Assembly (NCBI GenBank): GCA_965655095.1
Contig: OZ296649.1
Span: 56,482,001 to 56,546,000 of the forward strand
Source of the DNA: Haplodiscus bocki
Taxonomy: Eukaryota
Direction of reading: 5' to 3'
DNA: 64,000 nt
In this document: positions 1 to 64,000 of the stretch, piece by piece
How positions within the stretch are numbered: position 1 is the first letter of the stretch
How the letters are laid out: each line of letters starts with the position of its first letter
Made by a program: the position numbers and the translations under genes
The notes under the pieces: generated by a model
Told to the model about the DNA's origin: nothing
Databases searched by the model: none
The model's input: the letters and a program-made list of their open reading frames with translations, nothing else

Positions 1-220
1 ATATATCATTATGATATAACTTCATAATTTCTGAAGTTTTCGGACCTCGTAACTTAACCTACAATAGCGGTGTTTCTGAAGTGAATTGTGAGAATACAAA
101 TTTGCTGTAATGTACAATGTATGTAGTTGGTAAAAGTTCAACTTTCTGGCTGCGCAACTCAGCGACTCTAAATGAGTTTTTGTTTTTGACGATAAATATA
201 ACATTCACCTTCCTGTTTAG

Positions 221-295
221 AAAAACAATCTTCTCCGCAGTCTGAATGACATGGAGGGGCGATCCACTGAACACATTCTCATGCAAGATCACCAG
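221..295 (+). CDS. Coiled-coil gene exon E1 (KNNLLRSLNDMEGRSTEHILMQDHQ)
   Basis: tcctgtttag acceptor, CAG|GTGAGT donor, 75 nt, phase 0-0; not in ORF track. Confidence 0.75.
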
Positions 296-3200
296 GTGAG
301 TCACTTTGATCTTGAGATAATCTTGGAATGAGGTTTTTTTCATACGCTCAAACCTCTTTAAACGTTCATACTTTTTTGGTAGATTTCTGCAACTCAGGTA
401 CATTTCGAGAAATTGAAAACAGAATTGGAAGAGCTGCGAGACAAATACGAAAGTGCAAAATACCATGTTAGTTATTATTTTCTCCGCCATTATTTCATTC
501 TGGAATGAAAATCCACTCGCCGCGTGCGTGTTTTTAACGTGTACTTGCCAATTACACGAAACCAAAATCGTGGATTTTTTTGACTTCGTAAATTTTTTAC
601 CATCAGAAAGTAGCAAGTTTGCCGTAGAATGCGAATCAATTACTAACATTTCTTAAATACGCACGAAAATAGTTTTTTTTGGAAAAAAAGTTGGTTTTTA
701 GAAAAACTAGCTTTCTGGGCCGAGTGGCTCGCTTCGCTTCGCCACCTATCACTCAAGGCCACAAATTTCGCTAATTAGTAGTATCTTATTAGCCCGTTTT
801 AGTCCCGAGCTGGATAGAAAGTTGAATTCCAAAAAAATTGGTTCTGTTTGGATTTCGTTTCGGTTCAACCACTTTCTCGGAATCTGATTGGCTGTCAGCT
901 AAAATTTGGGTGTGACTGACAAAAAGGTGACGTAAAATCAAAAGTTGGGTAAAATCGGCACCCGGAACCGGCTTACTCGCTGCTCCTTTGCTATTCATAG
1001 CTTTGTTCAAAATTTGAGCCAAATTGGGCAAGAAATGGCAGAGGAGTTTGATAATACACACACACACACACACACAAAAATTTTTCGCATTTAGTAATAT
1101 GTATAGAAAAACAGATTTTTCTTTAAAAATCGTGAAAAGGTTGCAAATTTGCTGTAGAATGCTTATAAAATGGATTTAAAGTGTCTTTTTTTCCCAACTG
1201 AAATTCAAGATTTTTTGCAAAAAAAAACATAACATTTTTGAATTGGGAAAATTTGCAAATTGGCTGAAAAGAGAGTACTTTTCATTGAAAATCGCCTTTT
1301 TTTCTCAAACAGATCTTTAACACAGTTGGAGGGCGGAAAATATGCGGGTGATAGCCGGCCGTATTGTTTCTCTGCTTTTCTTTAAAATATTAAGTCAGGT
1401 TGTTTGTGGTAATAGTTCCAATTTAAGATGGGTAAATTCTGGTATACGGACAGTTTTAATTTTCCGAGGGACTCGTAGTCTCGTGCGGTTTTTTTTGCTG
1501 AAGTTCTGTTTTGTACCAAAATTTGAAAATGTCGAAATTTGAATTTTCTCAATTTTCGGCGAAGTGGCGAAAGGGAAATCTAAGAAGCATCTGTGAAAAG
1601 AAAAACAAATTTCAAAAACTTCTTCAATATTCTTTCAACTGATAATGGTATCTTGGGAATATTCCTTTACAACTGCAAATTGAGAATTTCGGAATCATAA
1701 ATCGGTTCTTTTTGAAACGGGTGGAACTGGGGGCGGATCAAACCCCAGGTAGCACATGAGAGGCGCTTGGATCGGTTAGAAATGGAATTTTGTAAAAAGA
1801 AATTTAGGGCCTATTTTGATTCATTTTCTCTGATTCTAGGGCCAGGCCATGATTCTATGATTTTATTGATGAGTAATAATACAGCATTTGCCCTCTCCTA
1901 GAAAAGGTTTCTTTTCTGAATTTTATTAGGGCGACACTTTGAGACTTGTGTGTAAAAATCTAGTAAGTTCATGGCATATCAGCATGGTTTTTCATGGCAA
2001 CATTAAATGGACCATTTTCAGTAAATAAATCTCATTGATCAAAATAGTTTTAGATGCAAAGTCAACCAAAAAAGCATTTTGAGTTCTTCATATATTCTAT
2101 CATGTTCATACGTCGAGTTTATAATTCTACGTTCACATGTGAGTGTACAGACAACACCACGTGTATTTTGATCAATTTAAGGTGCTTTTTAATTTTATCG
2201 TTAAAGAAACTCGTTCAGTTTCTTTTGTCAGTTAATGTAGTAATAAACAAGAGTTGATAATGTATGTGTGCGATCAGTAGAAGTTGCTTGATGAGCAAAT
2301 AACTACGAATGATGGTTCGATTGCACTTTTGGCACCATTCGGCGTCCAACTTAAAGTTTGACCCTTGAACGTTTTATAAAATGTTTTTGTTCTTCATTTT
2401 TACGAGCCGGACCAATTCAGTGCTTTATGGTGAATTTTGAACGTAGTTTAAAACACTTCTTTACGAGTGCTTAGTTACTGCTTCTTGCGGTTGGCGTATA
2501 GTTAACTTATCATTTTCTGAAACGCAGTCATACCGCACACTGTGATTTGTTACTTTTTAACTTATTGAAGCTGTCGTCGGAAAAACTTATCTAAACTATT
2601 GCTAATTTGGGCTGAAACTTGCATGTTTCAAAGGTGCAAGGTGTCCTGTCCGTTTTGGTTTTTAACCCGGGTGACCGCATATATTTTCAATTGGTGAATA
2701 TTATTATCCATGGATCGAAAGAACAGTCCGGCCCGAAAGGGTCTGCAGGGTTACGAGGCTTATCGCAGCCGCAGTGATATCAGCCCATTACGTGCAGGTA
2801 CTTCTACGCCTACCAGAAGCACAGCCATAAGTCCAACTAGAGTGAAAAGTCAAGTGTCATTCGACGTGCCATACAAAGCAAAGGTAAATGCCACATTAAT
2901 AAAAATTGAGTTAAAGAATAGGAAACACGCCATTTCCCCCAAAAAGTTAGCATTAAAATGTTTCTGATGGATTAAAATGCATGAGCCTTCGTCAAAATGA
3001 TTTGGATTTCCGATGCCTTCTTGCGCAAAGTACTCTTAAAGAACTTCTCAACTTTCCAAAGTTAATTAATTGTGGATGGTGACTCGTCTTGGTCGTCAAT
3101 TTCGAATAAATCTTAATGGTTCTTTATTTGAACTCAAGGTTGGACAATTTGTCTCACTGAAAACTCCTCGTTCGTGTAGAGGGAATAACGATTACGAAGC

Positions 3201-6200
3201 GCAGTTGCACAGCAATATTTCGCGTAAACATTTGCTTAACAGTCTGAACAAAAAGAAATAACTGGCAGGCATTGTTTTGAAAGTTTTCATTTGCGCTTTT
3301 CTAATAAAAATTCAGATACGAATAATTGCAGGCGGAGACACTTCGCGTTAAAAGAACACGAATTACATTACGCTGTTTGTATTGCTCATTTCCAAGCAAA
3401 AATAACCAAAAACATTTGGATCGCCTATGATACATTCTATTGCTTACAATTGGGTCCTCCTGCCTTGTTTATACAAAATTTAAGCTCATCGAAAACCGAG
3501 TCCAAAAGATATATGGTTTGGAGAATATCAAATCTTCATCGACTTTCCGAAATGTAATTTTTTTTCCTGTGAGTTCTAAGAGCATCCGATATAACAACGT
3601 GGAACGCCACAGACACACAAAATGCGAAGTCATTCTTTCGTATTGCTCAAACAAATATGAGGTTGATTGAAGTTTCCGGTGTCGAGACACGCCTGTCTGG
3701 AAGTTAGCAAATCCGTTTTAAGAGTACTCGACATTTTTTTCCAAAATAAACTCTTACTCAAAGGCACTTCGACAATCCATCGTTTTTTTAAGTCATTTTT
3801 TGGTGAGACAGAATCGCACTGATTTTTGAAAGCCACATGTCAGTTTTGAAAACCACAGACTTCTTAAAATTGTCCTATTTTAAATTATGTTCAAATAAAA
3901 CCAACAGAAGATACTATAACCCCCTGCCGGATTCGAAATGTTCCCCTTAGTATTGATCAAGCTGAACTAACTTAAAATAAACGTTGGGAATTACAAAAAA
4001 AACGTTACCAAGTTGGAAACCTGTCCTAAAATCAGCATTTTTTCACATCAAAAATTATATGAAAGCTTTTGTCGTCTCGAATACTTCACGAAGCTTGCTA
4101 TTTTGTCTTTTTGTACAGAGGAAACTTGGCTGCGCTATAAAAGGACTGGAAATCATATAAGGTTTTGAAGTCATCAAATCTGGGGTAAAATCTTGAGAAA
4201 TGCCGTTTTCCTATTTTTTCTCCAATGAACTTCCGATACTTACTGTAATGCCAAAGAAAACCAATTTGAGCTCAAACTATTCTTTGGGACAGCTATTCTT
4301 AACTTTGGTATGAAAAGGTATCAGTGACTTCTGAAGATTCAGGGAATTTTTTAGAATAAAAGTTTGGCGAAAAGTATTTTAAAACAGACTCTAATTTACG
4401 TAGAAGTGCAAATTCAATGAAAATTGTCGAGTGGACCAAAATTATTTGTGTATTTCCCAAATTATGTCTACTTTGAGTGACTTTTTTATCACCACTGTAA
4501 CAAATACCAGCATCAAAAGTTATTGTAAAATGGAATATAGAATAGAGAGTAAATTGGCGTGTACTATTCGAAAGCTCGAATGCATTTTGACTAGCTGTAC
4601 ATGTGGAAGGTGTGGGTTCACAATTATGAATGAATTAAAAATTCCTTGCGTTGAATTGAAATCAACCGATCAAATTACAGCACTTTAAGTTCATGCGCAT
4701 GGCCAAACCAGTCATAACAAGGCAAAAAATGGCACTCGGAGAGCGCAGATCCCGCGAAAGCCCTTGTTTCTTGATTGTGTTCAAATGAACAAAAACGCGA
4801 AATAAATGACTAGCAAAACTGTCTAGGGAGCAAAAAGGGGGAATATTAAACACGACGAACATTTCCATTGCTACAGTATTGTATAGTCAGCGGTTTTTTG
4901 CTGACATCAGCAGTTCATACTTGCAACAGGAAAATTCATGACACGTCAAAATCAGTAATCAGGATGTTCGCATTTTTTGTGATGTCAGAAATAATTATGC
5001 CTGAGCCATCAAACAACTTAGTCAGCACTTTTAGTCCGGCTTCAAAAAACTAGTAAAATGCCAGTACATGGATGTATGATAGGATGTAAGTTGTTTTGGG
5101 GTGTCAGGATATGTTACTCCTTAAAAAAAGCTTGCAGTTTTAGTCCTTAGGTGATGGCGACAGGTCCGAAATTATCAGGAATGTAAATAGTGTCCTAATG
5201 ATCTTCATAACATTTGTGTACAATGGCTGACTTGTGAGCGATGTCATGTATCCGGATTTTGTAATCATGCTTGCAGGCTTTCATAATTAATTAAATACAT
5301 AATGCAATACATAAAAGCACTCCCGCCAAAGTAGTCGTTTCCACGGACATTTCATATTGGATTAGTCTCCATGTCTGTACAAAGGAAAAAGCTGCCTTCT
5401 GGATCACCAAAGGCAATCACCTCCCGAAAACTACATTGATCCAGTATCACACTTTTGACATTGATTACCCGGTAAGTTAAGGAGGTGCATTTTCTCTCGT
5501 GATCTTTTGAATTAGCCGTGAATGGAAGCTTTTACGGCTGTGTTATGTTTAACCCCCGACATTGATCCGGATCTCAGATCAGGATTTCAATCCGGATCAC
5601 GCCCAACTTTGAACTCGTTCTTGCTGTGCTGATTGCTTCCCTACTCACCAAATTTCATCAAAATCCTACAAGTACTTTATGAGAAACATTGATCCGGATC
5701 TCAGATTTTCAAAATCCGACCTGTAGTTTATGAGCAACATTGATCCGGATCTCAGATCCGGATTTCAATCCGGATCACGCCCAACTTTGAACTCGGACTT
5801 CCTATGATCATTACCTCCCTACTCACCAAATTTCATCAAAATCCGACCAGTAGTTTATGAGAAATCCTGCTAACAAACAAACAAACAAACAAACACACGA
5901 AGGTGATTGCAATCTCCCGCTTTTCGCGGGATAATAATGCAATGAGACAATTACTGCGGACATCGAATGCTTAATACGTACGAGATAAATATCCCCGAAC
6001 GTAGCGGCAGTACACATACCCTCCGCAGAGCAGCCGATGTGGAAGTACTGAAAGCACCGGCTTCAATACTGATAAGTAGTCAATTCAACTAAATTATTTT
6101 TGGACTTCCGCAACCCAAATTTTTTTTCTGATTTGTGAATACCGGCCATTGAGAGAATTGAAAACAAGTATTGCTTCAATGTAGCCTCCATTGAGGTGTT

Positions 6201-9200
6201 GAATAATTGAACCGAAAAAGTGTAATCAAACATTTTTTTTCCACAGACCTCATTTCGAATTAATTTTTTTTCTGAATAGCAGTGAGGTTGTTGAGTTTTA
6301 GCGGGACGTTTTTGGAAATTCTTTCTCGATCAGTCTTTATTGTCTTTGCGGCGTTATATTTTCAAAAAGCAAAATCGTTCCCTCAGTACGTATACTTTTT
6401 CTGTTGATTTGCAATTATGGCTGCATCAACTGCGAATTCAGAAAAATCTCTGTGTTTTTATGGGCACGTAGAGTGCAGTTTCGACAACGCCAGCCGTACA
6501 TTTTCCGCTCACTTTTTCTCAGCCATTTGCCAATTATGTAATACTTTTGTCACTCGAGTTACCCCTGCTTCCAGTTTGTCGACACCACGTACCACCTCAC
6601 TTTTTCCCTGTAGTGGTTATTCGAAATAGTTCAGGTTCGAACAACAAAGGCCCGTGTTCAATCCCCTTTTCCGCTAGACTTTTTTGAAAGCGTTTCCCGT
6701 TTTTATCAACTTTCACGAGTAATTGTTCATTTTTTACTGCTGACAATTTTTTTCATCTTTGTAGACTTTGTCTTTGTGGATCAAGTTTCAAATTTCTTCC
6801 AAAGACTCTAAAAATATCCGAAAAACTTGTAAAACTTATTTGCAGTTTGATTATAATAAAAAAAATAAATGAAGAAACGTTTTGATTTCACGGTCAAATA
6901 CATATATAAACATGTTGTTTAATACATACGTTTGGTGGCACCGCGGTAATGCAGCCCTCAGGTAGCGGGCTCAGTTCCCTCTACAATTCTTCTTTGAATA
7001 TGTTCAGACTCTTCAATTTTCTTATTCCTGAAAAACTAAAAAGGAAGGATTTTCTACAAAGTTCAAAGTTTTTCAAGGAATCGGTTTTTTCTCAAAAACT
7101 ATTCTTTTTCCTACCTAACTAGAACAATACATTGTTTTCCAGAAGTTTTTCTGAAAAACTGTTCTGGTTTTTCGGTTTTTCAGAAAAGCTGAGAAAAATT
7201 TTGAATCTTTCCTGAAAAAGTTAGCTATAAATTCAAATTGTTGAACTTTTTTCCTCTCTGGTGTTAATTTTTTTCGCTATTCTGGCTGATCAGAAACCAA
7301 ACATAACAAAATGCCTTCGAAATTGTTTTTGGATGAAGCACCTTGTTCTGTGGTACCCCCATGCCACAAAGAGCCATAAGTTTGGACTTTTGCTGGTTGT
7401 TAAACTCATTTGTCTCCAAAACCAGCAGCTTCATATTTTCCATCACGTGTTCAATATACAGCTTTCTATACTTGAGGAGGACTATTCAATAGAAAACTCA
7501 TGAATCTTGATTATTGCGTTGCAATCTAATAGTCCAAAAGGCCAGAAAATGAAATTGATTTTCATTTTTCACGAAACTCAACTTCATGTTTCTCCATAAC
7601 TTTTGGCTTGATTTCTTCCATCAAGGTATTAATTATCAGTTTTCTATCTGTAGATGGGTCTTCGAATTGAAGTTCCTTGATTATTGCTCGAGTAACTGAA
7701 GAATTTTCACGATAGGTTGAAATTCCGAGAAGTGCAATTGTTATTCTTAGTTTCGATTTTCAAACGCATAATTTTCTGAACTCAGCTTGAATTCTTCCAA
7801 TGAGGTCTCAATCGACAACTTTTTTAGTCAATTTTTTTGTGAAAATCATGTGTTGTATGTTCGATCAATTATTTCTTCACTCTTTTGACTGGAAATGTCG
7901 CATTACGACTGCGCCTCTTGTTTCAATTTAATTGAACCGTAATGTTCGACCAAGATAATCTTATGAATCGAATTTAAGGCTTAGGTGATTTTTTGCGCCA
8001 AATTCAAAGGAAACATCACTGACAATAAGAGGCACTCTTGATTCAAAAACGTTTTGGTAATGAAGACATCATTCATTTCGTTTTTGCACAACGCCGGGTC
8101 AAATTTTAAAAGGGAATTTATTCGAGTGGCAGCTAGCTGTCAGGTTACAGGAGCAATTCCAACGCCTATTATTAATCTGTTCGGCGTTGCTGCAGATCGC
8201 AATTTTCAAACGTGCGTATTGTTTTTCCGGTTGCACTCGATGATTTATTTGGGTTTTCTAGGCGACGTGATTATATTGAGTATTGAAGATGATAACGTTC
8301 TTCTTTTTATTTTGTTGTGTTTCCACACGTGTAACTTCGAGTCATGAGTTTTAATTTCCCGACTCTACATTATGCCTAAATTATTCTCAGGAAACTTTTT
8401 TTTTACTAAATATTCTTTCCCGGGTTGACGTCTCATCGATTTCTATCTATGGATCATCGGTCCTGCATGAATGGACCATCGATTCTTCATCGTTGGCCAT
8501 TACACTTTGAAGTATGCTGTTCGAAATGGAACATTTTTTTTCAGAGAAAGGAAAAAGCTTTGATTCAGAATAAGCTTCCTGTGCTCAGCAAAAAATTGAT
8601 CCACAAACCATCTACAAAAACAGTGCGTTGAAAAAGGACATCATGTCTGAATTCTTATTATAATTGAAGACATCAAAAATGGCTCTGAATGTTAATATCA
8701 GGCTTTCATTTCTGGGGCGTTGTTGCTGAGATACGTCCTTCGCTGAACGATCACAGTTCCGGGAACCATGCGTACATAGCTCACTTGGCATAAAATCGCA
8801 AATTTGGAACTCTGCATGTAAAATCTACTTATTTGCAAAGTTTTCTGATGAGTGCTTGTGAAATCTTCGGACGCAGCCAAGCTTTAAATATTGTGAAAAT
8901 TAACTATGTGTTTGATAATGCGTTTCAAAAGGCATTTAAAGTGCCTATTTTTTTACTTGGCCCAATATTAAGTATGACTTGGCTGTTATTGAAGAATTTT
9001 TCCTCAATTTTTCAGTGATTCAATTTTCGAGACTACAATATTCAGACTAAGATTTATCGTGCTCACCTTTGAAGGTTCATTCCCGCCATTTGCGGGGTCG
9101 GTATATGCACAACGTCTCTACGACTTTCTACCATAAACTAATTGAGCATTTATGTTGCGGGCAGCCATGTTATCTCGCAGCGTTTCCTCCCAGTGTTTCA

Positions 9201-9366
9201 GAAGCCCTCTCTCCACCTTTGGCTTCTACTTCGATTTCAGTGTCCGATGCGGTTTTACTGGGGTCCCTCTTTTCTTCAGTTTACGTGGCCGTACAACGAA
9301 TGTTTATTTCCTCTTTTCTGGGCTGGATTTACGCGACTTTCCGGATTTTTTTCATTTCGGAATCTT

Positions 9367-9457
<91 letters not shown>

Positions 9458-12400
9458 GTTTCTCCGTTTAGCCATCGCAGCATTTTCATTTCGGTAGTTG
9501 TCAACTTCTGTATGTCAATATTTTCGACTGCGAGACATTCACACTAATAGACTAGTGCTGGTTGAATGACATGTGTTCGGTCTTTTTGAGATTCATTCTG
9601 TAACCATTGATTTAATCTGAACTGAAAGTTGGAGCAGTTCGTATCAGTAACTTCAAGTCGTTCTCGTACAGCATGTCGTAGGATACCGCCTTCACTTTTT
9701 TCAGTAGTAACATCTGGAACGACCTTGAATAAACTCGGGCTTAGTGCTGAGTCGTCATGGAGGCCAACTTTCACATTGAAGAAATCTGTGACAACTTGTC
9801 TGGTTCTTACTTACGTCTCCTTGTACATGTCTTTTACAATGTGGATGTACGCTCCAGGGGCTCTTTTTTTACGCAAACACTACCAAACAAGATTTTGGGG
9901 CACAGTGTTGTGTGATTTTTCCAGATCTTCGAAAAAAGCATGTTATTCGTTGTTTTCTTCTGTGGGTTCTCCATTAGTAACCGGTTGTTAAAAATGGCAT
10001 CCGTTGTTACTCTGCTTTTCTTCTCATAAATAACAGCTGGGTCACGCCAATGATGATAATTTTTCGCAGTCGATCCTCAATTATACATTCGTATAGTTTG
10101 AAATAATGACTCGGCAGTTTGTTTCTTCTATAAGTTGCACAGTTCATATGGTCACCTTTATGTTTTTATCGTGGAGTCATGACTGATCGTCTCTAATCTT
10201 GAGGAACGCATTTTTCGAACATCATACGATTCAATAGTTGGGTGGGAGCTTGCAGTCCGGAACAGCCAAAAACGTTTCAATGGGTAAAATATCTGGTCCT
10301 GTACTTTACCACGAGACGTTTTCGAAACTATGGGCTCACCTGTTTGTGATGCCCCCATTTTGGACCAAGACTAGTTCGCGGTGCAGCTGGCTCCTTATGT
10401 GTTCTATCGGTGTTGCGAAGCTCTGAGTAGCATTCTAGTCATCGTCTTTTAGACTTTCAGTGGGTTGTCCATGACTTCCCGCTCGTGTCCTTAATCCAGA
10501 GACCGTCATGTCCATTTTGTTCGCTTGGTCTCTGTTCTTCGCAATACGGAAACTGTTTTGGAGCCTTCTACCGTTTTCCATATCAAGTTTCTTGGCATCC
10601 ACCTACGCCCGCTTTGCTTCTGCTTTATCTTGATTTTGTTTCCCATGAGGCTGATGGGATGCAGTTTTCGGCCGATCGAGGAATGAATGTTTTTTTTTCC
10701 TCACGCTACTTCCACGTTTTCGTTCCACCCACAGTTTTTCTTGGTCAATGCTTCTTGTGTTTTCGCACGTTGCGTCTCCATCGTTTTTGATGATATCACG
10801 AGATGTTCTCCCTTTACTGTCTTCAGGCAACTGGTTCAGGACTCTCAGGTGGAACTCGACCATAGTGTCATGATCCAAAAGTTTCCACCATCGAACCTCG
10901 CTTCCGCTCGCCTTCTAACAGGGCGTCAGAGCTTCGGCCAAAGATAAATGATGGTGGGCAATTTTGGTTGACGGGGGTTCTTCAGGAAGGCCCTTGCAGT
11001 TCTTTTATTTACTTTGAATGTTTTTTGAGACCATGATGTAGTCAATTAGTTTGCTCTTTTGTCCATTCTTGTAGATGAATAATTGTGACTGCGGCTAACT
11101 GAATATGGTATTTGCGATCGTCATTTCTGATACTTTCGCATTCTTCGGAAACTTCTTGATTATTCAGTCGGCCAGAACCATGTCTGAGGAGCGATTTGAA
11201 TCTACTGCTGTCTGTTCCCACGTCACCATTGAAATCGCTGGCGGTGAGCAGGTTGCCAGTCACCTTCTTCGTTACTTTCTCTATGATGACTCGTCCTTGC
11301 AGTCATCATCGAGTCCAACTTGGGGCGCGTAGCATGACATTATTGTCAATTGTCCTCTGAAGAACTTAATCTAGACAGGTAGTCATTTCGTTTATTGAAT
11401 TGATGTTCACTATATGATCTTTCAACTATTTCGACACTATAATTCCGACACTATTTGTTTTTGTGTTGCTGCCAGCGTAGAAAAGTTTAAATCCGTTTCC
11501 AATGTTTTTCTTGGCGTTTCCTTTCCATCTGGTGTCTTGTAGACATGCTACACAAACACAGCGTCTAATGAGAGCTTCAACTATTTCTGCACTTCTCCCT
11601 GACATGCTGCCGACGTTCCACTTTCCACTGCGTAAGTTTGGTTTGGGCCTTAGATTATTTATCACGTTGCTCGGGTTGCAACGCAAAAGTAAGAATCAAC
11701 TTAATGCAAAGAATACTGCCTTTTGATTAGGCATGAGTAAATACCATCGATTACCATCTATGAAGAATCGATGGTAATCGATTTTATTTATGGGATATTG
11801 ATGGCTATCGTTTATTGTCAATGGGCAACTCGAGTAAGTTGTCATATAAATCACAAAGCATTAAGAACTCATTTACTGCTCGTTAATTGGTTTATATAGT
11901 GTTTCAGGAATAACTTTAACGACCTTTGAAAATTTATTTTAGATAAAGTTGATGCTGTTTGAAGCTCAGTTGATAATTTATTCATATTACATCAATCATT
12001 CCCTTTTCAGTTAATTGAGCTTCCTAACAGTTAAATAGTAATTACTCATGACGTAATCATTTCAGCTGGCCAACAGAGAAGAGTCTCTGGCTGCTCTGGA
12101 CTCTAGTCACAAAGAGTACATGGAAGAGATCACCAGACGGGAGAGGAGTATCCAGAACCTGGAACTGCAACTTCTCTCAGCTCAAGAAGAATCCAGAAGA
12201 CTACAAGATGATGTTAGTAATTTAACTACACGTATTGTTACTATGATAAAAATGCAAAGAACACCGGGAAGTATGGGAAGTTCTCGCGAAAATATTCAAA
12301 TTGTTATTTATAAATTTTTATGAAATCGAAACCTTGGAATCTTTTGAAATCTATTGAACCGAGTTTTTCGACATTTTTCAATAGTTTCCCTTTCGAATTT

Positions 12401-15400
12401 TTTAAAGGTACTTCTTGGCGAGTTGGTTTTCCTCAAGTTTACGAAACATTCTTTCTCCGCAACTACTCGGTTTTTTCCATTAGGTTAATCAAGAGTTGAC
12501 TATAGTTAAAAACGATCTATTGGAACAAGTTTTTCGTTTGATTTTTGCTTTTAAATTTCAAAACTTGCGCAATCAAGTGTTACATCACGTCGACTATCTT
12601 CTAGCCTCCGCGATTGTTTTAATTAAATATAAAACGAATTAACTCCTGTAGCTGTTCGCATTTGGTAAATGTACATATATAGTCATGATACAAATTAATG
12701 CAACTAAGCAATTTTAATACGCTTCACAAAATCCTAAATGGGGGAGTAAATAACAGGAGATCAAAGTAAACAAAGATACTCCGAGCAAACTCCTTAAAAG
12801 GGCTTTTAGATGGTTATTTTAATTGCCGAAAAAAGTATTTCAAAAGGGTAGAGATCCCGTCCCAAAATTGAGCATTCATTGCGTATATTGACCAATTATG
12901 GCCATTTTCGTAAGAAATCTTTACAATGACACAAAATAGCAACAAAAGAAATATATAATTTGTTAGTTTTGGTTATTCCCGAAAACCTGCAAAAAGTAAA
13001 CGTATAATTTTAACATCATATTTTAATGCATTGATTTCCAAACTTTACCAGATTCAAGATAGATTTTGGAATAGTTTTTTGAAAAATTTCCTCCACCGAC
13101 AAATGATGTCAGCTGTCACAGAAATATCAGGGGCATCTATTGATGAAGAAAAATTCCATAATTAGTTTTTTGAAGTTGCAAAGTTCTCAAAAAATGGAGA
13201 ATTTGGCCAAAAACGCTTTTAGTTTTTGCTCTATTCGTTGGAAATGTTTCAAACAAACGCCATTATAATCTTCTAAAATTTCTGAGAATTTTTTGTTTTA
13301 GGTATTTTTGTCCCGAATGATAATTCCGAAGTTATTGGTGCTCAAAATTGACGCTTTAGTAACATCTAATCGCATTAATTTAAATCATGACTGTACGACT
13401 GAGTTAATTAAATTTCCATATAAATATTTAATCAGTAGTTTTCTTAGTACCGTGGCCCGTTCAAGATCAGTTATACTTGTTCGATTTGTTTACTAGTATT
13501 CCGTTGGCGCAAGTGTTGTGAAGCACCGCTTCGCCTCTGTGAAAAAACTTTCAAGAAATATCAGAAAAAAAGTTTTCGGGAGAAAATTTCGAAATTTGCA
13601 TAGAGAATCAGACTTGTAGCGGTCAAGCCCGAAAAAAGTATACTTTTTGAATAAGACTAAAATTTTTGAATTTTTGACAACCTATTTTTCAGTTTTAACT
13701 AGGGTTTTGATTATGGGCAGATCCCAAAACGACATATTTGAGTACCTCAGATTTAATTGATATCTTCGACTATCGCCAGTTCTGACAGTACTCAAAAATT
13801 TGCAAAATTCATGGAAAATGCTCTGAAATTGAGCATTTGTCACGGGAATTCAATAAAGATCCGATTTTAAAACAAAAGAGATCAAACTGCAGAATTTGAG
13901 GCCGTTTATCAAGGTGTGCAGAAATTTAGTGAATCTAACATTTTTGGGATGCACGGCTTTCTTGTCTAAAAGGCGTATCTATATGGCGTAAAACCGTTGT
14001 TCCTAAAACACTATGACACGTTGGACACGCTGTGCTGCCGTAGTCTCACTAAAACGAAAAGATTCTCACTATAACTAAAAGATTCCCTTTAAAAATAAAA
14101 GATCCACTGTTTGGAGCTTTCACCGGTGAGTTTGGAAACAAGAAGGACGTCTCTGTAATAGCCAGCTTTTTTTCAAAAGTATAGCTAAAGCGCCGTCTAA
14201 AAACCAATCCTCTGTTTTGCTTCTAGTAATGTGAGTCAAGGTATACTTGCCACCACAGTCTGAAGCACTGCAACTGCATATCTATCGGAGTCATGTAAAT
14301 ACTTCACAAAAATGAACTTTTCAAGTAATTTCGAGTCAACCATCCGTTCGCACACAATCACTTTTTTGACAATGCACTCTCAAAAGAGGAAACAAACGAT
14401 TTTATTAATCTAATCTTTTCTAAAAATGACGGTTAACACGAGAAAAAATAGAGAAGACGAGGAGCAGCTGCAATTCCAGAACAGCGGGAGAGAAAGGAGC
14501 CGAGATGGCTGACCTATGTCCTATTCTTTTCTTTTCAACTTTCATTGAAAAAGTACGACGATGGCGGATTGTGTTACTTTTCCATTGCACTGCAACTGCC
14601 GTGCTGCTCCGTGACTCAATCAACTTATTAATTTTTAATTTATTTCAAAAACATTTTTATTCGGTTGTGCGAAGCCTCCAGTGTTATGTGCAGTCACAGA
14701 GAACTCAATTGCTTCGTTGAAAGAATTTAATTTTGATTTTGGATAGCTGCAGATTTATTGAAGACTCAAAAATCTATAAATGTGAGCTTTATTTGGCCGT
14801 CGTTTAGAGGGTTTGTCACATTTTATGCGTTGCCCTAAGTTAGTTTTTCATCAATTTAATTTTGTTTTTCTTCTCAAAAAAGCGGAGTAAGCTGGTGAGA
14901 ATTAGGGGAGTTTGCAAAAGATTGGTGCCGTTCTAGTATGCGGTCTAAATTTCACTTTATGTTCTAGTATGCTATCGACATTTTACGAATGTGTGGAATT
15001 TATTTGACAATAAAAGTTTTCAGCCAATAATATTTCAGAAAATTGAAAATTCGACGCACCGGAACGAAAGCACCGATATTAATTGTACATCGCAAATTTT
15101 TGTAGACTGCATACTAGATTAGCACCAAAATGCGCAAGCTTCTATAAGTTCTAGAAAAAGACAATCAGAAGTTTTCAAATTAGGAAAAAATAACAATTGA
15201 ATTCATCGGATATTTTTTCCAATTATCTCAATTTTTGTGAAAATATTCGCAACTCTCATCTTCGTAAATTTCAAAAAACTTGACTTTGCACGAGCTAGCG
15301 TCGAGTTGAATTTATTTTTGATGGAAACCTGATGAGTAAAAACCTCCCGAATGCTGCGGTGACCCAGGAAAAATTGCGGGGCACAAGATTCGAACAATGA

Positions 15401-18400
15401 GCCTATCGATTGATAGCATAAATTAGAAACATGTATTGTGGTCGCATGTAACTTTACAGTCGCAAGTTTCAGATAACAAAAAACTTCATACAAACAACAA
15501 AACGTTCCAGTTTCAGACAACAGACAAAAACCATGCGCTAAGCAACTTAGCGCCCGTGCTTCGAGCAGCGGCTCTCAAAAACTGACAGCGTATTCGAAGC
15601 AGCTCAGTTCGGAGTGGAAGAAGGTTTCGAAGAGACACACGCGGAGAAATATACCATTAAAAGCAGGACTTCCGAGAAAGAACTTCTTTGTAAATAACTG
15701 ACAAACGTTCTCGTCGTTTTTTTTTCGTTGAGATTTGTTTGGCCTGCAAGCGTCTTTTAGCTTCGGTCGATTGAAACACCGTTTGTGGAGAGCAGGTCGA
15801 GATTACACATTTAAAAAGGGTGGAAGACTGTCGATTATTATTTTCGTCCATTCATAATCTATAACGGAGAAGTTAGTTTCCGCTGATAAACCCGGTGCAT
15901 CGGAACCATTCGAAAAATTCGTTGCAATTCCACTTGAAAAACCAATGCATACGATTGGTGGATGCCTCAACAGAACTATATCAGGTTCCGGAGCTAGTTA
16001 TGCAGATCACAAATGAGTGAAAAACGCTCCTGAAAATAGATTTTTCTGAGAAAACTTTATGATATCCCCTGCAACATTGAAAGATAGGCACGAAGAAATT
16101 TTGCGCAGGGGCTTCGAGCAGAGACGCTACTAATCAATGGCACCTTCAAATGGGTTCAATTCCTGGCGGGAAATGATTTTTTTTCAGTTGGGATCTATGA
16201 TTACGCATGACTAAGAAAATTTCAAAAACATTCCAATTGCAAAAAGAATGTCGAAAACTCATGCTGTCGATTTAATTGATTCCGAAAGTGGTCTCTCCAA
16301 TACGTGATGCCTACTAAGGACACATTGAAACATGATTTGCGACGTTTGGTTGTTTTCATGTCTGCTCATTTTACTTATAACTCCTCAAGGTGTCCTTTTT
16401 TACGTTTTCTATGGTCTGAAACTTCCGACCGCAAAAATCATTGCTCAAAACAAAATCTGTGTTGAATATCTTCGTATAAAGAAGAAAACACGACCTCATG
16501 CTGGACTATACCAGGCTCCAGAATTCGAAAAGTAGCTATCAAATGGGATACCTATTTTTTGTCAAAAACTTGAATTTTTCTGATTTTTGTGTTTACCCTT
16601 ACATCAAACTGTCGAAGAGAAGCTCTGCCTCGTAAAAAATGCCTTTACTGGCTTGATTTTCGCTGAAGTAGGATATATTTACAGAAAGGCCAATTCTGCA
16701 GCTGTTTATTACCTAAAGTAGGTAAAATCAGTGGCAAATATCTCATTTCGGCCAATGACTTCGGCGGGAAGAATTTTGGCGCTGTTCGAAAGCCTGTTTC
16801 AGCCTTTAAAAACCCAAAATGTAAGTTGCTGCGATTTTTTGTCGAAACATTATCGGCCTTGAAAGTTGAAAAGTTTGAATGATGTAACGCCTCGAAATGA
16901 AAAAAAAATCAAAAAAGGCCCAAAAACTGTAAACGGCCAACAGGAGGGCATTCTCGCTGCCGATCGGAGCTCTAAAAGGTATCTATAAAATAGAATCTGT
17001 AAATGGTCTAAAAAAAACCCTATGGTTTTTTGGTTGCACTTTTAAGGAGGAACTGGTTCGGCCGATAACTCCGGTGTGCAAAACTTCAAAAATTTGTGCA
17101 CATTGCGATAACCGTTTTGAATCTACTCAATTCATTCAAAAACCAATTTACTTCCATGCTTAGTCAAAAAGTTCTACCAAGGTAGAAAAGTCAAAAAAAT
17201 GTCTGAAGAAAAGATTGTTGCGGCGCTTTTGTGATACTTCCACAGTTACACCTGCAACAATTGGTCTTTTAGTAGTCAAAGTGTAGATTTTTTCTAAGTA
17301 TTTATGAATTAGGAGGATACGATCATTCAGCTGACGTTTAAAACTTATGACGTGACGTTATGTGGTATGAAACGATGGCAAATTTTTGTTTCGTCTGAAA
17401 CTCAGGCATGAAAAAGAAGTCTGAATTTTTTTTCACCAATCGAAAGCCCTTTTCAATTCTGAGACGAAAACCTATAAGACGAATTGCTTCGAGTTTCGAT
17501 GAAAATTTATCCGCCTTCCGAGCTCACAAGTTGGGAGATGTCACGCTAACAAATAAAGTCGGTGATTCTCAACCATCAGGTGGAACCTGCTTTGGACAAA
17601 GCTCGCGAAAAGCAAGAACCACGCAACGGATAAACGTTGCACCTGTTGAAAGCTTCATTGACAGGCACAGGTAATTTCATGCTAAAGTTTGACGCGCGAG
17701 AATCGAATGCACTTGGCGAAAAGTTGAATGTTCGTTATCCATTTTCAAAATATTGGCAATGGTAGAACTTCAGTTTCCCCAACCTCAACATAACTCAGCG
17801 CATTGCCAGTGTTTGCACTGCTCGTTGAAAGCTACCCTAGTTAACAGAACAAAGGATGTCTTTACTGGAAAATTTTCGTTTTCCCACAAAAAATTAATTT
17901 TTCCTACAGTTGTGGAATTTCAGGTGAATCAATTTTACATCCCTTCAAAGTAAGCTATGCACCTAAAAGTTCTCCAGTATTTGTCCACGAAACAGCTTCG
18001 AGCTGGAGCATTCAAAAGTTGAAAAAAAAAACATTTAATTTACATATGTTGTCAAAATTAAAGGTAAAATGGATTTTAATGATTTTTTTCTTCGCCAAAA
18101 AGTCAACGGCAAAGTTTTAGCATCCTTAGTCGAGCTTGCGTGGAACTTTTACATGCTTTGTAAGTTACCTGACGTGATGCGTGTAAAATTTTATGGGTAT
18201 ATGATTTCGACTGCTGTAGGGATTTTTTACGAATTTTCCCATGCAGCTTGTAAAGTTCTCCTTTCACTTTTCCAAATTTTACGTGCATTAAAAATTTTGT
18301 CACTGTGATTATTTGTTGTTTTTGATTATTTTCCATTGTGCCCCTGAAAGGTTTCATATGAAACAGATTTTTCTCATTATGTAAAAATATGACTTTTTAG

Positions 18401-21400
18401 CAATCGATGAGCGAAGTTTTGATCGAGAAACAATTTCAGAAAAAAAGCCTGAAAGCTAGTAATACGTAACTGAAACCAAAATATACTCCGCACTTACAAA
18501 CTTTCGTCAGCGTTTGGTCGGTTGCTTGCTCTTACGTCTGACTGTTTGTGGTGTAGGAATAAATAACTAGTAATACTTTGCTCAGGTGAACTAGTTCACA
18601 AAAAAATGGGAAAATAGTTTTGAAAAGTGTTTTGAATATTTTGTCTGCGAATTTTGTAAAAATTTTGCATGTTCCATGGAATTTTTGGTAGAATTTATCT
18701 TTCAAGATGTCTGAATTCAATATTTTTTTTTCAGAAAACATCTGGATGCACAATGTAAAACTTGCATACACATTAAACTAGGGACGCCATTTGGTTTACT
18801 GGTCCTCGGTTAACCAATCAAAGAATAATTGGAGTCCACCAAGGTGTTTGCATGGTCTAACAAGGATGAAAATTCCGGAAAATTTGATATTTTTGGAAAA
18901 TTCACGCCGAAACTGTGCCGAGAAAGTCCGAAAATTTCCCGTAAACTGTGAAAAAATTTTTATCTCAAGGTTTCCTCGATTAGATGGCAATAGTAGAGCA
19001 CCCATGCAGTGGGGGTCCTGAAAAGTGAATTAAAGTACCTCTCGCCCTCTAAAAATACGTTGTCATTAATTTCCGCCTGTGTGTCGGTGACGAAAAATTT
19101 TCATCGGTCAAAAATTTTGGACTCGGTCAAAAACAACCTTGAGCAACTGTTTGTAAATAAAGCAGCTTCATTCGGCCAATAGGTGGGAAGTATTTGACCA
19201 CCAAACTTGATAAACGCAGTGCGCGAATGATGGAATTAAGCGGTTATGAAATTTTTTCACTAATTTTTTGCCAACGAGAAATTTTTGGCATTCAAAAATT
19301 TAGGACATGGTCATCCACGATATTCCCGATTTTTTTTTGAGTTAATTAGATTGCTTCGACCGATAGGTATAGAATAATTGGACGTCAAGGTTGAAAAACT
19401 GGGAAAGTTATGAGGGTCACTAATTTGGGACAGGAAATTCAGCTTTTCCAAAATCCCTTGTGAGCGTCTCAATAGGTTTCGGTTCGCTCGCCTAAAATTG
19501 CAAACGGCTGACAATATGGCATTCTCCCTATCGCTGAAAGCCCTAAATGCACTCTTGGCTCAGATGATGTGTAAATGTGAGTATTGTTTAGTTACTACGT
19601 AAGCAGAGTGAGCTGAGGCAGCAAGAAACAGACTTGGAGGCTGCGAGGAAGCAGTACAAGTTGGCAGTGGAAGAGAACGGCCGGCTGGAGGCTAAGATGC
19701 AGGCGATGAAGATCACCCAATCTAGTGATACTTCTGTACTGCAGGAACAGATCGCCAGGAAGGACGAGTCCATTGAAAAACTCAACATCGAAGTCGACGA
19801 ATGGAGAACCCGGTAACACAATGCTATCTTCTCTGAGATACATCTCTTCAATATCCCCTTATCGGGGGTTTTTACCTACGTGTTATTTGGCAAACTTTGA
19901 ATAATCAAGATGATTTGTGTACGGTTTAACAAAAAATTGCTTTTACTCTTTGCTTTCGTTGAAGTTTTGTTATCTGTTGTGGAAGGAATATTTCGTGGGT
20001 GAAGTTTTGGTCGAAAAAGTGCCTTTCAAATTCTCGGATATCAATTGAACGGCATTAAAGGCCAACTATTTCATTTTTTTGTCCAGGATGAAATACAAAT
20101 TGCTTAGTGAGCACGCCAAATAACATGCATGCAAATTTTTTGTGTGAGATAACCCATCTCAACCGTATCGCACCTCGCTTCCTAACTCAAAGATTCAAGT
20201 TTTTAAATATTATTTGCAGGGCCAAGCGAATGGAAGAAAAGATCAACCACCTGGAGCAGAATATCGACCAATTAAATTATGAGATCGGGATGCGCAAATC
20301 GGAATTACGTAACAAAGAAGACAGTGTGAACTCAGTGGAACGACAGCTGGAAGACACTAAAATGAGTCTGCACAAAACCGAGGAAGAGGTTAGTAGCAGG
20401 ATTTTTAGTCGGCGCGGGAAACAAACCAGACTATTGCATTTTTTGACTTTTCTCAACCCACGGATATTTTGAGACTTGAGGACCGCGCCGACTTAGGCCA
20501 TTCCTGACTTGCTACAGCTTGTTGGCACCCTTGACTGGCCCAATGAATTGAATGTGTTCACTTCTTTACTAACGTGTAATTTTGTACTTGCTCTAGCTGA
20601 GAAGATGCGAAGATACAGCCAGCCAACTTTCTGGGGAACTTCGAGAGCTGAAGTCAAAGTGCGCCAATGCTGAAAATACGGTAAAGGCCTTTTCATCTCA
20701 ACCAATACTGTCATATGTTTAAATCTATTATATTGTTCGGTTGAGATTTTTTGCATATGCAATAACACCAGAATATACTTCCATTATTTTGTGGTCGGTT
20801 CAATAGGTTTGTATGCGAGATGAGTTGATTAGCCAGCTGAAGTGTGATATCGACTCCTTAAGAGAGCAGTACAGAGAAGCGATGGACAAACTCAGCCAGA
20901 GAGACGAGAGTATCGGTCATTGTACTCTGGAAATCAACAAGCTCAAAAACAAGCTGCATGACTCTACCTCAATGGTAAGTGGACACGCCAGGCTCATTGC
21001 TCCAAATGGATCTTGATTCCTGTTAATCAATCTAAGTCTTCTTGTCAAAGCATATACAAGTATAAATCATGGCATGTGCATTAATGCATTTGATTTTTTA
21101 TCTGATTGGCAGTGCCCTCTTTTTTTATCGATATAAATCTCAAAACGTTGGTCATCATTGCATTCCCAAAAATTTTTCTATCCAAAACATTTCGAAGTTA
21201 ACCTGTACAAATATGTGATATGCATAAAATATACCAAAGGTAATTAAGATGCTCAACTAATCTTTGAGCCACATTCATTGAAAAATCCTCTTTCTTCTGA
21301 CTTTTTTGTTTTTAGGTTGAACAGAAAAATCATCAAATAACAGTTTTGGAGAAGGAACTAGAATCGAACAGAAACAATTGGGCACAGACAAAGAAACAAA

Positions 21401-24400
21401 ACGAGGAGTCGACGAAAAAGAAAGACGGGCAAATCCAGAAACTCAGAGATGACCTTTTCGAAGCTCAGCAACAATATAGCCAGTGCTACAACGAGGTCAG
21501 TATCCCTTCCACTCTCACAACCTATTTAACCTGGACTTCAGCTGTTTAACTTGGTTGCAAAAATTTGTTAACTTCAAATTACAGTCAATTATTTTGATCT
21601 ATTGTAGAGTCTATACAACACTGATACTAGATGGAGAAAAATTCAAGATATTTTTGTTTGCTTGGATCTTCTCCAAAACTATTCACTTTTACATTTTTTT
21701 GAAAAATAAACTTTCGAATAATGCACGTCGAAAAATAAGATCTAAGTTTCAAAATCCTATCTTTAAACATGCAATTCTATTTTTTTTTGGTATCAAATAA
21801 TTAAAAAAGATTTCTATTAGTTTTCGACAAAAATCCTATTATCAAAGCAAGCCACCAATCGGAGGATACTCTGGGGCATTATTTGAGTGCAATAAATACC
21901 CGAGCATACATTTTTTGTTTGCAAAATTGTCCAAAATCTTTAAAAAATAACTAATTTTCCGCAAAAATAGCATCTTTGGAACTTGTGTAATAATGCTCTT
22001 AGGATTTTCAATCACAGAACACTGTAATCTACGTTAAATTCAAGAAACGTCTGTTCCTGCGACTTTTTTCAAAATTGATAGCGAGTTTTAAGTGCTCGAA
22101 ATAGACGCAAAATGAACGTTAAGTCGCATTGCTTTATGACACCAATGTAAGAAACCCAAAGTCAAAACTCAAATTCAAAAAGTTGGCATGTTTATGACAC
22201 CATCTAACTTGTGTGATTACTCTGATTAAACTAAATTGATTGCACTTGTGCTTCTGTAAAACAGTGTTTCTTTCAGTATCACAATCTTCACTTAGAGGTA
22301 ACATACGTCGCTTTAGCGCGCGTTTCAGAGTTTACGATTCCCTTTGTAGTTTCATGTTTGCGATATACGCTTGCAGAAGTTTGGAATGTTTTCCTATTTC
22401 TCATCTCATCTGGTCCTTAATTCATTGATCATTAATAATCTATTTTTTGAAGATGAAAAATTGCCAAAGTTTTATGTTCAGTGAAGCAACCAAGAACAAG
22501 TCGGGAACGGCCCAAGTCGGCTCCGCACATATGGTTCAAAATATCCATGGGGGTCCCTTTTTTGGTATCATAAAATTTGACAATTAGATGTTTTCTCAAA
22601 AAAATGTGACTTACCTAGTCTCAAACCCCCCTATTTATGGTTTGAAAACCTTAGAACCGTAGAAATATAGAAAACATCCAAAATCAGATGTTTTCAGGAG
22701 AAAAGAGAACAAAATGGGCATATCTAGTCTCAAATCCGTATCTATGGCTCAAAGGCCTTTTTTATCCTACCCTCTAGACCACCGGTGACTTCTGGAGTGC
22801 CAATCATTTTGGGTTGGAAGTGTAGAATTTTTTGGCGGAATTTCGTCGATTTCAGAGGTCTTAAAAAAAAAAGAAAAGTTTAGAAAAAAGCTACTGTGAT
22901 AGTCGAGCACTTTTCTTCAAAGAAGCGCCAACTAAAAAAAAAAACAAAGAAGTATTTTTTGAAAAATTCCGTCTTGAAAATGGTCAATGTTTCGGATCTT
23001 GTGATTACAATTGCTTTTTCATAGAATTCGACAGAATATTCGACCGTTTAAACTGACAATCACAACTCATACTTTGCTTTCTGCCCTTTTCTTTGAATTC
23101 ATCTCTTTTCCCTAGAAAAGATTCAATTGTTTCCATTAGAAATGCCCTCGGCGAAAGCTGCTCTTTACATTATGTAGCAATTCAATGTAGCATTTTCTTC
23201 ACAGTCGGTTTATGTTTGCTGACACCTAACACCGTAGATGCACCACGATCAATTATTTCAAGGTTTTAAAAATTGTAATTTTACGCCATGTTTCAATAAA
23301 TCATCGTCTAGCCGCAAGCGTTTTTATAAGGTTCACTTGCTAGTTGCATGATTTTAAGCTTAGAACGTTTTGTGATTACAATGAAGAAACTTAGGCGCCG
23401 AATACAAATAAAATATTTACATTTAAATTTAACTAAATTTTGGGTTTTTTCTGAGAAAAAAATGACAATTTTGAAAATTGAGTGAAAATGTAAGAATTAC
23501 TGTAAAAAACATATAAAATGGTAGTTTTTCTGCCTGCAAAACGTTTTTCCCAACAGTTGGAAGGCGGAAAATATCCCGGTGGTAGCTGGGCGTCTTGTTT
23601 TGTATGGATAACGATTGAACTTGTTTTTTTCCAGGTGATCAGACAAGAGGACATGATCAATCAGCTGAGAAAAAATAACAATCAGTTGCATGAACAAACT
23701 ACAAATGACGCTGAACGAATGCTCAACATGGCCGAACAGGTAGGTGATCGATGAATAGTAAAATTCCATTGGGCTCTCTGCCGGCATGTTTTTTGAATAA
23801 AATGTACATCCAAATATGCATTCTTTCGGATGGCAATTGTTTGATAGTAGAATTGTTCCATGGCGCAAAGTTTCGAATGGGGGAGAAAGATTCGTAACTT
23901 TGAATATTTGATAACGATGTTCTTTTTTCTCTACATCAGATTGCTGTACAAGCTGTCTAAAAATCTATTATCTACGTAAAATATTTACTCTACAAATGTT
24001 GCTAGTTAAATGTTGCTTTGACCGCATTACCCATTGTCCCTAATCGCGGGTGGGAAACGGTGACATGATTCGTAGTTTGTTCATCTACAAGATACTGCAG
24101 ACTGCAATATAAAGGCTTTGTATCGGAGATGTGTACTTGAAGTTCTGTGCCAAAAAATCTTCATTACGCTAAAAATTAGAGTTTCATCTCTTTGAAAAAA
24201 TGGGTACACATAATGTAATGAAAGTTATTTCTTGAATTCCATCTTGAATCTGTACGTCAGTGCTACTCCTAGAATTTTCAGCACAGATTGACCTGATCCG
24301 AGTTTCGCTTCAGGTTCATAAACTGGAGTTGGATCTTTCGATGGCGTTGGAGAGATACAGAAGCAGTCAGAACGAGCTGGCACAGAGAGACCAGGCCATT

Positions 24401-27400
24401 CTCAGACTGAAGAGTGACTTGGATGCTGCTGAAGAAAAGGGAAGCACTCTAGAGCAAGAGGCAAGTAGCTCAACAAATACACCTTCATTACCACTGTCAT
24501 AGCAGTTTTTTTAACAGGACCAAGTTTTAATTTTGTAGTTGTTGTTGTAGTATGTGACAAGTCGCGATTTTATGAGCTGTTGTAGATCTATTGATCTTCA
24601 GCCGTCGCCTATTAATGATCCACTCATGATTGACAGCTCTTAGAGTTTTTATAGTTACTAGCTTGCAGCAAACTAAGTTACTCGAGTAACAGACATGGAA
24701 TTGAGGATGGATGGAACACAACTTTTCAATTGAATCACGATTTGTACCACTATGCCAAATACTCCTCGAATTTTAAAATGATTTCTTTACAGAAGATCAT
24801 TTTGACTGATGACGACCTTGAGAAGATTGCAGCTTCCGCAGTGATGACAAAAAGACAGTTTTTTAATCCCGAAATGTCTACTGCAAAACATAATTTAATT
24901 TTCTGGGTTGAAAAAGCTGTTAGAATAACGCTGGATGGTTTTAGTCACGAGTGAAGGGAGAAGAGGGTGTGAAGTTGCAAGCCAAGTTGAAGAGTCTGCA
25001 GACGGAGTTGCAAGACATGATGGACAAGGATGAGAGCAACCAGCGGAAGTTGGCCAATCAGGAAACAGAAATTGCAAATCTACAATACGAACGAGTGAGT
25101 ACTGTTAATGCTGCTAGTATTTTATGGAATCCAATATTAGAACGCTGATCACTCTAGCACAAGAAACTTAAATTTTGAACCTCAAGAGACCTACTGTTCA
25201 CCAGTGCCTGTAATCTTGTTTAACTTGCCAATATTTTGTTGGATTTTACGATTTTCTGCCAAGAAATTCTAATTTTTCTGAGATTTTCTACAATCATGAC
25301 AAGATGAACAAGCCGGGAACGACTCAAGTCGGTGCGCTATATATGTGTGTAGCTAAAGCATTGATTTGATTTGATTCGAATCACAGATCTGAATCTTTCG
25401 CTGACAGATTTGATCGAATCTGTCAGAGGAATCATCCAATCTGTTAATACAAGCGGCTTGAAAAAAAACGAAACGTCACGCTAATAGTCGGACCTGTTTG
25501 CACGCTCCACTAACAAGAGTCCAAGCACTGGGTCTGTAGTATTACAATAATTATGATTTGACCAAAAATCTTTTTTTGTCACAGGATGAGAACCAGAAAA
25601 CGATTGACGAGAGCAACGCTTCAATTGACGACTTGACCAGACAGCTTCGGGCAGCCAAACAGCAGCTTTTAGAAGAGGAGGACAGGTTGAGTAGAATGCT
25701 ACAGAACACTCAGTTGGAGCTTGAAACTATGAGTAAGCATTCTTCACACTTCTTGTTTCATCTTTTCAAAACCCATTTTCAAACTTGGCAGACCTATCAT
25801 GGCATTAGAAAGTATGTGATGAGGATTAATATTTCGAGCGAATTTGTTAAAAAGTTCGGCGCTCAGAGAAAAAATTCAGTTTTTTGATTAAACAAAATTT
25901 TCCAAAACATCAAAGGCTACCCGACGAAAACTTTGGGATCTACAGACAGTGTATTGACTGTATATGTTCTATCATGTATCATATGTTCTTGTATTCAAAA
26001 GTTTCATGTATCATATATTCATGTATTTCAAACTATCTTTATTCATGTACAGTAGTGTCATAAAGAAATGCGACTTAGTAAGACTAAATCAATAAATAAT
26101 AGATTATCAGAGTACCTAAAGGTACCCTGAGAAAACTCAATAAAAATCCTATCAGATGTTCATTTTATTATTTTATTTGCTTGAAGTAGTAACCGAAACA
26201 AATAGAAAATTCCGTTTGTAACGGCTATATAAGATCAATCTATTCCTTAACTTTACACTAGACGTGTTCCGTCTGGTATATTTTGAAACTTAAAAGGACT
26301 ATCTTTTGCCTTGTTGAAAAAGCTCTTACTTTGGCTATTTCCAAACTCGACTTTTTCCACAATTTTTTTTGCCTTTCATGAGCTTTTAGCAATCTTGATT
26401 TCAAATGCCTGTCCGATTAAAACTTTATCCTTATGACCAAGCATAAAGAATTGGTGGTTGAAAGACAGAATTTGAGATCGCCTGAATTCTGCTGAGTTAA
26501 ATTTTTTCACTAAGTGGACTAGAACATCTGAAGTTTACATAACAAATAATGATATTGAACATCACATAACTGGGGAATAACTATTCATAAAATCAAAAAT
26601 TGAAACTTTTCAATCATGTTGGGGCAGAGAGTTGCCATGGAAACTGAACTGACTAAAGTATTCCAATGTATTCTAAGTTAGGCAAAATACATGATGAAAT
26701 TCGAGGATAAACATGACATATAGATGAGAAACATGTATTTTAAGTAAAGCAAAAGTATCAGTCGGAAGTATATTTTTGCAGTGGGAAGTGTTTGCAAGAA
26801 GCACTCAAAAAGGGCGGATTAGACTCCTGAAACGTGGGCGAAATCTTAAATGACCTCTGAAGAGAGCAGAGGCACGAGAAATAAATTTATGTAAAACATC
26901 AAATTTCCCTTCAAAATGTGTGAAATCTTCACATTCTTTCGATGTCGTCTTCCAAATGCAATTCAAAATGGTCTCAACGGGGGAGTGGAATTACAGAACC
27001 ACCGATTAGTTGAGTTTGACTTGGATCAGGCTGAAACTATGTTCATGCAGGAAGGATTTGAACAAAATTTCAAGTATCATGAGAATTAACTAGATTCATC
27101 AAAAGAATTCAGTATTAATTTATTAATAAATTAAAGGAAACACTAAAACATATTGGTCACCCGGAATTAACAGTTAATCACAACTTCATGATAGCACAGC
27201 TGCTGGCCAGAAAAGGGTTGGATGAGCTCAAAATTTTTTCTGTCTGGGATTGGCTTGAAACTCGGTCATGGGTTAAATCTCATCAAACTAAGGCCAGTGT
27301 CCGAAGGGCTTGGCTCAAACAATGAAATGACCCTGAAAATCAGCACTTAAATGTCACTGTGTGGTCAAAGGAATTTCACTGTTTCAAGGGGTAGAAGTTG

Positions 27401-30400
27401 CTACGATCCAACTGTTGGACATTACCACATGCGGGATATTCTTTAAACCATGTCTAGTCCTAATTTGATTTCTCAAAATTTTTTACTGCATTAGATGAGA
27501 GATCGGAATTTAGAGTTTTCAGCTTACGACCGCGACACCGTTAGAAGCTGTCACGTTTCAACCATGTAATTATTGCCTATAAACACAAAGTTTTGTAGTT
27601 TTCCACAAAGTTCTCAAGAATGATACTGGATTGAGAAAATTCATGAGGATAATTTTGTTTGTTTGAATCTTACTTAAAGCTGTTTACTTTTATAGTTTTT
27701 CGAATAACGAACACTCGAATATTGCACGTTCAAAAACGAGATCGAAATTTCTATTTCGTATCTCTAAACATGTATTTTTTCAGTGTAAATTAGCTGAAGA
27801 TTTGTATCATTTTCGACCAAAATCCTGTTACCAAATCGTGGCTGAAATCGGAGGATATTGAGGGGCATTTTTGAGCACAATGTAAACCAGAAAATGCTTT
27901 CTTCTATTTGCGAAAGTCTGTCAAATAATTTTTTTTCCCAAAAAATATCATCTTCGGAACTTTTTATGTTGCTCTTAGGATTTTCGGACCCAGACCGTTG
28001 TAATCTATGTCTAAATTCTAGAAAATTTTGTTCCTGGGAGTTTTCTCTGAGTGGATGCGTTTGCAAGTTGTGAGTGCTCAAAACTGAAGCAAAATGCGCG
28101 CTTGGTCGCATTTGTTTATGACACCACTGTATTTCCTGCTCATTCATTGTTATCATGTAAAAACAATGCCGTTTCTCTCACTTTGTTGGTGCCTACAAGG
28201 ATCAAAGTATGTAACGGAATGTCTTTAATATTTTGACAATTCCAAATTGTCACAATTTTGACCCAGATCAAAAGTGTATACCCAAAAGTCCAAGTTAAAA
28301 ATTTGTTCAGCGCAGACGAATTGAAACTTCAGCAAAAAGAAAAGATATATTTCGAACTAAACATGACTGCCAGTCTTTTGTGCAATCTATCATGTTTTTT
28401 TATATGAGAAATAAATATTAAACCTCGTACGGGCGTGTATATTTTCCGATTATTTTAATGTAATTTTCTCGTATTCATATAGCATGTGCAATACACTGCT
28501 TACAGATCGCGCCCACTTAGGCCGTTCCCAGCTTGTTCTGATGCTTAATGGCTTCTTTGTATTCTTTTCAGCTAAGAAACTGACGAATGAGGAGCAGGAG
28601 TGCTACAAACAGAGAGTGGACATCGAGAATCTGGAAAAAGAATTGAACTCACTCAAGAAAGCGTGCACTGAGCAAAATGACGCTGTAAGTTGCTCCTCTC
28701 TGAGTTTTCTGTTCGTGTTTGGCATTGCGGAAAAGTTTTGGTTTTGTATTTGAATACGTTGATAATTGATGATAAAATATTTCACTGATGCCCTATTTTT
28801 TCCGTTTTCTATAAATATTATTTAACGTATTTTTCATTTATTTTTGTTTTGTTTTTCGTGTTTCGGTCTTCTTGGAATTTTATTCATAGCGTTAGTTCCA
28901 GATGCTGTTTGGAGAAATGCAAGTGTAACGTATTATCTGATGATATTTCATGATACCACTTGAAAAACGAGGATGAGCAACTTTTGCTGAAAAATTCTCA
29001 TGGTACTGTTTGTTTTTGTTGCAGAATCTAATAGCCAACGAAAAAATAAAAAGCCACGAGAGCGACATTGAGTCATTACGTCATCAAGTTCTCACCCTGG
29101 AACAGCAGTTGGAGAGTTGTCGCAAGTCGAATGACAATCTGCAAGAAGACCTCAACGCTGTCCAATCCAAACATCTGGAAGCTCTTAATGTGATCAACGA
29201 AATGGAAAACAAATGCATGGGGCTCGAAAACAAAATTGAACGAATCAAGGAAACTGTAAGTAGGCAAAACTGGTTACATGAAATGAGATGGCATTTGATT
29301 CGTTTTCATAATTTCGTGAAATTAATGACAATTTTAGCAATTTGTATTGAAGTTATGACCTTTGTATCTGCATGTAGTTGGTAGGGCTCCAGTACACATT
29401 TGAATCATTTTATTGAGCTCTGTCTGTTTGATTTACATCTTTCTATGGATAGTTTCATTTGCATTCAGCGGAATTTTTGGTCCGCGTCTTAGTAATATTT
29501 TACTAAAAAAGCCCAACTAATATTGTACTTATTTCTTTTCAAGATGAAAGAACTGACTGAGTATACGATGTTTCGACTCTTACAAAATTTCATGACTTTA
29601 CCACTCACATCCACGAAGCTTTTCGAACACGTACTAGAAAACAGAAAATACAGTTTTTAACGTATATACCGTATTCCCGCAAAAAAATTCGCAACGGCAA
29701 AAACCAAATTTTCTCAGAAATCGACTACTACAGCCAGAAATTGGGATACCTCCCCTTCCAACGACCGAAAATGTAACAAGAAATATTGAGTTACAAATTT
29801 GCTAAGGCAGTTCATATCGTACCAAAGGTACTCTGCGAATTTTTTGGCTTTGTTAGAAGATAATTTTGCGACAATAAAAACGCTATTATACCAATTATTT
29901 TGTCAGGAAAGGCAAAAATTTTCCAAAAAACGGTTCTCCAATTGATATTTTGAGCCATACGGGAAACGCCGACTTGAGCCGTTTCCGGGTTGATACGGAC
30001 TTTTTCTATAACACCCCCGGCTAATAGCAGAAATTTTGTTTCACCCAACCCCCTCCCCCACGCGTTATTGATCTGTTCTTGATTGGCTAAAACTCAATGG
30101 CGCTTGTAGTCCAATAAATCGTAACCATAACGTCGCTCACTATTTCAATCATCCATTATTGTGCGGGGATTGTTTAATATCGGGGACGCTATAACAAACA
30201 AGCCTGCCCAAGTCAGCGCCGTCCGTAAGGCTTATAATAAGTGAACCCTTGGAAGTTTCGAAAATTTAGTGAAGGATATTTCTTAATTTTTGGTCGAAAA
30301 AAATGTCTCTCTACTGCCGAAAAATAATTGAGGGAACCCATCGGTGTTTTCAAAATTCGTAAATTTTTCTGCACTGGTTACACTTGTTGGTAGTAGAATT

Positions 30401-33400
30401 TGGCCTTTTTTTCAACACTGCTCTCCTTTTGGGAGTACACGAAATCACTCTCCTGCTTTGCCCAATAAACGGTGAAAAAAAACATCTCAATACTGTACTC
30501 TGCGGTTCCTAGTCACGCACAAAGTCTACCTTTTCCGCACCTCAATTGATACAAACGTTGGTAGAAACCTGAGTAAGTTCCAAATTGGGCTTTATAAAGT
30601 TGGCGAATCTGAAAAAAAATTGTACCCCTCTCCTTATTAGATTGGATCCCCCCCCCCCTCTTAAGAGTCAGTCACTTCAATCAGACCCCTTTTAATATAA
30701 CCCCAACTCTTAATAGGAAACACAGAGTAATGGCCGGGCTTTTTTACTTCATAGTAAAAGCGTCTACTAAAACCCCAATTTTTTGAGCTCAAAAAGTAAG
30801 TTATTTACCGAAGCGTTTTAGCAGCGTCTAATTTTAGCTTGGTGATCGTGATAACCTCATCGTGGACATGAAGAGCAAAGTCCAGGGTCTCGAACACACA
30901 GTTGAGTTGAAGAACTCGCACATCAAAGAAAACGAAGACTTGCTTGCCACTCTAAACGGTGACTTGAGACACAGCCAATCAGATTTGAGCTCATCTCGAA
31001 TCAAATGTGCCGAGTTGTCGTCTCACATAGAAGAACTCAAGGAAAAGCTAACCGAAACTACTCACTCTGTTAGTCGAAAATTTTATGAAAGGTTAAACGA
31101 GCCCTGTATATAAAAGTTCTGAAACATTCCATGCTTATATCGGGCAGTTGGGTTATTTCAATAACTTGGCCAAAGGATATGAGATGATTTGAGGAAAAGT
31201 GACATGATTTTTTTTCGAATTCGGATCAAATTCGATCACCTCAAAGGAAAGCTATATAATATGAGCAGATTAGTAGATTCTCATTTACTTTAAGAATCAT
31301 CTAAATTATATAGAAGTATATAGTCGAAACTAAGGCCCCGTCGTATCAGTCCCCTATTGGTTTTTGAGCACCTATTGGTTTTTTGAGCACCATCTGTCAG
31401 CGTGAGACCTACTTCCCAGTAAATAGGGTAAATTTACGGCGATTTTTGATAATTAGAAAGCAAGAGCTAATGCCAATGATATTTTGAAGGCAAAGTAAAG
31501 TGAGAACTAACCAGCCTCATTTCAAAAATTATATCAACAGGAATTAATTTATTTGTATCATTTCAGGAGGAGGAGGTAGTATTGACGATTCACTTTAGTT
31601 CATCGTAGAAGTTTTCATGAATTTGAAATTATCTTGGAATAAGCCAACTGGGTGCAAATGAGATTGGATTATTTCATGATTTATGATAAAATGTATGCAA
31701 ACAAGCCCGAAATGCTTAGCTTACTTTCAAAGTGAGGCTTTCTGTATTGGGAAAAATTTTCGATAGCTGTATATTGGGGGGGGGGGGGCATCATGAAAAA
31801 ATTTAGGAACGGAGGTCCGTAATTTTACCAAAATAGAGTGTTATTTGATATATTTTTCGGTAGAACTATATAGCTTGTACTGGGATTCAGAACCCTTTTC
31901 TCTTGCCAAAAAATGCTACGGGGATACCAGATCAAAAATAAATTTTTTGTAAAATGGTCCTTTAGCAGTAATGCTGAAGAAAAAACAAACCGTTGTAATA
32001 GTTGGGCATTTCTCTTTTTTTTCAAGAACTTTTTCAAGCTTCTCTTTTCCTTAAAAAATCTGAATTTTAAATTTGCACTATCATCTTGAAGGTATATGGC
32101 AGTTTCTAGTGTTTAATTTTTTTTCAAAAAATCAGTGTCCATGGCAACCTTTCTATGCGTCAACAACATCAAAAAATGATCAGTTTTTCATACCACATGA
32201 GGTTTATTGATTTTGAGAAGAGTTATCAAATGTTTTGTCTGAAACTATCTGGGCATGTTTCGCTTATCGACTTTTAGATTAGAAAGTTACTTAGCATAGT
32301 GACTATAGTCATGATGTCCGAGATGATATTATTAGAGAAATAAACTTTGAAATGATTCCTCAGAGTTTGGGTTTCATAAAGAGAGTTTCTTCCTTTCCTT
32401 TCTCATCGCTTTTCGTTCCTTCCAGAGTCGTCGCCACGAAGAACGATCGAAACAAATTCATTCTGAGTACATGCAGTACCAGCAGTTACATCAACACACT
32501 GTGTCCGAAGTGCAAGACCGAGATAACCGAATCGCAGAGTTGACTGACAGGTCACTTCACTTGCAGGGAGAGTGTCAATCAAAGGATGCAGATCTCTCTT
32601 CCAAAGAAGAACAAGTCAAGGTGCTTAGTGTGGAACTGGCAGCCATCAAAGAGCAGCGAAATCAAGGAAATAGAGACCTGCAGAAGTTGGAAAAGGCCCA
32701 TCGCTCCCTTCAGAAGCAGATGCACGAGGAAGAGGATGCTCATAAGTTAGTTTTATTTGATTCTGCAACTAGACGGCCGGCTGGCAAGAGCATATTTTTC
32801 GGCCAATGTAAATTAAATCTATCAATATTCAAATGAAAAACTGCTAAATAAGTTAGAGTGTTATGGACCAGTGGTAAAATCACGAGTCTCCGCTGTGGAA
32901 GATTGGAGGTGCGAATACCTCTGCTCAATTTTTAGTAGTATTAAAATTGGCAAAACTTGCCTGAAAAAAAAGGTCCATATCGATCGAATAATTTTTCTTG
33001 CATTATTTTAAAATATGGGGCGAAAAATAACAATTGCCAACTACAAAAAGACTGCACGAGAGAATGATGTTTAATTGCGAAGCTCAAATCTAGCAAAAAT
33101 AGAGTATTGGTTTATGTCAGCAAGTGGCTTTTTCTCTTCCACTGGGTGTGTACTTGATCAAAATATAAAATCTGCATTTCTGTCTTCTTAAAACGTAAAC
33201 GATGTATGGCCAATTCGATTTTCCATTAATAACATAGGATTTGTGAGTTGCACCAAAATTGGTGACATTGGTCCATTGTGTATACCCTTACTCCGTTGTA
33301 ATATAATGTAATAGCTTTTTCATTTTGTTTTTTCAATGTTGTTTTTGCTATTTAATCTTTTAATCTGCTGATTTCAGACAAAGCAGTTCTGCATACGATG

Positions 33401-36400
33401 CAAAAATATTGAGTCTAGAAAAGGACCTCAGCTCTGCTCAACAATCAATCAAACAATACAGAGATGATATCAAAATGCAGAACGAGGCGCTAGAAAGGGC
33501 TCAGGTTGAAATCAGCTCCACCAGAGACGAATGCCAACGCAAGGTTGAAGAAGTTAGTGGTCAAATAATTTAGAATTAATCAATCCGTTGAGTGAAGGTT
33601 ATGATTTTCTTTATACGTATTCAATTTTTCTGGGTTCTCTTGAACTTCCTCTTAGATATCTCGGTCTTTGAAAATGTAGCTCTGGTTTTTTTTTACCTGA
33701 GCCACCTTTACCTGAGGTAATCTCAAAATCGAGAATTTTGCCTGACTACTCAGGTAATGTTGAGTTGGCGTTTGAGTTACTTGAGAAGTACTCAGATGAA
33801 TTGAATGAGTTACCGCTAGTCGTGAATTTAAAAATATATATAACGTATTCTTGGCGCAAAATTATGAAGTTTTCTAACTCAATAGCAGCTCCAAATGCGT
33901 GTTTTGAGTAATTTTTTGGACGACGCTAGATTTTAATCTGACATTCATCAAAAGGAAAGATAAATTGACCGAATGTTGATCGGAAAATGAGCATGTGACA
34001 GAAAAGCTTATTTATTTCAAAGCATTTTATAACATCATTGCATCATTTCAGAACATCATTGCGAGTAATTTTTAAATTGGAATTCATCTCTAGCAATAAG
34101 CAGACAAAATTTCTAATTTGCCTTCCCTGTGAGCTAAATCGGAGAAATAGCACCATGTACGGTGCAACAGAGAAGTCTGCAAACAATGAACTTCATCAAA
34201 ACCAACTTAAAAACTTGCACAAAAAACTTTTTTTTTAAAAAAAACGTCATTTCCTGAAGCACTCTGGTGAATTCACTTGAAAAACTCAGGTAATATTAAA
34301 TGAAAAGCCCAGGTGAAAGTACCTGAGAATTTCATGTAAATTTACCCGATTCCTAATGTGGTTATCTCCGAGGATCCTGAGATAATTCTCAGTTAATTTT
34401 GACCATCCTCAGCCCCCTTTACCTGAGTGTCTCAGATAAAATTACATGCGTTCTCATGTAATATGCTTGAGCAGAATTTTCAGTATTGACACTTGTAAAG
34501 TTTTGATAGTTGAATGTGAATTTGAATCCTATATCGTATGATGTTTCGACACCTGGTTGCTAATAGTCATAAAATTGAAAAAATGAAAAAAGCTAAGTTA
34601 AGTGCTGGTATTGTCATTGAATATTTGTGAGCAATGAACTTTCAGGTGAATTCTCAAGAGAGACAAATTTGTGACCTTGAGAAACAGATAGCAACTCTGA
34701 CAGCCACGAATTCCCAACAAGATAACCGAATCACGCAACTCACTGAAGACTTGGAAAGAACCAGAAGCGACCTCAGATCAACTAAAATGAGGCAGGTCCA
34801 CATTTATTGTTGTGCACAATTTTGCTTTGTACGTTTTCGAGCAATAAAACAAAGTGAAAATCATTTTAAACTTTGTAGAATAATCTGGTGCCTCATTTGT
34901 GTATCAAAATAATCCATTTTATGCATTTTTATCACCATATTCTGCAAAGGAGGAATTTATTTATTTCAAATTTTTGCATCAAATTGTTGCCTCAACTTTT
35001 ACAATTTCCCTTCTGAAAAACGTTTGAGTGTATGGGGTTTGTTCACACATGATAGAAACGGCTTTTTGTGCAATTTTGGTGACTCTAAAAACAACCGTGA
35101 CAATGTTTTTTAAACTGAAGTCTTGAATTATCTCTTCTCTGAATTAGGTTCAATGAAACTGGACAAGAGTTGGCGCACTGTGAGGAGAAACTAGAGTTGA
35201 TCGAAAGAACTCTTAACTCAACTCAAGATGAACTCAGCTCGAAGAGTAACGATTTGAACAGAGAGAGAGGCATCAACCAGAAACTGAGTGTGGAGCTCAA
35301 GAATGCACGGGAACAAGTTGCCACCTACGAACAAGAATTGTCTGATGCCAGAAGCGCCATTGGCCGGTAGAATTTTTTGCTTGCTTGATTTTCTTGGTTT
35401 TGAATCCTAGCACCCGTTTTTATTACTCGCCGTTTTCAACAAGAGCCCGACTATTACAATGAGTTTTGATTTTTAAACGACGATGTGTTCGAGAGACATC
35501 AAAATTTATAGAGTAATCATCAACTTTAGGACCAGAGTTACAGGCCAGGAATGCGAGAATGTTTATATGTACGAAAAAATTTCGGACCTTGCGTCTGAAA
35601 TTTTTTCATGATACGCTTTTTTACATATACTAAGTTTTTTCAAAGGCATATGCCAAAAATTTCTGAACTAAGGGTTTCCTCCGGCAGCAAATTTTGTACC
35701 AAAAAATCCCTCTGCCAATATTTCATTTTTTGGACAAAATTTTCGACAAATTTCAACAATTCCGACAAATCTTTTCATCAAAAAAAATGTGATTTTACCA
35801 TTTTTTTTGCCGAAAAAGTACGATTTTTGAAAAACAAAGGACTCACATGGATTTTTTGAGCCTTACGGGCGGCGCCGACTGTGGCCATTCTTGACTTGTT
35901 TGTTTTTGCATTATCTGAGTAATTCGTATTGTTTTTAGACGACTAGCTGTGTAAGTTGGAGATGAATTGTATGAGTTTTCTTCGCTCAATCATCAGAAAT
36001 TGAGTCATTGCCCTTGTTTTTTGTTTTTTACTCGGAACGCTCTTCATGTCAAGGATGTCATCAAACCATTACATCACAGAGCAGATGTAAAAAACCATTG
36101 TCCTTCAAATTCGTAACTTCAAAGTTGAAAATTGTTAACCATACTTTTCAAAAGCTAGAAATATCTGCTCAGAACTCGTTTTTGAACATTTAGAAATTGA
36201 AAATCTGTGGCTCGAAACCAACTGGTTGGGTGGAAAAAAAACATGATCAGTTTGTTCAGAAAAATTTTTTCATAAATAAATTTGAGAAACATCGCCTAAT
36301 TTCATGTGCAAACAACTATGTTTAATTCACGTTGCACGATGTTTTTGCAAACATAATAAAATCATGCACATTTTCAGAATCATTGAAAACGACAGCTTAG

Positions 36401-39400
36401 TTCCAAGGTTGGCATGAATGTAAAAAGTTATGAATCAATTTCTTCGAATCAGCGTTTCAAGTTCCTATGCATAGACCAGTGGAAGATTTTCTGATAGCTT
36501 AAACACTTCTTCATGTTGACTGTTTTCGATTCATTGTCTGGAAGTCTAGAAGTAGTATTACTTCTCTGAAAGTTTTTTTTTTCCTTTTCTATAGTCTCGG
36601 CTCATTGCTAGAAGCCTTTAGCCACAGCAGCGAGTCTGTCCATGAAGAGGTAGCCCCCGAGGACACATCGCTTCGAGAAAATCAACTGTAAGAAAAGCAT
36701 ATCAGCTGATGTCAATCAGTCAGCTTCAGTGCATGAGTCACTCATATGAGTTTCATTCAAAATATATTAAGAATATAAAGCATTTTACATTCGAAGGGAT
36801 CGACAAATAACAATAAATACATTTCATTTTAAATCATTGCAGAATTTTGTACGTTCGCTAAGGGAGTTTTCCATACCATTCCGTTTTAGTTTTTGAACGG
36901 TTGCAAAGCATTTCAAGATAGTCTTATTCCCTTCATGTTCATAAATATTACCCGGGTGGGAACAAAATGGCTACCATACCATGATTATGCATTGATGAGG
37001 GCATAGTGACCATGCTTCTTGCCATGATTCATGGAATGATCGCGGTATCTTGCATGACGACCCTGTTGTTATTACTCGATGTTTCATGACAAGCATGTCA
37101 TGAAATAGGCGTAATTATGTCATGGTGAGTATGAAACATTGTACTCATGCAGTGACATAGCATGATCGGCATATATGACCATTGCTATCACCCCGGTAGT
37201 TTGAAATCGAAATTTTGGCAAACCTGTGGATATGTTTTTCAATACTAAATGAGTTTTCACCATCGGGGCTAATCTTGCCAGACCATGGCATTCATGTTTT
37301 TATTTCTACTCACATGAGTTACATATTATTACATATGTAATACATGATGCATCTTATGTAAGTAGTTTAGAAGCCACGTTTCATTGAACATCGACCATCT
37401 CCCTCCATATTTCGTAGCTCATAGCATTTAGTGCCTTCTTTGGCACCTAGTGCATGTAAATGTTTGTCCTAAAACTAATTGATTTTTTTTCTCCAAGACT
37501 GCGAGAAGAGGTGGCTATTGACAAACAGAAGAACCAAGAAGCTGCTGCTGAGATCTACAGACAGAGACAACTTGGAAACAAACTCGAGTCAGAACTCGCT
37601 GTCAGGGCCACCCAGGTAAAACATACATTTAGTCACTCTCTTAGAAACGATAGACTCCGTAACCCGGAGGAATCACAACTTTGAAAAAGTTTTATCCTGT
37701 CACCGAAAATAGTCCAGAGCTTAAAACTTGAAGGTATGTTGGAATATGCGTCGAGCGTGGCATCGAATGATTCGTCTTGATGATGTTGGAGAAAAACTCG
37801 CTATAATTTTTGTTTTTATTCATTCTTCACAATGAAGTGCAGTAAATGTGTATAAATGTTTGATGGTTCAAATTCCATGCGAGTTTTCTTTCTTTCAAAA
37901 ACACGGGCGCCTTTTTTGAGCAATAAACTTGCTGTTTTCTTTTTTTTTCTTCGCAAAAGCTGGCGTGATTAACCGACTGAGCGAGGCTGAGCTCTAAAGT
38001 GAAGCTAAAATTTCCTATTTATTGTTTAATTTTCTTCGTTCGTATCTACTTTCTCCCGCTTTCCCAAGCTAGAACAAACGCCACTATTTACTCTTACATT
38101 TTAAGTACTTGATTCAAATTTCAAAAATTCTCAAATTCATCAATTTAATTCACATTTTATTTTCCAATTTTTCAAAATGTTGACTATTCATCGCGTCACA
38201 AATTTGTCACCAGAAGATCCAGAGCTGAAAGGTCGGTGCGTTGAAGAGTGAAATTCAAACGAAATTGTGATCTCAAAAATTGAACGGCTTCTGCAAAAGC
38301 TTGAAACCACGTCTACTGACCCTACACTTACCGAAATTTTAAGAGTTTCAGAATATTATCCAAAAAATCAACAAATGCAATCTTTGCATGAGGATAGAAA
38401 TTACTTATCAAAGAAAACGAATGAACAGGAGCGTTATTCAAGCAAAAATTGTCTGATTATCTCAAATTTACCCTTGGTTACGGGCATTTCTTACGGTGCA
38501 GACGTTATACCATTTCTTAAAGATGATTTAGGAGTAATAGTGAATGAATGGGACCTACAAGCTTGCTATCCCCTGTCCAAATTCTACAGTGAGCTGAACC
38601 CACCAGCTGTGATTGTCAAGTTTACATTTCAATTTTAAGGACAGAATTTGGGGTCCAAAATACATGCTCAAAGGTAAGACCAATCCAAAAAAATTTTCCC
38701 GATATTTTTACGAGAAAAACTTACGAAAGCAGACTCGCATTTTTTGAACTATGCTCGAGGCTTGGGATGCAAGACAACTGCTTACAACTCCGTGCCTCAA
38801 ATCCTGATAGAAAGTGAAAATTGTGTCCGAACCCACATTATTGTAGACACATGTCATGTTGATGAAAGATCTGCGTCTGGAAAAGCAATGAAATTCAGTT
38901 ACGAGCCTGAGAAAACAAGAAACGTGTTGAATACACCTGTGGTGGATGTGAAAAGAACAACAATCGATAAACGCAATTTTCATGAATCCCCAGACGCTGA
39001 GTTGAACTCTTTGAAAAAGAAATTTAAAGCAGCCCGTACTAATCCTCAAGAGATCCTGTAGGTTGCAAACGAGATACTCGATACGGACATGCATGACAGG
39101 CCACCTGGAGATTAAACTTTTTCAAATTTGGTAAACTCATCAACGTATAAATTGGTATTCGGATTGTACCAATTGTATGTTTGCAAATCAATTAAGATCT
39201 GATTTCGCAGCTGATAAGAACTTTTTTTAGGCTTGAATATCCAATGACTTCGTTGTCAATTTGACGAACTACAGATAGAAATTAAAAAAAATTAGTCAAT
39301 CACCGAAAGTAATAGGTTTAAGAGAAACATGGCTGACGAAGAACGATACAAAAAAGATACCAAAAAAGGAAATTAACCAATCCAAAGTATTGACTTAGAA

Positions 39401-42400
39401 AATTACCATCCGATTTCGTCAAAACAAAGAAAATCGAATAATATTGGAGGCGGATTTGGTTTTTTCATAGAAAAGTCACTAGAATACATTCCGCTCCACT
39501 TTGAAACTGAAATAGATTGCACGATAATCGAAGTAGATTTCGGAGAAAATTTATTGAGAAATTTTTGTGTTCTGTGTAGACCACGATCGCATAAATTGAA
39601 AGATTTTCTACCCATCTTCGAAGACGTGCCGCAATTCTTACGAATTCTCCAACACGACACAAAATCATTCGGTGACTTTACCATTGATGCAATCAAGGAT
39701 AGCAAACATAAGTCGGATTACGAGAATCTCATTCCCGCCTTTTGTTTCAGGCGCCAGATTTCAGAGCCCAGTAGAGTCACACCAACATCATCGACATGCT
39801 TGGACTATCTTTTAACAAGCTTTCCTGTCAAACACGAAACAATTAAAACAACCTTCAGTGATCAATACACAGTTGTTGGCGAAATACATATAGACATTAA
39901 AAATTCTCAGCAGAAACAGCAATTTTTTTTCAAAACTAGAAATCTGAAGAACATCAAAGGAGACAAAGCTGTCAGTTTTTTGTTCCTGCTCGGTCAGAAA
40001 TTGATGAAACTAGAAGAAAATTTAACAATTGATAACATTTCCAGAACCATTCTTGACTGTGTTCATCGATTCGCACCGGAGCGATTTACTTCTCATAAAA
40101 ATTCGCCGTCGAACCATTGGATTAACAATAGTAACAAAAATGCAAAAGCAAAAAGAGATATTCTGTTCCAGCAACAGGTTAACGATCCGAAACAGGAAAA
40201 CCGAGAGATTTATAAACGCCAAGGTAATCTAGTCACGTCTTTGATATCAAACAGACAGAGCGTGTGATTACCAAATTTTAGGCCTAAATCCTACCGCAAA
40301 GAACTGTATACAGAACTCTGAAGACACACCTAGCAAAAAATCGGGATAGTGTTCCGTCACATGATATTCAACCACTGAATAAAAAGTTCGCAACTATCGG
40401 ACCGAAACTATCAGAAGCTCTACACAAAGCTGAGTATAAATGTTTCACACCGACATTTGAAAAAACAATGGTTTTAACAAAAACAGATGAATATTATGAA
40501 AGTTCGCAAATTGATGAAAGAGTTGAAAAACAAAAAAATACTGGCCATGAGGGAATCAGAAAAGAAATTTGGAAATGTTGTTTACCAATAAAAGAAAAAA
40601 TTTAGTAAAAGCTTTTAATATCTGTTGGGGAGAACGGAAAGTTCCGTATGCATGAAAATTGCTCAAGTTATTCCACTTTTCAGGAAAAGAGATTGCAAGA
40701 AAATAATCGTCTGATTAGCCTTCTAACTTCTGTGAGTAAGTTTTTCGAAAAATTGTTATATAAACGCATGGTACGTTTTTTCCAAAAGAACAAAACTGTT
40801 TTCACCAATGGAGTTTGGTTTTACATTTAAACGCTCATGCCCGCATTCGATTTCCACAAAAACAGAAAATATGAGAAGTCAACTTGATGATAAACTCAGT
40901 GGCCAAGCATGTTTCATTGATTTAAAAAAAGCTATCGACTCTATTGATCAAAATGTTTTGCTTCAGAATCTTTGCTTATGGTTTGCGAGTACCAATTTTT
41001 GATTTAATGGATGATTATTTGAATGATAGAATGCAATACGTCGACGTCGTTTGGGATAAAAAAAAGATCAACATGGTCGAAAATTACCACAGGCGTACCC
41101 AAATGGTCAGTCTTAGGACCTTTTTTTGTTTTTAATTTACATCAATGTTTTACCTGAGTATGCGAAAAATAACAATCAAACTGCAATATTCGCTGATGGC
41201 ACATTTTTGGTGATAGCTGGCAAACGCAAAGAATGTCAAGTACAAGAGGACATAGATAAATTGGTGGTTTGGTTCACATCAAATAGATTGACTCTGAATG
41301 CTTCAAAATGCGAAGTATTGAATTTTGGGCTATGAGGACAACAATGTGTCGCGCTAATGAACCAAAATTTACCCTAAAAAGCTTCGTGTGAGTATTTGGG
41401 ACTTCATATTCATGGTAAATTGACATTCGATCATATCGACTACGTAGTCAAAAAATTGAATCGATTCAGTGGCTTGGTGTAAAAAGTGAGATATCCTTGT
41501 CCAGCAAAATGTGTACTCCTGTTTTTTAATTCATGTGCGGAATCAATGATTAGGTATGGAATACTAATTTACGGCAGTGCAGCCGAAACCAACTTAGAAA
41601 AAATTGAAAATGCAGAACGATGAAGCTAGTGAGCATTTTTTTTCCAAAAAAGGTTGATAGTCTCAAAGAAACAATTGAGAAACACAAAGTTCTCACTGTT
41701 TTCGAACTGTATGTATCAGAAGTTTTCAGTGAGCTTGTACAATACCTGAAACACGAGTCCCCGCCTGATTTACTAATGGAAGTTGATAACCGATGCACAT
41801 ATGCTACTCGTTGACCAGAAAAAAGGACTGCTGCCTCTTGAATTTAGCCGAACTAAAATAAAGTCAACATGTATTGAAAATATCCTCCGAAAAGCTACAA
41901 CTTCATGAAAGAATTCGATCGAATACCCGAAAACTTGGATGACTTATCAAAATAACAAGTAAAAAATTGTTTCAAAAAGTTATCTGACGCCTTAGTTGGT
42001 GGGACGACGCTAGCAAGGTTTTCCATCCGGAATAAATATGCCAAATAACTCCTTCATACCAATACATCTTCAATAGGGGCCATAACTTTTTTCTTTAAAT
42101 TTGTTTTCATTAGGCCTTTCCCGAGTTCTATTTAGTTATCAGCTTAGGTTTGTTAATTGATTCTCCCAGGACAGAGGCTCGAAGAGGTGCAAAACCTCAT
42201 GCTCTGTCCTTATTGAATACATTTAAACGGAAGTTTTTAGATATCTATATGTTATTGTACCAATATTGTATTCAAATAAATAAACTTTCCTTTCCTGTCA
42301 ATTCACAAAGCGTCGAAAAATCGGAAACTTATCAAAGCGGCAAAAGTTCACCAATGGACTATCGAACGCGAATTTTTTTGACCCTTTGAATAGTGTGCTG

Positions 42401-45400
42401 TTTTTCGACGTGATTGGAATTTTTTGCTAAATTCGCACCATCCCAAGTTTTTTTCATCATTCTAAGTTATAAGCGCTTTATGTATAACTAGCATCCTTGA
42501 AAACTGTGTTTTATTTTCGGGGAATGTCCATATTTTTTTCAGAATGCGAATCTGGGCGAGAAGATAGCAACTTTGGAGGACGGCGTGAAGGCGTTGCAAG
42601 AAGAGTTGAATCGAGAGAGAAACAAATTCCAACAATGCAACAACGACTTGCACGAAGTTCGACACTCTTGCTCAAACTTGGAACGAGATTACATGCAATG
42701 CGACAAAAATCTCAAAGAAACACAAAACCAGGTTACTTTACATGAATTGCAGAACAATCCTTAACATTTCCCCTTTTCCACGGTAATATTTTGTTCGTAA
42801 TTAATTGTAAGAAAAGAAAGTGATCTAAAAATGTACTAGTATAAAAATTCTTTTGATATTGGCTGTGTCCTTTATAACGCAGTTATTTGATTCACGTTAA
42901 AAGCAGTTTTTGCATCATAGATTTAATAAGAGAAAATTCAACCCGTATTGAAAAAAACTAGAACGAGTTTTTCAGTGATTTCTGTTTTGTAGTTGATGAA
43001 GGCGGAGAACACGATAGCGCATCTGAAAGAAGAGTTAATTGATAGTCACAACAAAGCCAGTGTACTTAAAGAGAGTCTCACTGATGCCCAAGGTCAAATA
43101 AAGACTGCTCATGCCGGTCTCGATGCTGCTGACAGAGACAAGAGAAAACACATCGAAGACGTTAGTTAGCCTACTATCTGATTTCCATTGTCAGACAAAA
43201 CGGAGGGATACACGATGTTTTCCAAATTTAGTAAAATCACAACTAATTCAAACTCAGCGTCGCCGAAAGCCAAAAAAATTATTATGTTCGCAAAATTTTC
43301 GAGATATTGACAATACTTCTAAGCATCTAAGAGTTATCTTTACTTCTATCCTTCTAATTCATGAGTATCGGATGTTGTTTTATGTTTTTTTGGGGGGATT
43401 CCCACAGCGTCGAAATTCCAAACAGATGAAAATAAATAACTGATCTCAAACAGCCGAATTTTTTTCGTAGCCAATAGGATTTGCGAGATTTTAAGATGCG
43501 CGTGCGATATTTAAAATCCGCCAATTAAATTACACGATGATTTTGATGTCATCTCGAAATCCAATCACGATTTAAAGAAAAATGAAATTTAATAATTTAA
43601 TACACTTTGGAATTTACCAAAAACTAGTGTTTCCGAAACAGATAACGCAGCTCGGATGATTTTTTTTCACGCTTTCACGCCTGTGTGACGAGAAATTTAA
43701 CCCTCCCCCTACACAGAATCTTACTCATCTCTGATAGGCCAAAATTCACACTCGCGCGTGACTTAAAACATTACACCGCTTAATATTTCAAATATCCATC
43801 AATGGGGGGGGGAATTGAGGGTTAAATCAGTTGAGGGTGGGGTGGGGTGGGGGATTAAATCAGTTGGAGGGGTAATGAACAGAGAAGATCCAATATTTTG
43901 AATATTAGGTGCAAATTTTACAATCCGTGGACCGGAGACCTCAAAATAATAACTGATATTCTTGTAGTTAGATTTTTTTTTCTGTATTGTCAGTAATTTA
44001 TTTTCGGCTTTGTGAAATGAGTTTCCGAATTTCGGCTGTATGGAAAGTCACCGTTTTTTCAGTCAATTTCTTAAAGTTCTCTCATTTCATGTTTTCCTTT
44101 GTCAATTGACTGCAAGCAAAGGTAACTTAAGTTACATGTACTTTTGCTTATACGCAAGTTTGTACAGTAGTGATTTTAATTAATGCGACTAAGCAATTTT
44201 GATACGCTTTACAAAATCCTAAGTGGAGAAATAAATAATAGATCAGAGTAAACAAAGCTCATTAAAAGGGCTACCACATGGTTATTTCGGTGGATTCCCA
44301 AATGACATAAGACCAGTAAACATAAAATTGAAAAGAGTCTCACTAAACATAAAAATTAAAACTCGTACTGACAAAATGTTCTAAATGGCTAAAATGTACA
44401 TGCGTACAATCCGTTAACTTTGTTATAATATATAGTCAGCGGATGTTTTTACGAACAAAAAATTGTTACTAATAGGGTTAAGTAAGAATCTCCGAGCATA
44501 GCAAGGGCACATATAACAGCCGCCAAGCGGTCGGAACGGGAAAGGCTTCTGGTATTGCAAATCCCTTTCAGGCTGTTATTAGCACAATCGTACTCATTAT
44601 GTATAATACTTATTGACAATTTTATGTTTAGTGAGACTACTTCCAAATTTATGTTTAGTGGTCTTATGTCATTTGGTACTTAATCGTTATTTCATTTGCC
44701 AAAAGAAGTACTTCAAAGAGGTAGAAAATTGCGTCCCAAAGTTGAGTAAAAAAACTATGCAAGCATTGCGAATAACGACTAATTTTGGCAGTTTTCGTAA
44801 AAATCTTGACAATGACGCAGCATAGCACGAAACAAATTACAGAATTTGTTAGTTTTGGTTATTCCCCAGAGCTTCTATCTTGAACACTTTTTTCACAACT
44901 TTGAATTTTCAGAAGAAATTGCAAAATGTAAAAGTATAATTTTGACATCCTATTTTAATACATTGATTTTCAAATTTAGTAGATTCAAAATGAATTTTGG
45001 AGTAGTTTTCAAAAACTTTTCCGCAGACAGATGATATCAGCTGTCGCAGAAACATCAAGGGCATCAATTGATGATGTAAAATTCCAATTAATAATTTTTT
45101 AAAGTTACCAAATTCTCAAAAGAATTTAAAGTTTGGCCAAAAACGCATTTTCTAGTTTTTGCTCCATTTGTTATAAATTTTTCAAGCAAACACCATTATA
45201 ATCTCCTAAAAATTCTAAGAATATTTTCTTTGTAGTACTTTTGTCCAAAATGATTATTCTCGAAGTTATTCGTGCTTAAAGTTGACTTATGCATTAAAGT
45301 TGTCGCATTGATTAAAATCACTACTGTGGTTCAAATTCTACATTTTACAGTCATCATCTGGAACTTGTTTTACAGGTGAACAAATACGAAGATTCCATAA

Positions 45401-48400
45401 CTGACCTCAAGACGAAGTTTGCCGGTAGTCAAGAGGAGGTGCGACAATTGACCAATCAGGTTTCAGATGACAAGCAATATATTCACGAGTTACAGATGGA
45501 GGTGAACACCTTAAAAGGAAACAACAAAGAAACGATGGCGCAGTTGAATGAAAGGTCTTCCCAAAATAGCGGATTGCGATCTGACGTCACGAGACTGACC
45601 CAGAACAACGAGAACCTCACCAACGAGGTACGAGCAACTGAAGAAAAATTGAGACTCGTGAAAAACGAACTGAAGCAAACGCAAGAAAACTACCGAGCCA
45701 CGCAAGACGAGTTGACGCTGTATGAGCACAAACTGGAAGAGACGAACAATAAGCTGTCGGCAGTTAATGAGAAGCATCGTCAAATTTTGATGGAGCTGGG
45801 TGCCCGAGACGACGAAATCAATGGCTTGAGAAATGAACTGACTGGCACTGATGAGAAATTGCGATACAAGCACGAAGAGGTAAATTTTCATTCATTGTCG
45901 CTAAATCAAGAAATTTTGAACTAGTTAATTATGCTTCGGAGTCAGTTGCGTTAGTTTATGTAGGGTATATGTCATATTCACGTTGATGTGTTTTGTTATC
46001 GGTCAATAAAATGAGCTTATCGCATAAAATTTTTAAATCACCTTCAGTGTCGGAAAGTTCTCTCAGGAGTATTGTCATTGTTTCTTCTAAAGTATCACCC
46101 TCTGACATGGAACTGATATGTACTGTTAGTTCATTCTCATGATTATACCCACAAACTTTCAAGATTTGCTGCTTTTTTGCAGTGTAACCGACTCTCCTCT
46201 GAGATGCAAGTGCTGGAGGGCAAGCTGGAGAACTCTCGAGACGAAATTAGTGCGATGAGAATGTCCCTGGATGAGGCTAGGTCAAACTCTGATCGTCTGC
46301 ACAGAGAGAGTGAACTTGTAGTGACCAATGTCAACAAATGGGTCCAAGAACAGAAGTGAGTTGTTAAATTAATCGTATTCTGATCCATAGTATTGAATTC
46401 AGTTTTTAACGGATCTTCAGTAACGTTATGCCGAGTTTTCTTCCATCATGATTGTTTGTGCTTCAGGCACTCTGAGATCTAAGACTAGGTTGGCAAGAGA
46501 ATAAACTGTCATTAAAAGAGATTGTATTTAATTGATGAAAATTGGTTGCATGATGAAGAATTGGTTCACCCATTTGAACGCTCGTAAATGTGGGGATTTA
46601 CGAGTTTGAGAAACTCACCGCCAAGCTGATTACTCGCTGTTAAGTTTCAAAAGTTCAATATCTAAAACGCATTACGATCCCTTTTCTGTGTTACTAAAAA
46701 CGTAGGTTGTGCCTTGAACCGATCTTAACTTTCAAGACTGTCATTTAAACCAAAAAAATTTGCCGAAAGTTTTCGCTTTGAAATGAAAAGAACGAATATG
46801 AAATAGAGTTCCAAGCAGAACCCTTAAAAGGTGCAAAAAGGATGAGATCCATAGCTTTAATCAATTGACCAGAAGCGCAAGCTCGCCCGGAACTGTGGAA
46901 ACGAAATTTTTTATGTATTGGTTGAAGATAAAAACGGCAAAGAGAACAATGCAATTCAAAGGTCGAAAACCCGAAAATCAATATTACGTGATCATTGAAA
47001 GAGGCCTCAACAATGATTGAGAATCCTTGAAGAAATTCAGATCATGATTGATACCTTCACTTGAGGAAAATTCAAAGCAAACTAATTAGCCCTATTTGGA
47101 CCACCGGAATTATAAAGACCCATACGTAGGAAATATTTATTCTGAAGCGAACATGCAGCGAAGCGAATTGAATGAAAAAACAAGATGATTGACTAGCATC
47201 GACATACTTTTCGCCCACTAACAAAGATTTTAGTCAACTTTTGCAAACAGTTAAAAACGAGAATACTGTTTTGAGTCTAGTTTTTCAAAGTTTTCACGAA
47301 CGTCAATTCCACCACTGATTTGTACAATTCCTGGCAATATCGATATACCGGGCTTCCGAAACAAAGTACTAAACCCTAGGTTTTTTTCTGAATCACCTTT
47401 TGAGAATTTGAAACTATCTTGTAAGATCTTGAGAGTGAAAATCCAGCTTGTATTTTTGGAGAAAATGAGTTTGACCATAGGGAAAACCCACTACAAGTTG
47501 CACTTCTGCCAATTTCGGGCCGAAAGACTATAAAATCACAGAACATATTTCGGAATTTGTTTATCGAGTAACCTTATACACAAATAAAAATGTCGACTGA
47601 GGCCTTGGTGGATGAAGTTCAGTCGTTTTGGAGAGATGAATTGAATCTCAAGAAAAACGACATGCATGTGCAAGTTTTGGTATTCTCAGCCAAACAAGTT
47701 TCCTGCTGAGATCAGAAAAACGTAACGTATTGCATCTCAAAACTGTTCAAAAATCAAAACTTGTCTTGATGAAAAAATGCAAACGGTAGCTCTGGAAATA
47801 ACATTGGTTCCATTACAAAGAAGCATCATACATAAAAATGAAATTTGCCAATTTGGGCCCATCACATTATTGAACAAAGGATGGAGTGAAAAAATAGGAA
47901 TCTTGAAGAATCTTTTTCATATACATAATTGATGATTGAGACCTTGACGGAAGAAATCTAGATTGTTGCTTTAGGGAGACCGAGTTTGAATATCAAGACA
48001 AATCAGACCAATGTTCAACTTTCAGCTAGTTTCGCCCATCAGGTTCCCATTTCAAGAAAATAAAAGAATAGTTCGGCAGTCAAGTAACTTTCTCGAGTAG
48101 AAAAGTGTCGATTGATACCCTAGTCGACGGAATGCAGCCAGTAGTTTCGGCGAACAAAAGGTTTGTTTCGCTTGGAAAATCGGAAACTTTTGCACTTTCT
48201 CGCTTTTTCGGTCCTTAAATTTCCGATGCAAGAAATTTTTCACTAAGATATTGTGATTTAACAATGCTCTACATCTGCAACATTCTTGAGTAAGACCTCG
48301 ATGTGAGAAGTTCAGCGGGTGGTTTTGAACAACTCTGATTTGTAAATCAAGATATTTCATATGGATATGCAATTATTGGCACTTTTCGCTCATCAAATTT

Positions 48401-51400
48401 GCGTTGCTAGGAAGCAAGCAAAACAAATGGAATTCACATATGACTTTAGTGGTCGAAAATGATCGACTGATACCTCGACGACTGAAATGCAGCCACTTGT
48501 TTTTAGGACAGGCAGATTTGTTTTTCACGAACAGTGCAAACTTCTCGATTTTGGCTTTATCGGTCCATAACTTATGCAATCCAAGGATCTCTTCCAAGAG
48601 CAATATCATTGGACAATATTCTTTAGGTAGAAGATTGTGCCTTGAAGCCGTGGTAGAAAAAGAAGGTTGTTCTGAAAAGAATCGAGTCCGTTTATCAGAA
48701 TGATCCATACAAACATGCACTTTTTCACTATTTTCCCGTATCATGGTCCGTTCTGAGGAGCCGAACACAATATTGCACAGTCGAGTATCAATTTAAAAGT
48801 ACAAAAACTTCGATTGAGACATTGATGCAAGAATTATATCCGGCATTTCTCACGGAACTTAGGTTTGAGTTGCGAGAAAAATCAACCCTGTGCGCACTTT
48901 TCAGCTAATTCCGTCCTCAAGGTTTCTGATGGAAGAACCGGTATTGAAGATTTTGTTGCTGGAGGATGTTTTGCAAATTGGAAACTGTCGATTGAGACAT
49001 TGGTCAATTCCTTTTTTTGGTAGTATCGAAGACAAAATTAGTTTGATTACCAATGTGGATCATACGTAAACGCAGATTTTGCTAATTTCACTCGAAGTGG
49101 TTTCGATTGGAAAAGTCAAATAGCAAAAAATCTTTCACTGACCACCATTTCACAAGGTAACAATTGTCGAACTGGGCGTTGACGATTGGAAATTGGCTGG
49201 TAGTTCTGAGGAAATTTGGTTTTGTATTTAAATTTAAAAAATTACTTGTCCAATAATTTTTTAGTAGAATTGATTCTTGTCTCAAATACCAGCTTTCAAA
49301 ACCGAAGCACTTCGATTATTAAAGACCTTCATGAGTGATAAATTATAGTTTATGACCTTCATGGCAGCAGTCCATTTGGTCCTTTTTTCAGAAAAATGAC
49401 TGAGTTTCGAAAGTAATAATTATCATTTGGTTTTTCACGCCGATCTGACTTGGGATTATGCAACGTACACAACGTCTTGTTCCAGGAAAATTGAAATTGG
49501 GCACGATTTGCTTTTTTAGTGTCCGAGGCCCAGATACGAAAACACTATACAAGTACTCGAGGAATCTTTTCAGGAAAAACAATTCAACTTTTCAAAACGG
49601 CATGCATTTTATAAAATGACGACATAAATTTCGGATAGTTGAAAATTTAAAAAAGTTGTGAAATTTGCCTTTTTTTCTAGAATCCGGAACAAGTCAGATT
49701 TTTGGTTTACGTTGAAAAATGGAGTCTTTCCGGAAAACAGGAAAACCCAAAACTCTATCGAAAAAACTAGTGTCAAAAAGAAGAGTCGAAAGTGTACGAA
49801 AGTTTCAGGAAACATAAAACCAGCTTCGAATAGAATTGGTGAGTTCTCTGTTGGGGATACCTATTTGCAGTGACGCTGCGTTTATGTTTTGTGCAAGGAG
49901 CCAACGATTCTGCAACACGAACTGTGCGTGACCTTCGCAAATAACGGACAAAAAAATAGCCCAACTGAATTGATTAATTTCCTTTTGGAAAACTTGTCGA
50001 CGGAAACTAAAACAAGCTGAGAGCGCGTCAAATTCAACGTTGTTCATCAGCTCTGCGCCAAAGCTTTGTAAACCATAAAATGATACCTCCTAAAAATGTC
50101 GAAAACTTTTCGCCTCAGAGGTTTCAAGTACTAAAAATTTAGTGAGGGAGCCTTCCTGGAAGTTTCTAGTTAATCTGGAAGTTTCTGGCATGGCCTACTT
50201 GTCCGGTGCGAAAATTGTGGGTGAGCATGGAAAAGGGTATCACAAAAAGATTTCGAAAACTTTCTATCTGCCAGCAAAAACTCGTGATGGGGATCTTTTG
50301 GTGTTTTTGAAAGTTTCTGGTACCAAAATAACTATTCGAAAATGGGGTGTCACTGTTTTTCATCAATTTTTTTGCCTGACTTTACCGAAATGTTTCCCAG
50401 GAGAACCTTTCTGTGTTTCTTAAAGTTTTTGGTTATCGAAAAACTTGGTGCATATCAAGATTTTTTGTCGAGATTTTTTCTCTCACGGTGCCGGAAATTT
50501 TCGTAGACAGGATTTTTTGGGTGTCTGTGAGTACTTGCTTTTGCTTGGCTTTGACTGCACTTTTATGCTCTAAAGTATTACGCTGGAAATAGCAATTAGG
50601 AGAAAAAAGAAAATTCGTTGTCATCTTGAAAACATTCATATAATACTAATTGAAAAAATTACAAAGTACCTTCCAAACTCAACATTTAATTCCTTGAAGC
50701 ACCGACTAAAAATTGGCGGAATATAATATATTTGATGGGATTAGCAAAAAAACTATCCTCGTATTTCAGAACTGTAACAATAAATTAAAAAATTTAGGTA
50801 AATGCTGGGATTCGAACGCGTACCTACCGCTTCAGATCCCTGTTGTCCTGCCCACTGTCCTATGAGAACAAATGGAAATTCTGACGAATAACAGTGAAAT
50901 CATAAATTATCTGACACGACAGGGATTCGAACAAGGACCTAATGCTTGAGAGACTTTCGTCTTAACCTCACTCCTGAGATTTTTTTTCAAAAAAAAGGGT
51001 TGGCAAAAATGAACTGACAAGATAAGAAAAAATGACGCTGCTAAATGAACATATTTTATTATTTATTTAAAAACTTAAGGCGAAAAACAAAAATCGGCAA
51101 AGAAATGAACGACATCGCCGCACCTGATTGGTCGGATTAATCCGAGCAATTAGATTTTAATTGCCAGTGAAAACGAAACTAAGTAAAGCTACTCGGTTTG
51201 CGGACCATGAATAAAACATGAAGTTCGTTCCAATTAACGGTAAGAAAAGCATCAAGGGCTGCATAAAATTCTCATATGTGAAGAAGTTATTGCTATTCTG
51301 AAATGTAATTTTTACATCAGGTTTCACGTTTGCTTGATTCCCAAAGTGCAATCGAACATAGATATTTGGAAAAGTGGAAACTCGGAGGAAGAAAGGTACT

Positions 51401-54400
51401 GTACCGCAACAGATGATCGACTTAACAATTTGGGACACTGGCCTGTCGTTAAGCTGGAATAACCCCGTTGAAAACTTGGACTGCGATGCCAAACTTAAAA
51501 CAAAGTGCCTAAGACGTCTGGTACATCTTTTTTTTGCGGCAAAAAAGTTTTTCAAAATTTTTCATAATGTGAATTAACAGTTTGCTTGCAGAATTACTTT
51601 GCTTTTAAGTTTGGTACCAGAAAGACGCCTGGGAGACGTTGAGAAAAATGGTTCGTTTCGACCACTTCTCAAAAAACGCTGAACTGTTTCGCTTGTTGAA
51701 AATGTTAAAAAGTTCTGGTTTCTAGGATGCTTAAAGCTGCTGTAAATGTTTGTTCTGAGACGCTTACTTAATATGTGGTCCAAATAGGGCTATGTTTTCA
51801 CGTGTCAGGTCAAAATCTCTCAAGTTAAATTTCTTTGGTCAAAATCTCCCAATTCGGCGATTAGTGTAATGGTTTGAACATATCGTCATTGTGCTTAAAA
51901 TTGAATCAAATTATGGACCATTTGCTTCTAAATGTTTAATTAGACTACTATTTCTGGGTGTTAGGTCCCTTAGATATCGAAGCTGAAGGCAAAAAACGTT
52001 ATAGGGACGATGCGGACCTTTTTTCTCAGACCGGACATAGCTGCAATCGGATACTACTGCCTCACGTTATGTGAGGTTCCTGCTTACTTCGTCGTCTACG
52101 CGGATATCGTTCAAGTTTCGTGTTGACAGCACCAGCCATTCAGCGCAGGCCAATCAGTGACTCGCCTATTTTTTGGCGTCTAGAGGTCTACATGTGACAC
52201 ATTACTTGACAAAATTCTTTGTTCAAAGTTCAATTTCTCCTCATAAAAATGACGGAAGTTTCTGATTTTTGCATAACTTTTACCACAAGACTCCAATCCA
52301 CCAAATTTTTAGTTCCAGTTGCAGGCAAAATTTTTTTGACATTTTTTTAAATGAAACAAACTCTAAAATCGAGCTATTTGTAGCCCTTTTGAAGATACTT
52401 GGTCAAAATTTAATTGTACTCCTTCGCACTCAAGTCTCTTAGCAGCCTGAATATTGTATAGGCAACTCAAGAAGACACTAATGTATTAACAGTAAGTTTC
52501 TTTTAATGTACGAAAATTTTTCGATTAAGTTTTTTGCGAAAGGATTGTGGAAACCGATCTTTTAGTGGTGTTTGAAGAAACCGTCAAAATTGATTTTTAT
52601 TTACGGGCATCTAGGTCTCAAAATGGCCGAAAATGTGATCTAATGACTTTTTGCTGTGGAGTGAAAATGGTTTGACGCTTTTTTTGCGGAAGAATTTTGA
52701 AGATCGATCAATATATCGCTCATTGAAGATACTTTGTCAAAAGTAGGTTGTGGTACTTAGCACATAGGTCTCCCATTTACCCTCATTTTTGCTGCATACC
52801 TATGCAGACCCCAATCTATCAACTTTTGACATTCGTTTGCGGTTCGAAACTTTTCCGATTAGTGCTTTTTGTGGAAAGATCGTGAAAATTGATATCATAT
52901 TGGCTTTTTTGAAGTTACTTTCTCACATTTACGTACTATATCCTAGCACCTATTCTCCAAGTCTCCTAGCTCCTAATTCTCCAAATCAACTATTTTTATA
53001 TAGACTTAACAAGGACACTCTACGTTATAAATTCTTCATATCGCTTCGATATTCGAGCCCCGCCAGGGGCTATTTTAAGAACACTTTTGTACTCGGGCTG
53101 GGGTGTTTTCAGTGTGCCTCTCGTTCACAGATTTTCTAAAAATTTTGGTGTAACAAAGTATCACAAAAATTTGGTTTTTGCAAAAAATGGCCCATGCTAA
53201 GAGCTTTTACGAAGATTTTGGTCTTTGCTTTTCATTTTTTTCAGTCTTGAATTGGCCATCTAAATTTGCGGTGAAATTGAAATCTAAAAAGGGATTCGCA
53301 AAACTGCCCGCAATTATCTTTGAAATAAATTTTGGTTTGTAAAAAGGCCCAGGAAAGTTTTTGCTTGTATTTTTGAATTTTGTTTTGTAACAATGCAAAA
53401 GGGAATATCACAAGTGTTTTCGGGCTTTGCAATGCGAAAAAAGATTTGGAATTAGGCAAAAGTGGTGTCAGGTGAACTTTTTAAAAAACCAAACCTCCAA
53501 ATAAAATAGTTAAAATAGCAAAAAAAGCTTGCCATCTACAATTTTTACCGTCTTTTCATAAACCATTCGTGGGCAATATGAAGTATTTATCGGAAAATTG
53601 TATAGTATATAAGAAATCAAACGAAATCTAAGACCTTTTTCAAAATTTTTCCAAGTTGTTGAGATATTGACTTCCGAAGATGAACATTTCGGAAATGGAA
53701 ATTGCAATAAAAGCTTTGTCGACTAATTAGTGTTGTAATTTCAAAACTAAATTCCTAATTAGTGGCAACTATTTGTCCAAATAACTTGATTAAGGTCGTA
53801 CGTTTTGGCGTAAAGGTAATTCAAGAGATTTTGACCTAGGAAATTTTGGCATGTAACCAAGATTTCAATCGGCTTCAATTTTGAAGATGGGTTTCAACAA
53901 CAAGAGGGGAAGGCACTCATTATCCTTTATAAGAACACACTTATGAGGCGGAATCGAGCCTCATTTGTTCTTGACGAAAACAGCGAATTGAGCCTCAATT
54001 GTTCTTAAAATGTTTTTAGTGTACATGCATGACGTAATTATTGCTCAGTTTGTGAAATTACTGAATACTACTGCCACTATTAATTGGTACAGCTTAGCGG
54101 CTGGCTGTTACACGTATTTCATCTGACAAAATTGTGCTGTTGTTAATTTTCTGATGCCATCGGATAAACAAAAACTGTATTTAGTTAGAAATTAGAAATG
54201 GAGATCCAGATTCATAATTTGTCTGATAACACTTCTCGAATAATTTTGAGCCTGGATTGTTCTTGAGTGTTCTTAATCAAAAAAAATTTCAGACCCTCAT
54301 GTTCTTATAAAAATGTTCTTATAAAAGGTAATGAGTGTATCTGAAATTACACCAATTTGTGTGAAAATTTGATAGATCCAAAAATCTTTATCCAGAGGTT

Positions 54401-57400
54401 TCACTGATGGTTTTTTGCAGACAAGCCAATGAGAAATTAGCGAGCAAGATCCGGGAACAAAGTCGTGCAATTGTGGCTCTCACAGCCGAGAAGGACCATT
54501 TGAGTGAACAGCTGGAAAGATATCAGCGAAACTACGAGGCCGCATCCGCTGAACTGGAAGACAAGAAAATCGAAGTGGCCAAGTACAAAGAACTCCAGTC
54601 TCACTCCACTCAACAACAAGTCATGCTGGAACAGATGAAGGCCCGGTTGGCTTAACGATTTTTAAAGCTTGACTCTATTAAACTAAAATAGCGATTATTG
54701 GTATGACATTCTGAAATTGCTTCTCCAGCCAAATTTGAAGTTTTTGTATATAGTATTTGGATCTTTTCTGTTAACTCCCCCCCCCCCCCCATGCCATGAT
54801 GGATATGGGAAATAATAAGCGGCGTATTGTTTTGACTCACGCGCGAGTGAATTTTTGCCAATCAAAGACGAGTTCGCTTCTGCGTGGGGGAGGGGTGGGG
54901 GAGAGGAGTTAAATTCTGAGCTCTTACTGTGGGGGGGAGGAGGAGGGGGAGATCCTAGTATTTATACACACTAATATTTTTTATACTCAGAAAACTCGGA
55001 GACTTGCCATTCACATAAAACCAGAAACTAGTCATGAGAAAATGAAACCTGTTATGACAATTATGAGAACAAAAACTGTGGTGACGTCATCACCGACGAC
55101 CGAGAATAATTATAACCGAGATCCGAGAACGCGAATACGAGTAGCCGTTCACTTCCGTACACCGAACATGGAGGCATGATTACAAGAACTCTTTTATTAC
55201 ATAACGGACTAGAAATTTACCCGGTGTCTAGAATTGATTTACTCTTATGAATTTTCCAGTGTCATTGACAGAACTAATTGCAACTAAATAGATCGTGACT
55301 TAATAAAAGATAGTAGCAAAAACGAACCTTTTTCATTAAAGAACGTTGCGACATAGACTTTAAAAACTCATAAAAGCTATTACAATATGAATTGCTATGA
55401 TATCAACGGCTTCAGTTGGTGGGAAGAAATGCTTTATTTTCTATGATTTTTTAAAGTAACATTTTGCCAGAGGCTGTCTATTTAATTGAATCCAATAAAA
55501 AGGGTTTTCTTTTTCAAGGGTCTTTTCCGTTATTTCCCCCCAGCCCTACTGGCAAAATTATTGTTCCCCCCCCCCCAGCTGATGCTCAGCTGAGCAGTAT
55601 GGTTCAAGTTTCTGTTTCATAAAGTTATTGCAATTACCTATTTGTTAACTTTAACTAGCTTCAGCAAGCAGTTAGCTTCTTGCAAGTTACTTGAGATTTG
55701 TTAATTGTGTGCACTGTCTACTGACTCGTAAGAGACGTATTCAGTGAATACACTGGTAGGACCAGCTACAGCTTCGACTGGGTGGGGGAGAATAATCCGC
55801 CAGGGGGATAACTTAAAAGACTCCTTTTTCAAGACTCTCGTTTATTTGTAAGTTTTTTTGTGTAGCTTGGAAGATCATGAGACAGAACAAGCTGAAGAAT
55901 TGAATGAAAAATCAAACATCATCGAAGATTTGCATGCCAGGCTAAAAAGCAACGTCACAACCATACAACAACTTAACCAACAAGTTAGTAATATTAATAC
56001 CTAGTTATGACAAAAGTAGCCACTCTTGTCTCTTACGACACCTCTTCCCTAAGTTTCGTAGTAATGATCTTTATTAGCCTCTTTGTCTCACAACTTTGGA
56101 CTCTTTTTATCTGTCTGGTCTGTTTTAGTTAAACAACATGAATAAAGAGAATCTGAAACTGAAATCAGCCCTGGACAAAGAAATGTCAGACAAGAACATG
56201 CTTCAATACCAGCTGGAGACTAAACACAATGTTAGGGTTTTTTCTGCTCTTCTCAATTCCAAACAGTTTCCTTTTCCCCAACTTTCAATTACATGCTTTG
56301 TTCACATGTACATGTAGGCCGTGAGTGAATTGAGGGGTCAGTTGGATTCCTTGAAACTGAAGCAACTCTATCCTGAATCTCATCAGACATCTTCTGCACA
56401 CAACAAGTCATCCAGATCTCACAAATCACACGACAAGGTAACCCTGATTGGGAATTTTAGTGAAAATCCAATATTTTCTCCAAACCTGAACTGACCTCTG
56501 CACAAAGCTCATCGTCTGTCCTCCAGTAAACATAAGATTTTTGGAGTGATGCGACGTCTGGAACAAAAAAAAACATTTTCAAACCTCATTATTTTAATTG
56601 ATACATTTGGTCATATAGCTGAAACGAACTAAATCAAACATATCTTTAATGAGCGACTGAAAAGAAGTTTGATGAGCCACTAAAACATTGGCATACTAAC
56701 GATTACAATGTGTAGCATTTGGTCTAAAGGTTGTTGCTAAGCAAACGTAACCTTTATCAACTTTCAGATGATAAATCTTGAGTGATGTCAATTCGTTTTT
56801 AAATTTAAAAAAATCTGCTCCTTACCAAAATGTTGACTGCTTTCAACTGAAATTTTGAAACTGTTTATATTATTTCCTTAATAGATTGCGTCACCAATTG
56901 TGACAGCTTTACATAACAACAACCATCATCCGCATCACGTGAACCAACAGTTGCATAACTGTGGGAACAACTTATGTCATTCGAGCTCATCTTTTGAGCT
57001 TTATAAAGTGAGTGAACGTCTGTAAAATACTGATAAAATAAACGCATCAAAGCACAAATCTCAATTCGAATATCACCAAAACTATCAAGATTTTCCAAAA
57101 ATGTCCTCTGTAAAAATTTCGTAGAATTTTATGTAGTTCACAATCGTTTTTATCTGAAGCTTCTACGGCCCGTATTGCAAAAGTTACGAATTGTCATTTA
57201 TGGACCATTTTGGCTCAAATTGGCGGTTTTTTCATTTGCTGATCAACTTTAAAAAAGTGTTTTCCAGCAAAGTTTATTTTCAAAAAATTCCCCTTGTCAT
57301 CCTGAAGCCACTGATATGTTTGGAATCGAAAACTAAATAGAAATAGAAAAAATATCGAGCTCCGAAAATAGCGATTTTCCAATTTACATGTATTAACATA

Positions 57401-59596
57401 GGAGTTTGAAATTAGCAAATTTGAAGCTTCCATTTCTATACAAAAACTCGGCATAACTTTGTTATCAAAAATCTGGCTTCAGGATATTCAGGGGAAACTA
57501 TTTTATAACACACTCAAAATTAGGTAAAAATGCAAAATCAATAAAATTGTCTGAAGTGGAGCAATAGTATTTGCGTATTTATCTTGATTAGCCAATGAGA
57601 TTTTTCAAATTAGATATATTTTGGGTGCCTTGGTGCGTTTGATTTTATCTCTAGACCTTTTAGGTCTTTTCTCCATGATCAGCTTTAGAAACATCGGCGT
57701 GCGTTCAATAGGCAGATGAGTCAATCAACTTTCAGATGAGGTATCAACTATGCCGACTGATCTTTAAACCTATTGTTCAATGAGCCGAGTTTACGTTGTT
57801 TCTCAAATATTTTTGCTAAGCAAGCGAGATTCCGGTGCGATGAGCGAAAGCCAAGCACGCACAATGTAAAGGGTTTCGTTCAATTAACCGACCTTTCAAC
57901 CGACTATGCTATGAACGAATTTGCATTGCACGTTCTACACTTCCGCTCATCTCTCGGAAACTTTATGTAACCGAATCTAGCTTGTTCGGCCAATATTAAT
58001 CGGGAAACAATATAAATTGGGTTAATTAAGCAATCGGTTTGACGAGCAGTCGGCCAGTTGATATGTCATCGAGTGCAAATACGTTCAATACCACAGTCGG
58101 TTAATTGAGCGGTCGGCTATTTGGAAGGCATCGAAACAGAATTCCAAGAAGTGTTTCACAAAGCAGAAAACGAATGAATACTCTAATCGGATTGGCCATT
58201 GTCGCACTCGGATGAATTCTCGGCTCGGAATGAATTGCTATACTCGCAGTTTATTCTGCTTTTTGAACGGTCTGCTTATTGAATGTCTGCTTAAAACACC
58301 ACTTCCAGAAACATCATACACTTTGAATCCCATTGGAGTTCGTTTCCTTTAGATGTTCACTATCTCATTTTCTTCACTGACTTTTTGGAAGTGTTGCAGT
58401 TTTCTTACCGCGTGTTTTTCATTGTTAAAGCCATTTAAAATTTTGAGTGTTGCAGCACTGAAGCATTATTGTCAAAAATGTTTTGCAATGAAAGTTATTG
58501 AACCTGAATGCGACATATATATGTAAACGTTGAATTTTCACATAAATACTCACCTATACTATCACTTCATAGGTCTAACAACATTTCAAGGGTTTTGTTT
58601 TCAAATTTTGAAGCCATAGAGTACGCGGCATTCTCACATTGTTTAAATATATTGACGTTTTTGCTTCTTTTCTGGGCTACAAACACCTTGTTGTAGATGA
58701 CGTATCAAATAATCTGTATGTCATAGATTACTTATTTCTTAAACTTGTTCATCACGATTTCGAAAATTAGTAATAGAAATTTTATTCTTCAAAAAGAAAT
58801 TCTTTAGCTTATAGAATTGAACGGTGTGGAGACATTTCATCTCATGCAATTTCAACCCATCACAATTGAACACTTCAATTATTTTACTCCTTCGTAACAT
58901 AAATTTCACTTTTGTTTCTGAGTGTGTTGAAAGATTTCCCTATTTATTTTTTATTTTAAACGACTTTCAATTGTTCTATTTTTTGGGCGGCTTCATTTGC
59001 TTCAGAATTAGTGAAAGTTAGTAAATGTCCATGGCGTCGAACATTGAAATGGTCATAAATTTCTAGACTATCCAGTGCGTCGGAAAATCCGCACCGGTTA
59101 ACTGGTTCAGTTGCCACGCTTTGATTCGTCTAAAATTTTTTGAAGAACTGGGAATCGTTTATCTTTCGACGCAATTAATATTCGATGTCAAAAGTCCAGT
59201 CTCAATATTCTATTAATTTTTTTGTAGAGTACAATCAACAAAGAGCTGGAAAAGGCTGGAGTTGGTGATCAATCAGATTTAGACAAAAGTTATTGGATCT
59301 CCCGTGTTGGCGAGGTAAGTTTCGAGTACTCAAAATTCCGCTGAAAAACAACAAATTTTACATGTGAAGCTACAGGTTTTATGAACCGTTCGGCAAATTT
59401 ACTCCGGGGTGGGAGCTTGAAAGCTTCTTCTTAGTCTGCCGTCAGTTTTTTTGAATGTGGCAGATAAGCTACGATGTTTCAGTTATCAGTGCAGCTTCAG
59501 CAGTCGACTGATTACTGGAAGAACAAGGTGAGAGAAGTTCAAATGCAGGCGGAAGCTGACAGATACCGAGCCCAGTACGACATCATAAACAAATAG
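221..59596 (+). CDS. PMFBP1: Multi-exon gene (29 in-window exons, 5' end upstream of window) for a >1600 aa long coiled-coil protein, PMFBP1/CCDC18-like
   Basis: Manual splicing of AG/GT(GC)-bounded, E/Q/K/L-rich heptad exons gives one open frame of 4947 nt ending at TAG 59594-59596 with all intron phases compatible. The segment VNKWVQEQK-QANEKLASKIREQSRAIVALTAEKDHL...ELEDKK matches my recollection of the vertebrate PMFBP1 C-terminal ANEKLGNQLREQ...LSGEKDHL motif. The symbol means 'like'; orthology was not tested. Confidence 0.75.
383..466 (+). CDS. Exon E2 (ISATQVHFEKLKTELEELRDKYESAKYH)
   Basis: cttttttggtag acceptor, GTTAGT donor, 84 nt, phase 0-0, clear heptad pattern. Confidence 0.8.
707..1107 (-). 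mobile_element. Non-autonomous Helitron-like element carrying a (CA)n microsatellite
   Basis: Minus strand begins TC(TATAC) at 1107 and ends CTAG at 707; GTGGC...GCCAC stem near that 3' end; (CA)n at 1056-1076. Confidence 0.5.
2710..2883 (+). CDS. Candidate alternative first coding exon (MDRKNSPARK...VPYKAK), Ser/Pro/Arg-rich
   Basis: ATG at 2710 with in-frame TGA at 2695, AAG|GTAAAT donor in phase 0, compatible with E3. Confidence 0.55.
5559..5938 (-). mobile_element. Helentron-associated (HINE/DINE-1-like) non-autonomous element with internal tandem repeats and (AAAC)n
   Basis: Three copies of ACATTGATCCGGATCTCAGAT, two copies of CCCTACTCACCAAATTTCATCAAAATCC, (AAAC)n at about 5872-5894, terminal CCCGC-TTTTC-GCGGG hairpin. 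Confidence 0.55.
9065..11720 (-). mobile_element. Degenerate RTE-clade LINE (APE endonuclease and RT fragments)
   Basis: Minus-strand fragments WNVGSMSGRSAEIVEALIRRCVCVACLQDTRWKG...GFKLFYAG, DFNGDVG and VGLHDDSALSPSLF (RT VGLHQGSALSP motif); many stops and frameshifts; CGACCCC...GGGAA 3' motif near 9080-9100. Confidence 0.85.
9369..9452. repeat. (TC)n microsatellite, about 42 units
   Basis: Direct observation; it explains the SLSLSL ORFs. Confidence 0.98.
12066..12212 (+). CDS. Exon E3 (LANREESLAAL...RRLQDD)
   Basis: catttcag acceptor, GTTAGT donor, 147 nt, phase 0-0. Confidence 0.85.
12680..13393. mobile_element. TA-flanked TIR element (Tc1/mariner-type MITE), internally deleted relative of 44165-45326
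   Basis: TIRs TAGTCATGATACAAATTAATGCAA / rc CAGTCATGATTTAAATTAATGCGA, TA on both sides; body aligns with the 44.2-45.3 kb copy. Confidence 0.8.
19592..19812 (+). CDS. Exon E4 (LLRKQSELRQQE...DEWRTR)
   Basis: ttgtttag acceptor, CG|GTAACA donor, phase 0-2. Confidence 0.85.
20220..20388 (+). CDS. Exon E5 (AKRMEEKINHLE...HKTEEE)
   Basis: atttgcag acceptor, GTTAGT donor, phase 2-0. Confidence 0.88.
20807..20974 (+). CDS. Exon E6 (VCMRDELISQLK...HDSTSM)
   Basis: caatag acceptor, GTAAGT donor, 168 nt, phase 0-0. Confidence 0.85.
21316..21495 (+). CDS. Exon E7 (VEQKNHQITVLEKE...QCYNE)
   Basis: ttgtttttag acceptor, GTCAGT donor, 180 nt, phase 0-0. Confidence 0.88.
23635..23739 (+). CDS. Exon E8 (VIRQEDMINQLR...NMAEQ)
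   Basis: ttttttccag acceptor, GTAGGT donor, 105 nt, phase 0-0. Confidence 0.88.
24314..24460 (+). CDS. Exon E9 (VHKLELDLSMALE...STLEQE), GC donor
   Basis: cgcttcag acceptor, GAG|GCAAGT donor, 147 nt, phase 0-0. Confidence 0.82.
24945..25094 (+). CDS. Exon E10 (SRVKGEEGVKLQ...LQYER)
   Basis: gttttag acceptor, GTGAGT donor, 150 nt, phase 0-0. Confidence 0.85.
25585..25732 (+). CDS. Exon E11 (DENQKTIDESN...LELETM)
   Basis: ttttgtcacag acceptor, GTAAGC donor, phase 0-1. Confidence 0.88.
26050..28129. mobile_element. About 2.1 kb TA-flanked TIR DNA transposon relic
   Basis: TA|CAGTAGTGTCATAAAGAAATGCGAC ... GTCGCATTTGTTTATGACACCACTG|TA (2 mismatches in 25); no intact ORF. Confidence 0.8.
28572..28684 (+). 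CDS. Exon E12 (KKLTNEEQECYK...EQNDA)
   Basis: ttcttttcag acceptor, GTAAGT donor, phase 1-0. Confidence 0.88.
29025..29255 (+). CDS. Exon E13 (NLIANEKIKSHE...ERIKET)
   Basis: ttgttgcag acceptor, GTAAGT donor, 231 nt, phase 0-0. Confidence 0.9.
30838..31068 (+). CDS. Exon E14 (LGDRDNLIVDMK...TETTHS)
   Basis: ctaattttag acceptor, GTTAGT donor, 231 nt, phase 0-0. Confidence 0.87.
32426..32745 (+). CDS. Exon E15 (SRRHEERSKQIH...EEEDAHK)
   Basis: ttccttccag acceptor, AA|GTTAGT donor, phase 0-2. Confidence 0.88.
32855..32932 (+). pseudogene. tRNA-like relic or SINE head
   Basis: A-box-like TGGACCAGTGG, B-box-like GAGGTGCGAATACCTC, followed by a T-run; no good cloverleaf. Confidence 0.35.
33378..33552 (+). 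CDS. Exon E16 (QSSSAYDAKILSLEK...RKVEE)
   Basis: gatttcag acceptor, GTTAGT donor, phase 2-0; not in ORF track. Confidence 0.85.
33690..34485. repeat. Element with many ACCTGAG/CTCAGGT motifs in both orientations at both ends (foldback/MITE-like)
   Basis: Clusters of TACCTGAG/CTCAGGTA variants at 33695-33810 and 34260-34470. Confidence 0.5.
34646..34791 (+). CDS. Exon E17 (VNSQERQICDLEK...STKMR), probable GC donor
   Basis: actttcag acceptor; AG|GCAGGT donor gives the phase 2 needed by E18. Confidence 0.78.
35148..35366 (+). CDS. Exon E18 (FNETGQELAHCEEK...SAIGR)
   Basis: tctctgaattag acceptor, CG|GTAGAA donor, phase 2-2. Confidence 0.82.
35419..35907. mobile_element. Helentron/DINE-like non-autonomous element, member of a family dispersed in this window
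   Basis: Ends ...GGCGCCGACTGTGGCCATTCTTGACTTGTT; related ends at about 20471, 22495, 25307, 28505, 29960, 30192. Confidence 0.5.
36595..36687 (+). CDS. Candidate 93-nt cassette exon (LGSLLEAFSHSSESVHEEVAPEDTSLRENQL)
   Basis: very long polypyrimidine tract ending ctatag, CT|GTAAGA donor, stop-free, phase 2-2 matching the flanking intron phase. Confidence 0.55.
36951..37196. mobile_element. About 250 bp CATG-rich MITE
   Basis: TA|CCCGGGTG ... CACCCCGG|TA termini; interior rich in CATG/CCATGA repeats. Confidence 0.55.
37498..37615 (+). CDS. Exon E19 (LREEVAIDKQK...VRATQ)
   Basis: ctaat branch-like motif plus tttttctccaag acceptor, CAG|GTAAAA donor, phase 2-0. Confidence 0.85.
37900..42286 (+). 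mobile_element. Near full-length degenerate CR1/L2-group LINE (ORF1 plus APE-RT ORF2)
   Basis: ORF1-like EQERYSSKNCLIISNLP...PAVIVKF; endonuclease RETWL, GDFTID, TCLDYLLT, SDQY; RT FIDLKKAIDSID, LIYINVLP, IFADGT, WFTSNRLTLNASKC; 3' stem-loop GGACAGAG..GAGGT-GCAAA-ACCTC..CTCTGTCC and AAATAAATAAA tail; many frameshifts; 5' boundary approximate. Confidence 0.9.
42543..42731 (+). CDS. Exon E20 (NANLGEKIATLE...KETQNQ)
   Basis: tttttttcag acceptor, CAG|GTTACT donor, 189 nt, phase 0-0. Confidence 0.87.
42993..43160 (+). CDS. Exon E21 (LMKAENTIAHLKEE...KHIED)
   Basis: ctgttttgtag acceptor, GTTAGT donor, 168 nt, phase 0-0; not in ORF track in this frame. Confidence 0.86.
44165..45326. mobile_element. 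About 1.16 kb TIR element (Tc1/mariner-type non-autonomous)
   Basis: TA|CAGTAGTGATTTTAATTAATGCGAC ... GTCGCATTGATTAAAATCACTACTG|TG (1 mismatch in 25); homologous to 12680-13393. Confidence 0.82.
45376..45879 (+). CDS. Exon E22 (VNKYEDSITDLK...YKHEE)
   Basis: gttttacag acceptor, GAG|GTAAAT donor, 504 nt, phase 0-0. Confidence 0.92.
46183..46355 (+). CDS. Exon E23 (CNRLSSEMQVLE...NKWVQEQK)
   Basis: ttttttgcag acceptor, AA|GTGAGT donor, phase 0-2. Confidence 0.9.
46700..49400 (-). pseudogene. Possible highly eroded Polinton-like DNA polymerase relic
   Basis: Scattered minus-strand peptides (NGNLMGE, LNSFEMQY, GLYNSGGPNRLIS) in an order resembling, from memory, N-terminal/exonuclease regions of Polinton-type PolB; no intact motif. 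Confidence 0.3.
54421..54645 (+). CDS. Exon E24 (QANEKLASKIREQ...QMKAR), PMFBP1-like motif
   Basis: ttttttgcag acceptor, weak CG|GTTGGC donor, phase 2-2. Confidence 0.87.
55866..55983 (+). CDS. Exon E25 (LEDHETEQAEELNEK...QLNQQ)
   Basis: ttttgtgtag acceptor, GTTAGT donor, phase 2-0. Confidence 0.85.
56129..56230 (+). CDS. Exon E26 (LNNMNKENLKLK...ETKHN)
   Basis: ctgttttag acceptor, GTTAGG donor, 102 nt, phase 0-0. Confidence 0.82.
56318..56437 (+). CDS. Exon E27 (AVSELRGQLDSLK...KSHDK)
   Basis: catgtag acceptor, AAG|GTAACC donor, 120 nt, phase 0-0. Confidence 0.8.
59228..59314 (+). CDS. Exon E28 (STINKELEKAG...DLDKSYWISRVGE)
   Basis: tttttttgtag acceptor, GAG|GTAAGT donor, 87 nt, phase 0-0. 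Confidence 0.85.
59483..59596 (+). CDS. Terminal coding exon E29 (LSVQLQQSTDYWKNKVREVQ...IINK*)
   Basis: tgtttcag acceptor, phase 0, TAG at 59594-59596 followed by UTR-like sequence. Confidence 0.85.
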   Translation, partial: LSVQLQQSTDYWKNKVREVQMQAEADRYRAQYDIINK

Positions 59597-62107
59597 AACA
59601 CCCACTGTACTCCATCCCCGTTACATACCAATCGTGGTGTATCCTAACTTCGTTCGATGAGCCAGCCAATATTTCAGCCCAATTGAACTGCATGGATCCA
59701 AGCCTTAGATTGATTTCCTAAATTTGAACAATTTAAATTTCTATTTCTTTCACTATTAATTCCAAACTTGCCTCTGACCGCTTTGCTGAACGGAACTACC
59801 CTATTACGTCATCCTGGTACTCTAATGTATTACATCATAATATGCTTTCCATAAATGATAATTGGATGACGTCATTTACTAACTGCTGTGTCTTTTCTTT
59901 TGAAAAAGATGGATGCAATTTGTAAATATCAATGTAAATGTGTACATGGATGTTTTTGTTTTAGCGTTCTATGAAAGATGAATATCATGGATTTTTCAAT
60001 TTACTCCTTCTAGAAAGCTAAGAATTTAATAGATTTATTGACTGCTTCTACTTATTGGTACGGTAGTGTATTTTGGACTCTTGAAAACACAAATCGATAT
60101 GGCATAAACAAAAGTAACGCAAAAATCACTCTCCGTCAACAAAAATGTTTGGTTTTCAAAATTAGTCTTATCAGAATTATAAAGTTTCGAAAATTTAAAT
60201 GCGATCTCTCTTCGAGGTCGTGTTTCTCGAACCCATTGCAGAATACAAAAGTGGACAAAAATACGCGTCGATGCGTTTCCAAGAGCGGCAAAATCTCACT
60301 TCCAAATTTCGCTAACAAATGTTAGCTTTAGAAAAATCGTAGACTAACAAAGTCTACTTAGATTTTGAAGTAGTTTTTATTGGCTCTTTTTGTCAGAGAA
60401 TCGGATCTTTAGTTCAGAAAAAATGATTTTCTAAATTTTGAGCGTTGTCAACCGTTTTTGAGAATGTTCACAGAAACGTTTCGAGAGATTCCTGAAATGT
60501 CTGACAATTTTTTTCATGCATTTTGTTGATATGGATATCATCTATAACCTTCAATTTCAACAGATTTTGGAGAGAGTAACTTCAAAAAATCCCAATTTTG
60601 ACACTTGAATGATGATGTGCAATGCTGGTTTCGATCAATGTTCCACTTGTTTTCAATTCCTTACTTCAAATTTAAATTCATACCCAGAGCTGAAGAAACT
60701 GTGTAGCCTATATTGAACCCAATTATTTACAATCGAATAGTGCTTCAGAATTATTATTTTCCGTCGCAATTTATCACGAAAGGAAAATCATCAACTGATT
60801 ATGTATGTAGACCTTTTTCTCCGTCGGTTTGCCAGTTCTAGCTGTGTCATGCATCAACTGCGTCAATTCAACTGACGTCCTACCACATTTTAGTGTAAAA
60901 ATTATTCACAGGAGGCGGGCGTCGGACAAAATTTGTTACAACCGTAACTTGGTTTTTTCCAGGTTTCAAAATAACGGAAACATCGCAGCCGGAACATTTT
61001 TGACAAATCCTTAAACCTTTTTGTGCAAGAATGCCGGAGGCAGTATGAGTTTTATCGTTGAACAGTCATATTCCTACGAAACGACCAGCTTGATTTTTTT
61101 CTTTTTCAAAGCCTCAATTGACATTTCTCCGTTTTGAAGGGTCATCAACCCACAAAAAAACTGGTTTTGATCATTCCAATGGAATCCTAACAAACGGGAA
61201 GAGCCATTACTTGCCATCAGCATTGCCTTTTCTTGTTTTTCAAACTCAAGTATTTCCGCAACTAACGGCTTGGTTGCTCCTGTCATGAAATTATTCAACA
61301 CATTTCCACTTTCAGAATGTCATTGGAAACAAAAATCTGGGAATTTTCCATTGAATCGGAAATTGTAGCGACTGATAATGCTAAAAATTTCCTTCAGTAA
61401 TTATTTTTCTCGATGTTGGAAGTCACTCTTGTCCAGAACAATCAGCTTGATTTTTTTATTCAATGTCTAAAACGAAATTTGTTCACTCGTAGAAAGACAT
61501 TTGAGACCTAGCCATTTGTTTTTTTTTCTTGAATCGGAATTCAGTTGGACAAAAAGTGTGAAAAAAGTCCACTAGTAATAAATTTCATTTTTCAGACTCC
61601 TTTCTTACTAGTTCGATTTTTCAGCGCAAACATTTGCTCTGGTGTACTTTTTTGAATTGAAACATTTGTAGGCCGAAATAATCAAAAAAGCAGTCTTTGA
61701 GGATTTTGCATCTGTTCAAATTGAATAATATCAAGTCAAACTAGGTGGATTTTTCCCACAAAAAATCATCGAAACGACAGTTGCTAGTTTGCTAACATAT
61801 TGATCCTAATGGTAATGAAAATTTTTGCTGGATCGGAACCATGATAAGCTGAAAAAGCCAATTTTGCAGTCCACAAGATAATTGATGTTTGTTGACATTC
61901 AACGTCAATTTGATTTCTTTCAGCGCGGCCTCATCTTTTGGTTGGCTTCCACTCACAGTCTATTCTGCGCTAAAATCTCACTTTTTGTTATTTGAATGGG
62001 AATTTCCATAGGCCAATGAGCCCAAAAGGTGCCCGCAGTTGTAAGTTCTTTAATTGTTCAAACTCGTTTTTCTCAGAACTACCAGCTAAAAATCTTCTAT
62101 CAACATT

Positions 62108-64000
62108 AGTAGTGTATAAACAGGCATATGACGCCAAAAGCCGCGGGCGCAGCCATAACCAAATAAAAAATTAATAAAAAGTATATTATATCAATGGGGG
62201 TACACAGGTATGAAAATTAAGTGTTTTAAAAATATTTTTTCATTTACATATCAATGGGGGTACAGGAATTGAAAAAATTTTTTAACATACCTGTTTTTCC
62301 CGACCGTATAAATGCTAGAAACCGTGGAAAAATAATTACACATTTACGTGTATTTTTACGTATACAAAAACCGAAAATGTCGACATATCTTAAACATGTA
62401 GAGATTATAAAATTTTAAGCTAGAAATACAAATGATACATCGTTAGAAAGCTCGTTAAAGTTTAGTGTACGCTGAAATTTTCAACCTTGTATCTATAATA
62501 ATTGTCGAGAAAATTGACAAAATCAAGATTTTATTCTAATTTGTCTATTTTATAAAATTGTTTTTAGAAAAAGTATTCATACAAGTATATGAATAATTAT
62601 AACACTATTTGTATTTAAATTCATGTAAGTGTACCTGGATTATTATATGAATACCATTGGCGACATGCAAAATGAAAAGTATTTCTTCTATCATTGCAAT
62701 GAGTTTGAATGTAACTATGACTTGAGAAAGTATTTTAAAAAAAATCTTTTTCAATTCCATGGTATACTTTCAGTTTCATTTATATAACATCGTTTATCAT
62801 CGAATAAAGATAATGTTGATTTTTTATTTCTTGAAGATGCATTTCATGGTTAATTGAACGAAGAATATAATTATTACATTCTTTTTGATTTTCTTTACCA
62901 AACAAACATTTGTAATATTCTTCAAATTTAATATGTTTTGACCGAGATCTTGAAACTCCTTTTATTTTATTTTTATCCTCTTTATTATCTTTACCTTAAA
63001 ACGAATATGACTTTGACCTCAAACAAACAAATTCGTCTATCCAAATATTTCTAGGAGTTTCTATTTTGAATTTACCAATCACTTTTTTGTTTCTGTTACT
63101 ATATAATTCATGATTTTCATCTAAGTTACTGAAATCAAAAATATCTTACAAATTTTTTAAGTCTTTGATAATATCTTTTGTTTTCATACTCAATATCATG
63201 CCATTGGTATCTATATAATGTAATTGCAAATTTTCTTGGCCAAAATATGGTTGTAGTATATCATAATAGGTTTCATACATGTGTAATTTACTCAATTCTA
63301 ATATAGCAAAACCAACATATATAGCTTTATCCATAACTACTTCCTTTTTTTTTAATGTGAAACTATAATAATTTTCATAAGACTTTTGAATACCTTTGAA
63401 TGTTAACTTTGACTGTTGTTTAATAATTTTTTTAATATCACCTTTTTTAATTAATTCAAATCCTAAACGATTGAGAACATTTTCTAAAAATTTACCAAAA
63501 GCAGCGTTAACAAGCAATTTAAAGAAGTCTTTTTCGAAATCATTTTTAGCTTTGTTTCGTTTTTGAGTATTAAAACTAATATAACCTTCCAACCATCTGC
63601 TTTGTTTAAATGATATTACTTCATGAATTTTTTCAACTATCATACCATGTCTTACATAAAATTTTAACATCCTTTAATGAATCAGATACTTCTTTTTATC
63701 AGTCCAATCACATATCAACTTTTTTGATTTTGTATAATTTTCTGGTTTTATACTATTCATATATTCATTCTATTTTTTTGGATTTATTTTTTTATTCTCT
63801 GGACAAAACGGGAAAAATTTTGTTTTTTGTTTTATATTATCAGGATATTTTAGATCAACTTCAAGAAAATAACCAATTTCACTATCATCTGGTGTATTTG
63901 AAATTTCATTTAACCATTTCAAATACTTATCAGGATGACCATGCCACATTTCGATTTCATCATAAGGTAAAAATTGACTCATACTATGACCGTATAAATT
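62108..64000 (-). mobile_element. Polinton/Maverick (adintovirus-like) element end, continuing beyond the window
   Basis: AGTAGTGTATA terminus-like sequence at 62108, subterminal direct repeat ATATCAATGGGGGTACA twice, abrupt shift to very high AT, pPolB gene remnant pointing toward the terminus. Confidence 0.75.
62757..64000 (-). pseudogene. Protein-primed DNA polymerase B (pPolB), C-terminal half, disrupted
   Basis: NLYGHSMSQFLP (after motif A), FKLLVNAAFGK (motif B), YIDTNG (degenerate motif C YxDTD), KKVIGKFKIE, CLRSKSYSF, FDDKRCY; premature stops near 63770, 63673, 63146 and 63000. Confidence 0.9.

Follow-up and report, generated by a model that had tools for sequence, protein, structure and literature searches.

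The window, as we call the whole 64,000-nucleotide stretch of Haplodiscus bocki DNA analysed here, holds a 29-exon gene on the + strand (383-59596), modelled as an ab initio exon chain and corrected with RNA and comparative evidence. The gene spans at least 59 kb of the window and encodes a protein of about 1650 residues, nearly all of which is one two-stranded coiled-coil rod; no Pfam family reached its threshold, and only generic coiled-coil matches lay below it. Sixteen internal exons (E1, E2, E5-E10, E13, E14, E20-E22 and E26-E28) are phase 0-0, and 21 of the 28 introns are phase 0, the same counts in our independent gene model as in a first-pass annotation of this DNA. The exons are listed here with their support from RNA and from two related genomes (relatives); stutters are those of the heptad register described below, and a caret marks a junction.

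E1, 383-466, + strand: 84 nt, phase 0-0; ab initio prediction only (AG/GT sites, open frame, start at heptad a), a putative member of the gene
E2, 12066-12212, + strand: 147 nt (7 heptads), phase 0-0; RNA contig starts exactly 147 nt before junction 12212^19592; relative: equal boundaries, 96% amino-acid identity
E3, 19592-19812, + strand: 221 nt, phase 0-2; RNA junctions at both ends; relative: equal length, AG/GT; stutter 1 near residue 122
E4, 20220-20388, + strand: 169 nt, phase 2-0; RNA junctions; relative: equal length; E3+E4 = 390 nt (7n+4 residues)
E5, 20597-20680, + strand: 84 nt (4 heptads), phase 0-0; RNA junctions; relative: equal length
E6, 20807-20974, + strand: 168 nt (8 heptads), phase 0-0; RNA junctions; relative: still 168 nt despite only 55% amino-acid identity
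E7, 21316-21495, + strand: 180 nt (7n+4 residues), phase 0-0; RNA junctions; relative: equal length; stutter 2 near residue 322
E8, 23635-23739, + strand: 105 nt (5 heptads), phase 0-0; RNA junctions; relative: equal length, 100% amino-acid identity
E9, 24314-24460, + strand: 147 nt (7 heptads), phase 0-0, GC donor; RNA junction 24460^24945 (GAG^GCAAGT); relative: 147 nt, GT donor
E10, 24945-25094, + strand: 150 nt, phase 0-0; RNA junctions; relative: equal length; the intron 3' of it, between heptad positions a and b, is the sole phase-0 intron of the rod off the lattice
E11, 25585-25732, + strand: 148 nt, phase 0-1; RNA at the 5' end; two relatives: 148 nt, AG/GT; stutter 3
E12, 28572-28684, + strand: 113 nt, phase 1-0; relative: equal length, AG/GT; E10+E11+E12 = 411 nt (7n+4 residues)
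E13, 29025-29255, + strand: 231 nt (11 heptads), phase 0-0; two relatives: 231 nt, AG/GT
E14, 30838-31068, + strand: 231 nt (11 heptads), phase 0-0; two relatives: 231 nt, AG/GT
E15, 32426-32745, + strand: 320 nt, phase 0-2; both relatives: additional phase-0 intron after nt 159 (between heptad d and e); second relative: both outer boundaries, pieces of 159+161 nt; first relative: first piece (159 nt) alone found
E16, 33378-33552, + strand: 175 nt, phase 2-0; second relative: 175 nt, AG/GT; stutter 4 near residue 841; E15+E16 = 495 nt (7n+4 residues)
E17, 34646-34791, + strand: 146 nt, phase 0-2, GC donor; two relatives: 146 nt, GT donors
E18, 35148-35366, + strand: 219 nt, phase 2-2; two relatives: 219 nt, AG/GT
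E19, 37498-37615, + strand: 118 nt, phase 2-0; two relatives: 118 nt, AG/GT
E20, 42543-42731, + strand: 189 nt (9 heptads), phase 0-0; relative: 189 nt, AG/GT
E21, 42993-43160, + strand: 168 nt (8 heptads), phase 0-0; relative: 168 nt, AG/GT
E22, 45376-45879, + strand: 504 nt (24 heptads), phase 0-0; relative: 504-nt total and both outer boundaries conserved, with two off-lattice introns giving 142+188+174 nt
E23, 46183-46355, + strand: 173 nt, phase 0-2, conserved C-terminal block; relative: 173 nt; stutter 5
E24, 54421-54645, + strand: 225 nt, phase 2-2, conserved C-terminal block; shark pmfbp1 match; relative: donor 26 nt earlier, the same 9 residues opening the next exon
E25, 55866-55983, + strand: 118 nt, phase 2-0; relative: donor conserved, acceptor different; E23+E24+E25 = 516 nt (7n+4 residues)
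E26, 56129-56230, + strand: 102 nt, tail
E27, 56318-56437, + strand: 120 nt, tail; parted from E26 by an 87-nt intron absent from a relative; E26+E27 = 222 nt (7n+4 residues)
E28, 59228-59314, + strand: 87 nt, phase 0-0, tail; relative: splice sites conserved
E29, 59483-59596, + strand: last coding exon, TAG stop; relative: acceptor conserved

Direct support for the 5' part of the model comes from contig 17 of RNA run X3 (4149 nt, 0 mismatches), which contains nine spliced junctions: 12212^19592, 19812^20220, 20388^20597, 20680^20807, 20974^21316, 21495^23635, 23739^24314, 24460^24945 (a GC-AG intron) and 25094^25585. The word depth of this spliced contig in run X3 is high (1212). In the first relative exon lengths and AG/GT sites are identical for E2-E14 and E17-E23, with two additional introns within E22; in the second, lengths and AG/GT sites are equal for E11, E13, E14 and E16-E19, and both outer boundaries of E15 are present. 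Where E2-E23 are covered we find no net indels relative to a related genome, at per-exon amino-acid identities of 55-100%.

Eleven exons are exact multiples of 21 nt, that is, of whole heptads: E1, E2, E5, E6, E8, E9, E13, E14, E20, E21 and E22. The first-pass annotation had listed ten, all of which recur in our model, but had overlooked the second 84-nt exon, E5, which the RNA confirms; its enrichment outside the tail is likewise upheld, with the figure corrected from 10/13 to 11/13 phase 0-0 rod exons. The nine RNA junctions, proposed there as a check on the boundaries, keep the 21-nt multiples, and its sum for E17+E18+E19 (146+219+118 = 483 nt = 23x21) is reproduced. Multiples of 21 nt make up 10 of the 12 phase 0-0 rod exons with support (chance rate 1/7, binomial p = 1.8e-7) and 10 of the 24 exons from E2 to E25 (chance rate 1/21, p = 6e-8). 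The whole-heptad exon pattern is real.

We assigned the heptad register from hydrophobic periodicity alone, without exon information, and obtained a path with a heptad rod of about 1545 residues and five 4-residue stutters. On this path 17 of the 21 phase-0 introns separate a g residue from an a residue, with jump penalties of 3, 4 and 6 alike (p = 1.4e-11 at 1/7); this p-value is set against a chance rate, not against other coiled-coil genes, and g-a placement may be a general bias of coiled-coil genes. The introns thus sit largely at one fixed heptad position, as had been proposed, and are not scattered over the register. Counted from the starts of the phase-0 blocks, hydrophobic residues number 147, 25, 26, 90, 45, 19 and 23 at index 0-6 mod 7, with peaks at index 0 and 3. 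Twenty phase-0 blocks lie upstream of the end of E27: in 12 the length is a multiple of 7 residues, and in four it leaves a remainder of 4, each of these four single blocks carrying one stutter; the remaining four pair as 1+3 and 6+5, each pair summing to 4. The heptad lattice is local, not global. Nor does every intron obey the g-a rule, because 11 lie off the lattice (the g-a introns are 17/26 in the rod and 17/28 overall) and the relatives add further off-lattice introns; none of these additional introns is at g-a, and two of them are phase 0.

The junctions themselves were said to be often Q or E followed by V or L. At the 17 g-a junctions V or L opens the next exon in 12, and Q or E ends the exon in nine. 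A longer exon-start motif, [VL]xx[KRQ][ED][DEN]x[IL]xxL, distinguishes the residues at which exons start from other, internal a-positions (p = 1.5e-4, leave-one-out) and transfers to the exon starts of an oyster gene (p = 0.013); it could instead stem from purine-rich splicing enhancers near exon edges.

Two sets of sequence matches place the gene among others. Database searches were made with single exons; when 1.84 billion representatives were searched with the 504-nt exon E22, shark pmfbp1 was the best named full-length match. A tblastn search with this shark protein (P0005) aligned its residues 1708-1759 to E23 with 54% identity and its residues 1759-1820 to E24 with 47% (E about 1e-9, order preserved). 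E22 and E24 are also matched by two transcript-derived proteins, P0003 and P0007, the first of which matches E23 as well. By this shared E23/E24 block, the C-terminal block of the window protein is related to vertebrate PMFBP1. PMFBP1 (polyamine-modulated factor 1-binding protein 1) belongs to the sperm head-tail coupling apparatus (PMC11643634 and related papers). Both proteins are long coiled coils, but identity along the rod is only about 25%. Between the two predicted shark isoforms the differences are cassettes of 28 and 49 residues, and predicted PMFBP1 isoforms from 14 vertebrate species show 40 distinct internal indels of at least 7 residues, 27 of them multiples of 7 (sizes of 7, 21, 28, 42, 49, 56 and 77 residues), a count taken from computational models and inflated by orthologous cassettes that are not independent events. 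The literature searched on PMFBP1 contains no description of heptad-sized exons, and in the literature searched the whole-heptad exon pattern of such a rod gene is not described.

The oyster gene is Ostrea edulis LOC125667409, which encodes an uncharacterised coiled-coil protein of 805 residues (XP_055998950.1). Mapped exactly on L009, it has 23/23 coding exons in phase 0-0, 18/23 of them multiples of 21 nt, and 19/22 introns at g-a, counts that are inflated because its tandem duplicates are not independent events. Near-identical exon pairs follow one another in tandem, (105+63) three times and then five pairs of the (84+168) type, one of which includes a 138-nt exon; the last pair finishes with the 177-nt terminal exon. 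The window gene shares with it whole-heptad phase 0-0 exons (63, 84, 105, 147 and 168 nt in the oyster), g-a introns and the exon-start motif, and the last 28 residues of E9 resemble oyster exon 9, with a shared end point. Recent near-identical tandem exon pairs are, however, absent from the window gene, and the two proteins resemble each other little overall (24-40% in two stretches); by sequence, LOC125667409 may be a paralogue. The duplication of exons suggested in the first-pass annotation is seen in the oyster homologue, whereas in the window gene there is, besides the shared exon-start motif, only weak excess similarity between blocks: in an all-vs-all comparison 7 of 231 pairs exceed z > 3 against a heptad-preserving shuffle. 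Because only these pairs do so, duplication is not demonstrable within this lineage.

How might such a pattern arise? Multiples of 21 nt could result from chance or from picking splice sites that fit, since many alternative AG and GT sites surround each exon and E1 is ab initio only. This we hold to be extremely improbable: nine junctions come directly from a spliced RNA contig, one or two other genomes keep the lengths and splice sites of E2-E23, the supported exons alone give p about 1e-7, and the pattern recurs in the exactly mapped oyster gene. For E2-E23 chance and boundary choice are rejected on the RNA junctions, the conserved boundaries and this p-value. Intron gain has somewhat more in its favour and is still improbable. 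Heptad codon use would preferentially place (C/A)AG^G or AG^GT sites between g (E/Q/K) and a (V), introns would have been inserted there independently, and the 21-nt multiples would be a side effect. Consistent with this, V is enriched at exon starts (6/18 against 9% at internal a-positions) and the spliced coding sequence contains 17 AG^GT sites of which 7 occupy phase-0 g-a, although some of these may be junctions themselves. Yet only 10/66 AG^G (15%) and 13/186 MAG^R sites (7%) are at phase-0 g-a, against 17/26 rod introns (binomial p = 5e-8), the majority lying between polar positions (e-f, f-g); only 8/20 phase-0 junctions end in AG and only 8/20 start with G; and introns whose presence differs among the relatives, the best candidates for recent gain or loss, lie away from g-a. 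The (C/G)AG^G proto-splice alternative raised in the first-pass annotation is thus poorly supported.

Selection for alternative splicing is harder to dismiss, though we think it unlikely to be the main cause. Here phase-0 g-a introns would be kept for the discrete rod lengths that skipping of whole-heptad cassettes allows, and introns elsewhere would be tolerated only around always-included exons. The mostly whole-heptad PMFBP1 indels and the two shark cassettes speak for it, the isoform indel sizes equal window exon sizes (84, 147, 168 and 231 nt), and the break in an RNA unitig coincides exactly with the opening base of E2, a hint of more than one upstream context. On the other hand, the vertebrate isoforms are computational models, and the sole RNA contig contains all of E2-E11 with no skipped form, a weak objection as contigs lose rare variants. 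It explains retention of the pattern, not its origin, and is compatible with an origin by duplication.

We favour, with some reservation, a rod built by repeated tandem duplication of whole-heptad phase 0-0 exons, as in collagen. Rod modules start at heptad a, end at g and are flanked by phase-0 introns; unequal crossing-over within introns would yield tandem copies of symmetric (0-0) exons, every copy taking over the same intron phase and heptad place, much as the Gly-X-Y frame is kept in the 54-bp exons of collagen. Similarity between the copies would afterwards have faded, while exon lengths were held fixed by selection against register-breaking indels; some lattice introns were probably lost, leaving fused blocks, and off-lattice introns would have been gained or lost lineage by lineage. 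For this lineage an origin by duplication is our inference, as would be any use of exon skipping.

Fibrillar collagen genes have a 54-bp exon organisation in which exons are whole Gly-X-Y multiples of phase 0-0, and the accepted view is that a primordial exon was duplicated and that fusions came later. The window gene resembles them in exon lengths of whole structural repeats and in one phase and one repeat position for exon starts; it differs in its repeat (a 7-residue heptad of 21 nt, against 9 nt for Gly-X-Y), in exons of 84-504 nt, in 7n+4 blocks with stutters and in having one third of its introns off the lattice. Myosin heavy chain rod and intermediate filament genes likewise spread a long heptad rod, interrupted by stutters or skip residues, over many exons. 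To our knowledge their intron positions are conserved but not at one heptad position, and their exons are not 21-nt multiples, unlike those of the window gene. Nebulin and titin PEVK are module-per-exon genes in which cassette splicing has been shown experimentally to set filament or spring length. They share with the window gene a structural module per symmetric exon and vary in length through cassette exons, as the window rod may, but have no coiled coil, and their modules of 35 or about 28 residues carry recognisable sequence repeats. The splice-tunable rod length proposed earlier is plausible here.

Duplicating, deleting or skipping any whole-heptad exon of this gene would disrupt neither the reading frame nor the hydrophobic seam. 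Rod length can therefore change in whole-heptad steps of about 1 nm each.

Across the + strand of the AT-rich window (~36% G+C), many short open stretches encode an abundance of E, K, Q and L. We chained candidate exons on coding score, splice signals and phase, recovering most of the sizes listed in the first-pass annotation, and corrected the chain from RNA and from two related genomes. The final model of this PMFBP1-like coiled-coil gene has 29 exons, E1-E29 (383-59596), with E1 (383-466) counted as a predicted exon. The 504-nt exon is present in four public runs, of which three are genomic and the fourth, X3, is spliced. Aligned to 19550-25549, X3 yields one 4149-nt contig that has 0 mismatches and skips every predicted intron, at the following junctions:

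12212 to 19592, + strand, RNA junction (X3 contig)
19812 to 20220, + strand, RNA junction (X3 contig)
20388 to 20597, + strand, RNA junction (X3 contig)
20680 to 20807, + strand, RNA junction (X3 contig)
20974 to 21316, + strand, RNA junction (X3 contig)
21495 to 23635, + strand, RNA junction (X3 contig)
23739 to 24314, + strand, RNA junction (X3 contig)
24460 to 24945, + strand, RNA junction (X3 contig)
25094 to 25585, + strand, RNA junction (X3 contig)

The contig begins 147 nt 5' of the 12212 to 19592 junction, exactly where E2 is predicted to start. In X3, a small run of 82 million letters, this contig (number 17) reaches a word depth of ~1212, so that strong expression of the gene in the X3 sample is probable. 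Two introns are of the GC-AG type, at 24461 (after E9, GAG|GCAAGT, confirmed by RNA) and 34792 (after E17); at both of these donors, the related genomes carry GT instead. The ab initio chain missed E9 and mis-set E17 because of these GC donors, and E18, E28 and E29 had been mis-set as well.

Three further ab initio candidates were rejected: 12484-12528, as the RNA joins 12212 straight to 19592; 36595-36687, which is not conserved; and 40684-40731, which is not conserved either and sits in a retrotransposon fragment. At the 5' end, a 75-nt stretch at 221-295 (+), upstream of E1, is a candidate phase 0-0 exon (phase-0 introns on both sides) whose donor, CAG|GTGAGT, is strong, and the gene may start 5' of the window. 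An ATG-initiated open stretch at 2710-2883 (+) encodes 58 residues, with S, T, P and R abundant, and closes on a phase-0 donor of good quality, AAG|GTAAAT; spliced to E2, it could serve as an alternative first coding exon, which fits the break of the RNA unitig precisely where E2 starts. Other elements of the window are:

39554-41335, + strand, inside intron 19, broken non-LTR retrotransposon ORFs with one weak RVT_1 match (E = 1.9e-5)
63146-63982, - strand, stretch of only 26% G+C with ORFs that weakly match PF03175 (organellar/viral type B DNA polymerase, E = 1.8e-5), possibly a Polinton/Maverick-like element or an insert derived from a plasmid
~9330-9440, long CT/GA dinucleotide repeat, visible as (SL)n ORFs
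~23550-23600, just 5' of E8, high-copy repeat where the summed contig depth of genomic runs rises from ~8-40 to 1200-4400, with many contig breaks

The retrotransposon insertion accounts for part of the 4.9 kb of intron 19, which is < 0.5 kb in a relative.

Exon lengths in this gene are largely quantised in whole heptads. Upstream of the C-terminal tail (E26-E28), 11 of the 13 phase 0-0 exons are exact multiples of 21 nt (p ~1e-7 when supported exons alone are counted); the first-pass annotation had listed ten, overlooking one of 84 nt, and E5 is confirmed by RNA. Its other counts, 483 nt for E17, E18 and E19 together and phase 0 for 21 of the 28 introns, are reproduced in the final model. When the coding sequence is divided at phase-0 introns, the 20 blocks up to E27 have lengths that leave, modulo seven residues, a remainder of 0 in 12 cases and of 4 in four. 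Each of the latter four contains one stutter, a 4-residue break of the heptad register; the other four blocks pair as 1+3 and 6+5, both pairs totalling 4.

We assigned the register to the script-joined exons from hydrophobic periodicity alone, by means of a seven-state Viterbi path that penalises each break. The path describes a rod of ~1545 residues with five breaks, every one a 4-residue insertion. Introns had been proposed to sit at a fixed heptad position, and this holds: 17 of 28 are phase-0 introns lying exactly between position g and the following a (g|a), a count that does not change at penalties of 3, 4 or 6 (p = 1.4e-11 if each phase-0 intron has a 1/7 chance of lying there). A parameter-free check agrees, hydrophobic residues counted modulo 7 from block starts being concentrated at indices 0 and 3 (147, 25, 26, 90, 45, 19 and 23 for the seven indices). 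A single 21-nt lattice over the entire gene is rejected, as cumulative positions shift. The rule is local: every module begins at position a, and the match between exon and heptad is exact, tracking the true local register across the five stutters.

The two related genomes were reached through ORFs from a metagenome-style gene caller run on their contigs; on L001, a locus of the closer relative, two called genes read through stop codons. In the closer relative, E2-E14 and E17-E23 have identical lengths and are flanked by AG and GT at the homologous positions; where this genome is covered, not one length difference occurs from E2 to E23, at amino-acid identities down to 55%. The second relative agrees in length and AG/GT for E11, E13, E14 and E16-E19 and shares the two outer boundaries of E15. 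Exon-by-exon and joined-protein comparisons yield the same boundaries.

None of the introns that vary between the window and its relatives is at g|a, and all comparable g|a introns are conserved. Both relatives split E15 after nt 159 (phase 0, d|e), which suggests that this intron was lost in the window's lineage. E22 (45376-45879, 504 nt) corresponds to three exons of 142, 188 and 174 nt in the closer relative (L001 10001-10142, 10620-10807 and 13739-13912); the two extra introns, of phase 1 and phase 0, are both at e|f and leave the total length unchanged, and the difference may reflect loss or gain. In a relative, the intron between E24 and E25 is displaced upstream by 26 nt (window 54620-54645 and 55866; merged L005 and L003 ~23647 and 26681), so that the nine residues VMLEQMKAR close E24 in the window and open the next exon there, the phase changing from 0 to 2; this is apparently a case of intron sliding. 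E26 and E27, separated by an 87-nt intron in the window (56231-56317), form a single exon in a related genome that lacks this intron.

A search with the 504-nt exon against 1.84 billion representatives returned few matches, the best named full-length one being pmfbp1 of the shark Chiloscyllium punctatum, which matches E23 at 54% and E24 at 47% with the order kept. A word search with the same exon gave no match in that search's length range, and Pfam profiles on ten exons gave generic coiled-coil matches only, all below threshold. For the homologue of the oyster Ostrea edulis, XP_055998950.1, an exact mapping to locus L009 was obtained. Its 23 mapped coding exons are without exception phase 0-0; 18 of them, with lengths of 63, 84, 105, 147 and 168 nt, are multiples of 21 nt, and 19 of 22 introns are at g|a. 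Exon pairs recur in near-identical tandem copies, (105+63) three times and then five pairs of the (84+168) type, one of them with a 138-nt exon and the last closing with a 177-nt terminal exon. This shows exon duplication in the oyster gene. One oyster exon is similar to the end of E9, and both finish at the same point.

Cassettes of exactly 28 and 49 residues set two shark pmfbp1 isoforms apart, and the longer one can be positioned so that its start is a V at position a. We gathered predicted PMFBP1 isoforms by a search with the shark C-terminal region and by listing the cluster members. Among 40 distinct internal indels of at least 7 residues in 14 non-human species, 27 are multiples of seven (7, 21, 28, 42, 49, 56 and 77 residues); some of these events are orthologous or composite, and the isoforms are computational, so the nominal p = 3e-14 overstates the case. 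The trend toward whole-heptad indels is plain in these predicted isoforms, and it suggests whole-heptad exon skipping in vertebrates. It had been proposed that such exons could be skipped or duplicated without breaking the register: duplication is borne out in the oyster gene and skipping is suggested by the vertebrate isoform models, but neither is seen in H. bocki.

The first-pass annotation had offered, as its alternative, intron gain at proto-splice sites. In the spliced coding sequence, most AG|G and MAG|R sites fall between polar positions; only 10 of the 66 AG|G sites are at phase-0 g|a, and only 13 of the 186 MAG|R sites, as against 17 of the 26 introns in the rod. Fewer than half of the phase-0 junctions are preceded by AG or followed by G. 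Proto-splice sites are a weak explanation. The best reading is that the gene was assembled, in the manner of collagen genes, from symmetric exons that hold whole structural repeats. Such exons would have multiplied through tandem duplication, their length being held fixed by the need for an unbroken seam; since every module keeps both frame and register, only rod length would change when one is duplicated, lost or skipped.

Similarity among the modules is faint in the window itself. All-against-all comparison of blocks with a shuffle that keeps heptad positions gives a small excess only (z > 3 in 7 of 231 pairs), and the overall BLOSUM similarity of exon starts is not significant (z = 1.4); the position-specific motif alone is significant. 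This signature reads roughly [VL]xx[KRQ][ED][DEN]x[IL]xxL, with the first d mostly polar and L at +10 in 14 of 17 exons. Left-out exon starts outscore internal a-sites even without their first residue (p = 1.5e-4), and the window motif scores higher on oyster exon starts than on oyster internal a-sites (p = 0.013). The signature could come in part from splicing enhancers near exon edges.

Genes with exons fitted to a structural repeat, among them those of collagen and nebulin, are a classic argument that genes grow through exon duplication and that splicing can control length; the coiled coil is the most common rod-forming fold. For its heptad repeat, the searched literature, with many subscription papers outside its scope and an older report possible, gave no description of heptad-phased exons. 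The pattern is conserved in two related genomes and extends to the oyster homologue and to the sizes of differences among predicted vertebrate PMFBP1 isoforms. It is conceivable, if rather doubtful, that from molluscs to vertebrates the PMFBP1-like family is a splice-programmable molecular ruler whose architecture is kept by selection for that purpose. Cassette exons of 3, 4, 7, 8 or 11 heptads, all starting at a, would then give discrete rod lengths with the seam undisturbed, in steps of ~3-11 nm at ~1 nm per heptad. If true, this would be the first coiled-coil counterpart of the 54-bp exons of collagen and the spliced modules of nebulin. Phase-0 g|a introns offer a simple marker for further coiled-coil genes of like construction. 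In the PMFBP1-like family, in-frame skipping or deletion of exons should keep the coiled coil, which bears on the reading of exon-level PMFBP1 variants in acephalic-sperm infertility, and the finding raises the question of whether the length of a coiled-coil rod of the sperm neck is set in whole-heptad steps by exon choice.
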